This document shows, one piece after another, positions 1 to 64,000 of a stretch of 64,000 nucleotides of DNA. Source of the stretch: Alphaproteobacteria bacterium (lineage in GTDB: Bacteria > Pseudomonadota > Alphaproteobacteria > RF32 > CAG-239). The notes under the pieces are model-generated. The model was given only the letters and a program-made list of their open reading frames with translations, searched no databases and was not told where the DNA came from. Every line of letters begins with the position of its first letter. The first letter of the stretch is position 1. The translations under genes were made by a program, and so were the position numbers. The DNA is taken from contig JAFTII010000031.1 in assembly GCA_017457005.1 (NCBI GenBank), positions 746 to 64,745 on the forward strand, given 5' to 3'.

Positions 1-788
1 GCTACACCAATTATGTTTCCCTTATCATCTATAATTAATCCGTTAGAATCTACTTTGCCGATAACATTACCATTAGTGTCACGAACAAACCCGTCTTCAT
101 CTATGTCACCTATAACTTTTCCGTCCGGTCCTATTGCCTTACGAACATTATGGCTGATTTTTTTGGTAGGAGCTGAAGCAGAAGTATCCTCACAAATAGT
201 ACAATCTTCTTTAGTCACAGCAGATCCGGTTACCGGTACTTTTGCAGATTTAACATTTGCTTGCCCCAAGCTAAGCTCGTACCACGAAACAATAAAATTA
301 TTTTGAACATTGCCGGCAATAACAGGCGCCCAATTCATTGTAATATGGCAAGTTTGGTTTCCACTCAAAGTTTTATCATTACAGCTATTATTAAATGTAA
401 AACCATCTGCCGGCGGTTCTGCTAATTCAACATTGACTATCTTTACAGCAACCTTGCCGTTAGTACCCAACGTAAGCACATTTTTGGCATCTGTCCCCAA
501 AACAACCTCTCCCATGGGAACAGGATTAGGCGTGGTTGTGAGAGGTATTTCGCCTTCAATGGTAGAAAATTCAATATTTTGTGCAAGTGGTGAAGCAGGA
601 TCTATATTTAACACATCTGCATTGTCATTAAAAACCGGAGCTACATACTCATTATCTGGTCTTTTACTTTTGATAAGCAAAAAAATACCAAAAATAAAAA
701 TCATTAATGAAACAAGACCAATCGTCAAAATAATACGATTAGTCTTTTTTACATATTGTTCAGAATGTGTTATATTTTCTTTTGCCAT
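1..788 (-). CDS. Bitopic membrane protein, 3' end beyond the window (ATG at 788, frame open to position 1). Positional candidate for VirB10/TrbI-like T4SS component: short cytoplasmic N-terminus, one TM helix, Pro-containing linker.
   Basis: I found this by reverse-complement translation; it is absent from the ORF track because it lacks a stop in the window. It begins MAKENITHSEQYVKKTNRIILTIGLVSLMIFIFGIFLLI and starts 10 nt after the VirB9-like gene. Assignment is by operon position and topology only. Confidence 0.35.
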   Translation of the reverse strand, partial: MAKENITHSEQYVKKTNRIILTIGLVSLMIFIFGIFLLIKSKRPDNEYVAPVFNDNADVLNIDPASPLAQNIEFSTIEGEIPLTTTPNPVPMGEVVLGTDAKNVLTLGTNGKVAVKIVNVELAEPPADGFTFNNSCNDKTLSGNQTCHITMNWAPVIAGNVQNNFIVSWYELSLGQANVKSAKVPVTGSAVTKEDCTICEDTSASAPTKKISHNVRKAIGPDGKVIGDIDEDGFVRDTNGNVIGKVDSNGLIIDDKGNIIGV

Positions 789-797
789 AGCTGTTTA

Positions 798-2408
798 TCA
801 CTGAGTTCTAACCACACTGCAAAATACACCATTACGCCCTAAAGTACCACAAACTTTATCTCCCTCAGACAACGAATCTAATTTACCGACACGTAAGTGG
901 AACAACTCTTTCCCTTGTCCGTCAGCAGGGGCATCTACAGAAAAGAACGGCTCATATTTGCCCAATTCATCAGGGTACTGAACTGTCAGCTTATCCCACA
1001 ACTTTTCAAGATTAGCAACATTATCATCTGTGCCCAGCTCAATTGAAATGTTAGAAGTATCTTCATCCGTAAAACCTGCACCATAGCCATATTCCGTCAG
1101 ATACGCCCTAGACGAAGGAGTTGCTGAATTCTTATTGGTTATCCTTTGCATTTTAGAGTAGTCAAAATTGGGGATACCGCCATTACGTCCAACTCCACTT
1201 GTTGCATATTGCGGAACAATAACTTCTCCCCCACCAACAGAGAATTCTTTTTCGCCAACAACTTGCGGGTATCCGGCAAAGGAATTAGCTTTAGCACTTA
1301 CCAGTGGTGTTTGCCCACCACCGGCATTTCCTTTTTGCATATCAGGATACGGAGGGGGAACATCCCAACTTGGAGGCAAGAAGTCTCTTGAATCAATTCC
1401 GTATTCTAATCCGGCATCATCAGCACGACGCAGTTTTATGCAAATAATGCGTTTACCGTTACGTAAAACCAAATCGCCGACACCTTCAACAATAATCAGA
1501 CGATTATCAGGTCCTTTGGTGCGGAAACCGACAGGCACTTCCACTCGCTCAACGATCATGGAGACAACAGGACGCTGCATCATGTTTAATGACTTCTTTC
1601 CTAAATCAATATATGTAAAGATATCATCTCTCCATACACGTTCAGGAGCTATAACCACATCATCAGGGTTTGGAACATAAACCTCTAAGTCAAATCTAAA
1701 CTTAGAAGGGTCTAAGGGGATACTCTTCAACCAATCGCTTTGTTGAAAACGACGTGTGTAATTAGCATCAACAGACTTTCCGCCAGAATTTACCCCTCCG
1801 GTATGAGCGCCCAATACCCCTCCGGATGCAGATCCGAAGTTTCCGTTTGCTCGCCCCTCATCATCTTTTATAACATCAATATCAATAATGGAGTTTGTCA
1901 AACGTTCGGTATTTACAGCTTCACTCTTAACATAAAATACATAACGATTTCCGGAACGTCCGAATACGATAATATTTGTATCTACCCCGACATTAGCGCC
2001 TTTACGAGGATACAACATTAATGAGTTAGGACTGGATATCTGTCCGTCAAAAGTAGCATTATCACCGATAAAAATATCTTCTACCATTTCCCATTCAGGA
2101 AAATTAAGTAAAGTGATCATTCCTTCGCGAACACGAATCGGCAAAACCAGATCCGGCGCCCAATAATAACGAGAATAAGCCGGTTTACTCTGCCCCTCAC
2201 CAAGGTTTTGCATAGGATCCAGCCACGCCTCCTGCGTCATTCCAAGAGAATTGAATCCCATATACCCCATATTCATCGGAGTATAATTTCCTTGAGCTTG
2301 ATCAGCACTGGCGTCCATCACCTGTCTGTTTACCTGTGCGGTAGCAACCGAAGAAAACAAACAACAACTCAACAATAATGATATTTTTATATTTTTAAGA
2401 AACAACAC
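798..2408 (-). CDS. Secreted 536-aa protein; positional candidate for VirB9-like outer-membrane core component of the T4SS
   Basis: N-terminal signal peptide (MLFLKNIKISLLLSCCLFSSVATAQ). Lies directly downstream of the VirB8/VirB7/VirB8 block and upstream of the VirB10-like candidate. Size exceeds typical VirB9; no motif verification was possible. Confidence 0.4.
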   Translation of the reverse strand: MLFLKNIKISLLLSCCLFSSVATAQVNRQVMDASADQAQGNYTPMNMGYMGFNSLGMTQEAWLDPMQNLGEGQSKPAYSRYYWAPDLVLPIRVREGMITLLNFPEWEMVEDIFIGDNATFDGQISSPNSLMLYPRKGANVGVDTNIIVFGRSGNRYVFYVKSEAVNTERLTNSIIDIDVIKDDEGRANGNFGSASGGVLGAHTGGVNSGGKSVDANYTRRFQQSDWLKSIPLDPSKFRFDLEVYVPNPDDVVIAPERVWRDDIFTYIDLGKKSLNMMQRPVVSMIVERVEVPVGFRTKGPDNRLIIVEGVGDLVLRNGKRIICIKLRRADDAGLEYGIDSRDFLPPSWDVPPPYPDMQKGNAGGGQTPLVSAKANSFAGYPQVVGEKEFSVGGGEVIVPQYATSGVGRNGGIPNFDYSKMQRITNKNSATPSSRAYLTEYGYGAGFTDEDTSNISIELGTDDNVANLEKLWDKLTVQYPDELGKYEPFFSVDAPADGQGKELFHLRVGKLDSLSEGDKVCGTLGRNGVFCSVVRTQ

Positions 2409-2412
2409 CTAA

Positions 2413-3135
2413 CTACTCCACCTTATTATAGGTCAATGAATATTTATCAACCGTGAATCCGACAGGATTTTTCAGCCTATCACCAAACTTAACTACTTTT
2501 CTCCGGTAACGAACACTTATAGCCGCCGTCCAATAATTAACTTCAGGCCGAACGGATTCAGGATACATATCTCTGGTTTCATACTCAACTTGCCAAATAC
2601 CATTGGCCAATTCATTAACCGAAAGTATCTTAACATCTCTGGTTAATCCGCGACTTTTAATAATATCAAGTGCTTTTTTAGCAGTATTGCGAACAAAATC
2701 ATCATAAATTCGCGGAGAAGACATTTCTTTAATCGGCCCGTCAGTACCCCAACGAGATTCCATTTCCGGAATATCGCGACTAAAAGTACTGCGCAACAAG
2801 ACATATTCCCGAACAAAGACCTCGGTTATCGCTTTTTGGCTCCGCAAACTTCCAACGATAGGGCGGATATGATAAACTTGCTCCGAACGATTTTGAAACG
2901 TCAGCAAAAACGGCTCCACACGATATAACGGCATTACCTGAAAAATAGCCAATATCAGAACTATATTGCAACATATACTAAGCGCTGTAATAATGGCAAA
3001 AGCACGTGCAGTCCACAAATAGCGTTTTTCTCCGGCATTTGCAACAAACAAATCCGAAGATGACGTATCAGGGCGCAAATTACCTCGCCCTTCTAAAAGC
3101 TTTTGTTTTCCATTCGTTCCGATTTGACTGACCAT
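2413..3135 (-). CDS. VirB8-family bitopic inner-membrane protein (T4SS), paralog 1
   Basis: 240 aa with a cytoplasmic N-terminus, one TM helix (FAIITALSICCNIVLILAIF) and a periplasmic domain ending in an NPxG motif (NPVGFTV), which is a VirB8 hallmark. Paralogous to 3442-4191 (shared VEPFLL, RNTF, RYWTA, NPxGFTV blocks). Confidence 0.6.
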   Translation of the reverse strand: MVSQIGTNGKQKLLEGRGNLRPDTSSSDLFVANAGEKRYLWTARAFAIITALSICCNIVLILAIFQVMPLYRVEPFLLTFQNRSEQVYHIRPIVGSLRSQKAITEVFVREYVLLRSTFSRDIPEMESRWGTDGPIKEMSSPRIYDDFVRNTAKKALDIIKSRGLTRDVKILSVNELANGIWQVEYETRDMYPESVRPEVNYWTAAISVRYRRKVVKFGDRLKNPVGFTVDKYSLTYNKVE

Positions 3136-3150
3136 ATACCGTTTCCTATG

Positions 3151-3339
3151 CTATATTGTTGCAACAAACCAGTCCGGAAGATTTTTAGGTAACTCAACCT
3201 CCATACAAGCACACGGAGAGAGTTTCAGCTCATTACTACCCCTACCAATACCAACCGGTTCCGGCTCATAATATGTACCAAAGCAACCGGACAATGCGAA
3301 TATAGCTATTAAAGCCAACAATTTGTAACTCATTCTCAT
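3151..3339 (-). CDS. Small lipoprotein (62 aa), VirB7-like by size and position
   Basis: Lipobox LSGC after a signal peptide. Lies between the two VirB8 paralogs, as rvhB7 does in Rickettsiales. Confidence 0.4.
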   Translation of the reverse strand: MRMSYKLLALIAIFALSGCFGTYYEPEPVGIGRGSNELKLSPCACMEVELPKNLPDWFVATI

Positions 3340-3441
3340 AATAAAATACTTTCTCTCAAGGTATCAATACTCTTATAGATATTATGAGGTTATACTCTTT
3401 TATTTTAAATGTCTAACAGCTTAATTATACTTATCAACAAA

Positions 3442-4191
3442 TTAGAAAATTTCTACTTCGGTTTGTGAGTATCTTACAACAGTAAAACCTAACGGATTAA
3501 GAAGTCTTCTAACCATAAACATTCGTTCTTTTATAAAATAAGCCGTAACTGACGCGGTCCAATAACGAACTCTTAATTCGGTCCTTTTTACTTCTGCATC
3601 GTAGTTGTTTACTAACTCATAAGTCTTAAAATCAACTTTCCAAATAGCACTTTTTTCTCCGCCTTGTTTCTTTAAACTGATTATTTCTACTTCTTTTGAA
3701 GTGGGGTCTTGAAACATATCTTGCCAACCGGCAGCAACTTTTTTGTAAAAAGCGTCGTAAACAGTAAATGCAGACAAATAATGGACAATTCCTCCGGGGA
3801 GCCAACGTGAGCGCATTTCCATCGCATCATTAATGAATGTATTGCGCAAAATAACATATTGACGAATAAAGGTTTCCATTAATTGCACTTTAGACGGCAT
3901 ATCAGATATAATCGGCTCGCTTCTGACAACCTCTGAAGAACTATCTTGGTTGATTATCAAAAAAGGCTCAACCGTTACCATCGGAGCTAAACGGAACAAT
4001 GCCAGAGATAAACTTATCAAAAACATTATGGAAACCGTAGCTGTCAAAACATAAAAACGAGACAACCACATATAGTATTTGTGTTTAAGGGTTTCCTTCT
4101 CTTTATCAAGTTTATTTAAAAACTCCGGAGCAGTTACGTTTCCAGTAATAACTTTTGTTTGAACGCCACTTTCTATTTGTTTATCTGCCAT
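3442..4191 (-). CDS. VirB8-family bitopic inner-membrane protein (T4SS), paralog 2
   Basis: 249 aa, single TM (VLTATVSIMFLISLSLALF), C-terminal NPLGFTVVRY (NPxG motif). Duplicated VirB8 is typical of Rickettsiales rvh systems. Confidence 0.6.
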   Translation of the reverse strand: MADKQIESGVQTKVITGNVTAPEFLNKLDKEKETLKHKYYMWLSRFYVLTATVSIMFLISLSLALFRLAPMVTVEPFLIINQDSSSEVVRSEPIISDMPSKVQLMETFIRQYVILRNTFINDAMEMRSRWLPGGIVHYLSAFTVYDAFYKKVAAGWQDMFQDPTSKEVEIISLKKQGGEKSAIWKVDFKTYELVNNYDAEVKRTELRVRYWTASVTAYFIKERMFMVRRLLNPLGFTVVRYSQTEVEIF

Positions 4192-4204
4192 TGTTTATTC
4201 CATA

Positions 4205-7200
4205 TTAATAGTTAGAACAGTATGGAGCTTCTACAATTTCTGAACCGCTCACACTTTCCCATGCGTTTTCATGTGTATCTGCGGTATCTTTGTTGGCTTT
4301 TGCAGATTTGATACGCGCATCCAAATCTTCTTTACTGCCAACATCATCTCCGATATTTACCATTTCATTTTTGTCTTGCTTAAGTCGGGCAATAACATTT
4401 TTTAGAGTATCAACTCGCTCTTTTACCACTTTATTATCTGAGCTTATGTTTATATTTGCCTGCAAATTCTCTGCTGCAACAATAAGCTCAGACTTAATAT
4501 CATCCAAGCTTGAACGAATACCTTCATAGATCTCTTCATCTGACAGATCTACATCTTCAGGCTTTTTACCTTCTGCCAACTCATAACCGTAATTAGTCAT
4601 AATATCAAACAATTCCGTTATCTTTCCCTTATAACTTTCTTCGGTTTCTTCTTTTTGCTCTTTCATTGTATGTTCATTTTCTTTGTAGAACAAATAATTT
4701 CCTATTTGGTTTTTGGATAAAGGCGCCAACTCAACAGAAGCTAAATCTTTTTTATGATTTTTACTGTCCTTTTTGTTGTTTTCTTCAGCCCATAAAGTAT
4801 AAAAAGCATCATATACTTCATCTTTGAACATCAGCTTGCCGTCATCAACCGTCAGTAACACTCCTAATTCACTGTATTTGCAGTTAGATGTGGCTGTTTT
4901 TTCTCCAGTTCTGACATTAACATCCAAAGCACCATGATAGAGTTTGCTTTTTTTGATGGTGATACCTGCACATTTATACAAATTCTTATCATTACCGATA
5001 GTAGCATACTCTCCTTTATTGTTAATATCTACCGCCGTATCATAGCCTACCTTACATGGTAATGTACCCTGACGGAAAAATGTTTCTCGTTCACATCCGA
5101 TAGATAATATATCTTTTAATGATATTTTGGTCTCAACAAAGGCATAATCCCTCAAAAGATACTTCCAAACTTTTGGAAGCTCACCTCCGTAGTTCAAAAA
5201 ATCTTTTGCTTTTATCGGAGTATTTTTCTTGTTTCGGCGTTTTGTAATAGGCTTAACATTTTGAAAATCAGTGCTATCAAAATGTACAACTTCTCGCACA
5301 TTGGGCAAATGTTGCTCAAACATCGCCATCGGAGCTTTCATATCTCTGGACTTTGCAGGACTTCCGACAAAATAATCCTCTGATTCAGGAGCAGAATCTG
5401 ATCCGGCAACTTTAGCAAACATGGCAATATTATTTACCGCAGGTAATATACCGCCACTGATATTTATAACCAGTCCCCCGATTTCTGTCAGCATTTGCTG
5501 ATGGATATCAACTATTCTTGAATGATTCTTAGGATTATATAGAGCATCGCCCATATTTAAGATACGCTGCAAAGCCTTATCAATAATAGCATTCATCTGC
5601 GCATAAGAATCGCTTAATGCCGTATTGGCAACTTTTTCAAGTGATACATATACCAGTTCGGGAGTAAGCATCGGATTGGGATTTTCCTCCAAAGCCGTGG
5701 CTATGATAGCCAATAATCTGTTTTTTGATTGTTTTTTGGCACTGATTTCTGCGGCACTTAGAGTATCAGCAACTTTATCAAACAAAGCTTGTTTTTTATT
5801 ATTAATCTCTGTCATTGTTGCAGAATCGGCATCTTGCATATTTAACTTATATTCACGAATATCATCATCAATATTGTTTAATTTTTCATCCAATTGCGTA
5901 ATCTCGGCTCGTAAATTATCAGCTTTTTGATTTAAGTTCTCAACTCCCAACTCAGCCTTATTTGATTGTGATTGAGAGGTAAATTGAGAAGAAAGAGTTG
6001 CAGTTGAAGATACCCCTACAATAGGAGAACTTTGCGGAGTGGGAGCATCTATATCTGTTGGGAAAGGCTCTACATAATTAACATTATCAAGCATTGATTG
6101 TCCGGCATCTTCTTGTGCTTTATCTCTGGCTACAGACAACTCATTCAAGACATCTTTTAGTTCCGCATTTAGATTTTCAAGTTTTTGGGCAATGCCTTCA
6201 CGCTTGGCCATCAACTCTTGCAAGCCGCTATCTGTGGCCGATGAAGTAATTAACTCTTCCAGATCCGCCTCCAGTTGAGACATTAAATTTGCACGTTTTT
6301 TCTGATATGGTGTGTCAGACAAACCTATAGGGTTCCCTTCAAAATGACTTGCCATAACATTCAAAACATCGGCAATAGTAAAAGTTTTTAAATACTCTTT
6401 TATATTTTCATATTTTTTAGTCAAATATTGCTTATAAAAATTTTTTTCGTCATTCCAAACCAGTCTATCTGTACTTTTGGCATTGTTTCCCCATTTTGAA
6501 GGCTCTGCAGCCAGCATTTTAGATGCCTCTGCACCGACTTGCCAAGCAAGCATTTCTGCTCGCCGAGATTCTTCAACTTGCTTTTCTGAATTACTGGTAG
6601 TGTTTACATTTGCTTCTTCTTTACTCAGGATTTCATTTGCAACTTTATTATCAGAATCATAGACATCAGAATTTTCTGACGCGGTTTCATAATCAATATC
6701 CGGAGATTGAACATCTTCGGTATCGATTGAAGATGTTTCGGCAGCTTTTGCCGCTTCATGATATTGTATTGCCCAACCGAGTATTCCGCTTTCGCCATCT
6801 TCTCCAAAGCAAATATTTTTACATTCTTGCGCAGTAGGATTATTAAAATAACTGCAAATATAATTTGAAGTACATTGTTCAGATAATCGTAGTGCTTCTA
6901 TTGCGGCTTGATGACGAAGCCTTGTATCTCTGACACTTTCTGCAGCATGTTTATAAGCACTTAAGCCATTTATGAGGTTATGCACTTCTCTTGCACCACT
7001 GACTTTTTCTTCCAAAGGGGCTATCTTATTAAGCTCTTCCATTTGATCTTCTACACTTACGTAAGCATGTTCTGACGGAGAATCTTTGGCAACGACAAAT
7101 CCGATTACTCCATCCGGTATCTCTATTTCTTCGGTGTCATCCGCTTGTGCTGCAGCTTTTTCTTTTTCAGCGGCCAACTCTTCTTGCAAAGCCTCCTCCG

Positions 7201-8068
7201 TTGAAGTATCATCTTGTGAAACTTGGGCAAAAGATATTTCTTCTTGGTGAGAAATTACCGTAGCAAGTTCAAATTCATTATTTTTGTTCAAAAAGGCTTG
7301 TTTATCAGATGTTTTTACATAATTTAACGGCCTGATATCACGCAAAGATTTTACAGCAATATATTGTGCTTTAAGTGCGGTAACTTTTAATAGCAACTCA
7401 TATAATTGGTCAACAGCTTCAAATGCTTTACCAACAACAAATGCCGCATCATTACTGGCATCAGGAGAACCAATACCGCATGTGTTTGCATCTCCGGTAA
7501 TACAGGCAATGGTTTCATCAAGCTTGGGTCCTATATCATTGGCCATTTCTGTCTCTAGTTCTCTTATGGTCGTATATATTTCCAACAAATTATCTACATA
7601 AAAATTTTCACGGCGTGTATCATAAGATTGCATATCCACAATAGAATTAGACGGATAGCGAAGCAATAATAACTGAATTAAATCAAAAACATCTTCTGAA
7701 GAGGTATTTTTATATTCTTTTCCTAAATATACACAATTTTCTAATCCTCTCTCACCAGCAGTTTCTCCTCCGCCTTCGTTATTGCCGCCACCTCCGGACT
7801 TGCCTGCAAATGATATTATCTTATTAATATTACCGGAAAACATACTTTTCGTTGAAGCAAAAAGATTATTTGCATCAGAAATAACCTGATTACCAAAACT
7901 TTGGACTTGCGTTCCTAAATCCGTAATATTGGTAAAAATAGAGCCAACCTGATCCAAAGGGTCCATCATCGGACAGAAATCCATCGGAGGACAATACGGC
8001 ATTGCCTTTACTGCAGAACTAAAAAGCATTATTATAATTGCCGGTATTATAAGAAGATGTTTTTTCAT
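4205..8068 (-). CDS. Very large (about 1287 aa) secreted protein, acidic and coiled-coil rich with Cys-containing N- and C-terminal modules; unknown function, T4SS-operon encoded
   Basis: Start probably the ATG at 8068 (MKKHLLIIPAIIIMLFSSAVKA signal peptide), preceded by GGGGAGG and overlapping the upstream stop (TAATG). No TM helices beyond the signal peptide. Cys motifs include CPPMDFCPMM and CTSNYICSYFNNPTAQECKNIC. Confidence 0.55.
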   Translation of the reverse strand: MKKHLLIIPAIIIMLFSSAVKAMPYCPPMDFCPMMDPLDQVGSIFTNITDLGTQVQSFGNQVISDANNLFASTKSMFSGNINKIISFAGKSGGGGNNEGGGETAGERGLENCVYLGKEYKNTSSEDVFDLIQLLLLRYPSNSIVDMQSYDTRRENFYVDNLLEIYTTIRELETEMANDIGPKLDETIACITGDANTCGIGSPDASNDAAFVVGKAFEAVDQLYELLLKVTALKAQYIAVKSLRDIRPLNYVKTSDKQAFLNKNNEFELATVISHQEEISFAQVSQDDTSTEEALQEELAAEKEKAAAQADDTEEIEIPDGVIGFVVAKDSPSEHAYVSVEDQMEELNKIAPLEEKVSGAREVHNLINGLSAYKHAAESVRDTRLRHQAAIEALRLSEQCTSNYICSYFNNPTAQECKNICFGEDGESGILGWAIQYHEAAKAAETSSIDTEDVQSPDIDYETASENSDVYDSDNKVANEILSKEEANVNTTSNSEKQVEESRRAEMLAWQVGAEASKMLAAEPSKWGNNAKSTDRLVWNDEKNFYKQYLTKKYENIKEYLKTFTIADVLNVMASHFEGNPIGLSDTPYQKKRANLMSQLEADLEELITSSATDSGLQELMAKREGIAQKLENLNAELKDVLNELSVARDKAQEDAGQSMLDNVNYVEPFPTDIDAPTPQSSPIVGVSSTATLSSQFTSQSQSNKAELGVENLNQKADNLRAEITQLDEKLNNIDDDIREYKLNMQDADSATMTEINNKKQALFDKVADTLSAAEISAKKQSKNRLLAIIATALEENPNPMLTPELVYVSLEKVANTALSDSYAQMNAIIDKALQRILNMGDALYNPKNHSRIVDIHQQMLTEIGGLVINISGGILPAVNNIAMFAKVAGSDSAPESEDYFVGSPAKSRDMKAPMAMFEQHLPNVREVVHFDSTDFQNVKPITKRRNKKNTPIKAKDFLNYGGELPKVWKYLLRDYAFVETKISLKDILSIGCERETFFRQGTLPCKVGYDTAVDINNKGEYATIGNDKNLYKCAGITIKKSKLYHGALDVNVRTGEKTATSNCKYSELGVLLTVDDGKLMFKDEVYDAFYTLWAEENNKKDSKNHKKDLASVELAPLSKNQIGNYLFYKENEHTMKEQKEETEESYKGKITELFDIMTNYGYELAEGKKPEDVDLSDEEIYEGIRSSLDDIKSELIVAAENLQANINISSDNKVVKERVDTLKNVIARLKQDKNEMVNIGDDVGSKEDLDARIKSAKANKDTADTHENAWESVSGSEIVEAPYCSNY

Positions 8069-9315
8069 TATAACATACCTCCCCATCCACTGTCTTCATC
8101 GCTATCATCTGTAGAATCATTGTCGGTATTTGTAGTACCGGTTTCTGTTTCGTTATTACCGTTTTTTTTATTACTGTTGTAGCCCACTTTTTCCGGGTCA
8201 GCATAATCACACAAATTAAATTTACCAGTAACCTCTTTTAGAGCAATCCCATTAATATTGTTTACATCTTGGGCGGTTTGTGTTTTCAGATCCTCAATAA
8301 GGACATCTACCAAATTGCGTATTACTCTTATTTGATTGGCTAGCGTTTCTCCAAGCGCATTTGAAGCCTCCGACTCACCGGGATATGTTGCTGCAACATC
8401 GGCGTTTGCATCAATATTATCTTTATCTACAACCATGCTGTTGCGAAGTTTTGCCATTTTTACCAATGCCTGACCGGAACTTTCTTGCATTTGCTTAATT
8501 CTTGCTTTTTTAATCTGAAGTTCTTCTTTAATGGATACTGCGTGAGTTTTAGCAGATATTTTATCAAGAGTATCTTTTATTGCTTCATCTGCACTTTTCT
8601 TTACTTTAGAAAGTCCTTTGTCAGCAAGATCTTTAGCAATTGCGGCAGCTATGGCAGCCAGTTCGGTAGCAAGAGCTTTGACCTCTGTATCTAAAGCGGT
8701 AATTTTGCTCTTATGCTCTTCATTTAATGCAACCAATTTATTATTTTGCACTTCAACATCTTGGTTAAGTTGGTTTTCTATTTGTGTGATTTGGTTGTGT
8801 ATGCTTTCAACCCCTGCAGTATCACCTCTTGTTTCCAGTACACCGATATTTTTACGTAAAGATTCTATATCAGCATCAGCTTCGGTTTTTAAGATTTCTA
8901 TTTCTTCTTCTATAGCCTTAACATCAGCCTGATTTTGTTCCTGAGCTTTTGACTTTTGTACTTCTAATTTTGCTATTTTAGTTGAGATTATAGCTGATTG
9001 CCCGACCGGACTTTGGACTACATTTTGAACCTTACCATATATATTATTTATTTTCTCTTTCATTCCGCTAATAAAACCTTTAGCTTCTTTTGCCTTTTCA
9101 ATACCTTTTCCTACAAATTTTCCAAATTGAGAATTTTGAATACCATCTAAAATTTCTTCTGCTTTTGTTTTGATATTTTGAATAGCATTAGTAAGTTTAG
9201 ATGGAGTTTTGCCCAAATCAAATTTAACAAAAAATGCAGAAGCATCTGATGCCGAATATGTAATTGCTATAAATAAGACCAAACAGAAACTGATATATCT
9301 AAGGAGTTTGTTCAT
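8068..9315 (-). CDS. Secreted all-helical coiled-coil protein (about 415 aa); possible elongated VirB5-like or pilus-associated protein
   Basis: Likely start MNKLLRYISFCLVLFIAITYSASDASA (ATG at 9315 after GAGGAGG), overlapping the stop of the upstream gene. Long heptad-like helical sequence with an acidic C-terminal tail. Confidence 0.5.
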   Translation of the reverse strand: MNKLLRYISFCLVLFIAITYSASDASAFFVKFDLGKTPSKLTNAIQNIKTKAEEILDGIQNSQFGKFVGKGIEKAKEAKGFISGMKEKINNIYGKVQNVVQSPVGQSAIISTKIAKLEVQKSKAQEQNQADVKAIEEEIEILKTEADADIESLRKNIGVLETRGDTAGVESIHNQITQIENQLNQDVEVQNNKLVALNEEHKSKITALDTEVKALATELAAIAAAIAKDLADKGLSKVKKSADEAIKDTLDKISAKTHAVSIKEELQIKKARIKQMQESSGQALVKMAKLRNSMVVDKDNIDANADVAATYPGESEASNALGETLANQIRVIRNLVDVLIEDLKTQTAQDVNNINGIALKEVTGKFNLCDYADPEKVGYNSNKKNGNNETETGTTNTDNDSTDDSDEDSGWGGML

Positions 9316-9316
9316 A

Positions 9317-9871
9317 TTATTCGTCCTCCTCACTAATGGGGGCAAAACTGGTATTAAAGGCTCTGAGAGCTAAAAAACCTTTAAGATTAGCTATTTCCGC
9401 TTCTAAATTTGCAATTTGTTTTAGTCGTAAAGCAATGTTTTTGTTATAATCTTTAACTTCGTTTTGCAAAATAGAGGTATTGTCTTGCGATATAGATGAA
9501 AACTTTTGCAAAATTGATTTGGCACCCTCCATTATTGCACCGGCTTGTCCGGGGAGATTTACTCCATCTAGTATAGTAGTATCACTTTCCGGTGATGATG
9601 ATCCCATCATATTAGCTCTGGTAGAAATAGCATCTGCATATAATTGCGTTGCATATTGTCGCAACATTTCATTGCTTTTCTGCTCCCACGCTTCCGCATC
9701 TTCTGAACTTTTAACTATCGGAGTATTTTCTTTAACGATAATTTCAATATTACCAGAAATATCTTGCGGATCTTCTATATACGCAGGTATGTCTAAAGCC
9801 TTAGTTTCACTTATAAGGCTAAAGAACATAAGTATTACCAATAAATTTATAGGATAACAAATTTTTATCAT
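9317..9871 (-). CDS. Secreted 184-aa helical protein, T4SS operon member (VirB5-like size class)
   Basis: Signal peptide, then helical sequence ending in a coiled coil (LKQIANLEAEIANLKGFLALRA). Has a 4-nt ATGA overlap with the upstream gene. Confidence 0.45.
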   Translation of the reverse strand: MIKICYPINLLVILMFFSLISETKALDIPAYIEDPQDISGNIEIIVKENTPIVKSSEDAEAWEQKSNEMLRQYATQLYADAISTRANMMGSSSPESDTTILDGVNLPGQAGAIMEGAKSILQKFSSISQDNTSILQNEVKDYNKNIALRLKQIANLEAEIANLKGFLALRAFNTSFAPISEEDE

Positions 9872-10377
9872 GGCAATACTCCTTCAAGTGTCGGGGCTTG
9901 TAAACCCTCTACCTTGTCTTTAACGTTTTCTACATTTTCTTTAACATCTTCTACTTTGTCTTTAAAATCATCTACTTTATCTTTAATCTCTTGCCCTTTA
10001 TCTTTAACTTGATCCATAGAGCTTTTAACCGATGTCTTGAGCATATTTATTCTAGCCTGTTCCCTCTTTATAGTCTCCTCAAGTCTGGCTTTTAATCTTT
10101 TACGATGTTCGTCCATCTCTGCCTTACGCTCTTTGAAAGCTTGTAGTTTTTGTTTTATTTTGGCGCCTTTATTACCATCTCCTAATTTACCGACTTTGTT
10201 ACTGACAAATTGTTGAGCTTTTGTGGTGAATTGTTCATATTTTTCAGTAACATTTTTTAAGATGCCATTTGCGGTATCCAAAACGTTAACAATCCAATCC
10301 GTAGAGGCATAACAATTTTTGCCGCTGAACATCAGCAACATCGCTACTGCAACAAATATGGCCCCTTTCTTTAACAT
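9868..10377 (-). CDS. Secreted 169-aa coiled-coil protein carrying the same DKVEDVK heptad repeat as the 927-aa neighbour
   Basis: Signal peptide MLKKGAIFVAVAMLLMFSG. Contains repeats KDKVDDFKDKVEDVKENVENVKDKVE, encoded by 21-nt DNA tandem repeats. Confidence 0.5.
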   Translation of the reverse strand: MLKKGAIFVAVAMLLMFSGKNCYASTDWIVNVLDTANGILKNVTEKYEQFTTKAQQFVSNKVGKLGDGNKGAKIKQKLQAFKERKAEMDEHRKRLKARLEETIKREQARINMLKTSVKSSMDQVKDKGQEIKDKVDDFKDKVEDVKENVENVKDKVEGLQAPTLEGVLP

Positions 10378-10390
10378 TTATAGTCTCCGG

Positions 10391-13117
10391 TTAGATGTTA
10401 ACATTTTTCCGATTATTAATATCCGTAGAATAAAAATTATGTATTTCGGATATGTTAATCATACTTGATAATATCTCTATCAAACGTATAGAGTTTTTAG
10501 CTGTTTGAGCAGACAATTTAATTAATTCACTTTGAAGTTTATTGATATCAGATCCTTCCGCACCTTCAGATGATGCGGGGCTTCCGCTTGCGCCACCGAA
10601 TTTTGCAGTCAAAACATCTTTTTGAACATCCTCAAAGTCTCCGGCTTCAGATTTTAACTTAAATGCGGTTTCTAAGTAATGTTTATTAATTTCATGCAAA
10701 ATTTGATCTCTTACCAAAACAAAGCCATCTTCCTCTTTTAAATTTGCAAGATAGTTTTTACATTCTTCCAATTTTGCAGAATCTTGAGCTGTTTCACTGT
10801 CTAATCCGCAAACCAAAGCCATTGTCGGAGGAATAATAAAAGTATCATCCGATGATGTTCCGTTATCTTTACCTCTATTGCCGGAAATTTTAATTTTTTT
10901 CAGTTCTTCTTCGCTATAATTTCTAAAAACAAAATTTTGATAATTAAAAATATTTGTCATTGCCAACTGCGAACTATATATTTTCAGTAATGAATTTATT
11001 TGCATATCTATACCTTTAGCTAATTCTACAATATTAGCATAGGCATCACTTTTGTGGGAATCAGCCGCATACAAAACCGGTTCAACATGTTTTTCTTCAA
11101 AAGCATCAGCATCATTTATAAGTTTGAACGCATCTGCAATAACTGCCGCGGCATAACGTGCCAAAACATCCATATAGAATTTCGGCGCTTCCGAAATTGA
11201 ATCGGTTTGCGCTTTTAGTCGCTCCTCATTATATTTAACTAAACATGCATTTATGACACCTTTTTCCAGAGCATCATTTGAGCTAATATTTCCACAAGAC
11301 ATTCCCATATTTTGAGGGATAATAAACGTACCATTTACGTCTGTACCGCCATCAGGAAGGCTTAGCGCCATCGCAAAAGCCATATTATCTTGATGATGTA
11401 TATTTGCGGCAATTGTTATACTATCTTTTTCCAACATGGACTTTTGAAAAGGTTTTAACGATTGTTTCTTATCGTCAATGACCCCTTGCATTGTTTTAAT
11501 TGAAGAAAGTGTCTCATCTTTCATCGGAATTTCAGCACTGACATCTAAGTCTTTATCTATTGTTAGGACCTTTGGCGCTTCTTCTGTTGTTTCTGTGGTA
11601 TCTTCAGCTTCTGTTTCTTCAGAAGCTGAAGCTTCTTCCGTCTCACTATCCGGAGTTTGGAACGGACTACGCAAACCTGTGCTACCTTCTTCAACATCTG
11701 CCGGAAGAGGGACAGAAAAACCTAACTCGTCATCCGAGGTCTCATCTTCCGTGTCTTCTATTTCTTCTTCTGATTTGATATCTTCCGGTATTACAAGCTC
11801 ATTCGTTATTGGCGGTAATACTCCTAAGTTTGCATTTGGCATATTTAAAGTATTCATCGGAGCATTGCCATAAGGCATCGGTGTGTTTATGCTTCCGGTG
11901 GTAGAATTTCTAAACCCTCTGCGACTAGTTGGCACTCTGTTATTGTTGGTTGTTCTTGGTTTGTTAAGTGTAGTACCGGATGTATTTGTTGAAGTTTGGG
12001 GAGTGATTGAAGATGATGTATCTTCTGTGACGGTACTTTCTTCCGTTTCTTCAGAAGTAGGATCTTCTCCTTTCGTTTCACTATCCGGAGTTTGGAACGG
12101 ACTGCGTAAACCTATAGTCTTTCCTTCAACATCTGTTGGAAGAGGAACAGAAAAACCTAACTCATCATCAGCTGTATCATCTTCATCATCAGTATCTTCA
12201 TCATCCGGAAGAGGTGTCTCATTTATTGGCGGCAACATTTCTTCCCCCTCAACAATAGGCAAGCCTAAAGTGTTTGTCGGAGTATCACCATAAGGTAATG
12301 GTGTGCTTATTTCTCCGCCGGAAGGAGTTATGAAACTATTGCGACTGGGGGTTATGGGCTTAGAGCTACCGCTTGAGCCTGAATTGCTAGGCATCATGGG
12401 CGGAGTTGCTTCGGAGGTTTCCGGCGAAACCTCAGGAACAGTCGTTTGTGGGGTGGGTTCTAATACAGGTTCTTCTTCCTCGCCTAAGGCTCCTTTTGCC
12501 ATATCGGCGTAATCTTCAACCTTATCCTTAATATCTTTTGCTTGCTCTATATAGCCTTCAGCTTGAGATTTAACATCTTCTACCTTGTCTTTGATATCTT
12601 CTACTTTGTCTTTTACGTCTTCTACTTTATCTTTGACATTTTGTACAGTTGATTTAGCCTGCTCCACATAGCCTTCAGCTTGAGATTTTATGTCTTCTAC
12701 CTTATTTTTGACATCTTCTACTTTGTCTTTGACCTCATCAACCTTATCTTTAACATCTTGTACTTTTTCTTCTATTTGACTTTTATATTTATCAAATTCT
12801 TTTTTGTAGTTTTCAGCTTTTTCTTTATAGTCATTAACTTTTTTAATTGCGGCGTCTATCTTTTTCTTATTCTCTACGACATATTCTTGCACTGTTGCTT
12901 TTGCGGTTCCAATTGCAGCAGAAGTTTTTTGCACGGTTTTCATCGCGTTGATTACTGTTTGAGACTGCTGAATTTGGGTAAACCATTGCTTGATGGTTTT
13001 AATAAAGCTCATTGAATCCAAGGCAGGCAATTGAGCATAAGCACCAGAAGGAAAACTAATACACATAAAACCAGCTAAAAACATTCCGATGATGTATGTT
13101 TTTGTTTTATTTTTCAT
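10391..13117 (-). CDS. Secreted repeat protein (about 908 aa) with four parts: coiled-coil heptad repeats, a duplicated acidic Pro-rich block, a Ser/Thr/Pro-rich linker and a duplicated Cys-containing C-terminal module; unknown function
   Basis: Start ATG at 13117 (MKNKTKTYIIGMFLAGFMCISFPSGAYAQ) after GGGAGGGTGAA. Repeats VEDVKDKVEDIK; duplicated DDELGFSVPLPxDVE...GLRSPFQTPDSET; C-terminal duplicated FIIPQNMGMSCG / FIIPPTMALVCG modules. No TM helices. Confidence 0.55.
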   Translation of the reverse strand: MKNKTKTYIIGMFLAGFMCISFPSGAYAQLPALDSMSFIKTIKQWFTQIQQSQTVINAMKTVQKTSAAIGTAKATVQEYVVENKKKIDAAIKKVNDYKEKAENYKKEFDKYKSQIEEKVQDVKDKVDEVKDKVEDVKNKVEDIKSQAEGYVEQAKSTVQNVKDKVEDVKDKVEDIKDKVEDVKSQAEGYIEQAKDIKDKVEDYADMAKGALGEEEEPVLEPTPQTTVPEVSPETSEATPPMMPSNSGSSGSSKPITPSRNSFITPSGGEISTPLPYGDTPTNTLGLPIVEGEEMLPPINETPLPDDEDTDDEDDTADDELGFSVPLPTDVEGKTIGLRSPFQTPDSETKGEDPTSEETEESTVTEDTSSSITPQTSTNTSGTTLNKPRTTNNNRVPTSRRGFRNSTTGSINTPMPYGNAPMNTLNMPNANLGVLPPITNELVIPEDIKSEEEIEDTEDETSDDELGFSVPLPADVEEGSTGLRSPFQTPDSETEEASASEETEAEDTTETTEEAPKVLTIDKDLDVSAEIPMKDETLSSIKTMQGVIDDKKQSLKPFQKSMLEKDSITIAANIHHQDNMAFAMALSLPDGGTDVNGTFIIPQNMGMSCGNISSNDALEKGVINACLVKYNEERLKAQTDSISEAPKFYMDVLARYAAAVIADAFKLINDADAFEEKHVEPVLYAADSHKSDAYANIVELAKGIDMQINSLLKIYSSQLAMTNIFNYQNFVFRNYSEEELKKIKISGNRGKDNGTSSDDTFIIPPTMALVCGLDSETAQDSAKLEECKNYLANLKEEDGFVLVRDQILHEINKHYLETAFKLKSEAGDFEDVQKDVLTAKFGGASGSPASSEGAEGSDINKLQSELIKLSAQTAKNSIRLIEILSSMINISEIHNFYSTDINNRKNVNI

Positions 13118-13192
13118 TTCACCCTCCCGCAAGACTTGATAGTTTAGTATATCATAGTCCACTATTTTAACCAAGAAAATAACTTCATTTTG

Positions 13193-15622
13193 CTAAATAT
13201 TTAAATATTTTGTAACAAAGTTATCTTCTCCATATTCTTTAATAAGTTCTTCAACCAGCAAAACATTTTTGCGGCCGGAATTATACAAGCGCAAATAAGG
13301 TCCTAAGCCGCTCAAATCCACATCAAGTATTACTGACTCTCCGGTTGCCGGACGAGATAATAAAATAGCATAAGGAAAATCACGATAACTTTTACCGAAA
13401 ATAAAATCTATTTCTGAGCCAGTTAAATTCCAGTTTTCGTAGTCTTCTACCGTTGCCTGAGGATTACGGAAAAAGATAACGGTTTGACATTGTCCGCGAA
13501 TAACTTCTCCAACGCCCAAACGGTCAATAATATTCGGCTGCTGGAATGCACACAAATATGCCTGACGTTTTTTACGACCTTCTTGCAAACCAATTACAAA
13601 ATAATCTCTAAACATCGGGTGCTTAAGCATTGGAGCCGTTTCATCAATCATGATAAGCGACGGAACACCGGTTTCTCCGGTTTCTGATTGGATACGGTGC
13701 ATAATATAGCTGATAACAGCAGGAGCTAACGTTTCATCCTCAAAAATATGAGTAAAATCAAATGCCATAAACCGTTTTGCTTTAAGGTCCAAACTATCAG
13801 TATCGCCGTTAAAAATTTTTCCGTATTGATCAGGATTAACCCACTTAAACAACTCCCTACGCATATTACCGGTAGGCGAAAAACAACTTTTATATAAGTT
13901 TGTCATCAGGCGTTCACTGGGACGTAAATAATCAAAAGCGGTTGTAACCGCACGAGCTATTTCTTTCTCAGAAATGGCGTCATCAACTAATGTGATAGCT
14001 CGCATCCATCTTCTTAAAAAAGCGCGGTTATTAGCATTATTTTCACAGTCAAACGGATTAAGCGAAACATTTTTTTCATCGCCCTCAAAACCAATGTATG
14101 CGCCCCCGATAGAACGAGTAAATATTTCTGCACCGCGGTGTCTGTCAAAGAAGAATACCTTTAAGTCATGATGGCGCATGGCCTGACCTGCCAAAAAGGT
14201 AAGCAACGTTGTCTTACCTTGACCGGTAGGACCGATAATACAACAGTGGGCAACAGCAGAATCATCGCCGGAAACATGGAACTGAAACCGGTATGCTGAT
14301 CCTGATGTTGTACGAAATACTGTAATAGCTCCCTTACCCCAGTCACTTTTAGCGAATCCTTCTGACGGTTTATCAAAACAAATTGCTGCTGCTACTACGC
14401 GGGACAAATAACGATAGGTCCGAGGCAGTACTTCATAAGTCGGAAACTGATTAAAAAACGTGGCTTGAGCAACCCAACCTTCTCTAACCGGGGTAACACC
14501 GAATAATCGGCAAATTCGTTGAACTTCACTTTCGGCAAATTCAATATCATCTTTGGTATCGCCTTGTAAAAGTATTGCCATTGCATATTCGGTCAGTGAT
14601 TGGTGATTGGCATCGCTATCTTCTATTGCTCCCAAAACTTCACTATATTGGTTGATTACATCTGAAGAAAAACTGGTCATTAAAGCCATACGTTGTTGTT
14701 GCATAAGCAACGCACGAGCTTGCGGCTTGAATATCGGACGAATATTGTGCAACAATACCAGCTCACTATCTATAGAGAGCAAGGAAGTTATCATGCTTTC
14801 ATCCATATAATCTCCGGATGAACGAATCCCCATTGCTGCCGCATATTTTTCCTTATCGCCGCTAAAAAAGCGGATAAGACCGTTTTCTCCGGTAAAATGA
14901 ATATGATCAGATGTCAAAAGCTCATTAAGATGATAGCCTTCCGCACTACCGATTTTTGGTTGAGGGCGGGTTATCGGACTACATATTTTTGCGTAAACAG
15001 AAAGAGGACCATCTTCTGCAGGACTTCCTTCAGCTTCAAAAAGTGTGGTTACACCATAATCATTAAGAGTGGCTATCAATGATTGAGAGGCATAATTTAA
15101 ATCTTTGAGATTATCATCTCTATCCACTACCGAAAGAACTATATAGTGAGAATTACTATATACACGGCTAAGATTAGAACTCCATGTATTGTCAATGTTC
15201 TCCAACAAAGCATTGTCAAAGTCTTTTTTATTTTCTTCCAGTGCCACACGTTCACGCAAAGTTATAATTCGGCAAGTTATTTGTAAGTCAGACATTCCGT
15301 CAATCCATGCTTTTCGGGCTTCCATCATGGATATAACTTTTTCATCAGTGACAAAGGCCAAATCAACTCCCGTTACTTTAAAAACACGCGCTAACGAACC
15401 GTTATAGCAACGGATAGTCATGCCATCGGACAACAACTTATTAAAAGGCAAAAAGTCCGAAACACGAGACTCTCTGGGATGTGGCAACACATAGTGCCCA
15501 AACTTGGTTGCCCAAAAACCGGCAAATGCCGCAGCAGAGACGAATCCTATTGCAGCAACAATAACTTCTAACGAACTTAAGCCTTGCACGAAAGTGCTAA
15601 AAAAATCAAAATCAGGGTGCAA
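13193..15622 (-). CDS. virB4: VirB4/TrbE/CagE-family T4SS ATPase
   Basis: 809 aa with N-terminal hydrophobic segments. Walker A GPTGQGKTT, DEAW-like box IMIDETAPML, and C-terminal RKKRQAYLCAFQQPNIIDRL (the RKxN...TQS..D motif). Overlaps virB3 by 11 nt. Confidence 0.85.
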   Translation of the reverse strand: MHPDFDFFSTFVQGLSSLEVIVAAIGFVSAAAFAGFWATKFGHYVLPHPRESRVSDFLPFNKLLSDGMTIRCYNGSLARVFKVTGVDLAFVTDEKVISMMEARKAWIDGMSDLQITCRIITLRERVALEENKKDFDNALLENIDNTWSSNLSRVYSNSHYIVLSVVDRDDNLKDLNYASQSLIATLNDYGVTTLFEAEGSPAEDGPLSVYAKICSPITRPQPKIGSAEGYHLNELLTSDHIHFTGENGLIRFFSGDKEKYAAAMGIRSSGDYMDESMITSLLSIDSELVLLHNIRPIFKPQARALLMQQQRMALMTSFSSDVINQYSEVLGAIEDSDANHQSLTEYAMAILLQGDTKDDIEFAESEVQRICRLFGVTPVREGWVAQATFFNQFPTYEVLPRTYRYLSRVVAAAICFDKPSEGFAKSDWGKGAITVFRTTSGSAYRFQFHVSGDDSAVAHCCIIGPTGQGKTTLLTFLAGQAMRHHDLKVFFFDRHRGAEIFTRSIGGAYIGFEGDEKNVSLNPFDCENNANNRAFLRRWMRAITLVDDAISEKEIARAVTTAFDYLRPSERLMTNLYKSCFSPTGNMRRELFKWVNPDQYGKIFNGDTDSLDLKAKRFMAFDFTHIFEDETLAPAVISYIMHRIQSETGETGVPSLIMIDETAPMLKHPMFRDYFVIGLQEGRKKRQAYLCAFQQPNIIDRLGVGEVIRGQCQTVIFFRNPQATVEDYENWNLTGSEIDFIFGKSYRDFPYAILLSRPATGESVILDVDLSGLGPYLRLYNSGRKNVLLVEELIKEYGEDNFVTKYLNI

Positions 15623-15902
15623 ATTTATTCCCCTTTTCTTTATATAGGTTATTAGATGTTTTGGCAGACTGACCGTAAGCCTGAATCATTGCGGAAACAT
15701 GAGGCTCTTTAGCCCCGATAGCTATGCAAACCAGATGCCCGATAACCAGTGAGCCCATAAACCACAGTGGGTTAGCATTAATTGTTCCGACACACATAAA
15801 CATTATCGGAAACTGGATACCCATATTAAGCAGAACCGGTAAAAACGGCCCCCACATAATTTTAGGCGGATTAGCTACGGCTTTGAGAATAATTTCACGC
15901 AT
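15612..15902 (-). CDS. virB3: VirB3/TrbD-like small membrane protein
   Basis: 96 aa with two hydrophobic helices, immediately upstream of and overlapping virB4. Size and position are typical of VirB3. Confidence 0.6.
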   Translation of the reverse strand: MREIILKAVANPPKIMWGPFLPVLLNMGIQFPIMFMCVGTINANPLWFMGSLVIGHLVCIAIGAKEPHVSAMIQAYGQSAKTSNNLYKEKGNKFAP

Positions 15903-16067
15903 GCTTACAATTCCGACACCAGAAGGTTAATACAACATTATGATACTATTATGTTTTTTTTATGCAACACCTACGATATTTTTATCCATCTGTTTTTGAT
16001 TGCGACAAAACACAAAAGTTTCTTGTTATATGATAGCTTTTTTTTATGAATAATGAGTTAATATTTC

Positions 16068-16100
16068 GGGTGCCGGAAATGATTTATCTTTCCGGCACCC
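16068..16100. promoter_or_regulatory. Perfect 12-bp GC-rich inverted repeat (GGGTGCCGGAAA n9 TTTCCGGCACCC) between the VirB2-fusion gene and virB3
   Basis: Seen directly in sequence. Not followed by a T-run on either strand, so it is not a canonical intrinsic terminator; possibly an RNA processing/attenuation element or a protein-binding site. Confidence 0.3.
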
Positions 16101-16121
16101 AAACAGCAAACCGCTTAGTGC

Positions 16122-18389
16122 TTAAAACAATACATTAACTAATCCGCCTAAAGTATTAAGCGCGTTATCAATTCCGTTCTTAATATTACCCATTGAATTG
16201 ATAGCTTTTTCAATACCGGCTTTGGTTTTGGTTGTTTCTTCACCATATTCGCCTTCAATGCCCCAAGTATTAGCTATCTGTTGATCTGCACTTGCTGTTC
16301 TATCCGCAATACCTTTAAGAGACTGCATTGCTTGATCTATATTAGAGCTAATCTGTCCTAATGAAGTCATCATAGCTTTGGGCTTGAGCGGATTTAAATT
16401 TTTGATTAATGACATAATGTTATTAACATTAGTAACAATACCTTCTCCAGCCGCCCCTATACCAACAGCGGTTTGTTTTACTGTGTTAATAGTATCTGTG
16501 GCATTTTTGATAACATTCATAATATCGTTTACGCAATCCATAATTTTACCACTCTTGCAGAAACCGCTTTTTTCATCAACCGGAACTTCTTCTTCCGGTA
16601 CTTCTTCTATATTAGGCAAGACTTCAGCCTTAGGCGGAGTTGGTTCATATATGGCGACAGGTTCAACGTATTCGTAATCGGCATCCGACAATACTTTTTT
16701 GATAGAATGTTTTTCCGTTTTATCGCCAAAAGAATCCAATGGTTTTGCAATAATTTCTTGCTTATCTTCAGCATTCGGATAAACCATATATTCTATCAGA
16801 CGTCCCATATTGGCGACCAAAAACAAACCGATAGAGATGTTAGCAAACCATTTCCAACTGATTTTATTAAAAACAGCAGCATAAGCAAACCCGACAAGAC
16901 CAAAGGCCGCCAGCAAATATGCTACAGGACGTAATCCGGCCAAAATTCTGGCTGCACGACGAGTAACAGAAGTAAAGACATCGTTATTTTTTGCATATAC
17001 AGTTTCATCAAGCTCTCCTTCTGATGCCATAAAATAATAGCCTTTTTCTTCATCGCTCAGCTTAGCAAATTCTGCGTCATACGCCTCTTTGGCAGCTTCA
17101 AGATCTTTATTAGCTTGATCAAGCCTATCTTTTAGTGTATCAGCCAAAGCGCAGAATTCTTCTCCGGTCATCATTGTGCCATCAGGGGTTCTATAGTATT
17201 TACTTTTATCCGCAGCTGCTTTACAGTTTGCAACAGCTTGGTCATACTGATTTTGCAGATTATTTACCTGAGAAGTCAGACTTTCATAATTACTTTTCTT
17301 TCCCTTCATATCTGCGGTCGGATTTTCCAGTAGAAAGGCATTTAGCTCTTCATCTGCCTTAAGTTTTTTGGCATAAGCTTCATCAGCTTTTGCTTTAAGC
17401 TCTGCTAATTTCTCTTTACTTTCTTCCATAGCAGCGCAAGCTTCTTTTTGTCCATGCGCACAAAGGAATGCAGCATCATAATAATCACTCTCGGTCTTTT
17501 GATAATCCTGCACAGCTTTGTTATAATCGTTATTTGCTTTGTCTGCGGCACTTTGTTTTTTTGCATATTCTTTAGCTATTTCTTCAGCACTTTTTTTTGG
17601 CTTATCAGAAGTTTCATCTTCATTAGAAGTGTCGGAATCTGAAGATCCTGATGATGTATCTTTAGGCTTTTCATCAGGATATTTGGAATAATAGTCATTT
17701 AGGCGATTTTGAGCCTCTTTGATATCATTTTCTGCCTTTGTCATTTTTTCTTTAGCATTTTCACACTTTTGCTTATCATAGCCACTACCGCTACATTTTT
17801 TAGCGATATTTTCTTTTGCTTTTTCCAAATCTTCTTGTGCGTTTTTTAAATCTTTTTCAGCATCTGCTTTAAAATCTTTAACATTATCAGCTGCCTTATT
17901 ATATGCTTTTTGCGCTTTATTTTTAGTGCTTTCTGCCTCTTTAAGAGCTTGTTTTAACTCATCTGTCTTATTGGCGGTCTCTAGATTTTTTCTTCCTGTT
18001 TCTGCAGCTTTATTTACCGCGTCAATCATAGCTTGCTTTTCTCCTTGAAGCTTAGCTAATTTTGCATGTTTCTCTGCACAACTTTCTTTACAGTTATCAA
18101 CTTCTTTTTGGGCATTTGCTATATCTTGATCATACTTCTGATTAGCCTTCGCCATTCCCTCTTGCTTAAATTTCTCAACCTGCTCATCTATGGCTTTTTC
18201 CACTTTATCCAAGGCCGCTTTTTTTTCATTATAATTTTGCTCTGCCTTGTCTAAGTCTGTTTTGGCAGAATTAAGTGCCGTTTCAACATCATCCATTGTC
18301 TCTTTTGCCGCCAAAGCACTTCCTGTAGGAACAGCAAGAAATACTAAAGCCAGTAATGTAATAAGGCTAAATGTTTTGATGTTTTTCAT
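16122..18389 (-). CDS. Fusion protein (about 755 aa): signal peptide, ~450-aa Lys/Glu-rich coiled coil, central VirB2-like two-helix pilin domain, ~220-aa C-terminal domain
   Basis: Start ATG at 18389 (MKNIKTFSLITLLALVFLAVPTGSALA) after AGGAGAA. Central segment LLAAFGLVGFAYAAVFNKISWKWFANISIGLFLVANMG matches the FGLVGVAFGAIFGKINWKWF motif of the two downstream VirB2-like genes. Confidence 0.5.
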   Translation of the reverse strand: MKNIKTFSLITLLALVFLAVPTGSALAAKETMDDVETALNSAKTDLDKAEQNYNEKKAALDKVEKAIDEQVEKFKQEGMAKANQKYDQDIANAQKEVDNCKESCAEKHAKLAKLQGEKQAMIDAVNKAAETGRKNLETANKTDELKQALKEAESTKNKAQKAYNKAADNVKDFKADAEKDLKNAQEDLEKAKENIAKKCSGSGYDKQKCENAKEKMTKAENDIKEAQNRLNDYYSKYPDEKPKDTSSGSSDSDTSNEDETSDKPKKSAEEIAKEYAKKQSAADKANNDYNKAVQDYQKTESDYYDAAFLCAHGQKEACAAMEESKEKLAELKAKADEAYAKKLKADEELNAFLLENPTADMKGKKSNYESLTSQVNNLQNQYDQAVANCKAAADKSKYYRTPDGTMMTGEEFCALADTLKDRLDQANKDLEAAKEAYDAEFAKLSDEEKGYYFMASEGELDETVYAKNNDVFTSVTRRAARILAGLRPVAYLLAAFGLVGFAYAAVFNKISWKWFANISIGLFLVANMGRLIEYMVYPNAEDKQEIIAKPLDSFGDKTEKHSIKKVLSDADYEYVEPVAIYEPTPPKAEVLPNIEEVPEEEVPVDEKSGFCKSGKIMDCVNDIMNVIKNATDTINTVKQTAVGIGAAGEGIVTNVNNIMSLIKNLNPLKPKAMMTSLGQISSNIDQAMQSLKGIADRTASADQQIANTWGIEGEYGEETTKTKAGIEKAINSMGNIKNGIDNALNTLGGLVNVLF

Positions 18390-18544
18390 CGCTGTTCTCC
18401 TGTAGTACAAGGCTCTATAAAATAGAGCATACGAATCCCTTTTGATTTATTATAACACATAAATTACTTATAAAGTGTTACAGTTTTTTGATTTTTTTGA
18501 AGGAATTTTCTAAAACTAAGGCAACTGAATTTATATTAGACTGC

Positions 18545-19306
18545 CTATTCTGCCGGTACTGCCGGTGTTTCTTGATCAACCGTAACACGCCTTGTTTCAC
18601 CCAGACCCGTTTCAAAAGTATCACCATAGAAAATTGTCGTTGTATCACCGGTAATATAAGTTACAATACCTCCGGCTGCCGCCAAAGCTGCCAACCCGAC
18701 AACAAGAGCTGCAAACCATTTCCAATTAATTTTGCCAAAGATAGCTCCAAAAGCCACACCAACAAGACCAAAACCGCCAACAATAAAGATAACAATCTTT
18801 AAATCTTTAAAAGTCTTAATTCCCTTATATAAAGCTAAGGTCAGAAGGGATGTTGTTGACTCTGCAAATGTTACAAAATTGGAACTGTCTGTATTCAGAG
18901 TATCTGTAATCATATTTTGGGTAAAGCCTTTGCAGCCGATAATCATATCAACAAGTTCTCCGGTACTGGCAATAACCACCAAAGAAATAACTATCGCTCC
19001 AAGCCACTTCCAGTTTAAGTTACCAAAGAATCCTCCGACAGCAACTCCGAGGATACCAAAGCCGGCAACAATATAGATTAAATCTCTAAGACCATTATAA
19101 ATTTTTATTCCGGTACCAACCAAACCCTCAAACAAGCCGCTTGAAGTGATACAACCGGTCATGGAAGTGTCTTGAGAGTTGCCTCCGGAATTTGTACCAC
19201 CGGATGCCGGTGGGGGAGTATCCTCAGCAAACACGGGGGCAACATAAGCACCAAAAGCAAAAGACAATGCGATAAGCATATATAGATATCTTAACCCTTT
19301 CATCAT
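18545..19306 (-). CDS. Tandem-duplicated VirB2/TrbC-like pilin (two pilin units in one polypeptide)
   Basis: Likely start MMKGLRY at 19306 after GGAGG. Signal peptide, then two repeats of the hydrophobic helix, K/N-x-NWKW(F/L) loop, hydrophobic helix pattern (GFGILGVAVGGFFGNLNWKWLGAIVISLVVIA and GGFGLVGVAFGAIFGKINWKWFAALVVGLAALA). Confidence 0.5.
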   Translation of the reverse strand: MMKGLRYLYMLIALSFAFGAYVAPVFAEDTPPPASGGTNSGGNSQDTSMTGCITSSGLFEGLVGTGIKIYNGLRDLIYIVAGFGILGVAVGGFFGNLNWKWLGAIVISLVVIASTGELVDMIIGCKGFTQNMITDTLNTDSSNFVTFAESTTSLLTLALYKGIKTFKDLKIVIFIVGGFGLVGVAFGAIFGKINWKWFAALVVGLAALAAAGGIVTYITGDTTTIFYGDTFETGLGETRRVTVDQETPAVPAE

Positions 19307-19434
19307 TGCCTCCGTATTATATGTTTGTGAAATTATGTTATTAAATTTCAACCAATTTTAATTGATTGAGGTTTAATAACACCAAATTAGAAAGTAATCC
19401 GGAGAGCCGGCAAGCTCTCCGGATCTTTATAATA

Positions 19435-19854
19435 CTATTCTCCTTCTCCGCCTTCAGTGTCTCCACCAGAATCAGCGGTAACGCCAATAGCGGCACCGGA
19501 ACTAGCACCAAAAGTATCGCCATAACGACCGGTTGTTGCATCACCGGTTGCGTAAGTTACGATAGCACCGGCAGCTGCCAAGATTGCCAAACCTACGGCA
19601 AGACCGGCAAACCATTTCCAGTTAATCTTACCAAAGATAGCTCCGAAAGCCACACCGACAAGACCAAAACCACCAACAATAAAGATAATGGTTCTTACGG
19701 CTCTAAAGGTATTAACACCCTTAGATGCAGCCAAAGACATTATTGAAGTATTTGAGTTGGCAGTGCCTTGAGCTAAAGCATCGCCGGACATTCCGAGCAG
19801 AGCAAAAACTGCTACCATAAAAAATGTCCAAAAATTGTTTTTAATAAATCGCAT
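19435..19854 (-). CDS. virB2: VirB2/TrbC-like T4SS pilin (single unit, 139 aa)
   Basis: Signal peptide ending ALAQG, then two Gly-rich hydrophobic helices separated by KINWKWF, resembling the ISWMFG loop of Agrobacterium VirB2. AGGAGAA Shine-Dalgarno. First gene of the minus-strand operon. Confidence 0.55.
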   Translation of the reverse strand: MRFIKNNFWTFFMVAVFALLGMSGDALAQGTANSNTSIMSLAASKGVNTFRAVRTIIFIVGGFGLVGVAFGAIFGKINWKWFAGLAVGLAILAAAGAIVTYATGDATTGRYGDTFGASSGAAIGVTADSGGDTEGGEGE

Positions 19855-20151
19855 AATCGTTCTCCTTTAAATTAATACAAAACTCTTTATACTCTTTTAG
19901 GATAAACCATTTCAATGGTAAAATCCAGTAAATTTGTTTATAAGCCAAAATAGTTAACATATTGTTTACGCTAACAAAAAATTACCGTAACAAAAAATTC
20001 ACACATCTTAAACTTTGGTTAACACGATTTGGCAGAAGTTTATCCGTAGCTTTTTTGCCACAAAAAAATCAACAAGGTTGTGCATATTTTTTGGGGACTC
20101 TTGCCAAGAGTCGCATTTTGATTTATCAAGTGTTTAGAGGGGTTTTGTTTT

Positions 20152-21690
20152 ATGCAAAAAACGGCTTTAAAAACTTTTGTTTATAGTTTTTCGGTGTCTT
20201 TGTTTGCGATTTTTGTTGCAAACGGAGCATATTGGCATGTTCGCCCCTCGGAAAGCAAGATCAAAATCCCTAATAAAAACATTACCTTATTTCTTAAATC
20301 TTCTCCTGCCGGCACTGCGGCTCCGGTCAAAAAAATTGCTCTTAATGTGTTACCGGAAATTGCCGTTTTGCCACAAGAAATGCCCGATGAAGAAATTATA
20401 ATGGCAGATACAGATTTGCCTTTAATTCCTTTTGAAGATAATATTTTGATACCGGAGGAAAATAATACCCCTCAAATATTACCTGAAAAGCCGAAAAAGA
20501 TAAAAACTGCGGCTTTAATACCGCCTCCTTTAGTCAAAAACAGCGAAGAAACCTCTCCACCGGCAATTTTTGCTCCGGAATCAAACGAAAAAATCGCCAT
20601 CCCCTTGGAAGCGCCAAAATCTACAATAAGCAAATTAAACATTGCAAAAAAAGAAAAGCCGGTAAAGGAACCTGCTCCTCAACCGTCAATTGCCGTTAAA
20701 ACTCCGGAACCTTTACTACCCTTAGAAAGAAACCCCAACCTGATGTATTTGGCTGACAGTACAGTCAAAATCGGAAATCCGGAAACATTAAGCCATGTAG
20801 CAACAACCGAAGTTAATATTCCGGTCAACAGTATCAGCGCAGAAACCGCAAACACCCCTAAAGAACCCGAAAAACAAAGAAACTGGCAACAGATGTCAGA
20901 AAAACAAAAAAGCTCCGATTCACCATGGTTGGTTGCTAAAGCAAGCGGTGCAGTGCAAAATCTGAAGCTTAAAGAGGAAAGTTTCCAAAAGCCCATTGAC
21001 GTTGCTCAAAATCAACCGGAGGGTATTAAAGTGGCTACTAACACTGTCCAAAACTTGTTAATCCCCATACCGGATGACATCATGGAAGAAGAAAACCTTG
21101 TTCCTAAGCTATCTATTGATGATGACAAAAAAAATACCGAAAAAAAAGAAAATGTTACGGCATTACCGGCAGAAGAATCGAAAAAGGAAGTTGCAACAAC
21201 CGAAAAGCCTAAAAAGGGGAATATTTTATCCTCTCTGTCTTCTATATTTGACAAAGGCAACAATAAAAATAAAGAAAAAGGCTCGGATAAAAAGCCCAAT
21301 ATCATAAATTCCATCAAGAAAAAGTTGTCAGAATCATCTGCCGGAAAAATAATGCCAAAAGAAATGCGGTTATCTTTCCAACCTAATCGTGCAGAAATAT
21401 CAGGACAAACCCTTCGTTGGGTACAGGCCTTTGCAACCAATGTGGCAAAAAGCTCTTCAACACAGTTGGAAATACGCATTGACGGAACAACAACCACAAA
21501 CTTGCAACAAAAGCGGCTAAACCTTCTCTATAATATATTGCGTAATAAAGGTGTTGAAGAACATAAAATAGACACAGTATTCACGCAAAGAGAAGCAAAT
21601 TCTTTTATTTTGAGATTAGCCCCCATAAAAAAAGAGGAAATCGTAAACGGATATAATAAAATCACAGCAACAAAGTACAAGCAATGGTAA
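20152..21690 (+). CDS. Pro/Lys-rich exported protein (512 aa), first gene of the pilus-side operon; unknown function
   Basis: N-terminal hydrophobic segment, long PEPL/PKKP low-complexity region, structured C-terminal ~130 aa. No family recognised. Confidence 0.45.
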   Translation: MQKTALKTFVYSFSVSLFAIFVANGAYWHVRPSESKIKIPNKNITLFLKSSPAGTAAPVKKIALNVLPEIAVLPQEMPDEEIIMADTDLPLIPFEDNILIPEENNTPQILPEKPKKIKTAALIPPPLVKNSEETSPPAIFAPESNEKIAIPLEAPKSTISKLNIAKKEKPVKEPAPQPSIAVKTPEPLLPLERNPNLMYLADSTVKIGNPETLSHVATTEVNIPVNSISAETANTPKEPEKQRNWQQMSEKQKSSDSPWLVAKASGAVQNLKLKEESFQKPIDVAQNQPEGIKVATNTVQNLLIPIPDDIMEEENLVPKLSIDDDKKNTEKKENVTALPAEESKKEVATTEKPKKGNILSSLSSIFDKGNNKNKEKGSDKKPNIINSIKKKLSESSAGKIMPKEMRLSFQPNRAEISGQTLRWVQAFATNVAKSSSTQLEIRIDGTTTTNLQQKRLNLLYNILRNKGVEEHKIDTVFTQREANSFILRLAPIKKEEIVNGYNKITATKYKQW

Positions 21691-21731
21691 TAAGTCTTTG
21701 GAGAAGCTTGATTATTTAAAATTCAGTATGT

Positions 21732-22460
21732 ATGATAGGAACAAAAATGATAAATTACAAACAAGGAACTGCCAAAATGAAAACTAAAATATTACAAAAC
21801 ATATCACTCTCAGCGCTTCTGCTCCTAGCCGGATGTGCATATAATGATATATTTGGCGCAAGCAATACTTATGTTGAGCAAGCTCCTGATGTGGCCATTG
21901 TTGTGCCGCCACAAACATCAGGACATACAAAATCGCCAATGTTGGCAGACAATAACCCTATTAACTACCGTCAGGTTGCAGCAGATTATAGAGAATTCGG
22001 CGAAAGAACTCCATCTGACCAAACCATTGTTACCAGCGGATTTGGAAGTAATTTATCAGCTTCTATCCCTCCAACAATTGAAGAAGAAGTAAGCGACTAC
22101 GAAAATGAAATTAATGCCGCTATCGCAGAAGCAGAAACGGAAGCAGAAGAAGCCTTGACCGCCGAAGCTAAACAATCTGCAACCGATGATCCGGTTGAAG
22201 ACTGGTTAGCCGAAGAAGGAACAACTTTGAAAGGGTTGTTAACAGATTGGAGCGAACGCGCCGGTTGGAGATTGATTTGGAATACAAATCGTAATTATAC
22301 ACTTTCTGCCGGAGCTATGTTTAGAGGCAGATTTGCAGATGTAAGCTCTGCATTAATAAGAACTTTTGCAAGAGCAAGGCCTGCTCCCATAGCAACATTC
22401 TATAAAGGTAATAGAGTTTTGGTTGTTGAAACCATGGAGGACGAGAATGCATACAATTAA
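21732..22460 (+). CDS. Lipoprotein with TcpQ/PilL-like C-terminal domain (secretin-associated pilotin-like protein of type IVb pili)
   Basis: Lipobox LLLLAGCA. C-terminus GTTLKGLLTDWSERAGWRLIWNTNRNYTLSAGAMFRGRFADVSSALIRTF resembles the TcpQ/PilL2 domain (GW.L.W....Y.L pattern). Directly precedes the secretin gene and overlaps it. Confidence 0.5.
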   Translation: MIGTKMINYKQGTAKMKTKILQNISLSALLLLAGCAYNDIFGASNTYVEQAPDVAIVVPPQTSGHTKSPMLADNNPINYRQVAADYREFGERTPSDQTIVTSGFGSNLSASIPPTIEEEVSDYENEINAAIAEAETEAEEALTAEAKQSATDDPVEDWLAEEGTTLKGLLTDWSERAGWRLIWNTNRNYTLSAGAMFRGRFADVSSALIRTFARARPAPIATFYKGNRVLVVETMEDENAYN

Positions 22461-24048
22461 TTGGAAAAAATTCAGTTTAGGATTATTAGCTGCAGTAATG
22501 GCGGCTTCCTGTTCTATTTCAACAAAAATGGATGCCACAATTGAACGTGAAGTTGAGGCAGCTTCAAAACTCAAAGAAACAGCTAAAGTTCCAACCGCTT
22601 TGGCCAACCAAGACCTTATAAAAGTAAAAGATGATATTTGGCTTGGCGATACCAGCGAGATAGAATATGAAGGAGAGCCTTTACCTGCTTATTTGGATGG
22701 CAAAAACGGCATCACTTTGGTTAGCAACCGACCGATTACTCTCTTTGAAATCGGAGATATGATTAATAAAACAACCTCCCTCGGTGTTCGTTATGCTCCG
22801 CAATTGGAATCTGACGTTAAAAGTAAAGGCGCTGCCAATAAGCCTACAGCAGAGGCCGTAAATTCTGATTGGGCCGAACCAGATAAAATGCTGGTTTCTT
22901 ATCAGGGACCTTTGAGCGGATTGTTAGATGAGATATCTTCTCGCTTCGGAATTTGGTGGAAATATGAAAATAAAGAAATTTATTTTTATAAGTTTATTAC
23001 CAAAACATTTGTAATTTACAGTTTGCCAACCAAACCGAATATGTCTGTTAATGTAGGCGGAAGCCAAAGCGGCGGTGGCGGCAGTTCTTCCGTTAACTTG
23101 AGTTCATCCGTAGAAGTGGAAATGTGGAGCAATATTGAAAAAAGCATAAACGCCATTATCGGAGAAGGATCTAAGTTAACAACATCTCCGGCGGACGGAA
23201 CCATAACTTTAACAGCAACTCCAAGCGATATTAAAAAGGTGGCAAAGTTTGTAAACGAACAAAATATTCGTTTATCAAGACAAGTTGCAATCAGCGTTAA
23301 AGTTTTGCAAGTATCCGTTACCGACACCAACAACTATGGTTTGGACTTAAAAGCAACATTTAATGACGGAGTTACGGCATTTAATGTGGCTGGTTCAACA
23401 AGTGTTGCGTCTTCAGGCGGATTAACCAACGGCTTGTCACTCGGCATCTTGAAAAAGAATTGGACTGCGGATGCAGCCATAAAAGCTCTTTCACAACGCA
23501 ATAGCACAGCCTTAGTTACCAGCGGTACGGTTACAACACTTAATAACAAACCGGCACCGATTCAAGTTACGCAAAAGCAAAATTATATTGCCGAAATGAC
23601 CAAAACAAATAGCGGTACAGACGGAAATAACTATGATATATCAGTTACTACAGAAGAAATAGAAACCGGATTTACGTTAGATGTATTGCCCCGCATTTTG
23701 GAACATGGTCGGATGTTAATTATGTTTAACATGACTTTGTCTGATTTGGTTGCTTTGGAAAAAGTTGAATTCGGCTCATCTGATGAAAACCAATATATTC
23801 AAAACCCAAAAGTGGAATCCAGAGCATTCTCACAAGAAGTTGCTTTGTTATCAGGAGAATCCTTAATTTTGACCGGATTTGAAAAAGTTGATAACTCTAC
23901 TTCTAAAGAAGGAACTGGCTCTGCGGATAATTCTTTGTTAGGCGGTTTTGCTAATGCAGAAAAAGATCGCAGTATCTTGGTTATTATCTTAACACCGGTG
24001 GTATTGGAATCGCCTTTGACACCTGAAACCAGAATGAATATGAACTAG
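22447..24048 (+). CDS. Lipoprotein secretin (type IVb pilus secretin, PilN/TcpC/BfpB-like)
   Basis: ATG at 22447 after GGAGG. Lipobox AASCS. C-terminal secretin domain ending RSILVIILTPVV (the canonical secretin C-terminal block); Gly/Ser-rich linker mid-protein. Confidence 0.75.
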   Translation: MHTINWKKFSLGLLAAVMAASCSISTKMDATIEREVEAASKLKETAKVPTALANQDLIKVKDDIWLGDTSEIEYEGEPLPAYLDGKNGITLVSNRPITLFEIGDMINKTTSLGVRYAPQLESDVKSKGAANKPTAEAVNSDWAEPDKMLVSYQGPLSGLLDEISSRFGIWWKYENKEIYFYKFITKTFVIYSLPTKPNMSVNVGGSQSGGGGSSSVNLSSSVEVEMWSNIEKSINAIIGEGSKLTTSPADGTITLTATPSDIKKVAKFVNEQNIRLSRQVAISVKVLQVSVTDTNNYGLDLKATFNDGVTAFNVAGSTSVASSGGLTNGLSLGILKKNWTADAAIKALSQRNSTALVTSGTVTTLNNKPAPIQVTQKQNYIAEMTKTNSGTDGNNYDISVTTEEIETGFTLDVLPRILEHGRMLIMFNMTLSDLVALEKVEFGSSDENQYIQNPKVESRAFSQEVALLSGESLILTGFEKVDNSTSKEGTGSADNSLLGGFANAEKDRSILVIILTPVVLESPLTPETRMNMN

Positions 24049-24067
24049 AAGCAAAAGGAGAACCCCT

Positions 24068-25348
24068 GTGCTTGAAGATGCCAAACTATTAGATGATGAT
24101 ATTGACGGCGCAACAGCTCAGCGCTCTTGGGGTACGTCAATTACAGTTGATGGTGTTCAATATGCCACCAGTCTGTTTTGGCAGCCGTTACAAAACGCAA
24201 GCGACCCGTTTCAGGAAGTGGAAGAAGCTTCTGCCGGTGTATTGGAAGGCGCAGACTTATTTTGTATTAAAGGCGGAAAAGCTCCTCAATTCGGTATATG
24301 TGTATCTCAGGAAGGGTATAAAAGCGGAGAAAATGTTGCCGCAGTCGCATTAGCAACCGCATTATCTAATGTAGGCTCATTTATCGCCGTATTTAAGACC
24401 AATGAAGGTTGGTGGTACACTTGTATTCGTAATGATATTATTCTTTCTGACGGTGATATGCTGTTCTTAACAGAAGAAGAAGCTAAAGAACAGTTTATGT
24501 CTATGTTGGCAGTTCCGGATTGGGGCAAAAAAATTGCACCCAAAGAATGGGGATTTGAAGACACTGAAGATGTTGATTTGGCCGAAATTTTAATTAGAGG
24601 TGCAAAATCAAGATTACAGAAGATTAAAGCGTTAAGAGGTACAAAGCTTTTATTAGTAGTGGCAATATCTGCCGTTGTCGGAATCTGGTTAATATCAAGC
24701 TTGGTTGATAAATTGTTTTTAACCCCAACCGTGAGACCTGTAGTGGTACCAATAAAACCTAAAGTGGCGCCTAAAGCAGCTCCGGTGGTTGAAGAACCAA
24801 AACCGTGGGAGAAAGTAGCTGACCCCAAAACAATTATGGAAAATTGCTATCAAGGAATAACTGATTTGAATCAGATTCTTCCGCCGGGTTGGAATATCGG
24901 AAATATTGCTTGCTCAGGGACAGCTGTGGCTACAAGTTGGGTTAGAAGTATCGGGCGAGTTTCTTGGGCGAAAAAAGCTCTTGATAAATCGGGACTAAAT
25001 TTTTCAGGATATACTTTTTCTTCCAATGGCGGAAATTTATCGGCCACATTACCGATATCTAAAGCTGAAGAAAAAATGTCTCCTCCTAAATATACTCTTG
25101 TAGATCTGCAAAATGAGCTTAACGACAAGTTTCAGGCAATAGGGGTTGCAATATCTTTATCTTCAGATACAGAAAAAACACCGGCCGGAAAAATGTACAG
25201 AAGACTGAATTTTTCTTTAAAGTCTGAATATAACCCACTAACTTGGATTGAAATGTTAACAAAATATTCAGGACTTCGGATTAAAATGATAACCTATTAT
25301 CCTAACGACAAAACTTGGCAATATGAGGGAGCTATCTATGTTTTGTAA
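24068..25348 (+). CDS. Bitopic inner-membrane pilus assembly protein (R64 PilO / BfpC-like architecture)
   Basis: 426 aa with a ~190-aa cytoplasmic domain, single TM (LLLVVAISAVVGIWLISSLV) and a periplasmic domain. Position matches pilO in R64/PAPI-1 pil operons, and the size is similar to the ~430 aa I recall for R64 PilO. Confidence 0.45.
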   Translation: MLEDAKLLDDDIDGATAQRSWGTSITVDGVQYATSLFWQPLQNASDPFQEVEEASAGVLEGADLFCIKGGKAPQFGICVSQEGYKSGENVAAVALATALSNVGSFIAVFKTNEGWWYTCIRNDIILSDGDMLFLTEEEAKEQFMSMLAVPDWGKKIAPKEWGFEDTEDVDLAEILIRGAKSRLQKIKALRGTKLLLVVAISAVVGIWLISSLVDKLFLTPTVRPVVVPIKPKVAPKAAPVVEEPKPWEKVADPKTIMENCYQGITDLNQILPPGWNIGNIACSGTAVATSWVRSIGRVSWAKKALDKSGLNFSGYTFSSNGGNLSATLPISKAEEKMSPPKYTLVDLQNELNDKFQAIGVAISLSSDTEKTPAGKMYRRLNFSLKSEYNPLTWIEMLTKYSGLRIKMITYYPNDKTWQYEGAIYVL

Positions 25349-26684
25349 AATTAAGAACTTTGTTACCGTATCAGCTTTAGCTTTAATAGTTTCTGCTACT
25401 AATTACGCAAATGCACAAGGATTGGTCACTCTTTCTGAAGAAGCTATGTTTGATGAAACTGAAGCTCCAAAAGAAAAAGAAACTCCTAAACCGGAGCTTA
25501 ACTCCGATGGTGGAGATGATGCACTAGGCAATATCGCTCCCAAAGCCGCCACTCCGGCTCCGATTGCAGAAAAAACAACACCGGAAGTTCCGGTTCAATC
25601 CCTCAAACAAGATACTAAAGAATCGACTAAATACCCGTCAGTTAACCCTGAAGCAATCCCTTCTTTTGAAGATATTGCAACAGAAGAAGAGAATCTTGTT
25701 GATAGTGAAGTTTTTCAAAAAATGTCTGATATTGAAAAACAAACAGCATTGTTAAATTTGGAATTGCGAAAAGAACGAGTAAGAAATGAAATTGAGGCTC
25801 TAAAAAATCAACGCCGACAAGCTGAACAGCAAGAAAAAGATGCCGAAGAAGAAAAAATTCGCAAACAAAAAGAATGGGAAAAAGAGCAAGAACGTAAAAT
25901 TTTGGAAGAACAACAGAAATTACGTGAATTAGATATCCAATTTGAAAAATATCGTCAGGAAAGACTGCTTAATTCCTATAAGAATGAAATGCTTAAAGCA
26001 AATCAGGAATGGATTGCGCATGAAAGCGGTTTATATAAGCAAATCAATGATTTGAAAGCTGAAAAACAGGCTTTGCTTAATGAAATGAAGAATAAATTGC
26101 AAAAAATAAAAAGCAACGCTTCTTCAATCCCTGCAAAAGCTAAAGAGTTGGTTGATGCATATAAAAAAGAACTGGAAAATAAAGATGTTCAAATATCTGT
26201 GTTGAGAGCTAGAAATGAAGCTCAAGAGAGAGAATTAGAAAAGAAGAATCCGTTTGCAGAAGGTGCATCCGAAGCAACCACAACTACCGGCTCACAAGCA
26301 ACTACTCCGGCAGAAGTAGAAGTTGAAGAATTAAAATTAATTAATTTGTATGCGGTAATGGAAATAAGAGGACAAAACGGAGAACTGATTGCCAAATTAA
26401 TTAATAAAGACGGAATGCCTTTTTATGTGAAAAAAGGTACAATGTTGCAGAGCGGGCATACTATCTCGGAAATTACATCTACATACGTAAAAGCCGAAAA
26501 AGATGGTACTGCTGACTATTTATACTTTGCAGCAGGTGGAATATTGCCTAAAGAGCAACCGTCAAATACTATTAAACAAAAGATATCCGAAGAGAACAAA
26601 GACGACAATTCTTCAGGAGGAACAACATCTTTTGTTGCCAGTACGGGGGTTCCCGGCATGGGTAAATCTATGATGGCCAGGTAA
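25323..26684 (+). CDS. Secreted protein with an acidic coiled coil and a PilP/GspC-HR-like C-terminal beta domain
   Basis: Signal peptide ending ANAQG. Lys/Glu-rich coiled coil. C-terminus LINLYAVMEIRGQNGELIAKLINKDGMPFYVKKGTMLQSGHTISEI resembles PilP secretin-binding domains. Confidence 0.45.
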   Translation: MRELSMFCKIKNFVTVSALALIVSATNYANAQGLVTLSEEAMFDETEAPKEKETPKPELNSDGGDDALGNIAPKAATPAPIAEKTTPEVPVQSLKQDTKESTKYPSVNPEAIPSFEDIATEEENLVDSEVFQKMSDIEKQTALLNLELRKERVRNEIEALKNQRRQAEQQEKDAEEEKIRKQKEWEKEQERKILEEQQKLRELDIQFEKYRQERLLNSYKNEMLKANQEWIAHESGLYKQINDLKAEKQALLNEMKNKLQKIKSNASSIPAKAKELVDAYKKELENKDVQISVLRARNEAQERELEKKNPFAEGASEATTTTGSQATTPAEVEVEELKLINLYAVMEIRGQNGELIAKLINKDGMPFYVKKGTMLQSGHTISEITSTYVKAEKDGTADYLYFAAGGILPKEQPSNTIKQKISEENKDDNSSGGTTSFVASTGVPGMGKSMMAR

Positions 26685-26691
26685 ATAAACA

Positions 26692-28383
26692 ATGGCAATA
26701 GATTCTGAAGAAGAAAATAATGATGTTTTAGAAAATCCGGCATCAGAAGATATTTCTGATGCCGCCGGCAATTCTTCAGAAGAAAAAAAATCCAACCCCG
26801 AACAAGAACATAAAGTATCTATTGTTGATAATTATTTTTCTAACGGAAATAAATTATTAACCTTGCCAGGTTCGTCTTTAGTTATAAATGATGATACACG
26901 TCGTTTATTGGCCTTGTTTTCGGATGGTCGTTTTTTAGTATCAGAAAATCATAAATTTGACGGACGCGTTCTCAGTTTTGAAGTTCTTGCTCGTAAAAAG
27001 AAACTGGCAATACTAAAGCCAACCTATGTTTCTCAAAATGAAATAAATGCAATTTACAGTATTGGTGAGCGAGCTCAAGCTTCCGTAGATGCCAGTGAAG
27101 ATACAGAGCTTGACCAACTGCAAATGCAAAAGGACTTTGTTAACGTTATTGCCAGGGCTGCAAGTCAAAAAGTTTCTGACGTACACGTTATTGTTGCAGA
27201 CAGCACGCAAATTATGTTCCGTGTAAACGGCATGATGACAACCGAAATGGAATATAATAAAGACTGGGGAGAAGCATTTGTTCGTGCAGCGTTTGCTTCT
27301 GCAGATGTGTCTGACTCAAACTATGCACAGAATGAATTTCAGGCTGCTCAAAAACTGGGAGCAACCCCCTTGCGTGGATCTAAAGGTAAATTAATGTTGC
27401 CTCACAATGTGTTGGCTATTCGTTTACAATTTAACCCTATTGCTTTCGGGTCTCAATATTTGGTAATGCGTTTATTATACGCAGATGATAATCCGGACGG
27501 TTCCGGTGACCTTGCCAGTTTAGGTTTTGGGGAATACGAAGAAAATTTATTTTATCGTTTGCGAGCAGTACCTGTCGGGTTAAGTGTAATTGCCGGCCCT
27601 ACCGGTTCAGGAAAATCAACAACATTGCAACGTAATATGATTAAGTTGTTGCAAGAAAAAAACTATGAAATCAACCTTATTACCGTGGAAGATCCTCCTG
27701 AATATCCTATCCCCGGAGCAAGACAAATGCCGGTGACAAATGCAAACACCGAAGAAGAAAAAGATGAACAATTTACAAAAGCTCTATCTGCAGCGTTACG
27801 TTCTGACCCTGATGTTATGATGGTTGGTGAGGTACGCTCTTTATCGGCTGCGCAGTTGACATTCAAAGGCGCATTATCAGGACATGGTGTTTGGACAACT
27901 TTGCATGCCAACTCTGCGCCTGCAATATTAATGCGTTTACGCGATATGGGAGTAGAAACATTTAAATTGCTTGACCCGGAATTGGTTAAAGGACTTATTT
28001 CTCAGCGTTTGTTCAGAAAATTGTGTCCACATTGCAGAATATCAGTAAAAGAACGATTAAACGAGCTTTCCGTGCAACGTCTAAAAACCGCTTTAGGTGA
28101 TTTTGGAATAGAAAATACCTATGTCAGAGGGCCGGGGTGTAAATTTTGCAACAATACCGGTATTAAAGGCCGAATGAGTGTTCCGGAAATTATTTTACCG
28201 GATGCAATTTTCTTGGAATTAATGATTAAGGGAGAAACTAGAAAAGCTATTGACTATTGGACCAGTGATTTAAATGGCAGAACCCTTAAAGAAGCGGCTA
28301 TAGAACGAATGCTAAAAGGTTTGATAGACTTAGATGAAGTAGAGCGTTGGTGCGGATTATTAGATCAACGTCCGGTTTATTAG
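26692..28383 (+). CDS. GspE/PilB-family pilus assembly ATPase (R64 PilQ / TcpT / BfpD-like)
   Basis: Walker A AGPTGSGKSTTL, Walker B/Asp box DPDVMMVGEVRS, His box TTLHANSA, and a C-terminal tetracysteine CPHC...CKFC zinc motif typical of extension ATPases. Confidence 0.85.
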   Translation: MAIDSEEENNDVLENPASEDISDAAGNSSEEKKSNPEQEHKVSIVDNYFSNGNKLLTLPGSSLVINDDTRRLLALFSDGRFLVSENHKFDGRVLSFEVLARKKKLAILKPTYVSQNEINAIYSIGERAQASVDASEDTELDQLQMQKDFVNVIARAASQKVSDVHVIVADSTQIMFRVNGMMTTEMEYNKDWGEAFVRAAFASADVSDSNYAQNEFQAAQKLGATPLRGSKGKLMLPHNVLAIRLQFNPIAFGSQYLVMRLLYADDNPDGSGDLASLGFGEYEENLFYRLRAVPVGLSVIAGPTGSGKSTTLQRNMIKLLQEKNYEINLITVEDPPEYPIPGARQMPVTNANTEEEKDEQFTKALSAALRSDPDVMMVGEVRSLSAAQLTFKGALSGHGVWTTLHANSAPAILMRLRDMGVETFKLLDPELVKGLISQRLFRKLCPHCRISVKERLNELSVQRLKTALGDFGIENTYVRGPGCKFCNNTGIKGRMSVPEIILPDAIFLELMIKGETRKAIDYWTSDLNGRTLKEAAIERMLKGLIDLDEVERWCGLLDQRPVY

Positions 28384-28393
28384 GAGATAAAAA

Positions 28394-29527
28394 ATGGCTG
28401 ATGAAAAAATAAAAAAGAAAGCAAAAGCTAAATCTATGCAACGAGCAATGATGAAGCTTAATGCTATTGAAGAATATTATGCCAAAATGATTATTGTTTT
28501 CTCCAATAAAGTACGCTTAAAATTATACAGAAAGATAGCATCTTTAATGAAGAATCGTTTTTCATTGATGGATGCTTTGGATATGTTATATGATGGTGCC
28601 AGTAACGGCGGAAAGAATCCGGGTGAGCCATTGGCAATTGCTATTGCAGCTTGGGGTAAAGCTCTTAATAACGGTAAAACTTTTTCTGATGCCTTAAAAG
28701 GTTGGGCGCCAAACCGTGAACGTCTAATGCTTTCTGTCGGCGATGTATCTGACTTAGAGAGCGCCTTACTGAATCTTATTAAAGTGACAGAAGGTTCTAC
28801 AAAAATGGTACGTCCGATTATCGGTGCAATTGCCTACCCGAGCTTTTTGACAATGATGTCGGTACTTATTATTTATGCAATCGGTGTTTATATGGTGCCT
28901 CCGATGATTGATGCAGCCCCCAACGTTGTTTGGCGCGGAATGGCCAAAGACTTGGTGGATTTATCTTATTGGATTAAAAACAACTGGTTTATTGCGTTTG
29001 CGACACTGCCGATTATTATGGCGGTTATCTATTTTACTATTGGAATTTGGACAGGACGTGTCAGAGCTGCTTTTGATAATATTCCACCTTGGTCTTTATA
29101 TAAAGTATTTACCGGTATCAGTTGGCTATTGGCTTTATCCGCTTTGGTTAAGGGCGGAACCCCTGTTTCTACGGCAATGCGTGCATTACGTAGAGATTCC
29201 AGCCGATACTTGAAAGAACGTATTGATAAGACTATGGTTTTTATTAACAATGGTGATAACTTAGGACAAGCTTTAGCAAAAACCAAACTTAATTTTCCTG
29301 ATACGGAAATTATAAGTGACTTAAAAATTTATTCAGAACTTGATAACTTTGAAGAGGCCTTGGATAACTTAGCAAACGAATGGTTAGAAGAATCTGTTTA
29401 TTTGATTGAGGAAAAAGCCGGAATTTTAAATATGCTGGCATTGTTGTCTATCGGTGCAGTAATTGCATGGGCCGTTATGGGAACATTTGAAATGCAAGAT
29501 CAGATTACCAGTGGAATGGGAGGATAA
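28394..29527 (+). CDS. GspF/PilC-family inner-membrane platform protein
   Basis: 377 aa with three hydrophobic segments in the spacing typical of T2SSF-domain platform proteins. Follows the ATPase gene. Confidence 0.7.
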   Translation: MADEKIKKKAKAKSMQRAMMKLNAIEEYYAKMIIVFSNKVRLKLYRKIASLMKNRFSLMDALDMLYDGASNGGKNPGEPLAIAIAAWGKALNNGKTFSDALKGWAPNRERLMLSVGDVSDLESALLNLIKVTEGSTKMVRPIIGAIAYPSFLTMMSVLIIYAIGVYMVPPMIDAAPNVVWRGMAKDLVDLSYWIKNNWFIAFATLPIIMAVIYFTIGIWTGRVRAAFDNIPPWSLYKVFTGISWLLALSALVKGGTPVSTAMRALRRDSSRYLKERIDKTMVFINNGDNLGQALAKTKLNFPDTEIISDLKIYSELDNFEEALDNLANEWLEESVYLIEEKAGILNMLALLSIGAVIAWAVMGTFEMQDQITSGMGG

Positions 29528-29529
29528 AA

Positions 29530-30144
29530 ATGAACAAAATAAAAGCTTTTATAAGAGGATTTATAAAGTTATCAACCATATTAATAAAAAAAATATGGGA
29601 AATATTCAGACGTTATCCTAAAAAAATACAAATTGCAATTTTAGCTGGATTAGCTCTTGTAATATTAGGGATTTCTTGGTTTTCTGCTCCATTGCCGATA
29701 GGAAAAGCAGTTAAAGAAATGGAGGCTTTAGCCGGTAATATCAGGCGATTATACCAAAACAGACCGGATTATTGGGGGCTAAATACGCAGTTGGTACTTG
29801 ACAAAAAAATATACCCTAATAAAATGGGAGAAAACAATAAGCTGACCAGTCTTTTGGGTAATAATGTCTTGGTTGGAGACGGACATTTAGGTAAAGTTCT
29901 CATGCCCGGTTCTCGTAACTTCGATATCACATATAGTGAACTAACCAGAAAACAATGTATTCAACTGGCTACTCACGATTTTGACAGCTCTTTTTGGTTA
30001 GTGGTAATGGGTGTTACCATTGTAAACAATGAAGAACAACAGCTGTTTTCTTGGGAAGACAAAGAATATAAGCTACCGATTAGCATGGCTCACGCTAAAA
30101 AGTTGTGCAAAGACGGAAGCGCTATTGTTTGGCATAATGACTAA
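29530..30144 (+). CDS. Bitopic protein with basic N-terminus, single TM and periplasmic domain carrying a C-terminal Cys pair (pilin-like accessory protein?)
   Basis: 204 aa. Lacks the G / x4-E prepilin signature, so it is not called a pilin. Cys residues in TRKQCIQLA and KKLCKDGS suggest a disulfide-bonded domain. Confidence 0.35.
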   Translation: MNKIKAFIRGFIKLSTILIKKIWEIFRRYPKKIQIAILAGLALVILGISWFSAPLPIGKAVKEMEALAGNIRRLYQNRPDYWGLNTQLVLDKKIYPNKMGENNKLTSLLGNNVLVGDGHLGKVLMPGSRNFDITYSELTRKQCIQLATHDFDSSFWLVVMGVTIVNNEEQQLFSWEDKEYKLPISMAHAKKLCKDGSAIVWHND

Positions 30145-30262
30145 GGGATTATAACTTTGGCAATAAAAAAACTAATAAATTATACTTTCGGTCAAGTATT
30201 TTATGACTAAGGATAAGATTGTTCATAATTTATTAATCTGTTATAGTTAAACTATACACAAA

Positions 30263-30928
30263 ATGGATTTTAGGAGAGATACTATGTATAATATGTATAA
30301 AAATGAGCAATCAGGACGTTCCATGGTGGAAATGCTTGGCGTGCTTGCAATTATCGGAGTGCTTTCGATAGGTGGTATCTCCGGTTATTCAAAAGCGATG
30401 GCAAAATATCGCGTTAATAAAACATTAGATCAGATATCTATGTTGGTTATGAATATCCGTTCTTTGTTCTCTGCCAGTGTAGATTATACAGGTTTATCTG
30501 ATCAGACTGCTATTCAGATGGGTATTATTCCGAGAGATATGTTACCACCAAACACAACCGAAGCAACAGCAACAAAAATCATGAATGCTTACCAAGGCGG
30601 TGTATTCTTATCTACAGGTAACAGTGGCGGAACCGGGCGTTCATTTATTGTACAATATTCCGGTCTTACTCGTGAAGCTTGCGTAGCAATTGCAACCGCA
30701 GATTGGGGTTCTCAAGCTGGTTCAGGTTTGGTCGGCATATCTATTAAAGCCGGTACAGGTACCGATAAAACAGCAAAGGTTGCTATGCCTACAATTACAG
30801 TTGGTACAGACCAAACTGCAAACGGAGTTTTCGGAATGGATCAAATGCCGATTACTTTAGCAGAAGCTGCTACTCACTGTGCTGCAACTACCGATGTAGG
30901 TAATGCTGTACAATGGGAATATTACTAA
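30263..30928 (+). CDS. Type IVb prepilin (major pilin candidate)
   Basis: 18-aa basic leader MDFRRDTMYNMYKNEQSG, then RSMVEMLGVLAIIGVLSIGGI. Gly at -1, Glu at +5, a hydrophobic alpha1 helix, and a C-terminal Cys pair (REACVAIA ... THCAATT) forming a D-region. Confidence 0.7.
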   Translation: MDFRRDTMYNMYKNEQSGRSMVEMLGVLAIIGVLSIGGISGYSKAMAKYRVNKTLDQISMLVMNIRSLFSASVDYTGLSDQTAIQMGIIPRDMLPPNTTEATATKIMNAYQGGVFLSTGNSGGTGRSFIVQYSGLTREACVAIATADWGSQAGSGLVGISIKAGTGTDKTAKVAMPTITVGTDQTANGVFGMDQMPITLAEAATHCAATTDVGNAVQWEYY

Positions 30929-30953
30929 GCTAGTAATCATAAAAAGTTTGAAA

Positions 30954-30978
30954 GGAGCTTGTATAAGCTCCTTTTTTT
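30954..30978 (+). terminator. Rho-independent terminator after the pilin gene
   Basis: GGAGCTT-GTATA-AGCTCC hairpin followed by TTTTTTT. Confidence 0.5.
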
Positions 30979-31000
30979 ATAAACAAATCAAGACAATAAT

Positions 31001-31032
31001 AAAAAAGAGGGGATTATAATCCCCTCAAAAAA
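31001..31032. terminator. Bidirectional hairpin terminator between the pilin operon and convergent gpsA
   Basis: GAGGGGATT-ATA-AATCCCCTC perfect stem flanked by an A-run upstream and an A/T-run downstream, so a T-run follows the hairpin on either strand. Confidence 0.45.
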
Positions 31033-31052
31033 TATTAGCAAACAAGATTATA

Positions 31053-32015
31053 TTAAAATTCTTGTTTTAATTGACGTTCAAACATACTGCGAATGGTGCT
31101 TTTTATATCAGCATTTTCATAAATAACCCGATACAAAGCTTGACAAATAGGCATATCAATATTTCGCTCATCAGCAATATGTTTTACAGCCTTTAAGGTA
31201 GCAACACCTTCTGCAAGTTTACCAAAATTTTCTCCGCGAGCAAAATTTTCGCCATAAGTACGATTATGACTATGTTTAGAGAATAGCGTAGCCTCATAAT
31301 CACCAAGATGTGATAATCCGTATGCGGTTCTGGAATCACCACCGAGAGCGGCAATAAAGCGTCCAACTTCAACCGGAGCCCTCGCCATCAAGGCGCCTTT
31401 TAATCCGTACCACTCCAGACCGTCTAAAATTCCGGCAGCAATACCGATAACGTTTTTAAGCGCTGCGCCGACTTGATTACCGATAAGATCTGCCCCATAA
31501 TAAAAACGAATTAAATCACTGGAAAGAGCTTTAATTAAAAGGTCTTTTGTAGCTTCCTCATCGCTATCTATTACCGCACAAGAGGGAACTTTTTTCATAT
31601 AGTCCTGAACGTGTCCAGGGCCGCCTAAAGTACCGATATGAATATCTTGTTTAATTTCTTGGCGCATAATATCAAGCATTGTAGAAGCATTGGGATATTC
31701 AAGCCCTTTCATTGCCAAAAGGAATGTCTTGCCGTTTAAGTCATAAGCAGACAATTCTTTACACAAACCACGAAAATACTGACACCCGATGGAAATTATA
31801 ATCATGTCATTATTCAGCACCGCTGCCAAATTATCATGTAAATACATATTGTCAGATAAACTTAAATATGGATTTTTGCGAGTATCACGCAGTTCTATAA
31901 AATTAGGAGATGTCGGTATATCATACATATCAACATCAAAACCACAATAGTTCGCAGCGTACCAGCCTAAAAAAGTACCCCAGCGCCCACATCCGATAAG
32001 AGAAATATTACTCAT
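31053..32015 (-). CDS. gpsA: NAD(P)H-dependent glycerol-3-phosphate dehydrogenase
   Basis: N-terminal Rossmann motif ISLIGCGRWGT; the ~320-aa length and overall sequence pattern are typical of GpsA. Confidence 0.75.
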   Translation of the reverse strand: MSNISLIGCGRWGTFLGWYAANYCGFDVDMYDIPTSPNFIELRDTRKNPYLSLSDNMYLHDNLAAVLNNDMIIISIGCQYFRGLCKELSAYDLNGKTFLLAMKGLEYPNASTMLDIMRQEIKQDIHIGTLGGPGHVQDYMKKVPSCAVIDSDEEATKDLLIKALSSDLIRFYYGADLIGNQVGAALKNVIGIAAGILDGLEWYGLKGALMARAPVEVGRFIAALGGDSRTAYGLSHLGDYEATLFSKHSHNRTYGENFARGENFGKLAEGVATLKAVKHIADERNIDMPICQALYRVIYENADIKSTIRSMFERQLKQEF

Positions 32016-32113
32016 AATAAGTTTCCTTTTGTTATAATTAATATATATTTAGTAGCCCATATAAAGAACTTTTGCAACAAAGATATTGCAAAAGCACACG
32101 GATATTATTAAAA

Positions 32114-32554
32114 CTAAAGAGAACTTTTTTTACTTCTTTGACGAGTAACTATTGCGCCAATATGGTCAAATTCCGTAAAAGAATGATATGCATAATCCAA
32201 GCTTTTTTTATCACAATCGTAAAACACTTGATTAGCTAAAGATTGAATAGCACTGTCTATACGCTTAAAGGCATTATTATAGTCGGAATTGTAATTATTT
32301 TTTTGTTTTTTTTGAACGATGAAATGATAAGCGGCGATTACTTTTGCGGTTTCTTCCGCTGAATTTGCATAACCTTTTTCTTCAAAGTCACGCATGATTC
32401 GTGCTGTTGTCTGATAAAAGCACTTATTAGTTAAAATACTCTTTTGCTTTTTATTATTACTATCAATTATCATCGCCTGATACCTATAGTTTAAGAGGTT
32501 ATGTAACACAAAATATAATAATTGGCAAGAGTTTTTACTAGGTTTAGGGTACAT
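32114..32554 (-). CDS. Hypothetical protein (146 aa)
   Basis: ORF only. Contains a T7-G-T8 homopolymer tract (32288-32304) in the coding region. Confidence 0.3.
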   Translation of the reverse strand: MYPKPSKNSCQLLYFVLHNLLNYRYQAMIIDSNNKKQKSILTNKCFYQTTARIMRDFEEKGYANSAEETAKVIAAYHFIVQKKQKNNYNSDYNNAFKRIDSAIQSLANQVFYDCDKKSLDYAYHSFTEFDHIGAIVTRQRSKKSSL

Positions 32555-32654
32555 TATTTAGTTTAAGAATCTGTTAATTTCAGTAAAAATTCTAAAGACA
32601 TAAAAAATTTGTTGCAAAATACAATCTTATCGGTTAGTTTAAGCTTTGTTTTGC

Positions 32655-32745
32655 GGATAGATGGCCGAGTGGTCGAAGGCGCACGATTGGAAATCGTGTG
32701 TACCTCCAAAGGGTACCGTGGGTTCGAATCCCACTCTATCCGCCA
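32655..32745 (+). tRNA. tRNA-Ser (anticodon GGA)
   Basis: Acceptor stem GGATAGA/TCTATCC, anticodon loop TTGGAAA, long variable arm, T-loop GGTTCGAATCC, 3' CCA encoded. Confidence 0.85.
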
Positions 32746-33030
32746 TTTACAAACCCACCTTTTGGTGGGTTTTATTAATAAAAATATCTCTTACACAACA
32801 AGAAGAATTGAAAAATGATATAAAAAATAAGGTGCGTGTATGTGAAATTCTTAAAAAATATGGAATCACTAAACCGACTTATTACAGATATAAAGAGAAT
32901 TTTGGGTTGTAATTATAAAGGGCGGATTTATTCCGCCTTTTGTTTCATAGTTTGTAATAGAACATATTTTATTGATTTTTAATTAGTCATATCTTAATCT
33001 ACATATAAATTTATTAAAAAGGAGTGTAAT

Positions 33031-33402
33031 ATGAGCAAATTTTTATGTTTTTGTCTTGGTGTAATATGCGGAATGATTGCGTTCCCCTTAATAGTGGGCA
33101 ATGTTAGTGATTATGACAATCCTTACGGAATAAAAGGATTAAGAATGTTAGAAAAAAAAGGTAGTTGTATAACTAATAAAAATCTTGAAATATTTCAAAA
33201 TCACGCAGAAGGTATAGCATTAGCACATCCAGTAAATGATTTTGAAACACTCGTATTACTTATTGATGAAAGCGGTAGATTGTTTTATGATGGAGAAACG
33301 GTTAAAAATCCATCAAAAAAATGTGCCAAACAAATTGGTGTCTACCAATATGAAACTAATGCAGGACCAATTAAAACTGTCCCTGCTGTAATAATTGAAT
33401 AA
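33031..33402 (+). CDS. Hypothetical membrane-anchored/exported protein (123 aa)
   Basis: N-terminal hydrophobic segment; no family recognised. Confidence 0.35.
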   Translation: MSKFLCFCLGVICGMIAFPLIVGNVSDYDNPYGIKGLRMLEKKGSCITNKNLEIFQNHAEGIALAHPVNDFETLVLLIDESGRLFYDGETVKNPSKKCAKQIGVYQYETNAGPIKTVPAVIIE

Positions 33403-33570
33403 TATGAGGGTATAATATGAAAAAAGTTTTTTTATTGTTTGCAATAGTTTTATTATCTGGATGCAATAGTTTTAGATGTGAATTTACTCATCCAAATAAT
33501 ATGACACCCGCAATGTTAGAATATTGTAAAGCAGCAGCAAGTTCGTCTGATGTATATGTAGCACGTTAAT

Positions 33571-34296
33571 ATGTCTGAATTGCTTGGTGTTATACTAATT
33601 TTCTTTTTAATTGGTTATGTCTTATATAAGAAAGCCAAAAGGGATGTTATACGAGAGCAATTACAACGACAAGAGAACATTGATTTAATTAGCAGTGTAA
33701 CACCTATATTTAGAGGAACATCTACTGAAAGATTCTTAATTTTAACTTTATTAAAACACGGTATAAATTCAAGAACTATATTTCACGACCTATACATATT
33801 TAAACCAGATGGGAAAACATCTCAAATTGACCTTGTTGTCGCCACAAGTGTTGGTATAATTGTTTTTGAAGTAAAAGATTATAGTGGTTGGATATATGGA
33901 AAAGGGAATCAACAAAAATGGACACAGGTATTATCTTATGGTAGAGAAAAACACCGCTTTTATAATCCTATATTACAAAATAAGTCTCATATATCTCAAT
34001 TACAAAGAATTTTGAAAGAAAAAGTCCCTTTTTATTCTGTTATTGTCTTTTATGGTAATTGTAGATTAGAAGATATTAGTTTTATCCCTCAAAACACATT
34101 TATTACTAAATCTTATAGAGTTCTTGATGTTGTAGAAAGTATATTACAAAATAATCCTATTGCTAATTATAAAGATAAACATAATGTTGTAAATCTTTTG
34201 AAAAAAGCTGTTACGAATGGGAGTAAAGATAATATTGAAGAAAAACATATTGATAATATCAAAGATATGTTAGGAGATGATAGAATTTTCAAATAA
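33571..34296 (+). CDS. NERD (nuclease-related domain) protein with N-terminal TM helix
   Basis: Central block DLVVATSVGIIVFEVKDYSGWIYGKGNQQKWTQ...RFYNPILQNKSHISQL resembles NERD-domain proteins. Confidence 0.45.
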   Translation: MSELLGVILIFFLIGYVLYKKAKRDVIREQLQRQENIDLISSVTPIFRGTSTERFLILTLLKHGINSRTIFHDLYIFKPDGKTSQIDLVVATSVGIIVFEVKDYSGWIYGKGNQQKWTQVLSYGREKHRFYNPILQNKSHISQLQRILKEKVPFYSVIVFYGNCRLEDISFIPQNTFITKSYRVLDVVESILQNNPIANYKDKHNVVNLLKKAVTNGSKDNIEEKHIDNIKDMLGDDRIFK

Positions 34297-34725
34297 ATTC
34301 CTACATCTCAACCACCGAATATTGCCCATTACAATACTTCACAATAGCAAAGTTTCTTCTATTAAGGGCCTGGAATACTACAATCCAAGCCCAACCATTA
34401 TTAAAAACAATTTGTCCGTCTTTCATTATGTAGGTGTATTTCTTATTAAATGTCATCAATTTATGATATGCGGTGGTTAATTCCATTTATTGACCTTTAC
34501 AAATATGATAATATTCTTTTGGTAATAATGCGTTGCCCTTTATCTATTAAATAATAAAGATTGCGATTTATTGCTTCTTTGTTATCAAATTCCTCATAAA
34601 GAAAATATAACTCATTTAGATTATGTAATAGATTGTTTATGGCATTGATTGCAGGTTTTCGTGATTCACATATTATTATTGAACTTTTTCTAATAGTTGT
34701 TCGTTTTTAAATACAGGTGTAAAAA

Positions 34726-35061
34726 ATGAAAGGAAAAACTATGAAAAAGTTTATGTTATCTTTATTGGCGATTACTCTAATATCTTCTCCGGTTACGGCA
34801 AAACCGATCAGACATCATCACAGACCTGCTCCGGCAAAGATCATTCATCATCACAAATCTCATCATAATGAACCTTTAGCTTTTGTTGCGGCAGGGGTAT
34901 TAGGGTTTACTTTAGGCAATATTATTTCTTATTCTTCCGGACAAACTAATTATACTGTAACAACTAACGATAAAGAATGTTTTTTGGTAGTTAGCAAATC
35001 AAGCGGTAATGTTACACAAAGATGTGTTGACGGCGATAACCAAGTACTTTATGTGGATTAA
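34726..35061 (+). CDS. Small secreted His-rich protein (111 aa)
   Basis: Signal peptide, then RHHHRPAPAKIIHHHKSHHNEP. Possible metal-binding periplasmic protein. Confidence 0.4.
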   Translation: MKGKTMKKFMLSLLAITLISSPVTAKPIRHHHRPAPAKIIHHHKSHHNEPLAFVAAGVLGFTLGNIISYSSGQTNYTVTTNDKECFLVVSKSSGNVTQRCVDGDNQVLYVD

Positions 35062-35064
35062 AAT

Positions 35065-35144
35065 TGGCGTCCCCGAGAGGACTTGAACCTCCTACCCACA
35101 GTTTAGGAAACTGTTGCTCTATCCTGATGAGCTACGGGGACACC
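35065..35144 (-). tRNA. tRNA-Arg (anticodon CCT)
   Basis: Reverse complement GGTGTCCCCGTAGCTCATCAGGATAGAGCAACAGTTTCCTAAACTGTGGGTAGGAGGTTCAAGTCCTCTCGGGGACGCCA; anticodon loop TTCCTAA. Confidence 0.85.
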
Positions 35145-35191
35145 TTAGTTTTTGATTATATTCAAACTAAATAAAAAGCAAGTAATTTTTA

Positions 35192-36385
35192 TTATTCTGC
35201 ATTATTTTTTCGCAGGGTTATATTCTTAAAAAAAGATCCTACTTTTTGATAAATCTTTTGCGACTGTTGAGGCAGTAGTTTTTCTAAAAATTTAATTTGA
35301 ATATCAGCTATTTGCAACACGGAATTAATATCCACAAATTCGCCGTCGGCATGCATTCCGTCACCACTACCGGAGTGCATTATAACCGTTGATCCTCTTA
35401 CAGCAAAAGCTCGGGAATCGGTTGCTCCTCCTTCGTATTCAAAGCTGAGAGGGAAACCTAAAACTTCTTCAGCTAAAGATTTATAAGCTAAAATATACTC
35501 ATTATCTTCACTCATAACAACCGGTGTTGAAGAAGATACTATTTGATATTCAACACCTGAAACCAATGAAGCCTTTAAATTTTCTTCCAACTGTTTTAGC
35601 GATGATGTTTCTATCAAACGTATATCACACAAAGCCTCACAATAATCGCTGATAACATTTGACACTTCTCCGCCTTTTATCTTGGCCACGTGCATGGTAT
35701 CAATCCATTTTTGGTCAGGAGTTATCCCATTCTTAGAATAATAAGGATATATTTGCCGTAAGTTAGCAATTGACTGCATTAACAGTTCATTTGCATCAAT
35801 TCCGTCCCAAGGGCGTGAGCCATGGGCAGCTTCGCCTTTGGCCGTTAATTTTACAAAAACGGGATTTTTACATTTAACTATCAGCTTACTGATATCACCA
35901 CCTACATCATTATCCAATACAATCTTGGATTTTAATCCGGTATGTGCCGCTAAAAATGCCTCTGTACCGTGACTGCCTTTTTCTTCATCAGAAGATAAGA
36001 TAACGCCAAATTTTATAGGCAAATTATGCTCTAAGACATATTCCATAGAGTTTAATGCAACTGCTGCAAAAGACTTCATGTCTAACGAGCCTCGTCCGTA
36101 CATTTTGTTACCATCTATTTTGGGTATATACATTTCTTCTTGTGCTGCAACAACATCTATATGACCTAATACAAGAACATCATAATCTTGAGAATCGCTA
36201 TTACTTATGAATAAAACCGGTGCTGAAGGGACTTGTTCAAATAACTCTATTTTTGCGCTACTATCAGCAAATAATGATTTAATATATGAAAAAACTTTAT
36301 TTATTTCTGATACATTTCCGGTTTCAGAACGAAAACGCATTAAATCTTGCGCAACTTTTATGATGTCCATATTTTTTCCTTTCAA
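35192..36385 (-). CDS. M20-family metallopeptidase (ArgE/DapE-like deacylase)
   Basis: 397 aa with the overall pattern of the ArgE/DapE M20 family (HIDVV metal-ligand region, Glu-rich catalytic region). Confidence 0.65.
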   Translation of the reverse strand: MKGKNMDIIKVAQDLMRFRSETGNVSEINKVFSYIKSLFADSSAKIELFEQVPSAPVLFISNSDSQDYDVLVLGHIDVVAAQEEMYIPKIDGNKMYGRGSLDMKSFAAVALNSMEYVLEHNLPIKFGVILSSDEEKGSHGTEAFLAAHTGLKSKIVLDNDVGGDISKLIVKCKNPVFVKLTAKGEAAHGSRPWDGIDANELLMQSIANLRQIYPYYSKNGITPDQKWIDTMHVAKIKGGEVSNVISDYCEALCDIRLIETSSLKQLEENLKASLVSGVEYQIVSSSTPVVMSEDNEYILAYKSLAEEVLGFPLSFEYEGGATDSRAFAVRGSTVIMHSGSGDGMHADGEFVDINSVLQIADIQIKFLEKLLPQQSQKIYQKVGSFFKNITLRKNNAE

Positions 36386-36464
36386 TAATATTTTTTTACA
36401 ATTTATTCACTTAATGTATTCATAATAAAATTAAATTGATAAAAAACTTTTAAAAGAGGATAAA

Positions 36465-36971
36465 ATGAAAACGATTTTTACTATTGTAGCAACTTTTTTA
36501 TTATCCGTCAGTAGTGTGTTCGCACAAGAAGCTCCTTCTTCCGGAGAAAGCGGACTTAAAATTCCTCGCTTTGTGTCCTTGCGCTCTAACCATATCAATA
36601 CCCGTTCAGGGCCGGGTTCCAGATACCCAATAGAATGGGTATATTTACAAAGTTCTGCACCGGTGGAAGTTATTGCGGAATTTGAGCTATGGAGAAAGAT
36701 TAAAGATTGGCAAGGATCTGAAAGTTGGGTTCATAAATCTATGCTTAGCGGAAAACGTGCAGTAAAAGTAATTGCGCCGGGTGAAAATAACTTATTTGCA
36801 AAAGATGATTACCAGTCTAAGGTTATTGCAAAAGTGGAAGATGAAGTTATCGGCGAAATAAAAAAATGTCCGGCAAACAATAATTTCTGCCTAATTCAAT
36901 TTGATTCCATCAGCGGATGGCTGCCCAGACATAGTTTATACGGCATATATCCTGATGAAATTATTGATTAG
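36465..36971 (+). CDS. Exported protein with bacterial SH3-like domain
   Basis: Signal peptide; low-complexity beta-rich domain. Weak call. Confidence 0.4.
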   Translation: MKTIFTIVATFLLSVSSVFAQEAPSSGESGLKIPRFVSLRSNHINTRSGPGSRYPIEWVYLQSSAPVEVIAEFELWRKIKDWQGSESWVHKSMLSGKRAVKVIAPGENNLFAKDDYQSKVIAKVEDEVIGEIKKCPANNNFCLIQFDSISGWLPRHSLYGIYPDEIID

Positions 36972-37563
36972 ATAATATTTTTGCCGTCCAACAATCGTCA
37001 TCATATATTATTTGGTATAAAGCAGTATTCGCCATTCGGTGCGGTAAGATTCCAAATTTCATCAGCAGATACCGGATAGAACTTCCATGTGAACAAACCC
37101 CTATTGTTTGCTCCGGTGTTTGAAGTAAGTCATGAAAAACGGCAAACATTCGGTCTTGCATTTGTTGCTTACTCTCTCCGTGCGGAAAAGCTATACTCAT
37201 ATCATTATCAGGAGAATACCATGCTTGGAAAATATCCGGATATGCATTTTCTACTTCTTGAGCTAATAATCCCTCTGCTTTTCCAAGATTGCCTTCTCGC
37301 AAATCCGGTATTATCTGAATCGGAACATCAAGCTTGGTTGCAACTATTGTAGAAGTTTGAAGTGCTCTCTTAAGAGCGCTGGAATATATGATTTCCAAAC
37401 CATTATTTTGCAATTTTTCTGCTAATTGAGCTGCCTGACGTTGTCCATTGAGATTCAACAGACTGTCTATACTGCACCCTTGCCAACGTTTTTCAAGATT
37501 ATACGAAGTCTCGCCATGACGAAATAAGTAAAAAATTTTAGCCATTTTTTTTAGTCTCTTCAA
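36961..37563 (-). CDS. Histidine phosphatase (phosphoglycerate mutase-like) family protein
   Basis: N-terminal RHGETSYN catalytic His motif. Confidence 0.7.
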   Translation of the reverse strand: MKRLKKMAKIFYLFRHGETSYNLEKRWQGCSIDSLLNLNGQRQAAQLAEKLQNNGLEIIYSSALKRALQTSTIVATKLDVPIQIIPDLREGNLGKAEGLLAQEVENAYPDIFQAWYSPDNDMSIAFPHGESKQQMQDRMFAVFHDLLQTPEQTIGVCSHGSSIRYLLMKFGILPHRMANTALYQIIYDDDCWTAKILSNQ

Positions 37564-38329
37564 TAGGGATATCCGGAAATAATTTATTGGCTACATTTTG
37601 ATAATGCTCATTCCATTTGCTGACTAAAAATCTATAAGACCTCTCGCGACTTAAAGTAATATCTATCTCAATATGGCGATCCAGATAATTTGCCAGCTTT
37701 GCGCCCATAAATTCATCTTGAGAAACAACCTCAACATCCGGCAATTCTTGACGAAAATAGTTCTTTAATAACGGATAGTGGGTGCAGCCTAAAATTAAAG
37801 AATCAACATCCGTAAAATTTGGCGCATAACTTTTGACTAATTGTTCGGCTCTACAAAAATCATCTTTTTCAATTGCTTGCACAAATTCAGGTGTTGCGAC
37901 CTCTTTTACTTCTAAATCAGGATTTATTTTTAATAATTCCTGCTTATATATATGAGAACGAATCGTGGCTCCGGTTGCGACAACACCGACTTTTTTGGCT
38001 CCCGATAACAATGCTGTTTCTACCGTTGGAATAACAACTCCGAGAACTTTAATATCCGGCGCAAACTCAGGAATAAACCTCTGTTGTATGTATCTTAAGG
38101 CTATAGAAGTTGCTGTATTGCATGCTATTATTATTAAACCGCATTTTTGGGAAATTAAAAACTTAACAGCGTCTATCGTATAACTTAGAATTTGAGCAGA
38201 GCTTTTTTCTCCGTAAGGCAGATTAGCTGTATCTCCATAATAAACATAGTCATATTCCGGAAGAGTTTCTATAAAAGATTTGGTTATAACCAATCCTCCC
38301 AAACCGGAATCAAAAACACCTATTCTCAT
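37538..38329 (-). CDS. murI: Glutamate racemase
   Basis: MRIGVFDSGLGGL N-terminus and a CNTAT-like block; 263 aa. Confidence 0.8.
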   Translation of the reverse strand: MRIGVFDSGLGGLVITKSFIETLPEYDYVYYGDTANLPYGEKSSAQILSYTIDAVKFLISQKCGLIIIACNTATSIALRYIQQRFIPEFAPDIKVLGVVIPTVETALLSGAKKVGVVATGATIRSHIYKQELLKINPDLEVKEVATPEFVQAIEKDDFCRAEQLVKSYAPNFTDVDSLILGCTHYPLLKNYFRQELPDVEVVSQDEFMGAKLANYLDRHIEIDITLSRERSYRFLVSKWNEHYQNVANKLFPDIPIEETKKNG

Positions 38330-38370
38330 GCTTGTTCTTTAAGATGAAAAATCGCATATACGAGTTATAA

Positions 38371-38446
38371 TGGTGGGTGTGGCTGGGATCGAACCAGCGA
38401 CCCCTACGATGTCAACGTAGTGCTCATACCACTGAGCTACACACCC
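38371..38446 (-). tRNA. tRNA-Val (anticodon GAC)
   Basis: Reverse complement GGGTGTGTAGCTCAGTGGTATGAGCACTACGTTGACATCGTAGGGGTCGCTGGTTCGATCCCAGCCACACCCACCA; anticodon loop TTGACAT. Confidence 0.85.
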
Positions 38447-38569
38447 TGTTATGACATTGCTTTTACTATAGAGATTTTGCTTTGGCAAGTGTTTTTATAA
38501 GTAAGTTAGTGAATATTTAAGCTTTTATTGGTATAATTTTGTTGTTTATTCCAATAAATCCGGTGGTGT

Positions 38570-39460
38570 ATGGTGAGTGATAAAAAATTAGACTTTAAAA
38601 TTGATTATCGTAACTTGAAAATTTTTGAAGAGTTTAATTCTCGTGATCCAAAGTTTCCGATTGTGTTGTCATCTCCTCACAGTGGGACTCTGTTTCCTGC
38701 CGAATTTTTAGAAAATGTGGCGATATCTAAAGATGAGCTGAGGTCGTCCGAAGACAGTTTTGTATCTGAAATCATTATGAATGCGTCAAACGCCGGGATC
38801 CCTCTGATAAGCATGAATATTCCTCGTACTTTTATTGATGTAAACAGGGACAAAATAGAGCTGGACGAATCGATGTTCAGTAATCCTCCTACAGACAACG
38901 GGACATCAACTTGCCGCAGATGTCGTGTCGGATTAGGTATTTTTCATAGAGTTGTGTATCCTAACAAAAATATATATGACGGACTTCTTTCTTATGAAGA
39001 AGGAATGGAACGGATTAAAAACGTATATGACCCTTATCATAAAAGATTAAAACAATTAGTTGATAAATGTACACGCAAATTCGGATTTTGTTTATTAATT
39101 GACTGCCACTCAATGCCATCTATGATTTGTAATATCATGAATGAAGAAAAAGCTTTAGATTTTTGTTTATGCACTTTATTTGATGAAAGTTGTCCTACTC
39201 AAATGTCTGAATTTTTAAGCAAATCCTTAGAAAAATATAAATACCGGGTAGATTTTAATCGCCCTTATGCCGGTGCGTACATAACATTTAATTACTGTCA
39301 GCCGAGAAAAAACATATACACCTTACAATTAGAAATTAATCGCGGCTTATATATGAATGAAAACAACTTTACAAAAAAAGAGGTTTTTCAAAGCGTTAGC
39401 AATAATATATGCCAAAGCATTTTAGATTTGGGAAAATTTTTGCTGGATTTTAAAAAATAA
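38570..39460 (+). CDS. N-formylglutamate amidohydrolase (FGase) family protein
   Basis: IVLSSPHSGTLFP matches the FGase S-x-PH-x-G N-terminal motif. Confidence 0.5.
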   Translation: MVSDKKLDFKIDYRNLKIFEEFNSRDPKFPIVLSSPHSGTLFPAEFLENVAISKDELRSSEDSFVSEIIMNASNAGIPLISMNIPRTFIDVNRDKIELDESMFSNPPTDNGTSTCRRCRVGLGIFHRVVYPNKNIYDGLLSYEEGMERIKNVYDPYHKRLKQLVDKCTRKFGFCLLIDCHSMPSMICNIMNEEKALDFCLCTLFDESCPTQMSEFLSKSLEKYKYRVDFNRPYAGAYITFNYCQPRKNIYTLQLEINRGLYMNENNFTKKEVFQSVSNNICQSILDLGKFLLDFKK

Positions 39461-39657
39461 TTGTGTTATAAGCCCATCTTGTTTTGAATTTATTTGTTAA
39501 TATTTATAACAAATAATGGGGTTTTGTTCGGCTTTATGCTCCACAAAATCTATGGATAACCAACCTTAGACTATTTTTTGTTTTGCCGCGTAGCAAGTTG
39601 AAATTGGCACATTTATTGCATCGGGATACTTGTTGGCTGGTCTAAGGGAGCAGAGGG

Positions 39658-40401
39658 ATGCGACTTATCGTATCATTAAATTTAATGTTTTTGTTAATAT
39701 TGCTGATGTTTATTCAGCCAGTACAAGCTCGGGCTTACACAGAATTTAGGGATGATGCTCTGGTTTGTATGAAAGCAACACAAAAATTTGAAGAAAAATA
39801 TCAAATAAAAGAACACTTACTTAGCACTATTGCAAATGTTGAAACAGGACGTTGGAATGAAAAACACCAACAAAAGCTTGCTTGGCCTTGGACAATTAAT
39901 GCTCAAGGCAAAGGAAAGTTTTTTAAAACTAAAGCTGAAGCCGTTCGTGAAATTAAACGTTTGCAAAAGGCCGGCGTGAAAAGTATAGATGTCGGTTGTA
40001 TGCAAATAAATTTAGCATACCACCCTAAAGCTTTTAAAAGCATAGAAGATGCTTTGGATCCGCATAAAAATGTTGAATACGGGGCCAGATTCTTGAAATC
40101 ATTGTATAAAAGAAAAGGCAACAATTGGATAAAAGCTGCTACTGCTTATCACTCCAGTGTTCCTAAAAAAGCAAAAGTATATAAGAAAAAACTGGTAAAT
40201 ACATACGCAAGTATAAAACAGGCTCTAAACAATTCTCGCAATACTTTCAGAAAAACAGAGCAAAAAACTGTCAAAACACTTGCAACCAAACATGCCTATG
40301 ATAAAAACAAACTAATAATTGAGCAAAAAATTGCAACAAAGGCAAATGCTTGGCGACAATCTAAACTTCAAGAATATCGCAATAGCAAGGTCTCTAATTA
40401 G
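39658..40401 (+). CDS. SLT-domain lytic transglycosylase (VirB1 / R64 PilT-like peptidoglycan hydrolase)
   Basis: Signal peptide; catalytic ANVETG (ES motif), GCMQIN and AYHS motifs of lysozyme-like SLT domains. Confidence 0.6.
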   Translation: MRLIVSLNLMFLLILLMFIQPVQARAYTEFRDDALVCMKATQKFEEKYQIKEHLLSTIANVETGRWNEKHQQKLAWPWTINAQGKGKFFKTKAEAVREIKRLQKAGVKSIDVGCMQINLAYHPKAFKSIEDALDPHKNVEYGARFLKSLYKRKGNNWIKAATAYHSSVPKKAKVYKKKLVNTYASIKQALNNSRNTFRKTEQKTVKTLATKHAYDKNKLIIEQKIATKANAWRQSKLQEYRNSKVSN

Positions 40402-40413
40402 TTAAGAGGTATT

Positions 40414-41925
40414 ATGGCTGATTTTTTATCTGAAGATGGTCTATATTGGCGTCCTTTGGGAGGCAACAATATAGACCAAATCAGCGGGCATTGTTACCAA
40501 TATACAGATACAAAATGCACATCTTCCGGATTTGTTACATCAACGATAATTGTAGATATCGGTAAATTTGACAACCACCAAGCTCTCGGAATCAAAAATT
40601 CTGTCGCAGCAGTTCCAGATATTAGAGAATTGTTGGCGTTGTTTAGTCCGTTAGGAATATTTTTAACTCACTCTCATCCTGATCACATAAACGGGATTGT
40701 TCATTATATCAATGCCGGATATAGATTTCCGCCATTATACGGCGGGCTATACACCAAACTGGTGTTGGAAGAATTATATAAAGAATTTGGAATATCTGAA
40801 GAAAAGCAGCCTCAATTTATTGTAATCAAAGAAGGCGACATCATAAACTGCGGCAGCTTAAAAGTAGAAATAATTCCATCCTCACATACCTGCCTTGATT
40901 CTTTCGGTTTATTAATAACCAATCATCAAAACATTTGTGTTTACCATACCGGAGATATGAAAACCGATAACAGTACTTATTTCAGACAACCGACGAATTT
41001 AAAACGCTTAAAAGAACTGAAAAATAAGGTTAATTTTGTGGTCGCTGACTTTTATGGCGCAAATAATGACGGTTTGGCGGTCAGAGAGGTTGAGACGTTT
41101 AAAAAACTTTCATTAATTATTTCCCAAAAAGCTCCGAACAAAGTATTTATTCCGGTATATCCTACACACGCTGAAATGTTTATTATCGCATTTTTGGCGG
41201 CTCTAAAGAATAAAAAAAATGTAATATTTTATGGAAACCAAGACTTTTACAGCTACATAAATCTGATTAAACTCAGAGGCATTGATTTTGAGCAAATTGC
41301 CAGAAACAGGATAAAAGTGAGTGTCGGTATTCCTCAGGATATTAGTGAATTTGACAATAATTTTGCGGTTATCGGTACTTTTAACAATATAGGAAATACT
41401 TTTAAAGAAACCCCTACGGATAGTTTGGGTATTATTACCTCTGGAACATTTTTTAATCCCTTGCGCGGTCAGCTTAATGCTCGCAACATACCTTTTACCG
41501 GTGTTGAAGAACACTCTGATTTACAAGGTTGCGGACATAGCTCTTGGGGAGATCTGGAAAAGATAAATACCATTTTAGAAAAGCCTGTATTTATTCCCAC
41601 GCACTGCCCGATATACTTGATAGAAGATTGTAGGCAATTGGCTAAAGAATCGGAACTAAACATTGCCGAACCAACGGCACATAACAATCATTTGTATAAA
41701 TTAAACGAATCGTCTTATAATGAAATATCTTGCAATCCGGCAAGCTGGCTAGTGGTAAATTATATTGCAGGTAAAGCTTTTTTTACGGAAGTTTGGCAAA
41801 GACCGACCTCCGGTTGCGGTTTTTTAAAAAGAACTTTCAGCAAACGCAGATCTTGTAATAATTTTAAAACCATGCTTTATAAAAGAAAAAAGAAGAGAAA
41901 CAGTCATGATAAAAAAATATGTTAA
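40414..41925 (+). CDS. Metallo-beta-lactamase-fold hydrolase (possibly RNase J-like)
   Basis: HSHPDH motif (LTHSHPDHINGI); 503 aa. Confidence 0.5.
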   Translation: MADFLSEDGLYWRPLGGNNIDQISGHCYQYTDTKCTSSGFVTSTIIVDIGKFDNHQALGIKNSVAAVPDIRELLALFSPLGIFLTHSHPDHINGIVHYINAGYRFPPLYGGLYTKLVLEELYKEFGISEEKQPQFIVIKEGDIINCGSLKVEIIPSSHTCLDSFGLLITNHQNICVYHTGDMKTDNSTYFRQPTNLKRLKELKNKVNFVVADFYGANNDGLAVREVETFKKLSLIISQKAPNKVFIPVYPTHAEMFIIAFLAALKNKKNVIFYGNQDFYSYINLIKLRGIDFEQIARNRIKVSVGIPQDISEFDNNFAVIGTFNNIGNTFKETPTDSLGIITSGTFFNPLRGQLNARNIPFTGVEEHSDLQGCGHSSWGDLEKINTILEKPVFIPTHCPIYLIEDCRQLAKESELNIAEPTAHNNHLYKLNESSYNEISCNPASWLVVNYIAGKAFFTEVWQRPTSGCGFLKRTFSKRRSCNNFKTMLYKRKKKRNSHDKKIC

Positions 41926-42640
41926 TGAATATGATATTCGCACTTATGAATGTGATAGGAATAACAATTTACGAATCCTTACCTTACTAAACATATTTCA
42001 AGATATGGCGGATAATCATGCCAAAACAATGGGGTTAGGAATAGATTACGTATTATCCAAAGGCTTGGCTTGGGTCGGCTCAAACTATGTTTTAGATATT
42101 GAGCGCTTGCCGAAAGTTCACGAAAAAATAAAAATTGAAACTTGGCCGGCAGAAGAAAAGAGAGTTGGCGCAATAAGAGATTTTGAAGTTTTTGGAGAAG
42201 ACGGAAAAAGTATTATTCAAGCATCAAGTCAATGGATATTGGTTGACTTCAGAAAAAAACGACCGGTCGGGTTACGGGAAAACCTTCCGGAATATATTAC
42301 CTTGCCAGAAAGAGCATTAAAAACTGATTTTGCAAAAATTCCCGAAGTAGAAAGAATTGATGAAGAAACAAAATTCAGAGTCCGTTTTGATGATATTGAT
42401 ATGAACAAACATGTCAACAATGCCGTATATGCACTATGGGCTTGTGAAGCGGTTGATCCGCTATTCAGATTGGAGCATGATCCCAAACATATTGAAATAG
42501 CTTTCAAAAAAGAAGGACTTATGGGAGAAAAGATCAAAGTATCCACGCAATGCGAAGGATTGCATACTTTTCACAGTATATGCACTTATGATAGTGATAA
42601 CAACCGCGAATTGGCAAGGGCTTATATAGAATGGAAATGA
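41906..42640 (+). CDS. Acyl-ACP thioesterase family (hotdog fold) protein
   Basis: Overall similarity in pattern to FatA-like acyl-ACP thioesterases (N-terminal hotdog with a YECD-type block, second hotdog with a NxHVNN block). Confidence 0.5.
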   Translation: MIKKYVNEYDIRTYECDRNNNLRILTLLNIFQDMADNHAKTMGLGIDYVLSKGLAWVGSNYVLDIERLPKVHEKIKIETWPAEEKRVGAIRDFEVFGEDGKSIIQASSQWILVDFRKKRPVGLRENLPEYITLPERALKTDFAKIPEVERIDEETKFRVRFDDIDMNKHVNNAVYALWACEAVDPLFRLEHDPKHIEIAFKKEGLMGEKIKVSTQCEGLHTFHSICTYDSDNNRELARAYIEWK

Positions 42641-42667
42641 AAAAAGACGGCAGAAAGCCGTCTTTAA

Positions 42668-43165
42668 TTAAAACTTACTTGCAACTTCACGATAAAGCTC
42701 CCAAAGATTCTCCTCCGGATGCTCGGCAATGTATTTGTCCAGCTCATCTAAAATAATTTTACAGCTTTCCGAATCTAAGTAATCCAGAAATGCACCTTGA
42801 TCCGATGAGTATGCAGAGACAAGCCACTCAACAATTTCTCTCGGAGACTTAAGGCCATGCCGTTTTACTAATATTACATGGTGCCGATACTCAAGCACAT
42901 TAACCAATAAGATTAATGTGAAAATGAGTATAACTATCACGCTTCCGTAGAATGCCTCATTGGCTCCGACAAAGAAGCTCACTTCTGCAAAAATGAAGCT
43001 GAGAATAATCAGCACAAGCAACATTACTTTAACTTTTTTGTAAAGTTTCACATCTGTTTTCATAATAATTAGTTTATAGATTAATAATTTAAGAATATTA
43101 ATTGGTAATGCTAAAATAACGTATTTTATAAAAATAGCAAGAACTTTAAAACCAAAGGTGTTCAA
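42668..43165 (-). CDS. Hypothetical membrane protein
   Basis: Multiple hydrophobic segments; no family recognised. Confidence 0.35.
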   Translation of the reverse strand: MNTFGFKVLAIFIKYVILALPINILKLLIYKLIIMKTDVKLYKKVKVMLLVLIILSFIFAEVSFFVGANEAFYGSVIVILIFTLILLVNVLEYRHHVILVKRHGLKSPREIVEWLVSAYSSDQGAFLDYLDSESCKIILDELDKYIAEHPEENLWELYREVASKF

Positions 43166-43709
43166 TTAAAATTTTGCATCCTAACAAAATAAGAATAATA
43201 CCGGCAGTTATCTCCAATAACCGAAATGGTATGTTCTTAAAGATATAACAAAGATTAAACCCTATTATTGACGACAAAAATGCAACAATTCCTATTATTG
43301 CCGATGAATCGTATATTGCCGTATCAGTAAAGAATAACATTGTTCCGCTTACAAAAGCATCTATTGATGTTGCCAACCCGATAAGAATCAAATGTTTCAA
43401 TTTAAGTTCTCGGTACAACTTATCATGTCCGTTTTCTGAACTTAAAGCATCTTGTATAATTTTTATTCCTAACGCAAGGAACACCAAAAAAGCAATCCAG
43501 TGATCTATTTGTTCTATGTATCGGTATATATTTTCTGTCCCGAACCAACCTAAAATAGGCAAAAGGAATTGCCCTAAACCAACAGATAAAGCTATTTTTA
43601 GAGATGTTTTACACCTGTTTTTTGATACCACCAACCCATAAGAAAAAGAAACGATAAAAGCATCAACCGCTAATGCGAGGGCCAGAATAATAACTTCAGC
43701 AAACGTCAT
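43146..43709 (-). CDS. mntP: Manganese efflux pump MntP family
   Basis: 187 aa. Duplicated DAF-containing TM repeats (LALAVDAFIVSF ... ATSIDAFVSG) as in MntP/DUF204. Confidence 0.65.
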   Translation of the reverse strand: MTFAEVIILALALAVDAFIVSFSYGLVVSKNRCKTSLKIALSVGLGQFLLPILGWFGTENIYRYIEQIDHWIAFLVFLALGIKIIQDALSSENGHDKLYRELKLKHLILIGLATSIDAFVSGTMLFFTDTAIYDSSAIIGIVAFLSSIIGFNLCYIFKNIPFRLLEITAGIILILLGCKILIEHLWF

Positions 43710-43775
43710 AAACGTTCTCCTTTATTGTATTTTTTATTTTTATGTTATAATATCCTAATCTGAAAAGAGGTATTT

Positions 43776-44504
43776 ATGACAGATTATAGCGAAGATTATT
43801 TATTAGACAAGCGGATTAAAATGTTTCAACCGCAGGACGGATATCGTGCCTCAAGTGATGCAGTACTTTTAGCGGCTGCCGCGCATAGAATATCTGCCCA
43901 AGATAAAATTTTGGATGTCGGATCCGGTACGGGGGCAATAAGCTTATGTATTGCCGAGCGTTTCAAACATCTTTCGCCCCAAATAACCGGAATTGAACTC
44001 CAATCAGAGTTGGCAAATTTAGCAAATTTAAGCGCTCATGCAAACGGATTTAAAAACTTAAATTATATAAATGCTGATATTTTTAATTCCGGATTGGATT
44101 TCTGTTCTTTTAATCATGTGTTTTCTAATCCTCCTTATTTTACACCCAATATGCCGACCTCACCGCTTAAAGGTAAAGCAACCGCCCATACATTTACATC
44201 CTCAAACATTGAAGATTGGATTACCCTTTGTATAAAAATGCTTTGTCCACACGGTTACTTTTATATGATTAACCGTGCAGAAGCCTTAAAAGATATTATA
44301 AAAGTCACAGAAAATCGTTTGGGTGAAATTTGTATTTTTCCGGTGTATTCTAAGAAAGAACAAAATGCCAAAAGAATTATTATCAGAGCAAGAAAAGATT
44401 CTAAAGCGCCTTTGCAAATTATGCCTCCTTTACAGATTCATGATGACAATGGCGAATATACCGCAAAAGCACAAGAAATATTACGTAAAGGTTTGGCAAT
44501 CTAA
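43776..44504 (+). CDS. SAM-dependent methyltransferase of the tRNA1(Val) m6A37 (TrmN6/YfiC) type
   Basis: GSGTGAISL SAM-binding motif and NPPYF catalytic motif. Confidence 0.55.
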   Translation: MTDYSEDYLLDKRIKMFQPQDGYRASSDAVLLAAAAHRISAQDKILDVGSGTGAISLCIAERFKHLSPQITGIELQSELANLANLSAHANGFKNLNYINADIFNSGLDFCSFNHVFSNPPYFTPNMPTSPLKGKATAHTFTSSNIEDWITLCIKMLCPHGYFYMINRAEALKDIIKVTENRLGEICIFPVYSKKEQNAKRIIIRARKDSKAPLQIMPPLQIHDDNGEYTAKAQEILRKGLAI

Positions 44505-44609
44505 ATTTTTGTTGACAGTTTCAGAATAAAACTTTATAAACAGGTTTGTCCGAGGACCTTAGTCTTTTAGCTAAGGCTTTAAATAACAATAATTAACCGG
44601 AGAAAAATA

Positions 44610-44744
44610 ATGAAACGTACCTATCAACCAAGTAAACTGGTTAGAGCTCGTCGTCATGGTTTCCGTACTCGTATGGCAACCGCAGGCGGTCGTAAAGTTT
44701 TGGCTGCCCGTAGAGCAAGAGGCCGTAAAAAAATCTCGGCCTAA
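44610..44744 (+). CDS. rpmH: 50S ribosomal protein L34
   Basis: 44-aa [47 protein letters not shown]. It is below the ORF-track size cutoff, so I found it by eye. Immediately upstream of rnpA. Confidence 0.9.
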
Positions 44745-44747
44745 GAG

Positions 44748-45119
44748 ATGAAAATTTTTATCTTAAAAAAAAGAAAAGATTTTATTAGAGCCGCTCAAGG
44801 AGTTAAGTCGGTCCAGTCCAGCTTAATTTTGCAAGCGGCTCCAAGTTTATCCGCACCCAAAAAAATTGTCTGCGATGATACCTGTTATGTAGGATATACG
44901 GCAACAAAGAAACTAGGCAAAGCACATGTAAGGAATCGGGTTAAACGTCGTTTACGAGCCGCCGTAGCATGTGTATTTTCGTCTCAAGCTTGCGAAAAAA
45001 TTGATTATGTTCTTATCGGAAGATTCAAAACGGCATCAGCTCCTTTTGCAAAAATTATTGAAGACTTACAGAATGCCTTAAATGAAGTAAAGTCACAACT
45101 GACCGAAAAAAATGAGTAA
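44748..45119 (+). CDS. rnpA: RNase P protein component
   Basis: 123 aa basic protein in the conserved rpmH-rnpA-yidD-yidC context, with the RNR-like basic motif KRRLR. Confidence 0.8.
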
Positions 45120-45124
45120 CGAAC

Positions 45125-45352
45125 ATGAAAAGACTGATGATTGCACTTATCAGATTTTATCAATATTGTATATCACCGATATTACCTAATGTCTGCCGTT
45201 ACAAACCAAGCTGTTCGGAATATTTTATTCAAGCTCTGCAAATCCATGGCGTATGCAAAGGATTTGTTTTAGGGGTTAAACGCTTACTACGCTGTCATCC
45301 GTGGGGAGGTTCAGGATATGATCCGGTTCCTACTAAAAACAATAAAAAATAA
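45125..45352 (+). CDS. yidD: Membrane protein insertion efficiency factor YidD
   Basis: 75 aa, conserved YQ..ISP...C...PSCS.Y block. Confidence 0.8.
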
Positions 45353-45418
45353 TTTATGTGCTTGCTTTGACTGATAATATGTTTTAAACATAAACAAGTT
45401 ATATTTTGATTTTGGAGA

Positions 45419-47089
45419 TTGCATTTTATGAAAGAAGAAATGAAAGGCTTATACGCCGCTATATTAGCTTCATTAGTCGTTATCTTGCTTGCTAATTGGT
45501 TGTTTCCTAGAAACAATTCGGCAAATCAACAGCAAATACCTGCAGAATCTGTTTCCGTAGAAGTAAAGCCTGAAACCGGTGTTAATAATGAAGAGATATT
45601 AACCGTTGATGAAGCTCTTAATCAAAACGCCAGAATCAAAATATCTAACGACATGTTAAAAGGGTCTTTACGAATTAAAGGCGCCCGTTTTGATGAATTG
45701 TATTTGAAAAAATATAAAGAGAACCTTAATCCTGATAGTCAGGATGTAGAATTGCTGGCGCCTGAGCAAACAGCTAACCCTTATTATTTTGAATTTGGGT
45801 GGGTTTCTGCAAAAGAAGATTTAAAGCTACCTAATGCCGATACAAACTGGAAACACCGCGGAGGAAATTTAACTCCCCAAACCCCGTTAACTTTAGAGTG
45901 GAATAATAACCAAGGGCTAAAATTTATACGTAAAATAACTTTAGATGATAACTATATGTTTAAAATTGAACAAGTTGTTGAAAACAACACTAATCAAAAC
46001 ATATCCCTATACCCTTACGGCTTAATAAACTTAAAACCTCATCACAATGAAAATTCAACAAAAGTTGTTCACGAAGGTTTTGTCGGTGTAATTGACTCTA
46101 CTTTGAAAGAAATAAAACTTCCTAATTTGAAAAAAGATAAAAAACAAGAATTTAAAACTACCGGCGGTTGGATAGGTTTTTCCGATCATTATTGGTTGGG
46201 CGCTTTGATCCTTGATAACAACGTTGAAACCGCTGTTAAGTTTGCTCAAACAGGCGACAATACTTTTCAGGCAGATTTTGTCGGCCAACCTATAGACGTA
46301 GCTGCGGGCAGTGTTGCCACATATAGCACTAATTTCTTTGCCGGAGCAAAAGAAATACGCCTGTTAGACGCTTATACTAAAAAGCTGAATATTGATAAAT
46401 TTGATTTGGCTGTTGATTTTGGCTGGTATTATTTTCTTACTAAGCCGTTCTTTTATATTTTAGATTTTCTATACAGATTTATAGGCAATATGGGATGGGC
46501 AATTTTATTATTTGCAGCTTTATTACGATTAGCAATGTTCCCCATTGCCAACAAATCTTTTGAAAGCATGTCAAAAATGAAAAAAATACAGCCTAAAATC
46601 AAAGAGCTGCAAGAAAAGTTTCAAAATGACAAAGTAAAACTGCAAACAGAAATGATGAATCTTTATAAAAAAGAAAAAATTAATCCTGCTTCAGGATGTC
46701 TGCCTATGCTTATTCAAATTCCTGTATTCTTTTCTTTATATAAAGTTCTGAATATTGCTATTGAGATAAGACATGCTCCATTTATCGGATGGATAAAAGA
46801 TTTATCCGCACCGGATCCGATGACAATATCAAAACTTACACATCTTCCGTTGCCGGCATTTTTGGATATTGGTATTTGGCCTATCTTGATGGGATTAACA
46901 ATGTATATTCAACAAAAATTAAATCCTGCACCGGCAAATAAGGATCAAGCAAGAATGTTTGCATTGATGCCATTGTTGTTTATGTTTATGTTAGGACATT
47001 TTGCGTCCGGTTTGGTTATTTATTGGACACTAAGCAATATCCTTTCAATAATCCAACAACGTGTTATTATGAAAAAAATAGGAGTTTAA
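45419..47089 (+). CDS. yidC: Membrane protein insertase YidC
   Basis: 556 aa. N-terminal TM, large periplasmic domain, C-terminal five-TM core with the conserved block LLFAALLRLAMFPIANKSFESMSKMKKIQPKIKELQEKF. Confidence 0.9.
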   Translation: MHFMKEEMKGLYAAILASLVVILLANWLFPRNNSANQQQIPAESVSVEVKPETGVNNEEILTVDEALNQNARIKISNDMLKGSLRIKGARFDELYLKKYKENLNPDSQDVELLAPEQTANPYYFEFGWVSAKEDLKLPNADTNWKHRGGNLTPQTPLTLEWNNNQGLKFIRKITLDDNYMFKIEQVVENNTNQNISLYPYGLINLKPHHNENSTKVVHEGFVGVIDSTLKEIKLPNLKKDKKQEFKTTGGWIGFSDHYWLGALILDNNVETAVKFAQTGDNTFQADFVGQPIDVAAGSVATYSTNFFAGAKEIRLLDAYTKKLNIDKFDLAVDFGWYYFLTKPFFYILDFLYRFIGNMGWAILLFAALLRLAMFPIANKSFESMSKMKKIQPKIKELQEKFQNDKVKLQTEMMNLYKKEKINPASGCLPMLIQIPVFFSLYKVLNIAIEIRHAPFIGWIKDLSAPDPMTISKLTHLPLPAFLDIGIWPILMGLTMYIQQKLNPAPANKDQARMFALMPLLFMFMLGHFASGLVIYWTLSNILSIIQQRVIMKKIGV

Positions 47090-47090
47090 A

Positions 47091-47732
47091 ATGGATTTTT
47101 TGCCACCTGAATTTTCAGAACAGCAAATCATACTGGCAAACTCTTTATTTGCCGGAAGTTGTGAATTTGTATTGGGGGTTGCAAAATTAGAACAATTGCC
47201 TTTAACAGAAATGCCGGAAGTTGCTTTAGCCGGTAGGTCTAATGTCGGAAAATCAAGTTTAATAAATGCGATAACCAATAAACGTGGACTGGCAAAAACA
47301 TCTAATACTCCGGGAAGAACTCAACAATTAAATTATTTTAATTTAGCAGATAAGATACATATTGTTGATTTGCCGGGATATGGATATGCGCAAGCTCCCG
47401 AACATTTGGTAAAACAGTGGCAAAAGGTTATTTTTGCTTATTTACAAGGCAGGGTTAACCTTAAACGGGTATTGCTATTGATAGATTCTCGCCATGGAAT
47501 TAAGAAAACCGATAAAGAAGTAATGGAAATGCTGGACAAAGCCGCTGTTACTTATCAAATTGTTTTAACAAAAACAGATAAAATTACAAAAGCCGATTTG
47601 GAAAAAGTAAAATCCAGTATTGAAGAAGAAATTACCAAACATGCTGCTGCATATTCTCGTGTTTTGCTGACAAGTTCCGAAAAAAAGACCGGAATTGAAA
47701 TGGTCAGAGCAGAAATAGCTTCACTGATTTAA
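47091..47732 (+). CDS. engB: Ribosome biogenesis GTP-binding protein YihA/EngB
   Basis: G1 motif GRSNVGKSS, G3 DLPGYG, G4 TKTDK. The yidC-engB linkage is typical of Alphaproteobacteria. Confidence 0.85.
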   Translation: MDFLPPEFSEQQIILANSLFAGSCEFVLGVAKLEQLPLTEMPEVALAGRSNVGKSSLINAITNKRGLAKTSNTPGRTQQLNYFNLADKIHIVDLPGYGYAQAPEHLVKQWQKVIFAYLQGRVNLKRVLLLIDSRHGIKKTDKEVMEMLDKAAVTYQIVLTKTDKITKADLEKVKSSIEEEITKHAAAYSRVLLTSSEKKTGIEMVRAEIASLI

Positions 47733-48286
47733 CATATATCTTCCAATATACAACTAAAACTTCTTTTTTGTGGGGAGCATGCGTATGCTCCTATTTTTAT
47801 ACTATCTTCAGCTTGCGGAAAATAAAATATTCTTACACGCTCAAAAGTACTTCCATCTAAAGAAAAAGACAGTGCAAAATCTTGCCCCTTTCTAACTAAT
47901 CTGAACCATAATTCGTTTGGAAGATAATTTAAGGGATAAGTCGCCCAATCAGAATATCCTCCATCTGTAACAATGCTTCCTATTTGCAATTTACGCATAT
48001 CCGTACTAAGCAAGCTTATTTTGGCCCAATTACGATTATCAATACGCATCATCAATCCACATTGGTCGGAAGCAATCATATCTGAAAAACGCCATTTTAC
48101 CGTAGTAACAAAATCACCTTGCTTAGTATTATAAAAAAAATGTCCGTTATCTCTATGTAAATTATATGCGGCGTTTTGCCAAAAATCAGTTTCAGGAACA
48201 GTGTTAATTAACATTCCGTTTTCAACAAAACGAACATTAAGAGGTTCATTATACCAGCAAAAATCCTTTAGTGCATCTAATAACAT
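47729..48286 (-). CDS. DUF1349-like (concanavalin-type beta-sandwich) protein
   Basis: Weak family impression only. Confidence 0.35.
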   Translation of the reverse strand: MLLDALKDFCWYNEPLNVRFVENGMLINTVPETDFWQNAAYNLHRDNGHFFYNTKQGDFVTTVKWRFSDMIASDQCGLMMRIDNRNWAKISLLSTDMRKLQIGSIVTDGGYSDWATYPLNYLPNELWFRLVRKGQDFALSFSLDGSTFERVRIFYFPQAEDSIKIGAYACSPQKRSFSCILEDIC

Positions 48287-49191
48287 CAGAAATTTCTAAC
48301 CTTTTCATCCGGTGAATTGCGCAAGACTTCTTCAAGCTTTTTATCGGGTTTGTCAGGAGAAACTATATTTAAAATAATTATTTGATCTCCACCTTTAATT
48401 CCTTTACCTTTTAGACGGAGTTTTTCTTGACTTGAGGCGTATGCCGGTATGTTTACCGCCACCTTTCCACTTATGGTGGGAACAGTTACCTTTGCACCTA
48501 AAACAGCTTCTTTTATAGTTATCGGCAACTCAATCACAATATTATTGCCATCTCTGATAAAATACGGGTGCTTATCAATATTTAGGGTTATCAGTACGTC
48601 TCCGGCGCTTCCTCCGTTAATACTAGGATGTCCAAGACCTTTGAGACGCAGAGTTTGTCCGTCCGTTGTTCCTTCCGGAATTTTGACATTTATATTCTTC
48701 CCGTTAATGTTAACGTTTTTCTCATCTCCGCGTGCCGCAGATAAGAAATCTATTCGCATAGAATAGTTTATATCTTCTCCTTTACGAGGTCTTCTTGGCG
48801 ATGATGAAAATCCACCTCCTTGAAACCCACCTCTGCCACCGGTAAATTGAGAAAAAATATCGCTGCCAAAGATGGATGAAAAATCAAAATCTCCTCCTCC
48901 GGTACTATAATATCCGCCGCCCTGTCCGAAAGGATTAGATCCAAAACCTGCGCCAAAACCGGTAGGCTTACCATCTGAATCTATTTCATTATTATCATAT
49001 TTTTGGCGTTTTTCTTTATCTCCTAAAATATCATAAGCAGAAGAAATTTCTTTAAACTTTTCAGCGGCTTCCGGATTGTCTTTATTTAAGTCCGGATGAT
49101 ATTTACGAGCCAACTTACGATAAGCAGATTTAATTTCCGCTTCACTTGAGCTTTTAGATACACCAAGAATATGATATAAATTTTTATTCAT
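48286..49191 (-). CDS. cbpA: DnaJ-domain co-chaperone (CbpA-like: J domain, Gly-rich region, DnaJ C-terminal domain, no zinc finger)
   Basis: J domain with HPD ([13 protein letters not shown]), G/F-rich region, C-terminal substrate-binding domain. Confidence 0.7.
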
Positions 49192-49252
49192 TTTTACTTC
49201 CTCTCTTATACGCTATATAGGAAGAAAAAAAACTTATTGCAAGCCATAGGTA

Positions 49253-49555
49253 CTAAAATTCAGGTAATTTTTGACAAACAAATGTTACTCGGCGGTAATT
49301 ATCCGGACGCAGTATTATTTCGTATAAAGAAGCTTGCTTTCCCCCTTTATCTTGGCAATATAAAGCTGCTACAGGGGCGATTTCATCTACACGAATATCT
49401 TTATATTCATAAACAACATGTGAAGGAGATTTATCTACAACTCTGGCATGAGCCGCAATATAATTATAATCAGGTTCTTCCCAAATAGCATATTCACTTT
49501 CTGATGCACAAGAAACCAATACAAACAACGCAAAAAGAATTACAATTTTTTTCAT
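49253..49555 (-). CDS. Hypothetical lipoprotein (100 aa)
   Basis: Signal peptide with LVSCA lipobox. Confidence 0.3.
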   Translation of the reverse strand: MKKIVILFALFVLVSCASESEYAIWEEPDYNYIAAHARVVDKSPSHVVYEYKDIRVDEIAPVAALYCQDKGGKQASLYEIILRPDNYRRVTFVCQKLPEF

Positions 49556-49773
49556 TAATTTATCTCCTGTGTCTTTTGCTGTTTTCCTTTTTGCTGATCC
49601 GAATTTGATTTTAGTTCTAATGGGGTCAAGCCTTCAACACTCTCTCCACCTTTTTGAATAATTACTTTAAGGCGCAAGTTGCTAATTCTCTTGGTTGCTT
49701 CCGTATAGTTATATTCCATGCGAGCCTCCTTGGTTATTTGCCATTATATTATCACTTTTTGGTTAACCAATGT

Positions 49774-50091
49774 TTAATCTAACAGATTGTATATATCTTT
49801 GCCTGCTTGCAATAAAATATTATATACTTTTTTGTTCGTAGAATTCTTATTACGAGTATTTTGAAGCTCATTCAACATATTTTGCAGATGACGATTAAAA
49901 CGTTCGTTTTGCCTTAATTTTTCAATATCACTTATATTCTCTTCGTCATCAATTTTATAGTTAACAACTGCTTTGAGGGTTGCTATGTACATCGCTTCTT
50001 TTTGAGATGTGTATTGTGCAGATGTTGTATCAATACCTACCAAAACTAACAAAAAGCTTAATATTAACAAGCGCATTGTGAGCTTCTCCAT
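49774..50091 (-). CDS. Hypothetical secreted protein (105 aa)
   Basis: Signal peptide; helical. Confidence 0.3.
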   Translation of the reverse strand: MEKLTMRLLILSFLLVLVGIDTTSAQYTSQKEAMYIATLKAVVNYKIDDEENISDIEKLRQNERFNRHLQNMLNELQNTRNKNSTNKKVYNILLQAGKDIYNLLD

Positions 50092-50174
50092 AAAAATGTT
50101 GTTTTTCGTAAAATTTATAAATATACTACTATTATTATATTTCTTTGACTATTGCTTTTTGAAAGTTATTAAAC

Positions 50175-51149
50175 ATGAAAAAAACTTTATGGGCTTTATT
50201 GGATGACCGTGTCGGTAGTGTCGGACAAGCCAGAGGTGTTTTGCAAGTTCTTGAGAAGCACTTAGACATTACAGAAAAACAACTGGTATATACTAAATGG
50301 GCTAAATTACCTAATTTTATAAAAGGTCGTTCATTAATCGGCATTGATACTCAAAACAGTGCTGAAATAAACGCTCCATTTCCGGATATAGTTTTATCTA
50401 CCAGCAGGCGAACAACCCCCGTTGCTCGTTTGATAAAAAAACAATCAAAAGGAAAGACTAAAATAGTTCAGTTAATGTTCCCTGGTAATACGGGTATTCG
50501 TGACATAGACTTGATAATTGTACCTGAACACGATACTATCAAACATAAAAACGAAAAGTTTTTTACGGTTACCGGTTGCCCACATCGTGTAACATCACAA
50601 AAACTAAAAGAAGCCGAAGATAAATGGGCGGATGTTTTTGCCGATCTTCCAAGACCTTTTACCAGTGTTATCATCGGCGGCTCAATAAAAGGAAAGCCAT
50701 TCAGCAAACAAAATGCTGAAGATTTAGCTATGCAAATTAAGCAGCTCCACAATAAACTCGGAGGCTCTCTGCTGATTACAACCTCACGCCGAACCGGAGA
50801 GGAAGCTCAAAATATAATTATGAATAAACTTACGGGTATCCCAATGCATACGTTTTTGTGGGGTGAAAAAAAAGAAAACCCCTATATGGGATATTTAGCT
50901 TGTGCCGATAAAATACTGATTACAGGAGATTCTGTCTCAATGTGTTCTGAGGCTTGCGGGACAGGAAAACCAATATTGATCTTTGAAGGACATAATTGGC
51001 TGACACCTAAACACTTACGCTTTACAAAATCATTATTCAGCGGAGGTTTTGCTACCCCCGTTTATGCAGATAATGCCCTAGACTTTGAACCGTCAAAAAC
51101 TCTAAATACGGCAGAACTGATAGCCGGCAAGATATTAGAAATCAGGTAG
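50175..51149 (+). CDS. ELM1/DUF1022-family (mitochondrial fission ELM1-like, glycosyltransferase-like) protein
   Basis: N-terminus LWALLDDRVGSVGQARGV is typical of bacterial ELM1-like proteins, which are common in Rickettsiales-type Alphaproteobacteria. Confidence 0.55.
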   Translation: MKKTLWALLDDRVGSVGQARGVLQVLEKHLDITEKQLVYTKWAKLPNFIKGRSLIGIDTQNSAEINAPFPDIVLSTSRRTTPVARLIKKQSKGKTKIVQLMFPGNTGIRDIDLIIVPEHDTIKHKNEKFFTVTGCPHRVTSQKLKEAEDKWADVFADLPRPFTSVIIGGSIKGKPFSKQNAEDLAMQIKQLHNKLGGSLLITTSRRTGEEAQNIIMNKLTGIPMHTFLWGEKKENPYMGYLACADKILITGDSVSMCSEACGTGKPILIFEGHNWLTPKHLRFTKSLFSGGFATPVYADNALDFEPSKTLNTAELIAGKILEIR

Positions 51150-51878
51150 GGAATTATTTTCTGCTTGAAAAGAATCTGCTTCTATCGCCTGCTCTATCGG
51201 GCTACTCTTTTTGGTTGCAACCAATCGTTGGAACATACCGCCAAAATAGGTGCTTTTTCTCCATAAAAAATTAGGACGATTTTGGGCGTAGTTTTCTATA
51301 CCTCTATCCCAAAGTTTTTCCGCAAACGGATGATACAAACGATTATACATACGAACCCAATAACGTAACGGATGCCAAGCACAAGGATTGTGATAATCTA
51401 TAAAAATTACTTTGCCTCCGGGCTTTGCCGCACGGAGAGCATTGTTAATTATTTTTGATTTGGTAGCAGACGGAACTTCTTGTAAAAGCATAAAACAAAG
51501 AACCACATCATATTTATTCTCAAACTTCATTGTGGCCGCATCTTCTCTGAAAATGTTAAGGCACGGATAAATATGCCCGTACTTTTCTTGATTTCTTGCA
51601 ACTTGAAAAGGATTTATATCTATAAGATCATATTGCCCATACGCACCAATCAATTGTGCAACTTCGTCTATTTGATAACCAAAGACCTGCCCTAATTGTA
51701 AAACAGTTTGATTTTGAGATATACCATGAAGCGCTGATGAAACTAATCTTCCGTATTGAAAAAAAGAACGCAAATTAGCAGAAAACCTCGTATCAAGCTC
51801 TGAGCTTCGTTCAATACTATTATATATATCTCCATATACCTTAGTCGTATATGCCGGAAGTTTTTTGTTATTCTTCAT
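51135..51878 (-). CDS. Class I SAM-dependent methyltransferase (UbiE/RquA-like)
   Basis: Methyltransferase fold blocks (VLQLGQVFGYQIDEV... DVVLCFMLLQEV... GGKVIFIDY). Confidence 0.45.
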   Translation of the reverse strand: MKNNKKLPAYTTKVYGDIYNSIERSSELDTRFSANLRSFFQYGRLVSSALHGISQNQTVLQLGQVFGYQIDEVAQLIGAYGQYDLIDINPFQVARNQEKYGHIYPCLNIFREDAATMKFENKYDVVLCFMLLQEVPSATKSKIINNALRAAKPGGKVIFIDYHNPCAWHPLRYWVRMYNRLYHPFAEKLWDRGIENYAQNRPNFLWRKSTYFGGMFQRLVATKKSSPIEQAIEADSFQAENNSLPDF

Positions 51879-52224
51879 TTTCTTGCTCCATCATCAATAA
51901 ATATTGTTTTACGGCGGTTATCTGTTCGGTATAACATTCACGACATTCATTTATAAGCTGTATTGCTTTTTCTGTTCGGCAATTAATGATACAATCTTCT
52001 GCACGCTGACAAAGAGTTGAAAATTTATCCATCCCAAAAATCTTACTACCTGAACGCCAATTATGAAAAACATATCTTTTTTTGGCAAATTCAATATTAT
52101 CCATATTTTGCCAATTTTCTGCCGAACAATTAAGAAACTCATTCCAAAGACCACAAAACTTATCTTTTCCAAAAACAGATAAGTAACGCTCTATTTCTTC
52201 GTAATTTATTTCTTTTTTAATCAT
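51868..52224 (-). CDS. Hpt-domain histidine phosphotransfer protein
   Basis: HNWRSGSKIFG resembles the Hpt H-x-x-KG-s phosphoacceptor motif. Adjacent and overlapping the response regulator gene. Confidence 0.45.
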   Translation of the reverse strand: MIKKEINYEEIERYLSVFGKDKFCGLWNEFLNCSAENWQNMDNIEFAKKRYVFHNWRSGSKIFGMDKFSTLCQRAEDCIINCRTEKAIQLINECRECYTEQITAVKQYLLMMEQENEE

Positions 52225-52885
52225 GAATTAATCCTAATTTTGTTGCCTCTACGACAGCTCCCGTACGGTTATAAACATTAAGAAGTTTTAATATTGCCGT
52301 AACGTGTAATTTTACAGTTCCTTCTGTAAGTCCGAGTTCATAGGCTATTTGCTTATTAGATTTTCCCTTAGAAATTAAACGAATAACATCAATTTGCCGA
52401 GGAGATAAAATTTTCAAATTATCTTCAACATTTTTTGCAACAGGTAATTTTTCAACTTGCTTGAGCAGATCAAACTCATTTTGATCTGTATGATGTAACA
52501 GCTCCGGCGGAATATATACCCCACCTGACACCACTAAATTTATGGCACTTATAATAATAGCATTAGATGAGGTTTTAGGAATATAGCCGGCAGCTCCGAT
52601 TTCTATAGTTTTTTGCACCACTTCTTTATCAAAAACCGCAGATAAAATGATAATCGGGGTTTCCGGAAGGCTTTCGTGAATACTGGTTATTGCATCAAGC
52701 CATCGTGAACCGGGCATAGCCAAGTCGGTAAGTACCAATCCGAAATCATTATCTCTTTTTAAGATAGAAAAAATCTCTGTATAGCTTTTGGCCGATACTA
52801 TCTCCCATTCAGGATTATAGTCTTTTAAGACCATTTCTAAGCCTTTAAGAAATAACTCGTGATCATCTGCAATAAGTATTTTCAT
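52217..52885 (-). CDS. NarL/FixJ-family response regulator (REC + LuxR-type HTH)
   Basis: N-terminal MKILIADDHELF receiver with phosphoacceptor Asp (LVLTDLAMPG), C-terminal LuxR HTH (LSPRQIDVIRLISKGKSNKQIAYELGLTEGTVKLHV). Confidence 0.8.
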   Translation of the reverse strand: MKILIADDHELFLKGLEMVLKDYNPEWEIVSAKSYTEIFSILKRDNDFGLVLTDLAMPGSRWLDAITSIHESLPETPIIILSAVFDKEVVQKTIEIGAAGYIPKTSSNAIIISAINLVVSGGVYIPPELLHHTDQNEFDLLKQVEKLPVAKNVEDNLKILSPRQIDVIRLISKGKSNKQIAYELGLTEGTVKLHVTAILKLLNVYNRTGAVVEATKLGLIHD

Positions 52886-52895
52886 TGTATTCTCC

Positions 52896-53630
52896 TTACT
52901 TCCAATCTCCTGACAGAGCTTGCCATACTGATAGTGCTGCCGTTGCAGCTGTTTCTGCTCGCAAAATACGCGGACCTAAAGAAACCGCAGTTACAAACGG
53001 CAAATTATAAAGCATTTCCGCTTCAGAATCAGAGAATCCTCCTTCAGGACCTATAAGCAATGCGGTTTTACTTGCCGACTTATCAGAAAAAGCATCTGCA
53101 CAAGTACGCCCTTTGCCTCTTTCATCAAAAAAGAATATTCTCCGAGATGTATCCCATTGCTTTAGCAATTCTTCTATTTTTGCTACAGGCCTTAAAACCG
53201 GAGTGTCCAGCCTCTCACATTGCTCTGCTGCTTCTCTCATTTGTGTTTGAATACGATCTTGCCTCAGTTTATCAGTTATTCCATATTGTGTGATAACCGG
53301 CTGTAAAACAGAAACCCCCAGTTCAACGCTTTTTTCAACCAAAAAATCCATACAGTCTTTCTTTAATGGAGAAAAAACAAGCCAAACATCAGGAGACTTC
53401 ACTGCTTCACGTATCTTTGCATTTAAGTTTATTGATGTTTGTTTTTTATGAATTGTGCCGATAATAGCTGAAAATTCTCCGCATTTTTCATTGAAACAAC
53501 TTATTTTACTACCACTTTTAAGGCGCATAACATTACACAAATAATGTGACTGCATCTCGTTCAAAACTAAAGGGATGCCTTCTTTCAGCTCATCTTCAAC
53601 ATAAAGACGTATTTTAGAATTACTACTCAT
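52896..53630 (-). CDS. rsmE: 16S rRNA (uracil1498-N3)-methyltransferase
   Basis: LLIGPEGGFS and LGPRILRAETAA blocks match RsmE. Confidence 0.75.
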   Translation of the reverse strand: MSSNSKIRLYVEDELKEGIPLVLNEMQSHYLCNVMRLKSGSKISCFNEKCGEFSAIIGTIHKKQTSINLNAKIREAVKSPDVWLVFSPLKKDCMDFLVEKSVELGVSVLQPVITQYGITDKLRQDRIQTQMREAAEQCERLDTPVLRPVAKIEELLKQWDTSRRIFFFDERGKGRTCADAFSDKSASKTALLIGPEGGFSDSEAEMLYNLPFVTAVSLGPRILRAETAATAALSVWQALSGDWK

Positions 53631-54181
53631 TTTTTTGCTCTTATGTTAAATCTGATAATTTTGCTTTGCGAAACTTCCGGTTCTCCATTTTCGCTGACAT
53701 GCTTGTCTAAAAAAACCTTATAAACACCTGTTTGCAGTGCTTTGAACTCAAATGTTCTGATATTTCCCGACACGTAAGAAGCGACCATTTCTATAGCCTC
53801 TTGCGGAAAATCACACTTCCAAACACCTTTATCCGCAACAGGTAAATCAACTTTAACCGTCTGATCTACTTTCATTTTGATTTTCAGTCCATCAATCTCT
53901 CGCATATCAACATTCGGAAACGGTTGAGGTTCAACCAAAATTTTATTGGCAATTTTCAGATAATCTATTTCTATCGTTTTCGCCGGCAATGCTCTCTTCT
54001 TTTTCACGCTCGGACTTTGGTATGAACCTCCGGTTGATCTGGCTATATTTCTATAAGAAAAGGCACTGCCGGAATCTTGAACTACATAGGCATTAACCGG
54101 ATATACAAAGCACATGCTTAACAAAATTATACATAATTTAACTATTGTTTTCATTCTAATGTCTTTCATTTTTCTGGGCAT
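53627..54181 (-). CDS. Hypothetical exported protein (184 aa)
   Basis: Signal peptide; beta-rich. Confidence 0.35.
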   Translation of the reverse strand: MPRKMKDIRMKTIVKLCIILLSMCFVYPVNAYVVQDSGSAFSYRNIARSTGGSYQSPSVKKKRALPAKTIEIDYLKIANKILVEPQPFPNVDMREIDGLKIKMKVDQTVKVDLPVADKGVWKCDFPQEAIEMVASYVSGNIRTFEFKALQTGVYKVFLDKHVSENGEPEVSQSKIIRFNIRAKK

Positions 54182-54277
54182 AAGGAATAATTAAGCTTTT
54201 TTATACATTATTTGTGAGTTATCTTAACTCAAGAAAGTAAAATTTTTATTACACACTAAATCTTAACGGATTGAAAA

Positions 54278-54949
54278 ATGATTATAACCATAGACGGTCC
54301 GGCATCTGCCGGCAAAGGAACTTTGGCACAAAGCCTCTCTCAAAAATATCAAATGGCTTACTTTGATACCGGTATGGTATATCGGGCAGTCGGCTTAAAA
54401 TTAGTCTTAAAAGGCATATCCCCCGATAACGAATCGGAAGCGGAAAAAGCTGCATTGTCTTTAGATTTCCCTCAAATGATCAACCTGTCAAAGGAAGCGG
54501 ATTTTCGGTCAGATGTGGGAGGAAGAGCGGCCTCTATTGTAGCGGCTAATCCGGCGGTAAGAACAGCTTTGCTTAAAATGCAACAAGATTTTGCAAACAA
54601 TCCGGTGTTTGGTGATGGGACACCGGCCAAAGGTGCTATTTATGACGGCAGAGATACCGGAACCGTCGTATGCCCGAATGCCGATATAAAACTATATGTT
54701 ACAGCTTCTCCAGAGGTTAGAGCGGAACGAAGACATAAAGAATTTCTAGCCAAAGGAATCAATAAAACTTTTGAAGAAGTATTGGCTCAAATTAAAGAAC
54801 GAGATGAAAGAGATCAGCAACGTGCGGCTGCACCGCTAAAACCGGCAGATGATGCCATAATTATTGACACATCAATATATGATGCAAAACAGGTTTTTAA
54901 TAAAGTTTGCGAAATAATTGATTCTTTTCAAAAAAAGCTTGAAAAATAA
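54278..54949 (+). CDS. cmk: Cytidylate kinase
   Basis: IITIDGPASAGKGT P-loop; the cmk-rpsA linkage is conserved. Confidence 0.85.
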   Translation: MIITIDGPASAGKGTLAQSLSQKYQMAYFDTGMVYRAVGLKLVLKGISPDNESEAEKAALSLDFPQMINLSKEADFRSDVGGRAASIVAANPAVRTALLKMQQDFANNPVFGDGTPAKGAIYDGRDTGTVVCPNADIKLYVTASPEVRAERRHKEFLAKGINKTFEEVLAQIKERDERDQQRAAAPLKPADDAIIIDTSIYDAKQVFNKVCEIIDSFQKKLEK

Positions 54950-55043
54950 ATATTTAAGTGTATAAACAAAACACCCTATGCAAAAGGGTGCGCTTTTGTT
55001 TGGGAATGTTTAACTTCGCACAAGACCTCCTCATTATATAAAT

Positions 55044-56759
55044 TTGAGGAATGGCATTTTGAAATTTATGAAATATATGATTAATACAGATATTAAAATT
55101 CCGGAAACAAATGAAAACTTTGAAGCCTTGCTGAATGAACAATTCGGCGACAAAGGCATTACCGGATCTGTTGTTAAAGGTACAGTTATTAAACTTACTT
55201 CTGATTTTGCAACTGTTGATGTAGGCCTGAAATCTGAAGGCCGTATTCCGATGAGAGAATTCGGTCAAAACGCAGAGCTTAAAATCGGCGATGTTATTGA
55301 AGTTTATGTTGATCGTTATGAAGATAAAGACGGCAACATTGTTCTTTCTCGTGAAAAAGCTCGCCGCGAAGAAGCTTGGTTGGATTTGGAAAAATGTCTC
55401 AATTCAGGCGAAAGAGTTAACGGCGTTATCTTTGGCCGTGTTAAAGGTGGATTTACCGTTGATTTGAACGGTGCAATTGCTTTCTTGCCCGGCTCTCAAA
55501 TTGATATTCGTCCTATTCGCGATATTACTCCGTTAATGGGTATTACTCAACCTTTCCAAATCTTGAAGATGGATAAAGTCAGAGGAAATATCGTTGTTTC
55601 TCGTCGTGTTGTTTTGGAAGAAACTCGCGCAGAAGCTCGCGCAGAATTAATTGATACCCTCAAAGAAGGCTCTGTTTTGGATGGTGTTGTTAAAAACATT
55701 ACAGATTACGGTGCATTTATTGATTTGGGCGGTGTTGACGGATTATTACATGTTACGGATATCTCTTGGAAAAGAATTAATCATCCGGCAGAACTCCTTT
55801 CTGTTGGTCAAACCGTAAAAGTTCAAGTTATTAAATTTAACGAAGATAATCAAAGAATATCTTTGGGTATGAAACAACTTGAATCTGATCCATGGCAATC
55901 TGTTGCCAATAAGTACCAAGTCGGCGAAATCTATAACGGTAAAGTTACCAATATTACCGATTATGGTGCTTTTGTTGAATTGGAAGACGGTATTGAAGGT
56001 TTAGTTCACGTTTCTGAAATGAGCTGGACACGCAAAAACGTTCATCCGGGTAAGATTGTTTCTACCTCTCAAGAAGTACAAGTTAAAGTTTTGGAAGTTG
56101 ATGCTGACAAACGTCGCATTTCTTTAGGTATTAAACAATGTACTCCGAATCCTTGGGCTGCTTATATTGAAGAACATGCTGTCGGATCTGTTATTGAAGG
56201 AAAAATCAAAAACATTACCGAATTTGGTTTGTTTATCGGTTTATCTGATGAAATTGACGGCATGATTCATTTATCTGATATCTCTTGGGAAAAATCAGGT
56301 GAAGAAGCTGTTAAAGACTATGTAAAAGGTCAAGATATCCAAGCTAAAATTATTGACGTTGATGTAGATAAAGAACGTATCAGCCTCGGTATCAAACAAT
56401 TAACAGAAGACACAAACGGCGCTGCTCTTGCAGCCTTCAAAAAAGGTGACGTTGTAAAAGCAACCGTTAAAGGTATTGACGACAAAGGCGTTATTGCTGA
56501 AGTTAACGGTGCCGCAGCTTACATCAAAAAAGCTGACCTCTCTAAAGAGAAATCAGCTCAAAGCCCTGAAAATTATAAAGAAGGGGATGTTTTAGAAGCT
56601 AAAATTACTTCTGTTGATAAGAAAAACGGAAAATTAAACCTCTCTGTTAAGGCTTTAGAGATTGAAGAAGAGAAAAAAGCATTGGAAGAATATGCTTCAT
56701 CTACCGGAAACTCTGCTTTAGGAGATGCTTTAGGCGAAGCTCTTAAAAAGAATGCCTAA
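55044..56759 (+). CDS. rpsA: 30S ribosomal protein S1 (six S1 domains)
   Basis: Repeated S1-domain blocks (G.V..i.d.GaFv.l..g..Gl.H.S.....). Exact start uncertain: the ORF track uses TTG at 55044; ATG at 55068 or 55077 is also possible. Confidence 0.9.
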   Translation: MRNGILKFMKYMINTDIKIPETNENFEALLNEQFGDKGITGSVVKGTVIKLTSDFATVDVGLKSEGRIPMREFGQNAELKIGDVIEVYVDRYEDKDGNIVLSREKARREEAWLDLEKCLNSGERVNGVIFGRVKGGFTVDLNGAIAFLPGSQIDIRPIRDITPLMGITQPFQILKMDKVRGNIVVSRRVVLEETRAEARAELIDTLKEGSVLDGVVKNITDYGAFIDLGGVDGLLHVTDISWKRINHPAELLSVGQTVKVQVIKFNEDNQRISLGMKQLESDPWQSVANKYQVGEIYNGKVTNITDYGAFVELEDGIEGLVHVSEMSWTRKNVHPGKIVSTSQEVQVKVLEVDADKRRISLGIKQCTPNPWAAYIEEHAVGSVIEGKIKNITEFGLFIGLSDEIDGMIHLSDISWEKSGEEAVKDYVKGQDIQAKIIDVDVDKERISLGIKQLTEDTNGAALAAFKKGDVVKATVKGIDDKGVIAEVNGAAAYIKKADLSKEKSAQSPENYKEGDVLEAKITSVDKKNGKLNLSVKALEIEEEKKALEEYASSTGNSALGDALGEALKKNA

Positions 56760-56781
56760 GTAGGTTGATTTATATAAGAAA

Positions 56782-56812
56782 AGCAGGCTTTTCAGCCTGC
56801 TTTTCTTATTTG
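56782..56812 (+). terminator. Rho-independent terminator after rpsA
   Basis: AGCAGGCT-TTTC-AGCCTGCT hairpin followed by TTTCTTATTT. Confidence 0.5.
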
Positions 56813-56876
56813 CGTTTTTTTAATATATTTGTGACATAATATAATAAAACTAATTTTAATTCTTAGGAAACACGTT

Positions 56877-57842
56877 ATGGCAAATATAACCGATACATCT
56901 TTTTCAGATATTTATATTACTCCGGATAAAAAAGCATATATCCCTGATTTACAAACCATGAATGCTTTAAAATTATATGAACCAGAAGATTTTGAGATAT
57001 TTTTTGAACAAATTGCTAATTCTTGGGATGGGAAAAACCCCAGCTATTCTGTAGTATATAACGGAATATATTACAGAATAGAGAGAACGGTTACTTTAGA
57101 CGGTGTACAGTATTGTGCAAGGAAAATGCCGGAAGAAGTACCGTCTTTTATGTCTTTGGGCTACCCTCGCCAATTAGAAAAATATATGTTGTCTTTAAAA
57201 AATGCTTCAGGATTAATACTTTGGAGCGGACCAACCGGTTCAGGAAAAACAACTTCAATCTCAAGCTTGCTAAAAGAATACCTTATGAATGAAGGTGGTT
57301 TTGCATACACTATTGAAGATCCAAATGAACAACCTCTTGATGGAATATATAATGCAGTTAACGGCGGTTTAGGTTTATGCAAACAAACTATGCCGGCAAA
57401 CGGGAATTGGGGAGAATCTTTAAAATCGGCTCTTCGTTCTCACCCCAGATATATAATGGTTGGAGAAATAAGAACACCGGATACGGCATCTGAAGTTTTG
57501 CGTGCGGCAACCTCAGGTCACTTAGTATTATCTACAATTCACGCTAACAACCTGACTGATGCAATTAACTCTGTTGTAAAATATGCCTCATCCAGCGGTA
57601 TGAGTGAAGAGTTGGCTTATGACTTGTTTTCAAGAGGAATGCTAGCGGTTTTGCACCAAACTCTGGTAGGCACATCCGTAAAAAGAGCATCTGTTTCTTG
57701 TTTGTTTGCAAATGCAGATACAACCAAAGGCGACCAAGTACGAGGCATTATTAAATCAGGCAAGCTAAATTTAGCAACATCCATTGAAACTCAAATGACC
57801 AGAATGGCTCGCGGGCTTCCTTTGTTTTCAGATATTTCTTAA
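56877..57842 (+). CDS. Stand-alone PilT/VirB11-superfamily secretion ATPase (321 aa)
   Basis: Walker A GPTGSGKTTSI, Asp box/Walker B region IMVGEIRT, His box VLSTIHANN. Small size and lack of an N1 extension or tetracysteine fit a retraction-type or VirB11-like ATPase rather than GspE. Confidence 0.6.
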   Translation: MANITDTSFSDIYITPDKKAYIPDLQTMNALKLYEPEDFEIFFEQIANSWDGKNPSYSVVYNGIYYRIERTVTLDGVQYCARKMPEEVPSFMSLGYPRQLEKYMLSLKNASGLILWSGPTGSGKTTSISSLLKEYLMNEGGFAYTIEDPNEQPLDGIYNAVNGGLGLCKQTMPANGNWGESLKSALRSHPRYIMVGEIRTPDTASEVLRAATSGHLVLSTIHANNLTDAINSVVKYASSSGMSEELAYDLFSRGMLAVLHQTLVGTSVKRASVSCLFANADTTKGDQVRGIIKSGKLNLATSIETQMTRMARGLPLFSDIS

Positions 57843-58270
57843 TCCCAAGGAAAGACGACCCATTTATCGGGTAGAGATATTGTTTGAAAATCAGCAATTT
57901 CTCTTCCTTGCGGTTTGGCATATACACAAGCAAAGCTTGCTGACGGGTACAAGTTTTTCAGCATTTTAACGGTTCTACCGCTATCTGCCAAGTCATCAAC
58001 TATTAAAGTTTCTGCCCCATAGTTCATTGACTTACTGATAATTTCAACATCTTTATCAGAACGTTGCTTACTATCATCATAACTTGAAACATTAATTAAT
58101 TCACAATTTCTTATATTTAATTCATAAGATAAAATACCGGCAGGAAGCAAGCCTCCTCGGCTAACTGCAACTATTTGCTTAAAATCTTTTGTTGATGACT
58201 TTATTTGCTCGGCTAATAACTTAACGTGCTGATGAAAATCTGACCAACTTATATATATTTTTTCAGTCAT
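57839..58270 (-). CDS. gpt: Xanthine-guanine phosphoribosyltransferase
   Basis: 143 aa; the PRPP-binding block LIVDDLADSGRT and the overall pattern are typical of Gpt. Confidence 0.75.
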   Translation of the reverse strand: MTEKIYISWSDFHQHVKLLAEQIKSSTKDFKQIVAVSRGGLLPAGILSYELNIRNCELINVSSYDDSKQRSDKDVEIISKSMNYGAETLIVDDLADSGRTVKMLKNLYPSASFACVYAKPQGREIADFQTISLPDKWVVFPWD

Positions 58271-58275
58271 TTAAC

Positions 58276-58800
58276 TTATCCTTGTTGAGCCTTTAATTTA
58301 TAAATATATTCAACGACATCATCATCATCCCAATCTACCGTACCGCTAATACGACCGATTTCTTCGCCTGATTTATTAATTAAGACAGTGTGAGGATATG
58401 AAAAAACACCAAAATCTCCGGCTAATGTTCCTTTTTTATCAATATAATATTTTACATCTGTAGCTCCATATTTTTGAAGCAATTGGCGTTGTTCCCATAT
58501 TCCTGTCCATTCCTCACTGTTAGAAACCAGTAAAACCTTTATACCGTTATTTTGGGTTTTATTGACAAATGTATTAATCTCATCAAGTTCTTTTATACAT
58601 GGTGCGCAATATCGTGACCAAAACATAACCAATACAAAATCACCCCGAAGATCATTTAAGCGCAAAGATATGCCCTCCGGAGAATATATCGGAGATTGCG
58701 GAGCCGGACGAGAATAGGCAAAAATATTGATTCCGCTTTTTGCCATTACTAAATTTGCACAGACACAAAATAAAACTATAAGCAATATTTTTTTTATCAT
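58276..58800 (-). CDS. TlpA/ResA-like periplasmic thiol:disulfide oxidoreductase (thioredoxin fold)
   Basis: Signal peptide; WSRYCAPC CxxC active site. Confidence 0.65.
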   Translation of the reverse strand: MIKKILLIVLFCVCANLVMAKSGINIFAYSRPAPQSPIYSPEGISLRLNDLRGDFVLVMFWSRYCAPCIKELDEINTFVNKTQNNGIKVLLVSNSEEWTGIWEQRQLLQKYGATDVKYYIDKKGTLAGDFGVFSYPHTVLINKSGEEIGRISGTVDWDDDDVVEYIYKLKAQQG

Positions 58801-59021
58801 CGTTTTCTCTGCATAACTTAATTTTTGCTTAACTCTTATCAGCTATATATTTATATTATACCCATAACAAGTAAAGGAATGGTTATGAAAAAATATTTAT
58901 CTTTGATATTTTTATTTACAATTTTTTGCATGGTGGCCGCTTGTGGTAAAATATCTAATCCGGAAGCTGTACCTAATAGCGGATATCCGCATACTTACCC
59001 ATACAGATAAGGAGATTTATA

Positions 59022-59705
59022 ATGGCCGAAAACTCTTTTGAAAACGAGCTTATTCCTTATGTTGAATTTGCCGATAATGCAAATGAACGCACTCCTTGTG
59101 TATTGGTTTTGGATTGTTCCGGTTCAATGCGAGGAGAACCCATCAAGCAATTAAATGCGGGGTTAAAAGCCTTAGAAAAAGAATTAAAAGAAGATATTGA
59201 TGCCAGCTCAAGAGTACAACTTCTGATTATTAAAGCTTTCGGTAAAGATGAAGCTATTATTGCTTCTGATTGGATTGATGCTATGAATTTTGAAGCTCCT
59301 ACAATGGAAGCCGGCGGGCTGACCCCTCTCGGAAAAGCAATGGAATTGGCTCTACAAAAAATAGAAGAACAAAAATGTCTTTATGACAGTTGCGGAATAA
59401 CATCTAAAAGACCTTGGGTATTTTTGATAAGTGACGGTGAGCCGACTGATTATGACTGGGAAATAATTGCTAAAAAATGTCGCTATGCTCAAGATAATAA
59501 AAAAGTCGTTGTTCATGCCGTTGGCACACAGGGTGCAAACTTAGAAAAACTCGCAAAATTTTCAACAATGTCTCCCAAGCGACTTACCGGATTAAAATTT
59601 ACAGAATTTTTCTTATGGCTCAGCAGAAGTGTATCTTGCATTTCCAGAGCTGCTCCCAATACCCCTGACCTGCTAGAAGATACCGGAGAATGGGATGAAG
59701 AATAA
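59022..59705 (+). CDS. vWA-domain protein (TerY-like)
   Basis: MIDAS motif VLDCSGSM, then LISDGEPTD. First gene of a vWA-PP2C-kinase triad. Confidence 0.65.
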   Translation: MAENSFENELIPYVEFADNANERTPCVLVLDCSGSMRGEPIKQLNAGLKALEKELKEDIDASSRVQLLIIKAFGKDEAIIASDWIDAMNFEAPTMEAGGLTPLGKAMELALQKIEEQKCLYDSCGITSKRPWVFLISDGEPTDYDWEIIAKKCRYAQDNKKVVVHAVGTQGANLEKLAKFSTMSPKRLTGLKFTEFFLWLSRSVSCISRAAPNTPDLLEDTGEWDEE

Positions 59706-60432
59706 ACCCCGAATCGTTGCAGCCAGTGTGAGAGGTTCTCTCCATTCCATGTATCAATTGCCTTGCCAAGATTATAACCGCCATGCAATCGGGAAAAATT
59801 TGGTGGCAGTCGTGTCTGATGGAGCAGGATCTGCCAAATTCGGAAAAACAGGGGCAAAAATCATTTGTGATACGATATGTAATATCTTGAAAAATGCCAA
59901 ATTCAAAAATATAAAAAAAGATATAATATCCGCAATACATCTTTCCAGAGAAAAATTAATCTTACATCGTAAAAACAACAGCAAGTCTGAAATCGGCATA
60001 AGTGATTTTGCAGCAACATTAGTCGGGGTTGTTTATCATAAAAACAATGGTATTTTTTTTCATATCGGAGATGGCGCAGCCATTGCCTTAAAAAACGGAC
60101 ATAATGAGGCAATAATTTCAAAACCGGAAAATGGGGATTTCAGTTGTGAAACTTATTTTTATACTCAACAAGAATGGAGAGAAAATCTGCGTTTTACATC
60201 ATTTGATAATGTAAATTCTATTTTTTTGATGAGTGATGGAGTAACTACATTTTCGCTCAGTTCTGATTTTCATAATATAAAAAATAATTTTATTACCCCT
60301 ATAGATACTTTTCTGCGTGAAACTCAAAACAAAATCAAAGCCGTAAAAGCCCTTGCAAATACATTAAATACGCCCAAAGCACAAAAAATCAACACCGATG
60401 ATAAAACGTTGGTTTGGATAAAGGTAAACTAA
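59695..60432 (+). CDS. PP2C-family serine/threonine phosphatase
   Basis: VSDGAGSAKFG and LMSDGV metal-binding Asp motifs. Overlaps the vWA gene by 11 nt. Confidence 0.6.
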   Translation: MKNKPRIVAASVRGSLHSMYQLPCQDYNRHAIGKNLVAVVSDGAGSAKFGKTGAKIICDTICNILKNAKFKNIKKDIISAIHLSREKLILHRKNNSKSEIGISDFAATLVGVVYHKNNGIFFHIGDGAAIALKNGHNEAIISKPENGDFSCETYFYTQQEWRENLRFTSFDNVNSIFLMSDGVTTFSLSSDFHNIKNNFITPIDTFLRETQNKIKAVKALANTLNTPKAQKINTDDKTLVWIKVN

Positions 60433-60433
60433 A

Positions 60434-61894
60434 ATGCAAAAAACACCTCATTCTATATTCAATGCCGTATATGCAGATGGAAATTTTGAAAAAATAACTC
60501 TCGGAAAAATATTAAATCGGGGAGGCGCTTCCGGAAAAATTTATGAGGTTGAAAATCATCCGCAATTAGTAGCTAAAATTTTTCATAACACAAAAAACAG
60601 TCCTACCAATCGCAAAAAATTAGAAGCAATGCTGTTAAATAAACCAAGTTTCCCGCCGGTAGTGGAGACAGATGGCGTAGAATATACTCAAATTGCTTGG
60701 CCGGAAGCTTTGTTAGAAAACGAACAAGGATTTTGTGTCGGCTACTTAATGCCTCTCATTAACATGACTGAAGCAGTTTCTTTAGATCATCTTATGCAAA
60801 AAGCTGTCCGAAAGAAACTCGGACTTCCGGAAAAATATGCTTATCGTATATTTGCAGCATATAATGTTGCCTCAATGATTACATCTTTACACAAATGCGG
60901 GCATTATATGGTTGATTTAAAGCCATCTAATGTTTCTGTTTATAAAAGTAATATGTTAGTCGCAATGGTGGATTGTGACGGTTTTTCCATTAAAGGCGAA
61001 AATGACAGATATCCTGCTGAATTTGTGAGCGAAGAGTATATATATCCGGAAGGAATGACACTATCTTGTCAAGAGATGGGAGAAGAACAAGATAAATTTG
61101 CTTTAGCCGTTATTATATTCCGTTTACTAAACAACGGAATCCATCCTTTCTCCGGCACGCCCAGAAAAAATGATGCAGAAATGTTAACCATTCAAAACCG
61201 AATAGAAAAATATCATTATGCTTACGGATTATGGCCGGATAAATATCAAGCCCCTCACCCTTACAGTCTTCATGAATATTTTGATAAAACGACTTTAGAA
61301 ATGTTTGAAAGGGCTTTTGTAAAAGGCGAAAACCGACCTACAGCCTATGAATGGCAAGAACATTTATGGAAAATAATGCATAATCTGAAACAATGTAAAA
61401 ACAATCCAAATCATGTGTATTTTACATCTAAAGGCTGTGGACTGTGTATGAATGAAGATAAATTTTATCATGAAATCAGCAAAATAAAACAACAAAAACA
61501 AACCCCACCTAAAATACGAGGTATTAAAGTTGATGATTTGGCAAATGAAAAAATAACCATAAATAATACAATTAAAAAAGCTCTTGAATCCAAAATGCAC
61601 CGTATTGTGTTGGGAATTATTGTTTGCTATATGTTATTTTTCGGTATGCTATATAAAATATTAGCTCCGCTTAAAGAGTTGTTGGACAATGTCGGAATCG
61701 GCGTGCAGGCAATCTTAACAACATTTTTGCTTTTAGGAATTAACAAGCTTATTTCAAAATATCAAACGTTGTTCCCTTTATTAAAAAATAAAGCTTTAAC
61801 AGATATGTTGCAAGTATATGCGCTAATTTGCATAATTATTGCGCTTGTATCTGTTAATGATATTCCTAATAATTTACTTGAATTAGATTTTTAA
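60434..61894 (+). CDS. Ser/Thr protein kinase with C-terminal membrane helices
   Basis: Gly-rich loop GGASGKIYEV, catalytic loop HYMVDLKPSNVSV, DCDGFS (DFG-equivalent), C-terminal hydrophobic segments (IVLGIIVCYMLFFGMLYKIL ...). Confidence 0.65.
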   Translation: MQKTPHSIFNAVYADGNFEKITLGKILNRGGASGKIYEVENHPQLVAKIFHNTKNSPTNRKKLEAMLLNKPSFPPVVETDGVEYTQIAWPEALLENEQGFCVGYLMPLINMTEAVSLDHLMQKAVRKKLGLPEKYAYRIFAAYNVASMITSLHKCGHYMVDLKPSNVSVYKSNMLVAMVDCDGFSIKGENDRYPAEFVSEEYIYPEGMTLSCQEMGEEQDKFALAVIIFRLLNNGIHPFSGTPRKNDAEMLTIQNRIEKYHYAYGLWPDKYQAPHPYSLHEYFDKTTLEMFERAFVKGENRPTAYEWQEHLWKIMHNLKQCKNNPNHVYFTSKGCGLCMNEDKFYHEISKIKQQKQTPPKIRGIKVDDLANEKITINNTIKKALESKMHRIVLGIIVCYMLFFGMLYKILAPLKELLDNVGIGVQAILTTFLLLGINKLISKYQTLFPLLKNKALTDMLQVYALICIIIALVSVNDIPNNLLELDF

Positions 61895-61940
61895 AAAAAT
61901 TATATTGCTAGGGTAAATATTTACTTTTAAGGAAAAAACA

Positions 61941-63329
61941 TTGAAAAATCTTAATCCGATTATGATTTCCGGAAAGGAAGTTCTTCCTTTAATAGAAGGA
62001 GGAAAGGGTATCAACGCCAGTGATGGTCGCTCGTCCGGAGCGTGGGCTCATGAAAATTGTGTAGGTACATTTTCCGGTGTCAGTCCTGATTACTATGATG
62101 AAAACGGAAAAGTCATTCCAGAACATTATTTAACAAAAAACAGATTAACCAGACATGTCGAAATGGTTGAGCAATCAATAAAAGGTTGTTTGGCTCAAGC
62201 GAAAATTGCTCATGAAATATCCGGCGGAAACGGTCGTATTCACATGAATATGTTATGGGAACTTGCAGGTTCTCAACAAATTTTGACCGGTGTGCTGGAA
62301 AAAGCAAAAGGCTTAATAAACGGCGTAACTTGTGGTGCAGGATTACCCTATAATTTAGGAGAAATTGCCTCCAAATTCGGAGTTTATTACTATCCGATTA
62401 TCTCATCAGCTCGTGCTTTTCAAGTTCTATGGAAAAGAGCTTATAATCGCTTTATGGAGTATTTGGGCGGGGTTGTTTATGAGGATCCTTGGTTGGCCGG
62501 TGGCCATAACGGGTTATCAAATGCAGAAGATCCGCAGACTCCACAAACACCTTATGAACGTCTTGTAGAGTTGCGAAAAACCATGAATAGCGTGGGTTTA
62601 CATGAAAAACCGATAATTTTAGCCGGCGGTGTATGGGCTTTAGAAGATTGGCAAGACTATATTGATAACCCTGATATAGGAAAAATCGCATTTCAGTTTG
62701 GAACACGTCCAATGATAACAAAAGAAAGTCCGATTAGTGATGCTTGGAAGAAATTGATGTTGCAAGTAAAAAAAGGCGATGTGATTTTACAAAAATTCAG
62801 TCCTACCGGTTTCTTTTCCTCTGCTATAAAAAACACTTTCTTATCGCGTTTGATGGAACGTAAACAAGGAGAAATAACCTTCCAAAAAGAAGCTTCCGAT
62901 GAATATTCTTATCCTTTAGAAATAAGCGAAACAAAAAAGATTTTTATTAAACCGGAAGATGCAGAAAAAGCAAATAAGCAAATTGCAGCAGGGTACTCCG
63001 AAATAAAAGAAACTCCCGATGATACGGTTGTATTTTTATCTGCTGATGAATGGGTGCAAATGAAAGAAGATCGGAAGAATTGTGTCGGTTGCTTATCGCA
63101 ATGCCAATTCTCAGCTTGGTCTCAAGCAAAAGGGAACTCCGGAAGGCTTCCTGACCCAAGATCTTACTGCATACACAAAACTTTATATGATGTAAGCCAT
63201 AACGGCAGTATTGTAGATAATCTGCTTTTTGCCGGACATCAGGTTTATCGTTTTGCAACAGATCCTTTATACAGAAACGGAATACCGTCTGTAAAAGAAC
63301 TGATAGAAAGGATAAAAACCGGAAAATAA
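61941..63329 (+). CDS. Nitronate monooxygenase (NMO)/FabK-like FMN-dependent TIM-barrel oxidoreductase with Cys-rich C-terminal extension
   Basis: LAGGHNG and ILAGGVW blocks resemble the NMO EAGGH and AAGGI motifs; C-terminal CVGCLSQC. Moderate-to-weak call. Confidence 0.4.
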   Translation: MKNLNPIMISGKEVLPLIEGGKGINASDGRSSGAWAHENCVGTFSGVSPDYYDENGKVIPEHYLTKNRLTRHVEMVEQSIKGCLAQAKIAHEISGGNGRIHMNMLWELAGSQQILTGVLEKAKGLINGVTCGAGLPYNLGEIASKFGVYYYPIISSARAFQVLWKRAYNRFMEYLGGVVYEDPWLAGGHNGLSNAEDPQTPQTPYERLVELRKTMNSVGLHEKPIILAGGVWALEDWQDYIDNPDIGKIAFQFGTRPMITKESPISDAWKKLMLQVKKGDVILQKFSPTGFFSSAIKNTFLSRLMERKQGEITFQKEASDEYSYPLEISETKKIFIKPEDAEKANKQIAAGYSEIKETPDDTVVFLSADEWVQMKEDRKNCVGCLSQCQFSAWSQAKGNSGRLPDPRSYCIHKTLYDVSHNGSIVDNLLFAGHQVYRFATDPLYRNGIPSVKELIERIKTGK

Positions 63330-63437
63330 AATTTTACCCCTTGTTATTCAAACAAGGGGTTTTTTATATTAACCAATATTAAACCTGTAATAATTATACT
63401 ATAGTGAACAACAACATTAACTTTATCGGTATATTAC

Positions 63438-64000
63438 ATGTTAAGTTTAAAGCATTTATCCATAAGTTCATTTAATGAAAACATTGCTTATATTCATAAG
63501 GACTGCAATGCGTATAAAGTAGATGATGTTTCTTCTCTCACAAAAGTAGAAATTCATGGCGGGATGAAACCCATCTATGCTTTTTTGCAAATTGTAGATG
63601 ATGAAGATATTGTTCAGCCTACAGAAATCGGTTTAAATAATGAAGCGTTTGAAAAAATCAACATTCCCGAAGGTGCTAATGTATCTATGACTATAGCTCC
63701 TTCAGCTCCAAGCTTGGTTTCCATAAAAAGGAAAATAAACGGAAACATATTAAACGCCGGAGAATACTCGTCTATAATCAATGACATAACATCTCATCGT
63801 TATTCAAATATGGATATTGCTTCTTTTTTAGTGGCTTCCGGTTCATTTATGATTGCTCCGGAAGTGCTTGCTTTAACAGAATCACTTATCGGAGAAAATA
63901 CATTTCACTGGGATAATGAGAATATTGTTGTTGATTTTCATTGTTTGGGCGGTGTTCCGGGTAATAAGACAGATATTATAATTGCAGCGATTGTTGCGGC
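63438..64000 (+). CDS. Thymidine phosphorylase-family protein (glycosyltransferase family 3), 5' part only; ORF continues beyond the window
   Basis: VDFHCLGGVPGNKTDIIIAAIVA aligns with the DKHSTGGVGD...GPMVAA phosphate-binding motif of DeoA-type enzymes. N-terminal ~100-aa extension as in putative thymidine phosphorylases. Absent from the ORF track because it has no stop in the window. Confidence 0.55.
   Translation, partial: MLSLKHLSISSFNENIAYIHKDCNAYKVDDVSSLTKVEIHGGMKPIYAFLQIVDDEDIVQPTEIGLNNEAFEKINIPEGANVSMTIAPSAPSLVSIKRKINGNILNAGEYSSIINDITSHRYSNMDIASFLVASGSFMIAPEVLALTESLIGENTFHWDNENIVVDFHCLGGVPGNKTDIIIAAIVA

Follow-up and report, generated by a model that had tools for sequence, protein, structure and literature searches.

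The window analysed here, a stretch of 64,000 nucleotides from an uncultured gut alphaproteobacterium (contig JAFTII010000031.1), begins with a minus-strand operon in which recognisable VirB genes stand on either side of five reading frames that have no family or PDB match. The locus raises the question of what kind of type IV secretion system (T4SS) is encoded, and of what such a system might do. Full-text literature searches returned no paper that ties this lineage to a secretion system. The features to be considered are, from the upstream end of the operon:

19855..20151, no strand: intergenic region between the T4SS operon and a divergent type IVb pilus operon
19435..19854, minus strand: VirB2 paralogue 1, 139 aa; Pfam TrbC, E 4.9e-8; signal peptide and two transmembrane (TM) helices
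19396..19425, minus strand: hairpin of 13 bp with 7 G-C, directly 3' of the first pilin gene; top match of a terminator-like scan
18545..19306, minus strand: tandem VirB2, 253 aa; two TrbC stretches, Pfam E 4.3e-10; signal peptide and four TM helices
16122..18389, minus strand: VirB2 fusion, 755 aa; TrbC E 1.2e-5, 25.9 bits against a cut-off of 27.9
15612..15902, minus strand: VirB3, 96 aa, by position, two TM helices and BLASTP (E 9e-9 to annotated Microvirga VirB3)
13193..15622, minus strand: VirB4 ATPase, 809 aa; PF03135 CagE_TrbE_VirB E 3.5e-15, TIGR00929 E 1.2e-115
10391..13117, minus strand: p908 (fam0); signal peptide, no TM helix; mature N-terminus QLPALDS
9868..10377, minus strand: p169 (fam4); signal peptide, no TM helix; secreted coiled-coil protein
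9317..9871, minus strand: p184 (fam3); signal peptide, no TM helix; secreted helical protein
8068..9315, minus strand: p415 (fam2); signal peptide, no TM helix; secreted coiled-coil protein
4205..8068, minus strand: p1287 (fam1); large secreted protein, found in every complete locus
3442..4191, minus strand: VirB8 paralogue a, 249 aa, bitopic; PF04335 E 2.2e-12
3151..3339, minus strand: VirB7-like lipoprotein, 62 aa, between the two VirB8 genes; lipobox LSGC
2413..3135, minus strand: VirB8 paralogue b, 240 aa, bitopic; PF04335 E 3.1e-22
798..2408, minus strand: VirB9, 536 aa; PF03524 CagX E 1.6e-12, domain at aa 79-325
2..788, minus strand: N-terminal half of a split VirB10, first 262 aa of a gene of 1216 aa that runs off the window start

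The locus is a chromosomally fixed T4SS gene cluster of VirB type, P-type or MPF_T-like. On the minus strand, three genes with VirB2 domains are followed by VirB3, VirB4, the five middle genes, VirB8, the VirB7-like gene, a second VirB8, VirB9 and the split VirB10. Every reading frame of the original prediction is present at its minus-strand position, and the junctions are as described there: VirB3 and VirB4 overlap by 11 nt (15612/15622) and p169 and p184 by 4 nt (9868/9871), p184 and p415 are separated by 1 nt (9316), and p415 and p1287 overlap by 1 nt (8068). The operon is contiguous and tightly packed, with a coding density of 96% on the minus strand and a widest gap of 219 nt. The cluster extends over ~28 kb of the chromosome, longer than the ~20 kb first estimated; it ends at VirB11, and the next gene is convergent. 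The type IVb pilus operon (20152-30928, plus strand; Pfam TcpQ, Secretin, T2SSE, T2SSF and Bundlin/PilS) diverges from it, an arrangement kept in at least 50 of 80 loci.

Profile matches support the assignment of VirB2, VirB4, both copies of VirB8, VirB9, VirB10 (TrbI) and VirB11, while the case for VirB3 and VirB7 comes from their homology to an operon on the rhizobial Microvirga plasmid pMVF16-3. In Pfam the VirB3 match is weak (E 0.018, below the cut-off), and the VirB7-like lipoprotein matches no model. The latter is 54% identical (E 4e-10) to a 58-aa lipoprotein encoded upstream of Microvirga VirB8, in the VirB7 position, and is 53–100% identical in 50 loci. Identity to the plasmid proteins is 39% for VirB4, 33% (E 1e-35) for VirB8 paralogue b and 32% for VirB9, which has 550 aa in Microvirga; the 200-aa C-terminal extension of VirB9 shows a faint SPOR resemblance (E 0.075). 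The two VirB8 paralogues are 34% identical to each other.

An earlier assignment that has to be revised is that of the gene running off the window, which had been taken as VirB10-like: VirB10 is split here, and this gene covers no more than its N-terminal half. Read at full length, it contains no TrbI domain and matches Bflower_2 (E 2.5e-73); a cytoplasmic tail, a TM helix and a two-Cys beta-sandwich precede its beta-flower repeats. In identical contigs (L083 and L085) it is followed by the TrbI half and then by VirB11. This partner gene, beyond the window start, encodes ~1500 aa with a signal peptide, beta-flower repeats and TrbI (E 5e-32), and each half carries roughly 1000 aa of the repeats. 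The two-gene arrangement, including the signal peptide, is conserved in four species, and the beta-sandwich aligns weakly (11.6 bits) with the N-terminal part of the unsplit Microvirga VirB10. As predicted from these domains, VirB10 is divided into an inner-membrane-anchored half and a Sec-exported half bearing the TrbI outer-membrane domain.

Four VirB2 domains are spread over the first three genes. VirB2 paralogue 1 is 36% identical (E 2e-16) to an annotated Microvirga TrbC/VirB2; it is likely to be the major pilin, with its gene at the head of the operon. Both halves of the tandem VirB2 match Microvirga VirB2, and in related species they are separate genes of 112–154 aa each. Behind its signal peptide the fusion protein has ~440 aa of coiled coil, then a VirB2 domain at approximately aa 463-556, and it ends with a C-terminal extension of 200 aa; by BLASTP it matches annotated Microvirga VirB2 (E 2e-11) and VirB2 paralogue 1 (E 9e-17). 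Orthologues of this third gene were found in 60 relatives and the protein is hypervariable across species, ranging from 222 to 2058 aa. The hairpin at 19396..19425, which has no clean T-run, is a putative attenuator that could possibly set the ratio of pilin to machinery. Because of its position, transcription may be attenuated after the first VirB2 gene. The claim of a single operon is borne out in its tight packing, although transcription is perhaps not uniform.

No VirB6/TrbL is encoded in the operon, as had been proposed, and about 70 related operons likewise lack a VirB6-like polytopic gene. The TM maps, the coding density and the relatives without a polytopic reading frame agree on this point. 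The broader statement that no polytopic protein occurs anywhere in the locus holds for VirB6-like proteins, but the tandem VirB2 is formally polytopic because it has four TM helices.

The middle section consists of five products of 908, 169, 184, 415 and 1287 aa. Each begins with a signal-like hydrophobic segment, beyond which the TM map shows no helix, and family searches of all five returned only coiled-coil noise. The first family, fam0, directly follows VirB4 in essentially all loci. Past its N-terminus, p908 comprises a coiled coil, two P/T/S/E-rich repeats that are 53% identical and two helical domains of ~180 aa with Cys pairs. In its family the signal peptide is immediately followed by (Q/G/F)(I/V/L/W)P(T/V/A)(I/L/V/F)D, as in R388 TrwJ and in two annotated VirB5 proteins; this xPxxD N-terminus is conserved, and D34 and G70 are near-invariant. 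The fam0 HMM matches the Microvirga protein h273 collinearly (20.5 bits), and h273 itself has a faint match to PF07996. An hhalign comparison of fam0 with a VirB5 profile built from three sequences gave no significant score, and TrwJ was not among the 60 matches listed in a PDB search with the fam0 N-terminal profile. Because p908 has a VirB5-type mature N-terminus, VirB5 is probably present in elaborated form. From its slot, the short motif and the weak profile links, p908 is probably this protein, which contradicts the earlier suggestion that secreted proteins stand in place of VirB5.

The other four middle proteins look like paralogues of p908. In hhalign, fam4 scores 98% to fam0 and 97% to fam2, and fam3 scores 95% to the C-terminal module of fam0 and 91% to the N-terminus of fam1, probabilities that may be inflated by common signal peptides and coiled-coil composition. 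The 27 members of fam4 are confined to one subclade of the lineage. There are 52 members of fam3, plus a related fam5, with lengths of ~150–290 aa; p184 has no match in Pfam, NCBIfam or PDB. The 72 members of fam2 share one invariant Tyr and always lie directly upstream of fam1, and their PDB matches are coiled-coil only. In p1287, conserved globular N- and C-terminal regions flank a central coiled coil, and the C-terminal end is PYCxxY. Its family, fam1, has 19 invariant residues, always immediately precedes VirB8, and has only 165 representatives among 1.84 billion proteins; full-length matches are 1053–1855 aa with the domain C-terminal, and the remaining entries are shorter. A profile of the fam1 C-domain had no match in PDB, and the structure prediction suggested for the secreted proteins gave AlphaFold models of p1287 (pLDDT 46 and 55) too poor for use. 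The order of the families from VirB4 to VirB8 is constant across loci, four of them in fixed succession. The number of middle proteins varies between species from three to seven, and the array always ends with a protein of 1200–1800 aa.

The T4SS has been conserved throughout an entire lineage of uncultured gut Alphaproteobacteria. At least 121 species-level metagenome-assembled genomes from the gut share the layout, with identities of 73–94% for VirB4 and 20–57% for the middle proteins; VirB4 is matched by 753 clusters at 90% identity. Evolution is much more rapid in the middle proteins than in the scaffold: their median identity across all loci is 27–39%, versus 81% for VirB4. In the nearest species, identity is 94% for VirB4, 88–89% for VirB8 paralogue b and VirB9, 45–57% for the middle proteins and 40% for the VirB2 fusion.

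The closest annotated relative is the conjugative system of pMVF16-3, in the order B2, B3, B4, h273, h228, h428, B7, B8, B9, B10, B11, VirD4, with a MobA/L relaxase upstream. Unlike this system, with its single VirB8, unsplit VirB10 and small polytopic gene, the gut operon has four VirB2 domains in three genes, one of them fused to hundreds of coiled-coil residues. The gene in the VirB5 position appears elaborated and duplicated into 3–7 Sec-exported, fast-evolving helical paralogues, the small polytopic gene lost, VirB8 doubled around VirB7 and VirB10 divided between two genes. The gut operon also stops at VirB11, and VirD4 and relaxase are not nearby; these two, like VirB6 and VirB1, may have genes at other sites in the genome. 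We infer that it descended from the conjugative T4SS family to which the plasmid system belongs.

The reading that we favour, and hold to be fairly probable, is that of a chromosomally fixed, conjugation-derived VirB-type T4SS remodelled for surface contact or VirD4-independent export. Alternatively, the five Sec-signal proteins may be cargo, exported by Sec to the periplasm and by the T4SS outward without a coupling protein, to act as effectors or adhesins. Pertussis toxin is exported by Ptl without a coupling protein. All five proteins have signal peptides and lack TM helices, VirD4 is not nearby, very fast divergence would fit proteins facing a host or competitor, and their number differs by species. 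However, four families in fixed order and tightly coupled to scaffold genes (overlaps of 1–11 nt) suit stoichiometric parts better than cargo, and fam0 bears a VirB5-type N-terminus. A pure cargo role seems unlikely; it overlaps with the favoured reading, and neither excludes the other.

It is quite doubtful that the operon encodes mating-pair machinery belonging to an integrated conjugative element whose VirB6, VirD4 and relaxase lie beyond the stretches read. The plasmid relative is conjugative in make-up, with relaxase and VirD4, VirB11 is kept here, and the search covered the locus and its flanks, to at most 10 kb in other genomes, rather than whole genomes. Nevertheless, no integrase, relaxase or VirD4 occurs within ~44 kb upstream or ~10 kb downstream, where the flanking genes are housekeeping genes and the pilus operon, whose synteny extends over at least 50 of the 80 species. 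The divergence of VirB4 is graded across the lineage, as for vertical inheritance and not a mobile element. Conjugation systems do not typically carry giant repeat expansions or hypervariable surface proteins.

Only a slim chance attaches to membership in, or close descent from, the rvh systems, with the five middle proteins replacing five RvhB6 paralogues. The host is likewise an alphaproteobacterium, and the series VirB3, VirB4, five large proteins, VirB8-VirB7-VirB8-VirB9-VirB10-VirB11 runs parallel to the succession of rvh islets A (virB3, virB4a, virB6a-e) and C (virB8a, virB7, virB8b, virB9b, virB10, virB11, virD4) (PMC2653234). However, among the rvh hallmarks, namely duplicated VirB4, VirB8 and VirB9, multicopy VirB6 and absent VirB5 (PMC11077975), VirB8 duplication alone is common to both. 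The resemblance noted originally is real for the two VirB8 genes around VirB7 but does not extend to the other hallmarks: VirB6 is wholly absent from the operon, a VirB5-like protein is probably present, neither VirB4 nor VirB9 has a second copy in the locus or window, and the middle proteins lack TM helices. Neither VirB8 paralogue stands nearer to Rickettsia VirB8 than to Bartonella VirB8, and the nearest annotated system, on a rhizobial plasmid, has one VirB8. In PDB, where no more than 7 and 3 chains reached E 0.01, the best matches of both copies are three chains named VirB8, which we take to be from Bartonella; we recognised no Rickettsia RvhB8 among these chains.

It is highly improbable that the operon serves DNA uptake or release, in the manner of ComB or of the gonococcal system: VirD4 is not in the locus and in NCBIfam the TrbI domain of VirB10 scores best with ComB10 (E 6.7e-33 versus 3.6e-29 for VirB10), but this gap is trivial, no DNA-related gene lies in the flanks examined, and ComB systems are not known to have VirB11, multiple pilins or large secreted proteins.

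Under the favoured reading of a remodelled, conjugation-derived T4SS, the VirB3/4/8/9/10/11 scaffold probably builds a pilus-like or surface structure, which would consist of the VirB2 paralogues and carry the VirB5-like proteins as a tip or decoration. DNA conjugation seems the less likely function. Judging from the gene content, the apparatus may in addition export proteins that Sec has delivered to the periplasm, with no coupling protein involved, in the manner of Bartonella Trw and Bordetella Ptl. It would serve contact with the host or with neighbouring cells, probably acting together with the adjacent type IVb pilus.

The T4SS operon consists of fifteen ORFs placed back to back on the minus strand. 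It is 96% coding, its largest gap is 219 nt, and four of its internal junctions overlap or nearly touch, in agreement with the original prediction of one contiguous, tightly packed ~20-kb operon.

2-19854, minus strand: T4SS operon, running off the window start
18545-19306, minus strand: two TrbC/VirB2 domains in tandem
16122-18389, minus strand: one TrbC/VirB2 domain within a 755-aa coiled-coil protein (the VirB2 fusion)
3442-4191, minus strand: first VirB8 (VirB8a)
2413-3135, minus strand: second VirB8 (VirB8b)

Pfam profile search finds VirB2/TrbC domains in three genes. VirB4 matches PF03135 (E 3.5e-15) and TIGR00929 (E 1.2e-115), VirB9 matches the CagX profile (E 1.6e-12), and the two VirB8 genes (PF04335) lie on either side of VirB7. 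The Pfam match of VirB3 is weak and under threshold (E 0.018), with E 9e-9 against annotated VirB3, and the 62-aa VirB7-like lipoprotein matches no profile model. Both of these have clear homologues at matching positions in an annotated operon from Microvirga sp. VF16. The scaffold assignments made earlier are thus upheld by profile for VirB2, VirB4, both VirB8 copies and VirB9, and by homologues in the annotated relative for VirB3 and VirB7; the protein at the window start that had been called VirB10 is only one half of it and lacks the TrbI domain. With the other half included, the outer-membrane core of VirB7 lipoprotein, VirB9 and VirB10 (TrbI) is all present. A VirB11-type ATPase (322 aa, T2SSE match), which it had been proposed to seek outside the window, is found after the second VirB10 half in contigs identical to the window. 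It is the last gene of the operon, since the next gene is on the opposite strand. The operon is a P-type (VirB/MPF_T-like) T4SS, and a more unusual variant than originally described. As a separate observation, a 200-aa C-terminal extension (window 798-1400) makes VirB9 almost twice the canonical length. In the window copy and in one relative the extension faintly matches SPOR, a peptidoglycan-binding domain, and the Microvirga VirB9 is equally long.

VirB10 is regarded as one polypeptide linking both membranes. The ORF cut by the window start is in full a 1216-aa protein, as read from contigs 100% identical to the window. A short cytoplasmic tail leads into its single TM helix, after which come a beta-sandwich with two Cys residues and ~1000 aa of beta-flower repeats; profile search finds no TrbI domain in the protein. 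The next gene encodes ~1500 aa, with beta-flower repeats followed by a TrbI/VirB10 domain (Pfam E 5e-32; also NCBIfam VirB10/ComB10 matches). This two-gene arrangement is kept in three further species, whose VirB4 proteins are 81-90% identical to that of the window. In all four species (L083:12348-20536, on a contig identical to the window that reads past its start, and L093-L095) the C-terminus of the first half, ...QEVAKNRRN, is invariant, and GGAGG within its last codons provides the ribosome-binding site for the second half, which starts with TTG. The second half begins a few bases past the end of the first, in a frame that differs from species to species, and opens with a cleavable signal peptide, after which the sequence reads QEITAINF(D/N)G. 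Gene callers miss the TTG start and therefore also the signal peptide. A single interrupted VirB10 produced by frameshifting or read-through is rejected, because the frame offset between the halves varies among species and the second half is equipped with a separate ribosome-binding site, a start codon and a signal peptide. The conserved two-gene layout, with a signal peptide on the second half, therefore means that VirB10 is truly split, into an inner-membrane-anchored part and a Sec-exported part reaching the outer membrane. A scan of JGI metagenomes with a VirB10 query gave no matches.

VirB6 is regarded as a near-universal polytopic platform for the pilus and the substrate path. No TrbL/VirB6 profile match is found in the operon by Pfam search, and TM maps show that all operon products apart from the tandem pilin have at most two TM helices. 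At 96% coding density there is no room for a hidden VirB6 gene in the operon, and none of the sampled related loci carries a VirB6-like polytopic gene between VirB4 and the first VirB8. The predicted lack of VirB6 in the operon is accordingly confirmed. VirB1 is also missing from the operon, and VirD4 is found neither in the 64-kb window nor in the 10 kb beyond VirB11. Relaxase and integration or replication genes are likewise missing from the window and flanks. The neighbours of the operon are housekeeping genes and a pilus operon, and elsewhere the window carries ordinary chromosomal genes (gpsA, tRNAs, and YidC-like, DnaJ-like and S1-like genes).

The region from VirB4 to VirB8 encodes five products of 908, 169, 184, 415 and 1287 aa, assigned in that order to families fam0, fam4, fam3, fam2 and fam1. 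Each carries one N-terminal signal-peptide-like segment, and TM maps indicate no further hydrophobic helices, so that the five secreted coiled-coil proteins stand as predicted in both size and signal. In Pfam, NCBIfam and PDB neither the single sequences nor the family profiles gave anything beyond coiled-coil noise. In the 908-aa protein the VirB5-like N-terminus is followed by a coiled coil, a pair of P/T/S/E-rich repeats that are 53% identical to each other, and two helical domains with Cys pairs; these domains also occur as stand-alone 180-230-aa paralogues in other species. The profile of the globular C-terminal domain of the 1287-aa protein has zero matches in PDB, and this C-terminal region has only 165 representatives in 1.84 billion clustered proteins. 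The full-length matches (1053-1855 aa) share the same architecture, with the domain C-terminal, and the remaining entries are shorter. AlphaFold2 models of the N- and C-terminal regions from 17-sequence alignments are unusable (mean pLDDT 46 and 55), and Foldseek with the better model gave no match below E 0.38. In one strain assembly otherwise 100% identical (L086), 10 nt (3732-3741) replace 51 nt of the gene for this protein (window ~6310-6360), breaking it into ORFs of 599 and 692 aa. The change may reflect genuine inactivation by deletion, or it may stem from misassembly.

The closest annotated relative found is the T4SS of Microvirga sp. VF16 plasmid pMVF16-3 (NZ_CP069357.1, 671-686 kb). 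In a translated plasmid search it is the sole outlier, with a VirB4 39% identical over 94% of its length and annotated as 'hypothetical protein'; canonical VirB4 proteins reach only about 22-29% identity to that of the window. The operon, with a MobA/L relaxase gene upstream, consists of VirB2, VirB3, VirB4, three proteins of 273, 228 and 428 aa (h273, h228 and h428), a 58-aa lipoprotein, VirB8, a 550-aa VirB9, a 590-aa VirB10, VirB11, two small genes and VirD4. It shares with the gut system the order VirB2, VirB3, VirB4, secreted proteins (here h273 and h428), VirB7 lipoprotein, VirB8, long VirB9, VirB10 and VirB11. Besides VirB4, identity to the window proteins is 32% for VirB9, 29-33% for VirB8, 54% for VirB7 and 33% for the TrbI region of VirB10. 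The first protein past VirB4 has a QxPxLDS mature N-terminus in both systems, and in both a TM helix and a two-Cys beta-sandwich precede TrbI, although the sandwich alignment is weak (11.6 bits). However, the Microvirga operon has a single VirB2, a single VirB8, an unsplit VirB10 without beta-flower repeats, and just three genes separating VirB4 from VirB7, of which one is polytopic, and it retains VirD4 and the relaxase. From this comparison the gut system looks like a derivative of this conjugative family, one whose locus, at any rate, no longer has the polytopic gene, VirD4 or the relaxase, and which gained duplications, the VirB10 split and repeat expansions. The polytopic protein, h228 (L088:23216-23902), has three or four TM helices and sits at the VirB6 position. 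Neither TrbL nor a small VirB6 profile gives a match to it, and the gut operons have no counterpart; it may be a VirB6 that has diverged strongly, or a membrane protein of unrelated origin.

The first of the middle families, fam0, occupies the VirB5 slot directly after VirB4 and carries a signal peptide. Its mature N-terminus reads (Q/G/F)(I/V/L/W)P(T/V/A)(I/L/V/F)D in essentially every species (e.g. AQLPALDS, AQIPVTDS, AFLPTIDAS), and Asp34 and Gly70 are near-invariant. A motif of this type also begins mature TrwJ of R388 (QGIPVFDG, PDB 7O3V) and is present in two of the three annotated VirB5 proteins compared. TrwJ has AVTGGRG ~36-38 residues past the motif, and fam0 has a conserved AIGxAK at equal spacing. 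A stricter form of the motif occurs in 22 of 97 fam0 proteins, 2 of 76 fam1 proteins and none of fam2-fam5. The fam0 HMM matches h273 collinearly (20.5 bits), and h273 shows a faint full-length match to PF07996 (VirB5; E 0.17), seen in this Microvirga homologue only. The middle families and the Microvirga proteins gave no significant hhalign match to small VirB5 (3-sequence) and VirB6 (4-sequence) profiles, and TrwJ is not among the 60 matches listed for the fam0 N-terminal profile against PDB. Judged by position and motif, fam0 is probably an elaborated VirB5. The proposal that secreted proteins stand in place of VirB5 and VirB6 therefore holds for VirB6, which is absent from the operon, but probably not for VirB5.

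The other middle families may be related to fam0 and to one another. The hhalign probabilities, which are possibly inflated by common signal peptides and coiled-coil composition, are 97-98% for the N-terminus of fam0 against fam2 and against fam4, 95% for a C-terminal 100-residue module of fam0 against fam3, 91% for the N-terminus of fam1 against whole fam3, and 97% for fam2 against fam4 over 173 columns. On these alignments the middle families look like an array of VirB5-derived paralogues. A fusion of VirB2 to VirB5 was also considered for the VirB2 fusion protein, whose extension matches h273 by BLASTP (E 0.002), but profile comparison gave no support and the candidate was rejected.

A VirB4 scan restricted to one genome per species identifies proteins 73-94% identical to that of the window in at least 121 species genomes. 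Nearly all come from gut samples (human, deer, rumen and others) and are labelled uncultured Alphaproteobacteria or Proteobacteria, for example 'Proteobacteria bacterium CAG:495' or 'uncultured Azospirillum sp. UMGS63', and we take the carriers to be GTDB order RF32, family CAG-239. A large protein index contains 753 clusters of the lineage VirB4. A word-index search with VirB4 was saturated by matches from the lineage itself and yielded no intermediate relatives, and no papers turned up in full-text literature searches that combined RF32 or CAG-239 with secretion systems. The system is conserved throughout the lineage. Every sampled species has two short VirB2 genes and a third VirB2-containing gene upstream of VirB3, the third encoding 222 to 2058 aa. 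The stretch from VirB4 to the first VirB8 contains 3-7 ORFs; each encodes a signal peptide, and their families follow a fixed order: fam0 (1-3 copies), fam4 (one subclade only), fam3 or the related fam5, fam2, and fam1, always last. The exported parts diverge fast. Identity to the nearest species is 94% for VirB4 and 88-89% for VirB8b and VirB9, as against 45-57% for the five middle proteins and 40% for the VirB2 fusion; over all loci the median identity is 27-39% for the middle proteins against 81% for VirB4.

The archetypal P-type (MPF_T) systems, Agrobacterium VirB/VirD4 and R388 Trw, share with the gut locus VirB2/B3/B4/B7/B8/B9/B10/B11 in canonical order and probably also a VirB5-type protein, with an IPVxD-like mature N-terminus, directly past VirB4. 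In contrast to these, the gut locus has no VirB6 or VirB1 and no VirD4 nearby, its VirB8 is duplicated, its VirB10 is split and repeat-expanded, and its probable VirB5, ~220 aa in the archetypes, is expanded into an array of 3-7 genes with ~3000 aa in total.

The Rickettsiales vir homolog (rvh) system, to which the locus had been likened, is characterized by duplicated VirB4, VirB8 and VirB9, multicopy VirB6, no VirB5, and genes scattered in islets with VirD4 attached (PMC2653234, PMC11077975). Both systems are chromosomal and lineage-wide in Alphaproteobacteria, and both have a VirB8-VirB7-VirB8 layout and several large proteins between VirB4 and VirB8. However, the rvh middle proteins are polytopic VirB6 paralogues, whereas those of the gut system have no TM helices and no TrbL match. 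No second VirB4 or VirB9 is present in the operon or window. Of the rvh hallmarks, only the duplicated VirB8 is seen at this locus; the duplication of VirB4 and VirB9, the multicopy VirB6, the islets and VirD4 are not, and the presence of a probable VirB5-like protein speaks against rvh membership. The two VirB8 copies are 34% identical to each other, as distant as either is from the single Microvirga VirB8. For both copies the best PDB matches are three chains named VirB8, presumably Bartonella entries, and among the few chains under E 0.01 we recognise none as Rickettsia RvhB8. The rvh resemblance may be convergent.

Outside the T4SS operon the window contains three further features:

20152-30928, plus strand: complete type IVb (Tcp/Bfp-like) pilus operon, divergent from the T4SS
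32000-35100: low-GC region (30% vs about 37%) with small unannotated ORFs, flanked by tRNA-Ser(GGA) and tRNA-Arg(CCT)
59022-61894, plus strand: three adjacent genes

The pilus operon encodes a 512-aa protein without a Pfam match, a lipoprotein with a TcpQ domain, a secretin, two proteins of unknown kind, an ATPase (T2SSE), a platform protein (T2SSF) and two pilins of the Bundlin/PilS type. The divergent pilus/T4SS arrangement is found in at least 50 of 80 related loci, and this synteny suggests that the two operons form a joint colonisation locus. The low-GC region may be a small island. Judged by eye from the N-termini of their products, one of the three adjacent genes resembles a vWA protein, another a PP2C-type phosphatase and the remaining one a protein kinase with C-terminal TM helices, a trio reminiscent of the known TerY-phosphatase-kinase triad.

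The scaffold may build a surface structure out of VirB2 paralogues; a hairpin past the first pilin gene would fit high expression of the major pilin. The VirB5-like array could then form the tip or decoration of this structure, and the two VirB10 halves could span a widened or flexible envelope gap via their repeat regions. Such an apparatus might serve contact with host or neighbouring cells, or coupling-protein-free export of Sec-delivered proteins. The nearest functional analogies would be Bartonella Trw and Bordetella Ptl. Bartonella Trw, the closest of these by analogy, is a conjugation-derived T4SS without VirD4 that has amplified and diversified VirB2 and VirB5 pilus genes and functions in host-cell adhesion. 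However, VirB6 and VirB7 are retained in Trw and amplified along with the pilus genes, the paralogues stay close to canonical size, and VirB10 remains whole. Helicobacter Cag (CagY) and Legionella Dot/Icm (DotG) have VirB10 homologues enlarged by long internal repeats, as well as many system-specific accessory proteins. Their VirB10 is a single polypeptide and their repeats are of other types, whereas the gut VirB10 repeats match beta-flower models and the protein is spread over two genes. It is conceivable, but on balance doubtful, that all of the following hold jointly: that this is a distinct T4SS subtype truly without VirB6 and VirD4, for contact with the gut host or microbes; that its stalk or pilus base is made of VirB2 fusion proteins and an array of secreted helical proteins derived from VirB5; and that the envelope-spanning VirB10 is replaced by two proteins joined through ~2000 residues of beta-flower repeats.

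Throughout the lineage the operon lacks VirB6 and keeps VirB10 in two genes. Should VirB6 prove to be truly absent, current models of T4SS assembly would need an alternative. The carriers are common uncultured gut Alphaproteobacteria of humans and ruminants, and their VirB4, where named, is mostly labelled 'hypothetical protein', so that the system is invisible in standard surveys. The rapid evolution of the surface-type components, together with the linkage to the type IVb pilus genes, suggests that this prevalent commensal group has an as yet undescribed apparatus for colonisation or interaction.

Follow-up and report, generated by a model that had tools for sequence, protein, structure and literature searches.

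A 1287-residue protein encoded within a chromosomal VirB-type T4SS operon is, in our preferred reading, an extracytoplasmic accessory subunit dedicated to that machine in one uncultured clade of gut Alphaproteobacteria, and probably occupies a distal or exposed position. We assign this tentative reading a probability of roughly 45%, and lay out below the gene and its predicted export, the operon and family to which it belongs, its modules and cysteines, and its rate of evolution. All positions are those of the window, the whole 64,000-nt stretch of DNA that was analyzed.

Predicted export of the target protein

The ORF call on the window returned an intact reading frame over the entire gene (Table 1). 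The start codon is the ATG at 8068, which has a GGAGG sequence 9 nt upstream, and not the in-frame ATG at 8086, as indicated by the alignment of family N-termini. At its N-terminus the encoded protein has a typical Sec signal (MKKHLLIIPAIIIMLFSSAVKA), called on the basis of hydropathy and alignment; its A-x-A cleavage site is kept across the family, with A22 present in at least 90% of members. A hydropathy and transmembrane scan of the whole protein found no hydrophobic segment beyond this signal peptide. The mature protein is strongly acidic (net charge −76, pI 4.7) and is predicted by AlphaFold2 to be mostly helical, with residues ∼550–830 giving coiled-coil-type matches to PDB profiles and residues 580–840 modeled as long helices. 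The protein is thus predicted to be Sec-exported and extracytoplasmic and to lack a membrane anchor, in agreement with a first-pass annotation of this DNA that had described a secreted protein with a signal peptide, no transmembrane helix and acidic coiled-coil regions.

Table 1. Features of the target gene, its product and the neighboring T4SS genes (window coordinates)
Feature	Coordinates	Strand	Basis and remarks
VirB8 (249 aa), VirB7-like, VirB8 (240 aa), VirB9/CagX (536 aa)	798..4191	(-)	Downstream of target; Pfam VirB8, CagX
VirB7-like lipoprotein, 62 aa	3151-3339	(-)	Lipobox LSGC, conserved SPCAC motif
Target gene, 1287-aa exported acidic protein	4205..8068 (stop codon included)	(-)	ORF and translation
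C-terminal helical region, aa 1091-1287	4208..4798	(-)	Ends in P-Y-C-x-x-Y
Most conserved module, aa 840-1090	4799..5551	(-)	Alignments A4, A5
Variable acidic coiled-coil region, aa 580-840	5549..6328	(-)	Conservation low, 0.30-0.43
Conserved module 2, aa 320-580	6329..7111	(-)	Invariant columns in alignments A2, A7, A8
Conserved helical module 1, aa 105-250	7319..7756	(-)	C189/C197 pair, LLKVTALKAQ motif; alignment
Variable N-terminal stretch, aa 23-115	7724..8002	(-)	Lineage-specific CPPMDFCP Cys cluster, Gly-rich insertion, C112 at end
Predicted Sec signal peptide, aa 1-22	8003..8068	(-)	Cleavage after VKA; hydropathy and family alignments
Upstream secreted protein, 415 aa	8068..9315	(-)	Signal peptide; stop overlaps target ATG by 1 nt (TAATG)
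Secreted coiled-coil-rich proteins, 184, 169 and ~909 aa	9317..13120	(-)	Between VirB4 and target; signal peptides
VirB4 (809 aa) and VirB3-like (96 aa, 2 TM)	13193..15902	(-)	Pfam CagE_TrbE_VirB; TM scan
Three VirB2/TrbC pilin-domain genes	16122..19854	(-)	Pfam TrbC matches; paralogy by blastp

Organization of the operon

The gene lies inside a T4SS operon, as had been noted in the first-pass annotation, with VirB3 and VirB4 encoded upstream and two VirB8 proteins, the VirB7-like lipoprotein and VirB9/CagX encoded downstream. The start/stop overlap with the preceding gene recurs at other loci of the family (1 nt in L001 and L002, 4 nt in L040), and the virB8 start codon follows the target stop codon by only 13 nt. 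From this arrangement we predict that the target and the four other secreted proteins of the virB4–virB8 interval are made from one transcript with coupled translation. The 184-, 169- and ∼909-aa proteins among them are all fast evolving and produced only coiled-coil noise in Pfam searches; the 169- and 909-aa proteins have a repeat in common. Paralogy of the target with other proteins of the operon was rejected by blastp comparison.

The pilin-domain genes encode a protein of 139 aa, one of 268 aa with two pilin domains, and a 755-aa fusion of a coiled coil and a pilin domain, and the same machine includes a VirB10-like protein of 1493–1893 aa and an extra bitopic protein of 1100–1305 aa. We recognized no VirB5 or VirB6 in the operon, no VirB1/SLT gene from virB2 to virB11, and no VirD4 coupling protein in the operon or in the rest of the window. 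Outside the operon, the window does contain a gene for an SLT-domain protein (39658–40401). No relaxase was found in the surrounding region, which is chromosomal housekeeping.

Distribution of the family

An exhaustive profile search placed the target in a family of at least 356 clusters at 50% identity, within which length is kept at ∼1250–1850 aa; the best 150 matches listed were all clear family members. The hosts among the matches are all uncultured gut Alphaproteobacteria MAGs. Scanning species genomes with a single sequence gave zero matches, while an alignment-based scan recovered loci in at least 36 species, where the ORFs (1256–1461 aa) are intact and collinear. Word-indexed homologue searches with alignments added no further members, and a literature search on the clade together with T4SSs turned up nothing relevant.

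The family is strictly single copy in all 36 species, and orthologs at these 36 loci adjoin T4SS genes in a family-wide order: virB3–virB4, three to five small secreted coiled-coil genes, the target, then virB8–virB7–virB8–virB9. VirB8 lies downstream at 35 of the 36 loci and VirB3–VirB4 upstream at 34, the exceptions being contig ends; the order is the same in L001, L002 and L039–L046. Every genome that carries this machine has the gene in that place. Because the gene always keeps the same place among the T4SS genes, its product appears, by genomic association, to be a dedicated component of the T4SS.

Conserved modules and cysteines

The N-terminal stretch is among the variable parts of the protein, with a conservation of 0.14 and an occupancy of 0.39 in the family alignment over residues 81–100. 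Two features of this stretch that had been emphasized in the first-pass annotation are local ones: the CPPMDFCPMM cysteine cluster is present, but only in a few close relatives, and the glycine-rich stretch (residues 95–114) is an insertion with ∼39% column occupancy in the family. Module 1 is predicted by AlphaFold2 to form a helical hairpin. Module 2, modeled with pLDDT values of 75–88 over most of its length, contains the invariant residues H363-N364, C399, GISGWA, R502, W509, G512, E514, W538, D540, Y548, K552, Y553 and N555. The acidic coiled-coil region that follows matched only SMC, tropomyosin and similar coiled coils among the PDB profiles.

The most conserved module carries the motifs YFVG..AK.RD.KAP, LPP.RE.FHFD.TDF.NV, DFLNYGGEIP.W and YSELG. 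Two variable loops are bracketed here by the C992/C1063 pair together with C1005 and C1033, both invariant; the loops range from 26 to 49 and from 29 to 53 aa across the family and hold 5 of the 22 between-strain substitutions (P ∼0.002, in a post hoc test with n = 22 only). The P-Y-C-x-x-Y carboxy terminus (nt 4208–4225) is family-wide; all 36 species have its C1284 and Y1287, which are also kept in at least 90% of 60 diverse representatives. An internal duplication was rejected, with hhalign comparisons between modules giving less than 2% probability.

Nine cysteines are conserved in the 36-member alignment (C112, C189, C197, C399, C992, C1005, C1033, C1063 and C1284), and the mature protein has exactly nine cysteines in 19 of these members. 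C1005, C1033 and C1284 are invariant and C112 is kept in 31 members, while C189 and C197 are lost jointly in seven and C992 and C1063 jointly in six. Because pairs are conserved and lost together, the cysteines appear to behave as disulfide partners. Of the internal cysteine pairs listed in the earlier annotation, the quoted motifs exist, but C405, C416 and C420 are private to the lineage of the target.

Homology and structure searches

Neither Pfam nor NCBIfam contains a family that matches the target, and Pfam searches with the target and five long relatives (1632–1855 aa) found no family at E ≤ 0.01. None of 72,556 plasmids matched the target in a tblastn search, and PDB profile searches with alignments A1 and A7 and domain alignments A4, A8, A9 and A10 gave coiled-coil noise or E > 0.03. 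AlphaFold2 models of residues 88–1287 and 800–1125 had pLDDT values of 64.6 and 61.3, respectively, with values below 50 over residues 897–982, the most conserved stretch. Foldseek comparison of both models with the PDB, and of the long model with viral structures (BFVD), yielded no fold match (TM-scores ≤0.11); the top structures at this level were SMC, dynein and tape-measure helices. Because both models are of low confidence, the shape of the protein is uncertain and might still conceal an enzymatic fold. We found no homology to any housekeeping enzyme, and the initial description of a protein of no recognizable family holds in all of these searches: the family is unannotated and has no detectable relative of known function.

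Rate of evolution

Across genomes the target is 27–49% identical, as compared to 78–94% for VirB4, 57–81% for VirB9 and 50–84% for the VirB8 genes. Relative to a 98% identical strain locus (L001), pN/pS is 0.30 for the target, a value calculated from few changes (20 synonymous, 23 nonsynonymous), versus 0.00 for VirB4, 0.05 for VirB9 and 0.03 for VirB8b. The gene therefore appears to be under purifying selection, yet to evolve several-fold faster than the core machine. Because both its identity and its pN/pS differ from those of core subunits, we favor a peripheral rather than a core position. A spacer in the periplasm under relaxed constraint, rather than an exposed protein, could also account for the faster evolution.

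Possible role in the secretion machine

If the target is an accessory subunit at a distal or exposed position, the exported and oxidized protein would form an elongated, largely helical and highly acidic structure. Residues 320–580 and 840–1090 and the terminal PYCxxY would dock it to VirB7, VirB9, VirB8 or the giant VirB10, and the odd ninth cysteine may, speculatively, supply an intermolecular disulfide. The variable coiled coil and the two cysteine-bracketed variable loops would then be turned outward. The target and the secreted proteins encoded with it might build a distal, system-specific part of the machine that contacts the target cell, such as a stalk extension, a surface cap or a pilus-associated adhesin. 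A surface adhesin or tip protein, as proposed in the first reading of the sequence, would fit both the rapid evolution of the target and its bracketed loops. A more elaborate proposal seems unlikely to hold in full: that the family and the four co-encoded secreted proteins form an undescribed distal apparatus replacing the VirB5 tip or stalk, in which the loops of residues 840–1090 bind a receptor, the terminal cysteine is disulfide-tethered to the VirB7/VirB9 outer-membrane complex, and host, protist or bacterial cells are contacted.

The alternative that survives best, with an appreciable though minor chance of being correct, is that the protein is added to the core complex or stalk wholly within the periplasm, as a scaffold or spacer with no surface exposure or role in adhesion. 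Species-specific extra subunits of comparable role are known from expanded T4SSs, including Cag3 and CagM of Helicobacter and DotF and DotH of Legionella. The Sec signal, the putative disulfides, the lack of an anchor and the fixed place in the operon beside virB8, virB7 and virB9 would all suit such a subunit; the giant VirB10-like and bitopic proteins fit an expanded periplasmic architecture, and the long helices predicted for the target could span the periplasm. Two observations argue against it, neither of them decisive: core subunits of the same system are 57–94% identical where the target is far more diverged, and cysteine-bracketed loops of variable length are found more typically on exposed binding surfaces.

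It is improbable that the target is instead a toxin-like or host-interacting substrate, which Sec would deliver to the periplasm and the T4SS would then release. Pertussis toxin takes this route, passing by Sec to the periplasm and then out through the Ptl system, and its subunits have Sec signals and disulfides, as the target is predicted to have. Fast evolution fits a substrate as well, and the absence of VirD4 from the operon and window would fit a system with periplasmic cargo, although VirD4 may be encoded elsewhere in the genome. A substrate would hardly be expected, however, as a single-copy gene at a fixed position, translationally coupled within a structural operon in all 36 species, with length and modules kept over at least 356 clusters and no toxin or enzyme domain detected in Pfam or NCBIfam. 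Classical T4SS effectors are cytoplasmic substrates that are encoded at variable genomic positions and recruited via a C-terminal signal or a coupling protein. To our knowledge, they have neither Sec signals nor conserved disulfides; for this reason, and because the gene is a fixed, translationally coupled member of the operon, the large effector that had been listed among the initial candidates is also unlikely. The C-terminus of the target (PYCSNY), which is not basic, further speaks against a classical effector.

Less probable again is an enzyme or assembly factor acting in the periplasm, for example one that is chaperone-like or active in cell-wall remodeling, that replaces the missing VirB1 and whose fold has diverged beyond recognition. 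The lack of a VirB1/SLT gene in the operon would leave room for one, and residues 840–1090 include the invariant polar residues H856, D909, R925, D931, D934, E979, S1066 and E1067. Against this, no hydrolase was matched in Pfam, NCBIfam or the PDB, domain profiles included, a mostly helical and coiled-coil protein of 1287 aa is atypical of such enzymes, and the window does encode an SLT-domain protein outside the operon.

Because the ORF is intact and collinear in many species and its pN/pS is below 1, we conclude that the target is a genuine protein-coding gene under selection. That it is an artefact or in decay, whether as pseudogene fragments fused into one ORF or as an envelope protein with no link to the T4SS that lies in the operon by chance, is extremely improbable given its full length in 36 species, the size of the family, and the conservation of its cysteine pattern, both termini and synteny. 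The one point in favor is a single assembly (L045) in which two ORFs, of 599 and 692 aa, stand in place of the intact gene; this split may be an assembly error.

Current knowledge of T4SSs rests mainly on a few model machines, and it is the lineage-variable parts that decide what is touched and what is delivered. The target family looks like an obligatory T4SS part in never-cultured gut Alphaproteobacteria, in an operon with five secreted proteins in place of VirB5/VirB6, three VirB2 paralogues, a duplicated VirB8 and a giant VirB10. If the target is an exposed contact element, it would help to identify the cell that these bacteria partner with and would add a new T4SS architecture; should the full distal-apparatus proposal be true, it would represent a specialized cell-contact device of uncultured, small-genome gut Alphaproteobacteria. 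A mere spacer in the periplasm would still represent a new structural family that merits a Pfam entry, though of specialist interest.

Comparison with known systems

In the rvh operon of Rickettsiales, tandem VirB6 paralogues follow virB4 and are themselves followed by virB8–virB7–virB8–virB9–virB10–virB11 (PMC4676284, PMC2653234). The operon described here likewise has duplicated VirB8 genes flanking VirB7, several large genes between VirB4 and VirB8, and multiple VirB2 paralogues. However, RvhB6 is polytopic with a TrbL/VirB6 domain, whereas the target and its four neighbors carry a signal peptide only and do not match TrbL, and the two VirB8 copies are 34% identical to each other here versus ≤19% in rvh. 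Because both VirB8 copies have Bartonella VirB8 as their best structure match, a link to Rickettsia RvhB8-II specifically is not supported. The likeness to rvh is one of gene order only. Identity of the target with VirB6/TrbL, for which at least five transmembrane helices would be expected, is not supported in view of its single hydrophobic segment and the lack of a Pfam match.

VirB5 proteins are ∼220 aa in length and consist of a three-helix bundle with a globular appendage (PMC2653234). The target resembles VirB5, TraC and TrbJ in being secreted, helical, encoded after virB4 and fast evolving, and in its possible role in cell contact. Such an identity is nevertheless not supported, given its 1287-aa length and the absence of a PF07996 match in the target or the five long relatives. 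The first gene after virB4 encodes an N-terminus that recalls VirB5/TrbJ, with one orthologue matching PF07996 at a sub-threshold E of 0.13; if any gene in this operon is VirB5-like, it is more likely that one than the target.

The target is also similar to TraN in being large and exported, in having many conserved cysteines, in its location in a T4SS cluster and in a possible role in cell contact. TraN, the mating-pair stabilization adhesin of F-type systems, is ∼600 aa, has many more conserved cysteines and is not predominantly coiled coil. The earlier annotation had placed the target roughly where TraN-like adhesins or VirB6 extensions occur in other systems, but an identity with either did not survive comparison: Pfam matched the target to neither TraN nor TrbL, transmembrane helices are lacking, and the neighboring VirB3, VirB4, VirB8 and VirB9 are of P-type rather than F-type.

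The remaining comparison is with the Cag system of Helicobacter, in which CagH, CagI and CagL are pilus-associated, Sec-exported proteins with a common C-terminal motif, and Cag3 and CagM are extra subunits of the core complex. No sequence similarity of the target to these proteins was detected, as it matched no Pfam family, and it belongs to another host clade and another machine; it is 5–6 times larger than CagH, CagI or CagL, and its C-terminal motif (P-Y-C-x-x-Y) is different. Like the target, however, CagH, CagI, CagL, Cag3 and CagM lack a homologue in the VirB archetype and are exported by Sec, and the Cag proteins share with it a location in a T4SS cluster between VirB4-like and VirB7/VirB8-like genes, as well as conserved cysteines and a conserved motif at the very C-terminal end.

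Extent, export and composition of the 1287-aa protein

The first-pass annotation had described an open reading frame for a 1287-aa secreted protein in the window, and we confirmed its existence, on the minus strand; an artefact is excluded. The mechanical ORF list begins the frame with the ATG at position 8086. A GGAGG lies 9 nt upstream of the ATG at 8068, which coincides in alignments with the N-terminus of every relative and overlaps the stop codon of the preceding 415-aa gene (TAATG), an overlap also found in distant relatives; downstream, 13 nt separate the stop codon from the virB8 start. Residues 1–22 (MKKHLLIIPAIIIMLFSSAVKA) form the sole hydrophobic segment of the protein and close with an A-x-A site conserved across the family alignments. 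The mature protein is strongly acidic (210 D+E versus 134 K+R; pI 4.7), and in the structure predicted by AlphaFold2 helix predominates, several helices running for 40–70 residues, alongside one mixed alpha/beta region.

Positions of features in the window, in related contigs and in the 1287-aa protein (operon genes in order of transcription)
Feature	Position	Strand	Details
Three tandem VirB2/TrbC pilin paralogues	16122–19854	minus	first in operon; 139 aa, 268 aa (two pilin domains), 755 aa (coiled-coil and pilin fusion)
VirB3-like, VirB4			96 and 809 aa; after pilin-domain genes
Four secreted coiled-coil-rich proteins			~909, 169, 184 and 415 aa; between VirB4 and 1287-aa protein
~909-aa protein	10391–13174	minus	first after VirB4; L001 counterpart at 5384–7678
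1287-aa protein	4205–8068	minus	stop codon included
Conserved module	aa 105–250		family alignments
Conserved module	aa 320–580		family alignments
Acidic linkers and coiled coil	coiled coil aa 580–840		variable
Conserved module	aa 840–1090		most conserved of three; family alignments
VirB8, VirB7-like lipoprotein, VirB8, VirB9/CagX	798–4191	minus	249, 62, 240 and 536 aa; after 1287-aa protein
VirB7-like lipoprotein	3151–3339	minus	62 aa
Gene after virB9	1–797	minus	continues at L044 11621–15695
Operon continuation	L044 11600–21214		repeat-rich bitopic protein, 1493-aa VirB10-like protein, 322-aa VirB11-like ATPase
Split homologue	L045 2025–5847		overlapping ORFs of 599 and 692 aa
Type IVb pilus cluster	20152–30928	plus	divergent from T4SS operon
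PilN-family secretin	22423–24048	plus	in pilus cluster
T2SSE ATPase	26692–28383	plus	in pilus cluster
Two PilS/bundlin-like pilins	29530–30928	plus	in pilus cluster
SLT-domain lytic transglycosylase	39658–40401	plus	20 kb from T4SS operon
ELM1-family homologue	50175–51149	plus	Pfam Mito_fiss_Elm1, E 7e-71
Second T2SSE-family ATPase and adjoining genes	56877–60432		ATPase 321 aa

A conserved family with no detected relatives of known function

A first word-indexed search returned only 16 clusters of related proteins. When 1.84 billion representatives were searched exhaustively with a profile, 356 clusters emerged at E<=1e-3 (187 of them at E<=1e-30), and among the matches listed the full-length members are mostly 1200–1850 aa. 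The few named members, including one identical in sequence to the query (MBQ9732371.1, locus tag IJV97_04730), are all annotated as ‘hypothetical protein’. Scanning a single genome for each species yielded 36 loci, all in metagenome-assembled genomes labelled Alphaproteobacteria, proteobacterium or Azospirillaceae and sampled from rumen or from the gut of human, roe deer or rabbit. In one metagenome assembly (L045) the gene is split, which may reflect a frameshift or an assembly error.

Neither of the two features stressed in the first-pass annotation is a property of the family: the CPPMDFCPMM cluster is shared by no more than a few closely related members, and the Gly-rich stretch represents an insertion. 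Conservation resides in three modules, the last of which carries the motifs YFVG..AK.RD.KAP, LPP.RE.FHFD.TDF.NV, DFLNYGGEIP.W and YSELG, and in a P-Y-C-x-x-Y sequence at the extreme C-terminus of essentially all members. Module-versus-module comparison rejected the idea that the modules are mutual repeats, and no paralogue was found among the operon proteins.

Across the 36 members C1005, C1033 and C1284 are invariant, and C399 and C112 are kept in 35 and 31, respectively. C189 and C197 are jointly lost in seven members and C992 and C1063 jointly in six; the mature protein has exactly nine cysteines in 19. This count and the paired losses form the pattern expected of disulfide partners plus one unpaired cysteine.

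No match to Pfam or NCBIfam was obtained with the protein and five long relatives, and PDB sequence profiles, searched with alignments of the entire family and of four individual modules, returned no relative of known function. Foldseek comparison of two AlphaFold models of the protein with PDB and viral structures was likewise negative, as was tblastn against plasmids.

The surrounding T4SS operon

Of the 36 species loci, 35 have VirB8 after the gene and 34 have VirB3-VirB4 ahead of it; in the remaining cases the contig ends. At the head of the operon, the largest pilin paralogue joins its pilin to a secreted coiled-coil region of ~470 aa. The ~909-aa and 169-aa proteins have a repeated coiled-coil unit in common. 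The mature N-terminus of the ~909-aa protein (QLPALD...IKQW) is reminiscent of VirB5/TrbJ, and an orthologue of it matches PF07996 at a sub-threshold E of 0.13. In the near-identical strain L001 its counterpart has 764 aa (84% identity over 62%), indicating a large indel between the two strains.

The VirB7-like lipoprotein, which falls below the 90-aa ORF cut-off, is highly conserved clade-wide (SGCFGSYYEPEPVG...LSPCAC...LPDWFVATI), with two extra cysteines as C-x-C in an invariant SPCAC motif; mature VirB9 has three cysteines. The operon goes on in contig L044, which is identical to the window over 12.4 kb, and orthologues of its VirB10-like protein contain a TrbI domain. The gene after virB9 encodes an intact 1158-aa bitopic protein in L001, sharing repeats with the N-terminal portion of the VirB10-like protein; the copy in the present strain matches it in two different frames, the N-terminal part being just 77% identical, which points to a frameshift or to rearrangement of a repeat region.

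No VirB6-like polytopic protein, VirD4 or relaxase was found in the operon or window, and no VirB1 in the operon; the SLT-domain lytic transglycosylase is a possible VirB1 analogue. Beyond the operon the window carries housekeeping genes of the chromosome (YidC, ribosomal protein S1, Cmk, a DnaJ-like protein, tRNAs), and the mitochondrial fission protein ELM1 homologue lies amid such genes. The type IVb pilus cluster also encodes a TcpQ-like protein and a T2SSF platform protein. The second T2SSE-family ATPase adjoins genes for a thioredoxin-like protein, a VWA protein, a PP2C phosphatase and a protein kinase.

Evolutionary rates

Identity of each protein to the window's copy was determined across the same ten genomes. 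These ranges, together with pN/pS, indicate that the gene is under selection, with constraint far below that of the core.

Divergence of operon proteins (pN/pS computed against L001, a strain in which the 1287-aa protein is 98% identical; small counts)
Protein	Identity, ten genomes	Identity, L001	pN/pS
VirB4	78–94%	100%	0.00
VirB3	59–86%	99%	
VirB9	57–81%	99%	0.05
Two VirB8 copies	50–84%	100%	0.03 (VirB8b)
1287-aa protein	27–49%	98%	0.30
Four upstream secreted proteins	19–62% (909-aa protein: partial alignments) or undetectable		0.40 (415 aa); 0.37 (169 aa)

Within the most conserved module, the C1005–C1033 and C1033–C1063 segments range from 26 to 49 and from 29 to 53 aa in length, and they hold five of the 22 between-strain substitutions (post hoc binomial P about 0.002).

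Interpretation and comparison with known systems

The family is real, conserved, entirely uncharacterised and tied to a distinctive T4SS of uncultured gut Alphaproteobacteria. The evidence shows that the protein is exported, has cysteines in the pattern of disulfide partners, holds a fixed place in the operon and is translationally coupled; from this we infer that it serves the machine as a dedicated extracytoplasmic subunit, which would place the family in a known category, that of system-specific T4SS accessory subunits. Its much-faster-than-core evolution and the variable loops between conserved cysteines favour a distal or exposed location, in which the conserved modules and C-terminal PYCxxY would mediate docking. 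In the main rival reading, the protein would be added to an enlarged core complex within the periplasm and would not be exposed. Two less probable readings are a substrate secreted in a Sec-dependent manner and an assembly enzyme that has diverged. Identification as VirB6, VirB5 or TraN failed in those tests that could be run, and the Sec signal, conserved disulfides and invariant position in a structural operon make a classical effector unlikely.

The protein's closest functional analogies are CagH, CagI, CagL, Cag3 and CagM, lineage-specific accessory proteins of expanded T4SSs, to which no homology was found. More speculatively, the protein's unpaired ninth cysteine, the SPCAC motif of the VirB7-like lipoprotein and the three mature VirB9 cysteines might engage in an intermolecular disulfide, by analogy with the Agrobacterium VirB7-VirB9 bond (PMC2653234).

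The gene order around the protein (virB8, virB7, virB8, virB9, the repeat protein, a giant virB10 and virB11, read across the window and L044) resembles that of the Rickettsiales rvh system, in which virB8-virB7-virB8-virB9-virB10-virB11 is accompanied by several large genes following virB4 (PMC4676284, PMC2653234). The post-virB4 genes here encode soluble secreted proteins, whereas those of rvh encode VirB6 paralogues, and the two VirB8 copies, mutually 34% identical and each with Bartonella VirB8 as best structural match, are both ordinary-looking; the resemblance is therefore one of arrangement only.

Follow-up and report, generated by a model that had tools for sequence, protein, structure and literature searches.

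Secreted, repeat-variable orphan proteins encoded within a divergent type IV secretion operon of uncultured gut Alphaproteobacteria

The window (the whole 64,000-nt stretch of DNA analysed) carries one minus-strand operon of tightly packed or overlapping genes, encoding in order three VirB2-like proteins, VirB3, VirB4, five orphan proteins, VirB8, a VirB7-like lipoprotein (62 aa, with an ALSGC lipobox), a second VirB8 and VirB9. The operon extends past the window, where VirB10 and VirB11 follow next; VirB10 is encoded by a separate gene of 1493 aa with beta-flower repeats, while one of the VirB2-like proteins is 755 aa long and bears a coiled-coil extension. In canonical systems the slot between virB4 and virB7/virB8 encodes VirB5, which sits at the pilus tip, and VirB6, which belongs to the channel; here it is occupied by the five orphan Sec-signal genes. 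An earlier note, made from the sequence of this DNA, had placed these genes inside a type IV secretion system (T4SS) operon, as is borne out by their position directly after VirB4 and by the domain matches of their neighbours. The features of the interval are as follows.

13193..15622, minus strand: VirB4 ATPase (TIGR00929 at E 1e-115), a conserved anchor adjoining p908 on its upstream side
10391..13117, minus strand: p908, a 908-aa secreted modular protein, first gene after VirB4 (ORF, and gene calls on the identical contigs)
12893..13033, minus strand: p908 aa 29 to about 75, its conserved mature N-terminus, QLPALDSMSFIKTIKQW...AAIGTAK
12686..12766, minus strand: heptad array A of p908, aa 118-144, KVQDVKD KVDEVKD KVEDVKN KVEDIK
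12569..12646, minus strand: heptad array B of p908, aa 158-183, VQNVKDK VEDVKDK VEDIKDK VEDVK
12536..12763, minus strand: 117-nt (39-aa) higher-order tandem repeat of p908 (Tandem Repeats Finder, 1.9 copies, 84% matches)
11483..12352, minus strand: tandem duplication of ~435 nt (~145 aa) in the Pro/Ser/Thr/acidic linker of p908
10898..11383, minus strand: p908 C-terminal module 1, aa 579 to about 740, with C608 and C625 invariant
10394..10867, minus strand: p908 C-terminal module 2, aa 751-908, with C770 and C786
9868..10377, minus strand: p169, a secreted coiled-coil protein of 169 aa, with STDWIVNVLDTANG after the signal peptide (aa 1-24)
9908..10008, minus strand: 21-nt heptad array of p169, QEIKDKV DDFKDKV EDVKENV ENVKDKV
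9317..9871, minus strand: p184, a 184-aa secreted protein with conserved N-terminus LDIPAYIEDPQD and no heptad array
8068..9315, minus strand: p415, a secreted helical protein of 415 aa that lacks a heptad array
4205..8068, minus strand: p1287, a 1287-aa secreted orphan, last gene of the variable block, outside 8068-13117 and in the same operon

All five orphans possess N-terminal Sec-type signal peptides, as read by eye, and a Kyte-Doolittle scan of the five (threshold 1.6, a value at which the p908 signal peptide itself was not flagged) detected no transmembrane segment beyond the signal peptide. These observations support the earlier designation of the proteins as secreted, and no match to a cytoplasmic family was found.

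The longest open reading frame of p908 comprises 927 aa, from a TTG start. Alignments of 67-76 orthologues define its architecture, in which the signal peptide (aa 1-28) is followed by the conserved N-terminal segment, where D34 is nearly invariant (at least 90% conserved) and G70 invariant, by a coiled coil and by a linker of low complexity, the C-terminal part consisting of two modules with Cys residues. The counterpart of module 2 is, in most related species, a separate gene of ~200 aa, and the C-terminal region as a whole is matched by only 63 representative clusters among 1.84 billion. Across species this first gene of the block retains ends of nearly fixed length around a variable middle, its N part measuring 61-84 aa, its middle 92-532 aa and its C module 149-166 aa, or about 330 aa where doubled. 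p908 can therefore be read as a fixed N-terminal part, a variable stalk or linker and fixed head modules that are predicted to contain disulfides. AlphaFold2 modelled aa 73-208 as one continuous helix, with its best pLDDT (60-70) on the heptad region, both models being of low confidence overall (mean pLDDT 36.5 and 49.4).

The heptad shared by p908 and p169, [DN]K-V-E/D-D/E-V/I-K (D-K-V-E-D-V-K), and its origin in 21-nt units, which the earlier note had reported, were both recovered from the reading frames, by Tandem Repeats Finder and by pattern search. Period-21 arrays were found at 9908-10008 (4.8 copies), 12569-12646 (3.7 copies) and 12693-12771 (3.8 copies), and the degenerate pattern GAYAARGTNGARGAYRTNAAR, with up to two mismatches allowed, gave 9 matches versus 0.07 expected from shuffles, all of them on the minus strand and within these two genes. 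Of the four proteins in 8068-13117, p184 and p415 lack the heptad, leaving p908 and p169 as its only carriers. At a higher order, each 117-nt unit of p908 consists of four heptads followed by SQAEGY[VI]EQAK, with 30 of 39 residues identical between units. This repeat had been described as a ~140-nt tandem duplication (12511-12600 versus 12651-12740) with both copies reading the same sequence; however, the period is 117 nt, and the 32-mer quoted for both copies occurs exactly once, at 12656-12687, its partner 117 nt upstream having in common with it only a 21-nt exact core (12551-12571 and 12668-12688). A further duplication, of ~435 nt, was overlooked at that time: its copies show about 45% protein identity, with a 118-nt core that is 83% identical (11632-11749 and 12067-12184) and a conserved core DELGFSVPLP.DVE...GLRSPFQTPDSET at aa 318-348 and 463-493 of p908.

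The DKVEDVK array is missing from gene 1 in most other species, and the exact heptad is therefore not essential. Tandem arrays as such are widespread in the orphan block: among the 146 detected in about 70 species, 138 have a period that is a multiple of 3 (72 of period 21 and 15 of period 42), at a density of 0.24 per kb versus about half of that, 0.13 per kb, outside the block.

The earlier note had treated these proteins as one family, a view that holds in part. With signal peptides removed, p415 aligns with the N-terminus of p908 (hhalign 86.8% over 67 columns), and the two mature N-termini can be regarded as homologous on this profile alignment; by contrast, the p169 and p908 families reach an hhalign probability of only 20% when treated in the same way, and p415 is free of heptads. 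As p169 orthologues elsewhere are 330-450 aa long, p169 represents a shortened form.

The T4SS locus is shared by 80 species of uncultured gut Alphaproteobacteria, with a fixed gene order and one orthologue of each orphan per locus, and synteny also holds for the divergent secretin cluster in about 48 of the 63 species with full flanks. On balance, and as part of the explanation favoured below, the locus would constitute a divergent T4SS that is chromosomally inherited and specific to this clade. The orphan block holds 3-6 genes per locus, gene 1 ranging from 308 to 908 aa, and it diverges rapidly beside a slowly evolving core, VirB4 identity being 73-94% across the 80 species versus only about 20-57% for the five orphans. 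In a comparison of two strains, none of the 25 changes in VirB4 was non-synonymous, while gene-wide dN/dS of the orphans was 0.24-0.40; such values below 1 indicate probable fast or relaxed evolution, with no demonstrable positive selection.

The proposal that these genes stand in place of VirB5/VirB6 agrees with their position, but not with a VirB6 identity, which is ruled out for all five because none is polytopic in the hydropathy scan. No VirB6 candidate was found within the window, beyond which the operon runs on. A link between p908 and VirB5 is suggested by gene position and a short motif only: annotated VirB5 proteins start with Q(G)IPVxD immediately behind the signal peptide, and P-x(1,2)-D is present in 62 of 76 p908 orthologues. 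Against the VirB5 profile, hhalign gave p908 86% with the signal peptide and 20% over 25 columns without it; p908 remains below Pfam and NCBIfam thresholds, with no Pfam VirB5 match, and sub-threshold PF07996 matches occur in only 17 of 76 orthologues, amid heavy coiled-coil noise. In the nearest plasmid system, that of Microvirga, whose VirB4 is 39% identical, virB4 is followed by a gene for a 273-aa protein that starts QVPVLD.

Repeats of this kind had been expected to generate length variation, and near-identical strains do differ in copy number, with the reading frame kept. Allele P0003 of p908 has exactly one heptad fewer, in array B; a 144-aa module of p908 is lost at two distinct, clean in-frame junctions, one ~435-nt copy being missing in four alleles other than that of the window; and p169 orthologues of a sister species carry two (P0014), three (P0012), four (P0013) or five (P0009) DKVEDVK units. 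All of these alleles derive from short-read metagenome assemblies, some of them small-k Logan assemblies, and the 21-nt units of the sister species repeat almost perfectly at the DNA level, so that the differences might be assembly artefacts across tandem repeats with no real polymorphism behind them. We consider this highly improbable: synonymous differences separate the units of the window arrays, no array exceeds about 105 nt, a length below that of a read or of a k=141 k-mer, and the ~435-nt copies are so diverged in protein that assembly collapse is not expected. Furthermore, the module losses have two clean junctions, and for several alleles there are 2-4 member sequences, which come from independent assemblies.

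We judge it somewhat probable that the interval encodes Sec-exported, repeat-variable accessory components of the T4SS, i.e., stalk or adhesin-like parts; from this we infer that they lie outside the cell or at its surface, assemble with the T4SS and act as adhesins or in a ruler-like way. Alternatively, the proteins could be periplasmic scaffold or spacer parts of an enlarged T4SS, coiled-coil struts around the stalk or arches that face neither host nor target, with copy-number changes reflecting neutral slippage, which coiled coils and linkers of low complexity would tolerate. Sec signal peptides bring proteins to the periplasm only, the system is enlarged elsewhere (VirB10 and the VirB2-like protein), dN/dS does not exceed 1, and tandem arrays occur outside the block too; yet a middle region of such variable length fits a strut of fixed dimensions poorly, and Pro/Ser/Thr/acidic disordered linkers several hundred residues long, together with disulfide-bonded terminal modules, are probably more typical of exposed proteins, making this reading unlikely. 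Still less likely are toxins or effectors exported in two steps, by Sec to the periplasm and then released by the T4SS, as in the pertussis toxin/Ptl system. Sec signals and genes inside a T4SS operon would suit such substrates, and the top Foldseek matches of the low-confidence model are alpha-pore-forming toxins (AhlC, Hbl-B and ClyA), but none is significant, with E values of 0.42 or more and TM values no higher than 0.2. Domain profile searches of the orphans detected no toxin or enzyme domain, and the fixed order with one orthologue each is apparatus-like, unlike a variable effector repertoire. The co-secreted substrates offered in the earlier note also rank lower, since Sec signal peptides are absent from classical T4SS substrates.

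For accessory T4SS components, the conserved N-terminal segment of p908, with its VirB5-like P-x-x-D start, would dock to the machine or pilus, the heptads would form a valine-zipper coiled-coil stalk and the Pro/Ser/Thr/acidic part a disordered spacer, while one or two disulfide-stabilised helical head modules would provide the binding end; p169 may be a short coiled-coil partner with the same heptad. Because stalk and spacer are built of in-frame tandem DNA units, slippage and unequal recombination in the 21-, 117- and 435-nt units would add or remove whole heptads or modules.

Streptococcal M-like proteins and the stalks of trimeric autotransporter adhesins likewise derive a heptad stalk from in-frame tandem DNA repeats, and these coiled-coil proteins, like p908, show length polymorphism between strains with conserved ends; in contrast, domain searches detected no cell-wall anchor or autotransporter beta-barrel domain here, and the p908 gene sits inside a secretion-system operon. 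The VirB5/TraC/TrwJ/TrbJ minor pilins, located at the pilus or stalk tip of type IVA systems, are also encoded immediately downstream of virB4 and present a Sec signal peptide, directly after which come a hydrophobic-P-x-x-D start and then a long helix. VirB5 has been implicated in recognition of the host cell (PMC2653234), and p908 may similarly act at the distal, target-contacting end, although it is four times larger (908 aa versus about 220 aa), has an inserted heptad stalk, a ~330-aa disordered linker and novel Cys-containing modules, and is only weakly similar past the signal peptide.

The rvh system of the Rickettsiales (vir homologue) is also chromosomal and vertically inherited, with duplicated VirB8 and no recognisable VirB5 (PMC2653234), but it has several large polytopic VirB6 paralogues after virB4, where five proteins without extra transmembrane segments are found here. 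In the Trw T4SS of Bartonella, a host-associated alphaproteobacterial system, exposed pilus genes have been multiplied and diversified around a conserved core, and the amplified trwL/VirB2 and trwJ/VirB5 variants mediate host-specific erythrocyte adhesion (PMC2883598, PMC3406051). The present locus similarly has three VirB2-like genes, and a gene-1-type N-terminus is shared by at least two of its proteins; however, diversification proceeds by intragenic repeats and domain accretion rather than tandem gene copies, in an uncultured gut commensal-type bacterium. In Helicobacter pylori CagY, a VirB10 orthologue, recombination between direct DNA repeats of the middle region always gives length variants that stay in frame, and this region of the T4SS component is alpha-helical and surface-exposed (PMC2194252, PMC2581425, PMC3585145). 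Comparably, strains of the present bacteria have lost or gained heptads and the 144-aa module in frame, although the repeats here lie outside VirB10, and the arrays are far smaller (2-5 units). By analogy, the repeat-variable secreted proteins described here resemble known surface-exposed parts of secretion machines, and surface exposure, adhesion and antigenic variation may apply to them as well: a change in copy number would make the exposed part longer or shorter and alter its epitopes, while leaving the reading frame and the conserved ends intact.

Pfam and NCBIfam searches assign the p908 block to a divergent T4SS whose VirB genes lie on the same strand on both sides of it, and the placement inside a T4SS operon claimed in the earlier note is thereby demonstrated. 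Between VirB4 and the first VirB8 gene lie five proteins without family assignment, i.e., p908, p169, p184, p415 and p1287 (named by length in amino acids and here termed orphans), the first four being encoded by tightly packed ORFs that span 8068-13174 on the minus strand.

Genes of the T4SS operon, in the window and beyond its left end
16122-19854, minus strand: three VirB2/TrbC-like genes encoding 139 aa, 252 aa with a pair of pilin domains, and 755 aa that combine a coiled coil with a pilin domain
VirB3-like gene, 96 aa
VirB4 (TIGR00929, E 1e-115)
10391-13117, minus strand: p908 (the longest ORF begins at a TTG 19 codons upstream)
9868-10377, minus strand: p169
9317-9871, minus strand: p184
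8068-9315, minus strand: p415
4205-8068, minus strand: p1287
2413-4191, minus strand: two VirB8 paralogues (249 and 240 aa) on either side of a 62-aa lipoprotein (3151-3339)
VirB9/CagX, after the second VirB8
Past the window, on an identical public contig: a 1216-aa beta-flower/RHS-repeat protein, then a 1493-aa VirB10 and VirB11

All three VirB2/TrbC-like genes recur in 54-61 of 63 related loci. The 139-aa pilin is ordinary and is followed by a strong hairpin terminator (19396-19425), while the 755-aa protein carries a Lys/Glu/Ala-rich coiled coil of ~450 aa N-terminal to its pilin domain and a 200-aa tail C-terminal to it. The 62-aa lipoprotein possesses an ALSGC lipobox and is homologous to a 58-aa lipoprotein of a Microvirga plasmid T4SS, with which it has the core P[VI]GIGR..N[ED]LK.SPCAC in common; it probably represents VirB7 in this T4SS lineage. 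Beyond the window (L088:12348-20536, the same operon on the public contig), the 1216-aa protein is rich in beta-flower, DUF3659 and RHS repeats, and the 1493-aa VirB10 carries the same beta-flower repeats before its TrbI domain. Calls for the 1216-aa gene vary between otherwise identical assemblies (1216 aa versus 707 or 619 aa plus gaps), which suggests another repeat-variable or hard-to-assemble gene.

The earlier note described p908 and p169 as sharing heptads built from 21-nt tandem units, an observation that is real and beyond chance. Tandem Repeats Finder returned the following arrays.

Tandem arrays in the p908 block
9908-10008: period 21, in p169
12569-12646 and 12693-12771: period 21, in p908
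12536-12763: period 117, in p908

A degenerate back-translation of D-K-V-E-D-[VI]-K matched nine times with at most two mismatches, against 0.07 matches expected from shuffles, and all nine are confined to the coding strand of p908 and p169. The units read KVQDVKD/KVDEVKD/KVEDVKN/KVEDIK and VQNVKDK/VEDVKDK/VEDIKDK/VEDVK in the p908 arrays at 12693-12771 and 12569-12646, respectively, and QEIKDKV/DDFKDKV/EDVKENV/ENVKDKV in p169. The heptads said to define a ‘family’ are shared by p908 and p169, and neither p184 nor p415 contains them. The larger repeat, previously given as ~140 nt, has a true unit of 117 nt (39 aa), comprising four heptads plus SQAEGY[VI]EQAK with 30 of 39 residues identical; the 32-mer reported as repeated occurs exactly once, and just a 21-nt core of it recurs, 117 nt away. 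A second repeat had been overlooked, namely a tandem duplication of ~435 nt (145 aa) in the Pro/Ser/Thr/acidic middle of p908, whose copies are 45% identical in protein and retain the core DELGFSVPLP.DVE...GLRSPFQTPDSET.

Within DKVEDVK, Val at position 3 and Val or Ile at position 6 recur with a 3-4 spacing in eight p908 units and four to five p169 units; this hydrophobic a/d spacing, together with the helix modelled by AlphaFold2 over p908 residues 73-208, is that of a canonical heptad coiled coil. The p908 and p169 arrays do not support recent gene conversion between them, as their DNA identity of 61-75% is that expected for the same peptide under the same codon bias. The exact DKVEDVK array is lineage-specific: gene 1 (the first gene after VirB4, i.e., p908 in the window) lacks any DKVEDVK array in most other species, while the p169 orthologues of some species possess one and a few gene-1 orthologues contain analogous KDKVDEVK arrays.

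The comparison of repeat copy number among strains that the earlier note had proposed was performed here, and copy number does vary, with in-frame gains and losses of both heptads and a 144-aa unit. Among near-identical p908 alleles, P0003 has exactly one heptad fewer than that of the window, and the closely related strain L002 as well as alleles P0002, P0003 and P0004 are missing one 144-aa copy of the middle duplication. This loss shows two different crossover points (‘...DSETKGEDPT|SEETE...’ and ‘...DSET|EEASASE...’), which implies that recombination occurred independently at least twice. Four p169 orthologues of a sister species, near-identical in other respects, contain 2, 3, 4 and 5 consecutive DKVEDVK units and a fifth relative contains more than eight KDK[IV][ND]E[AV]K units, while alleles of 564, 568 and 570 aa in another species differ in an acidic DYDSDY repeat and the linker. 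Every observed indel is a multiple of three and falls at repeat-unit boundaries. Furthermore, 138 of the 146 tandem arrays detected in the variable block of ~70 species have a period divisible by three, with period 21 accounting for 72 and period 42 for 15. The assemblies behind these alleles are metagenomic and built from short reads, and in the sister species the units repeat almost perfectly, a combination from which spurious differences in copy number might arise. However, the arrays measure at most ~105 nt, synonymous differences separate the units in the window, and the 435-nt copies have diverged too far to be collapsed by an assembler; an artefact is therefore considered very unlikely, and copy-number polymorphism is demonstrated.

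The genes of the orphan block also evolve much faster than the T4SS core. Across 80 species VirB4 is 73-94% and VirB8 47-87% identical to that of the window, whereas the genes of the VirB4-VirB8 interval, which number three to six and include a gene 1 of 308-908 aa, are ~20-57% identical to their counterparts in the window. Relative to the 98.7%-identical strain L002, VirB4 has accumulated 25 synonymous and no non-synonymous changes, while dN/dS amounts to 0.24 for p908, 0.36 for p169, 0.40 for p415 and 0.30 for p1287. Gene-wide positive selection on the orphans is unsupported by these values (0.24-0.40).

Alignments of 67-76 orthologues reveal a common layout of gene 1, in which a signal peptide is followed by a conserved N-terminus, a coiled coil, a low-complexity linker with species-specific repeats, and a conserved helical module in which two cysteines, C608 and C625, never vary. 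The conserved segment at the mature N-terminus is 45 aa long; conservation of D34 reaches at least 90%, and G70 is the same throughout. The N-terminal part varies little in length across species (61-84 aa), as does the C-terminal module (149-166 aa, or ~330 aa where a second module is fused), compared to a middle part of 92-532 aa (511 aa in the window). This second module is fused in the window and five other species, and forms a separate gene of ~200 aa in most others. Searched exhaustively with phmmer, 1.84 billion representative proteins yielded just 63 clusters with these head modules, all of gene-1 or gene-2 size. AlphaFold2 models of full-length p908 (27 sequences) and of its C-terminal 379 aa, which is predicted to end in helices, reached a mean pLDDT of 36.5 and 49.4, respectively, and a Foldseek search of the latter model against the PDB returned nothing below E 0.42, so that a fold assignment for p908 is impossible. 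Word-index homology searches had saturated on low-complexity words and recovered few orthologues, which left a shallow alignment for structure prediction. PDB profile searches with alignments of the p908 N- and C-terminal parts, p415 and p1287 gave coiled-coil noise or nothing.

Several known families were considered and rejected. SMC, Rad50, apolipoprotein and YtxH models gave sub-threshold coiled-coil matches in the Pfam and NCBIfam scans that were judged compositional, the YtxH-like match (PF12732) scoring 31.9 bits against a gathering cut-off of 37.5 and covering only the KDK-rich heptads. A trimeric autotransporter adhesin was dismissed, since the YadA-type beta-barrel anchor was absent from these scans and the C-terminus is predicted to be helical. 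All five orphans bear N-terminal Sec-type signal peptides, as read by eye, which speaks against a classical T4SS effector, i.e., a cytoplasmic protein without Sec signal that is recruited by the coupling protein.

The orphans were previously proposed to stand ‘in place of VirB5/VirB6’. The positional part of this proposal stands for VirB5: p908 starts 75 nt past the VirB4 stop, the equivalent gene occupies this slot in each of the 75 loci whose sequence continues beyond VirB4, and VirB5 is likewise encoded directly downstream of virB4 and upstream of virB6/B7/B8. Across the end of its signal peptide p908 reads AYA|QLPALD, and a predicted long helix follows, with P-x(1,2)-D present in 62 of 76 orthologues; VirB5 proteins have an [IV]P[VA]xD-type motif and a long helix at the same point, the annotated starts on four plasmids being QIPVTD (Xanthomonas), QGIPVID (Rhizobium), GIPVAID (IncX4) and QFVVSD (Agrobacterium), and the 273-aa product of the Microvirga gene after VirB4 starts QVPVLD. 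However, p908 of the window matches no PF07996 or NCBIfam VirB5/TrbJ model at E <=0.01; 17 of the 76 orthologue N-termini hit PF07996 below threshold (best E 0.0027), in a list of 596 families of which most are coiled-coil. An hhalign comparison with a VirB5 profile of five sequences gave 86% probability (E 4.7e-6, 42 columns) with signal peptides included, and 20% over 25 columns once these were trimmed. With 908 aa, p908 also far exceeds the ~220-aa TraC fold (a three-helix bundle with globular appendage). The position, the hydrophobic-P-x-x-D start, the Microvirga QVPVLD and the hhalign result as it stands before and after trimming thus constitute a lead, and p908 is best described as a VirB5-position protein with a VirB5-like start, not as a demonstrated VirB5.

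As to VirB6, a hydropathy scan detected no hydrophobic segment past the signal peptide in any of the five orphans, none of which can therefore be VirB6; they also lack a match to VirB6/TrbL (PF04610), a family with at least five transmembrane segments. The T4SS part of the window contains no polytopic VirB6 candidate, and the operon extends beyond the window. That the orphans form one family is also unsupported: hhalign probabilities of 90-98% among their N-termini collapse on trimming of the signal peptides, and hence largely reflect signal-peptide similarity, with p908-p415 alone surviving (86.8% over 67 columns; p908-p169 19.8%; others at most 26%).

In the p184 family the mature N-terminus, [FL][DE]IP[SA]YI.DPQD[VI]..NI..I[IV], is strikingly conserved, as is a C-terminal helix with L.QI..LEA.I.NL. 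Judged by nothing but its size, p184 would be another candidate for VirB5; a test for VirB5 likeness gave no signal. The large secreted p1287 is found at nearly every related locus (1210-1654 aa) and has ~20 invariant residues, including H363, N364, W538, D540, H856, D909, R925, D931, E1067, E1132 and D1232, and a conserved C-terminal PYC..Y. Its central coiled coil apart, it has no Pfam, NCBIfam or PDB match, and the conservation pattern resembles that of an enzyme, or of a structural protein with precise packing.

An ENA metagenome scaffold matches the window at 100% identity, and a VirB4 scan of one genome per species located the T4SS in 80 species, nearly all labelled uncultured (Alpha)proteobacteria, e.g., ‘Proteobacteria bacterium CAG:495’ and ‘uncultured Azospirillum sp. 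UMGS63’, with Hadza, Nepal, roe-deer and rumen MAGs included. Two loci whose VirB4 is 75-76% identical (L075 and L082) were deposited under Lachnospiraceae and Bacteroidaceae bin names and are probably mis-binned. No description of a T4SS in this lineage was found in the literature searched. A divergently transcribed cluster adjoins the operon (20152-30144, plus strand), encoding TcpQ-like and secretin proteins and further genes (type IV pilus or type II secretion-like); it is syntenic in ~48 of 63 loci with full flanks, indicating a chromosomal T4SS that this clade inherits vertically. Among plasmid systems, that of Microvirga sp. VF16 pMVF16-3 is nearest, with a VirB4 only 39% identical, and all others fall below ~30%. 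Its compact variable slot (L089:16351-19558), annotated as hypothetical throughout, encodes the 273-aa VirB5-like protein, a 228-aa protein with three transmembrane segments, a 428-aa secreted protein and the 58-aa lipoprotein, and a MobA/MobL relaxase and VirD4 nearby indicate that a conjugative form of this T4SS lineage exists too. Homology was detected neither between the 428-aa protein and p1287 nor between the 273-aa protein and the p908 head domain.

The block thus encodes Sec-exported products of a T4SS operon in which conserved ends surround a stalk and linker of in-frame tandem units that vary between strains by expansion, contraction and recombination. Functionally, the nearest counterparts are CagY of Helicobacter pylori, an exposed T4SS part in which alpha-helical repeats recombine in frame (PMC2194252, PMC2581425, PMC3585145) and which resembles p908 and p169 in that direct DNA repeats generate in-frame length variants among strains, and the Trw system of Bartonella, where diversified VirB2 and VirB5 copies set erythrocyte specificity (PMC2883598, PMC3406051). 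The rvh system of Rickettsiales likewise has duplicated VirB8 and no recognisable VirB5, but carries polytopic VirB6 paralogues in the slot of the orphans (PMC2653234). We infer that the orphans may be surface-exposed and function as adhesins, and rate the block as a repeat-variable, putatively exposed T4SS component from an orphan protein family of an uncultured gut clade.

If so, the N-terminal segment of p908 would dock to the machine or pilus, as VirB5 does, and the Val/Val-Ile heptads would assemble into a parallel coiled-coil stalk; where a and d are both beta-branched, higher-order oligomers such as trimers are favoured. The Pro/Ser/Thr/acidic spacer would lengthen p908, disulfide-bonded head modules would contact the host or a neighbouring cell, and repeat changes would shift reach and epitopes. 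In its fullest and decidedly tentative form, this reading has the five orphans jointly replacing the VirB5 tip, and possibly a VirB6-supported stalk, by a new and far larger extracellular appendage, with p908 as a giant VirB5-derived tip adhesin whose variable-number repeats tune reach and epitopes, and which would equip the whole clade with a device, variable between strains, for contacting host or neighbouring cells. That the orphans instead form a periplasmic scaffold in which repeat drift is neutral is plausible, if also doubtful, and that they are substrates secreted in two steps appears less likely than either.

Should the orphans constitute the exposed end, they would determine the specificity of what is a core T4SS in a widespread uncultured gut alphaproteobacterial lineage that occurs in samples from humans, ruminants and deer; the repeat alleles would offer a ready strain marker, and stalk length or head type could be linked, testably, to host or target. 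The block illustrates how a VirB5-position gene may grow through repeat and domain accretion, and its head modules, given so small and orphan a family, represent a candidate new binding fold.
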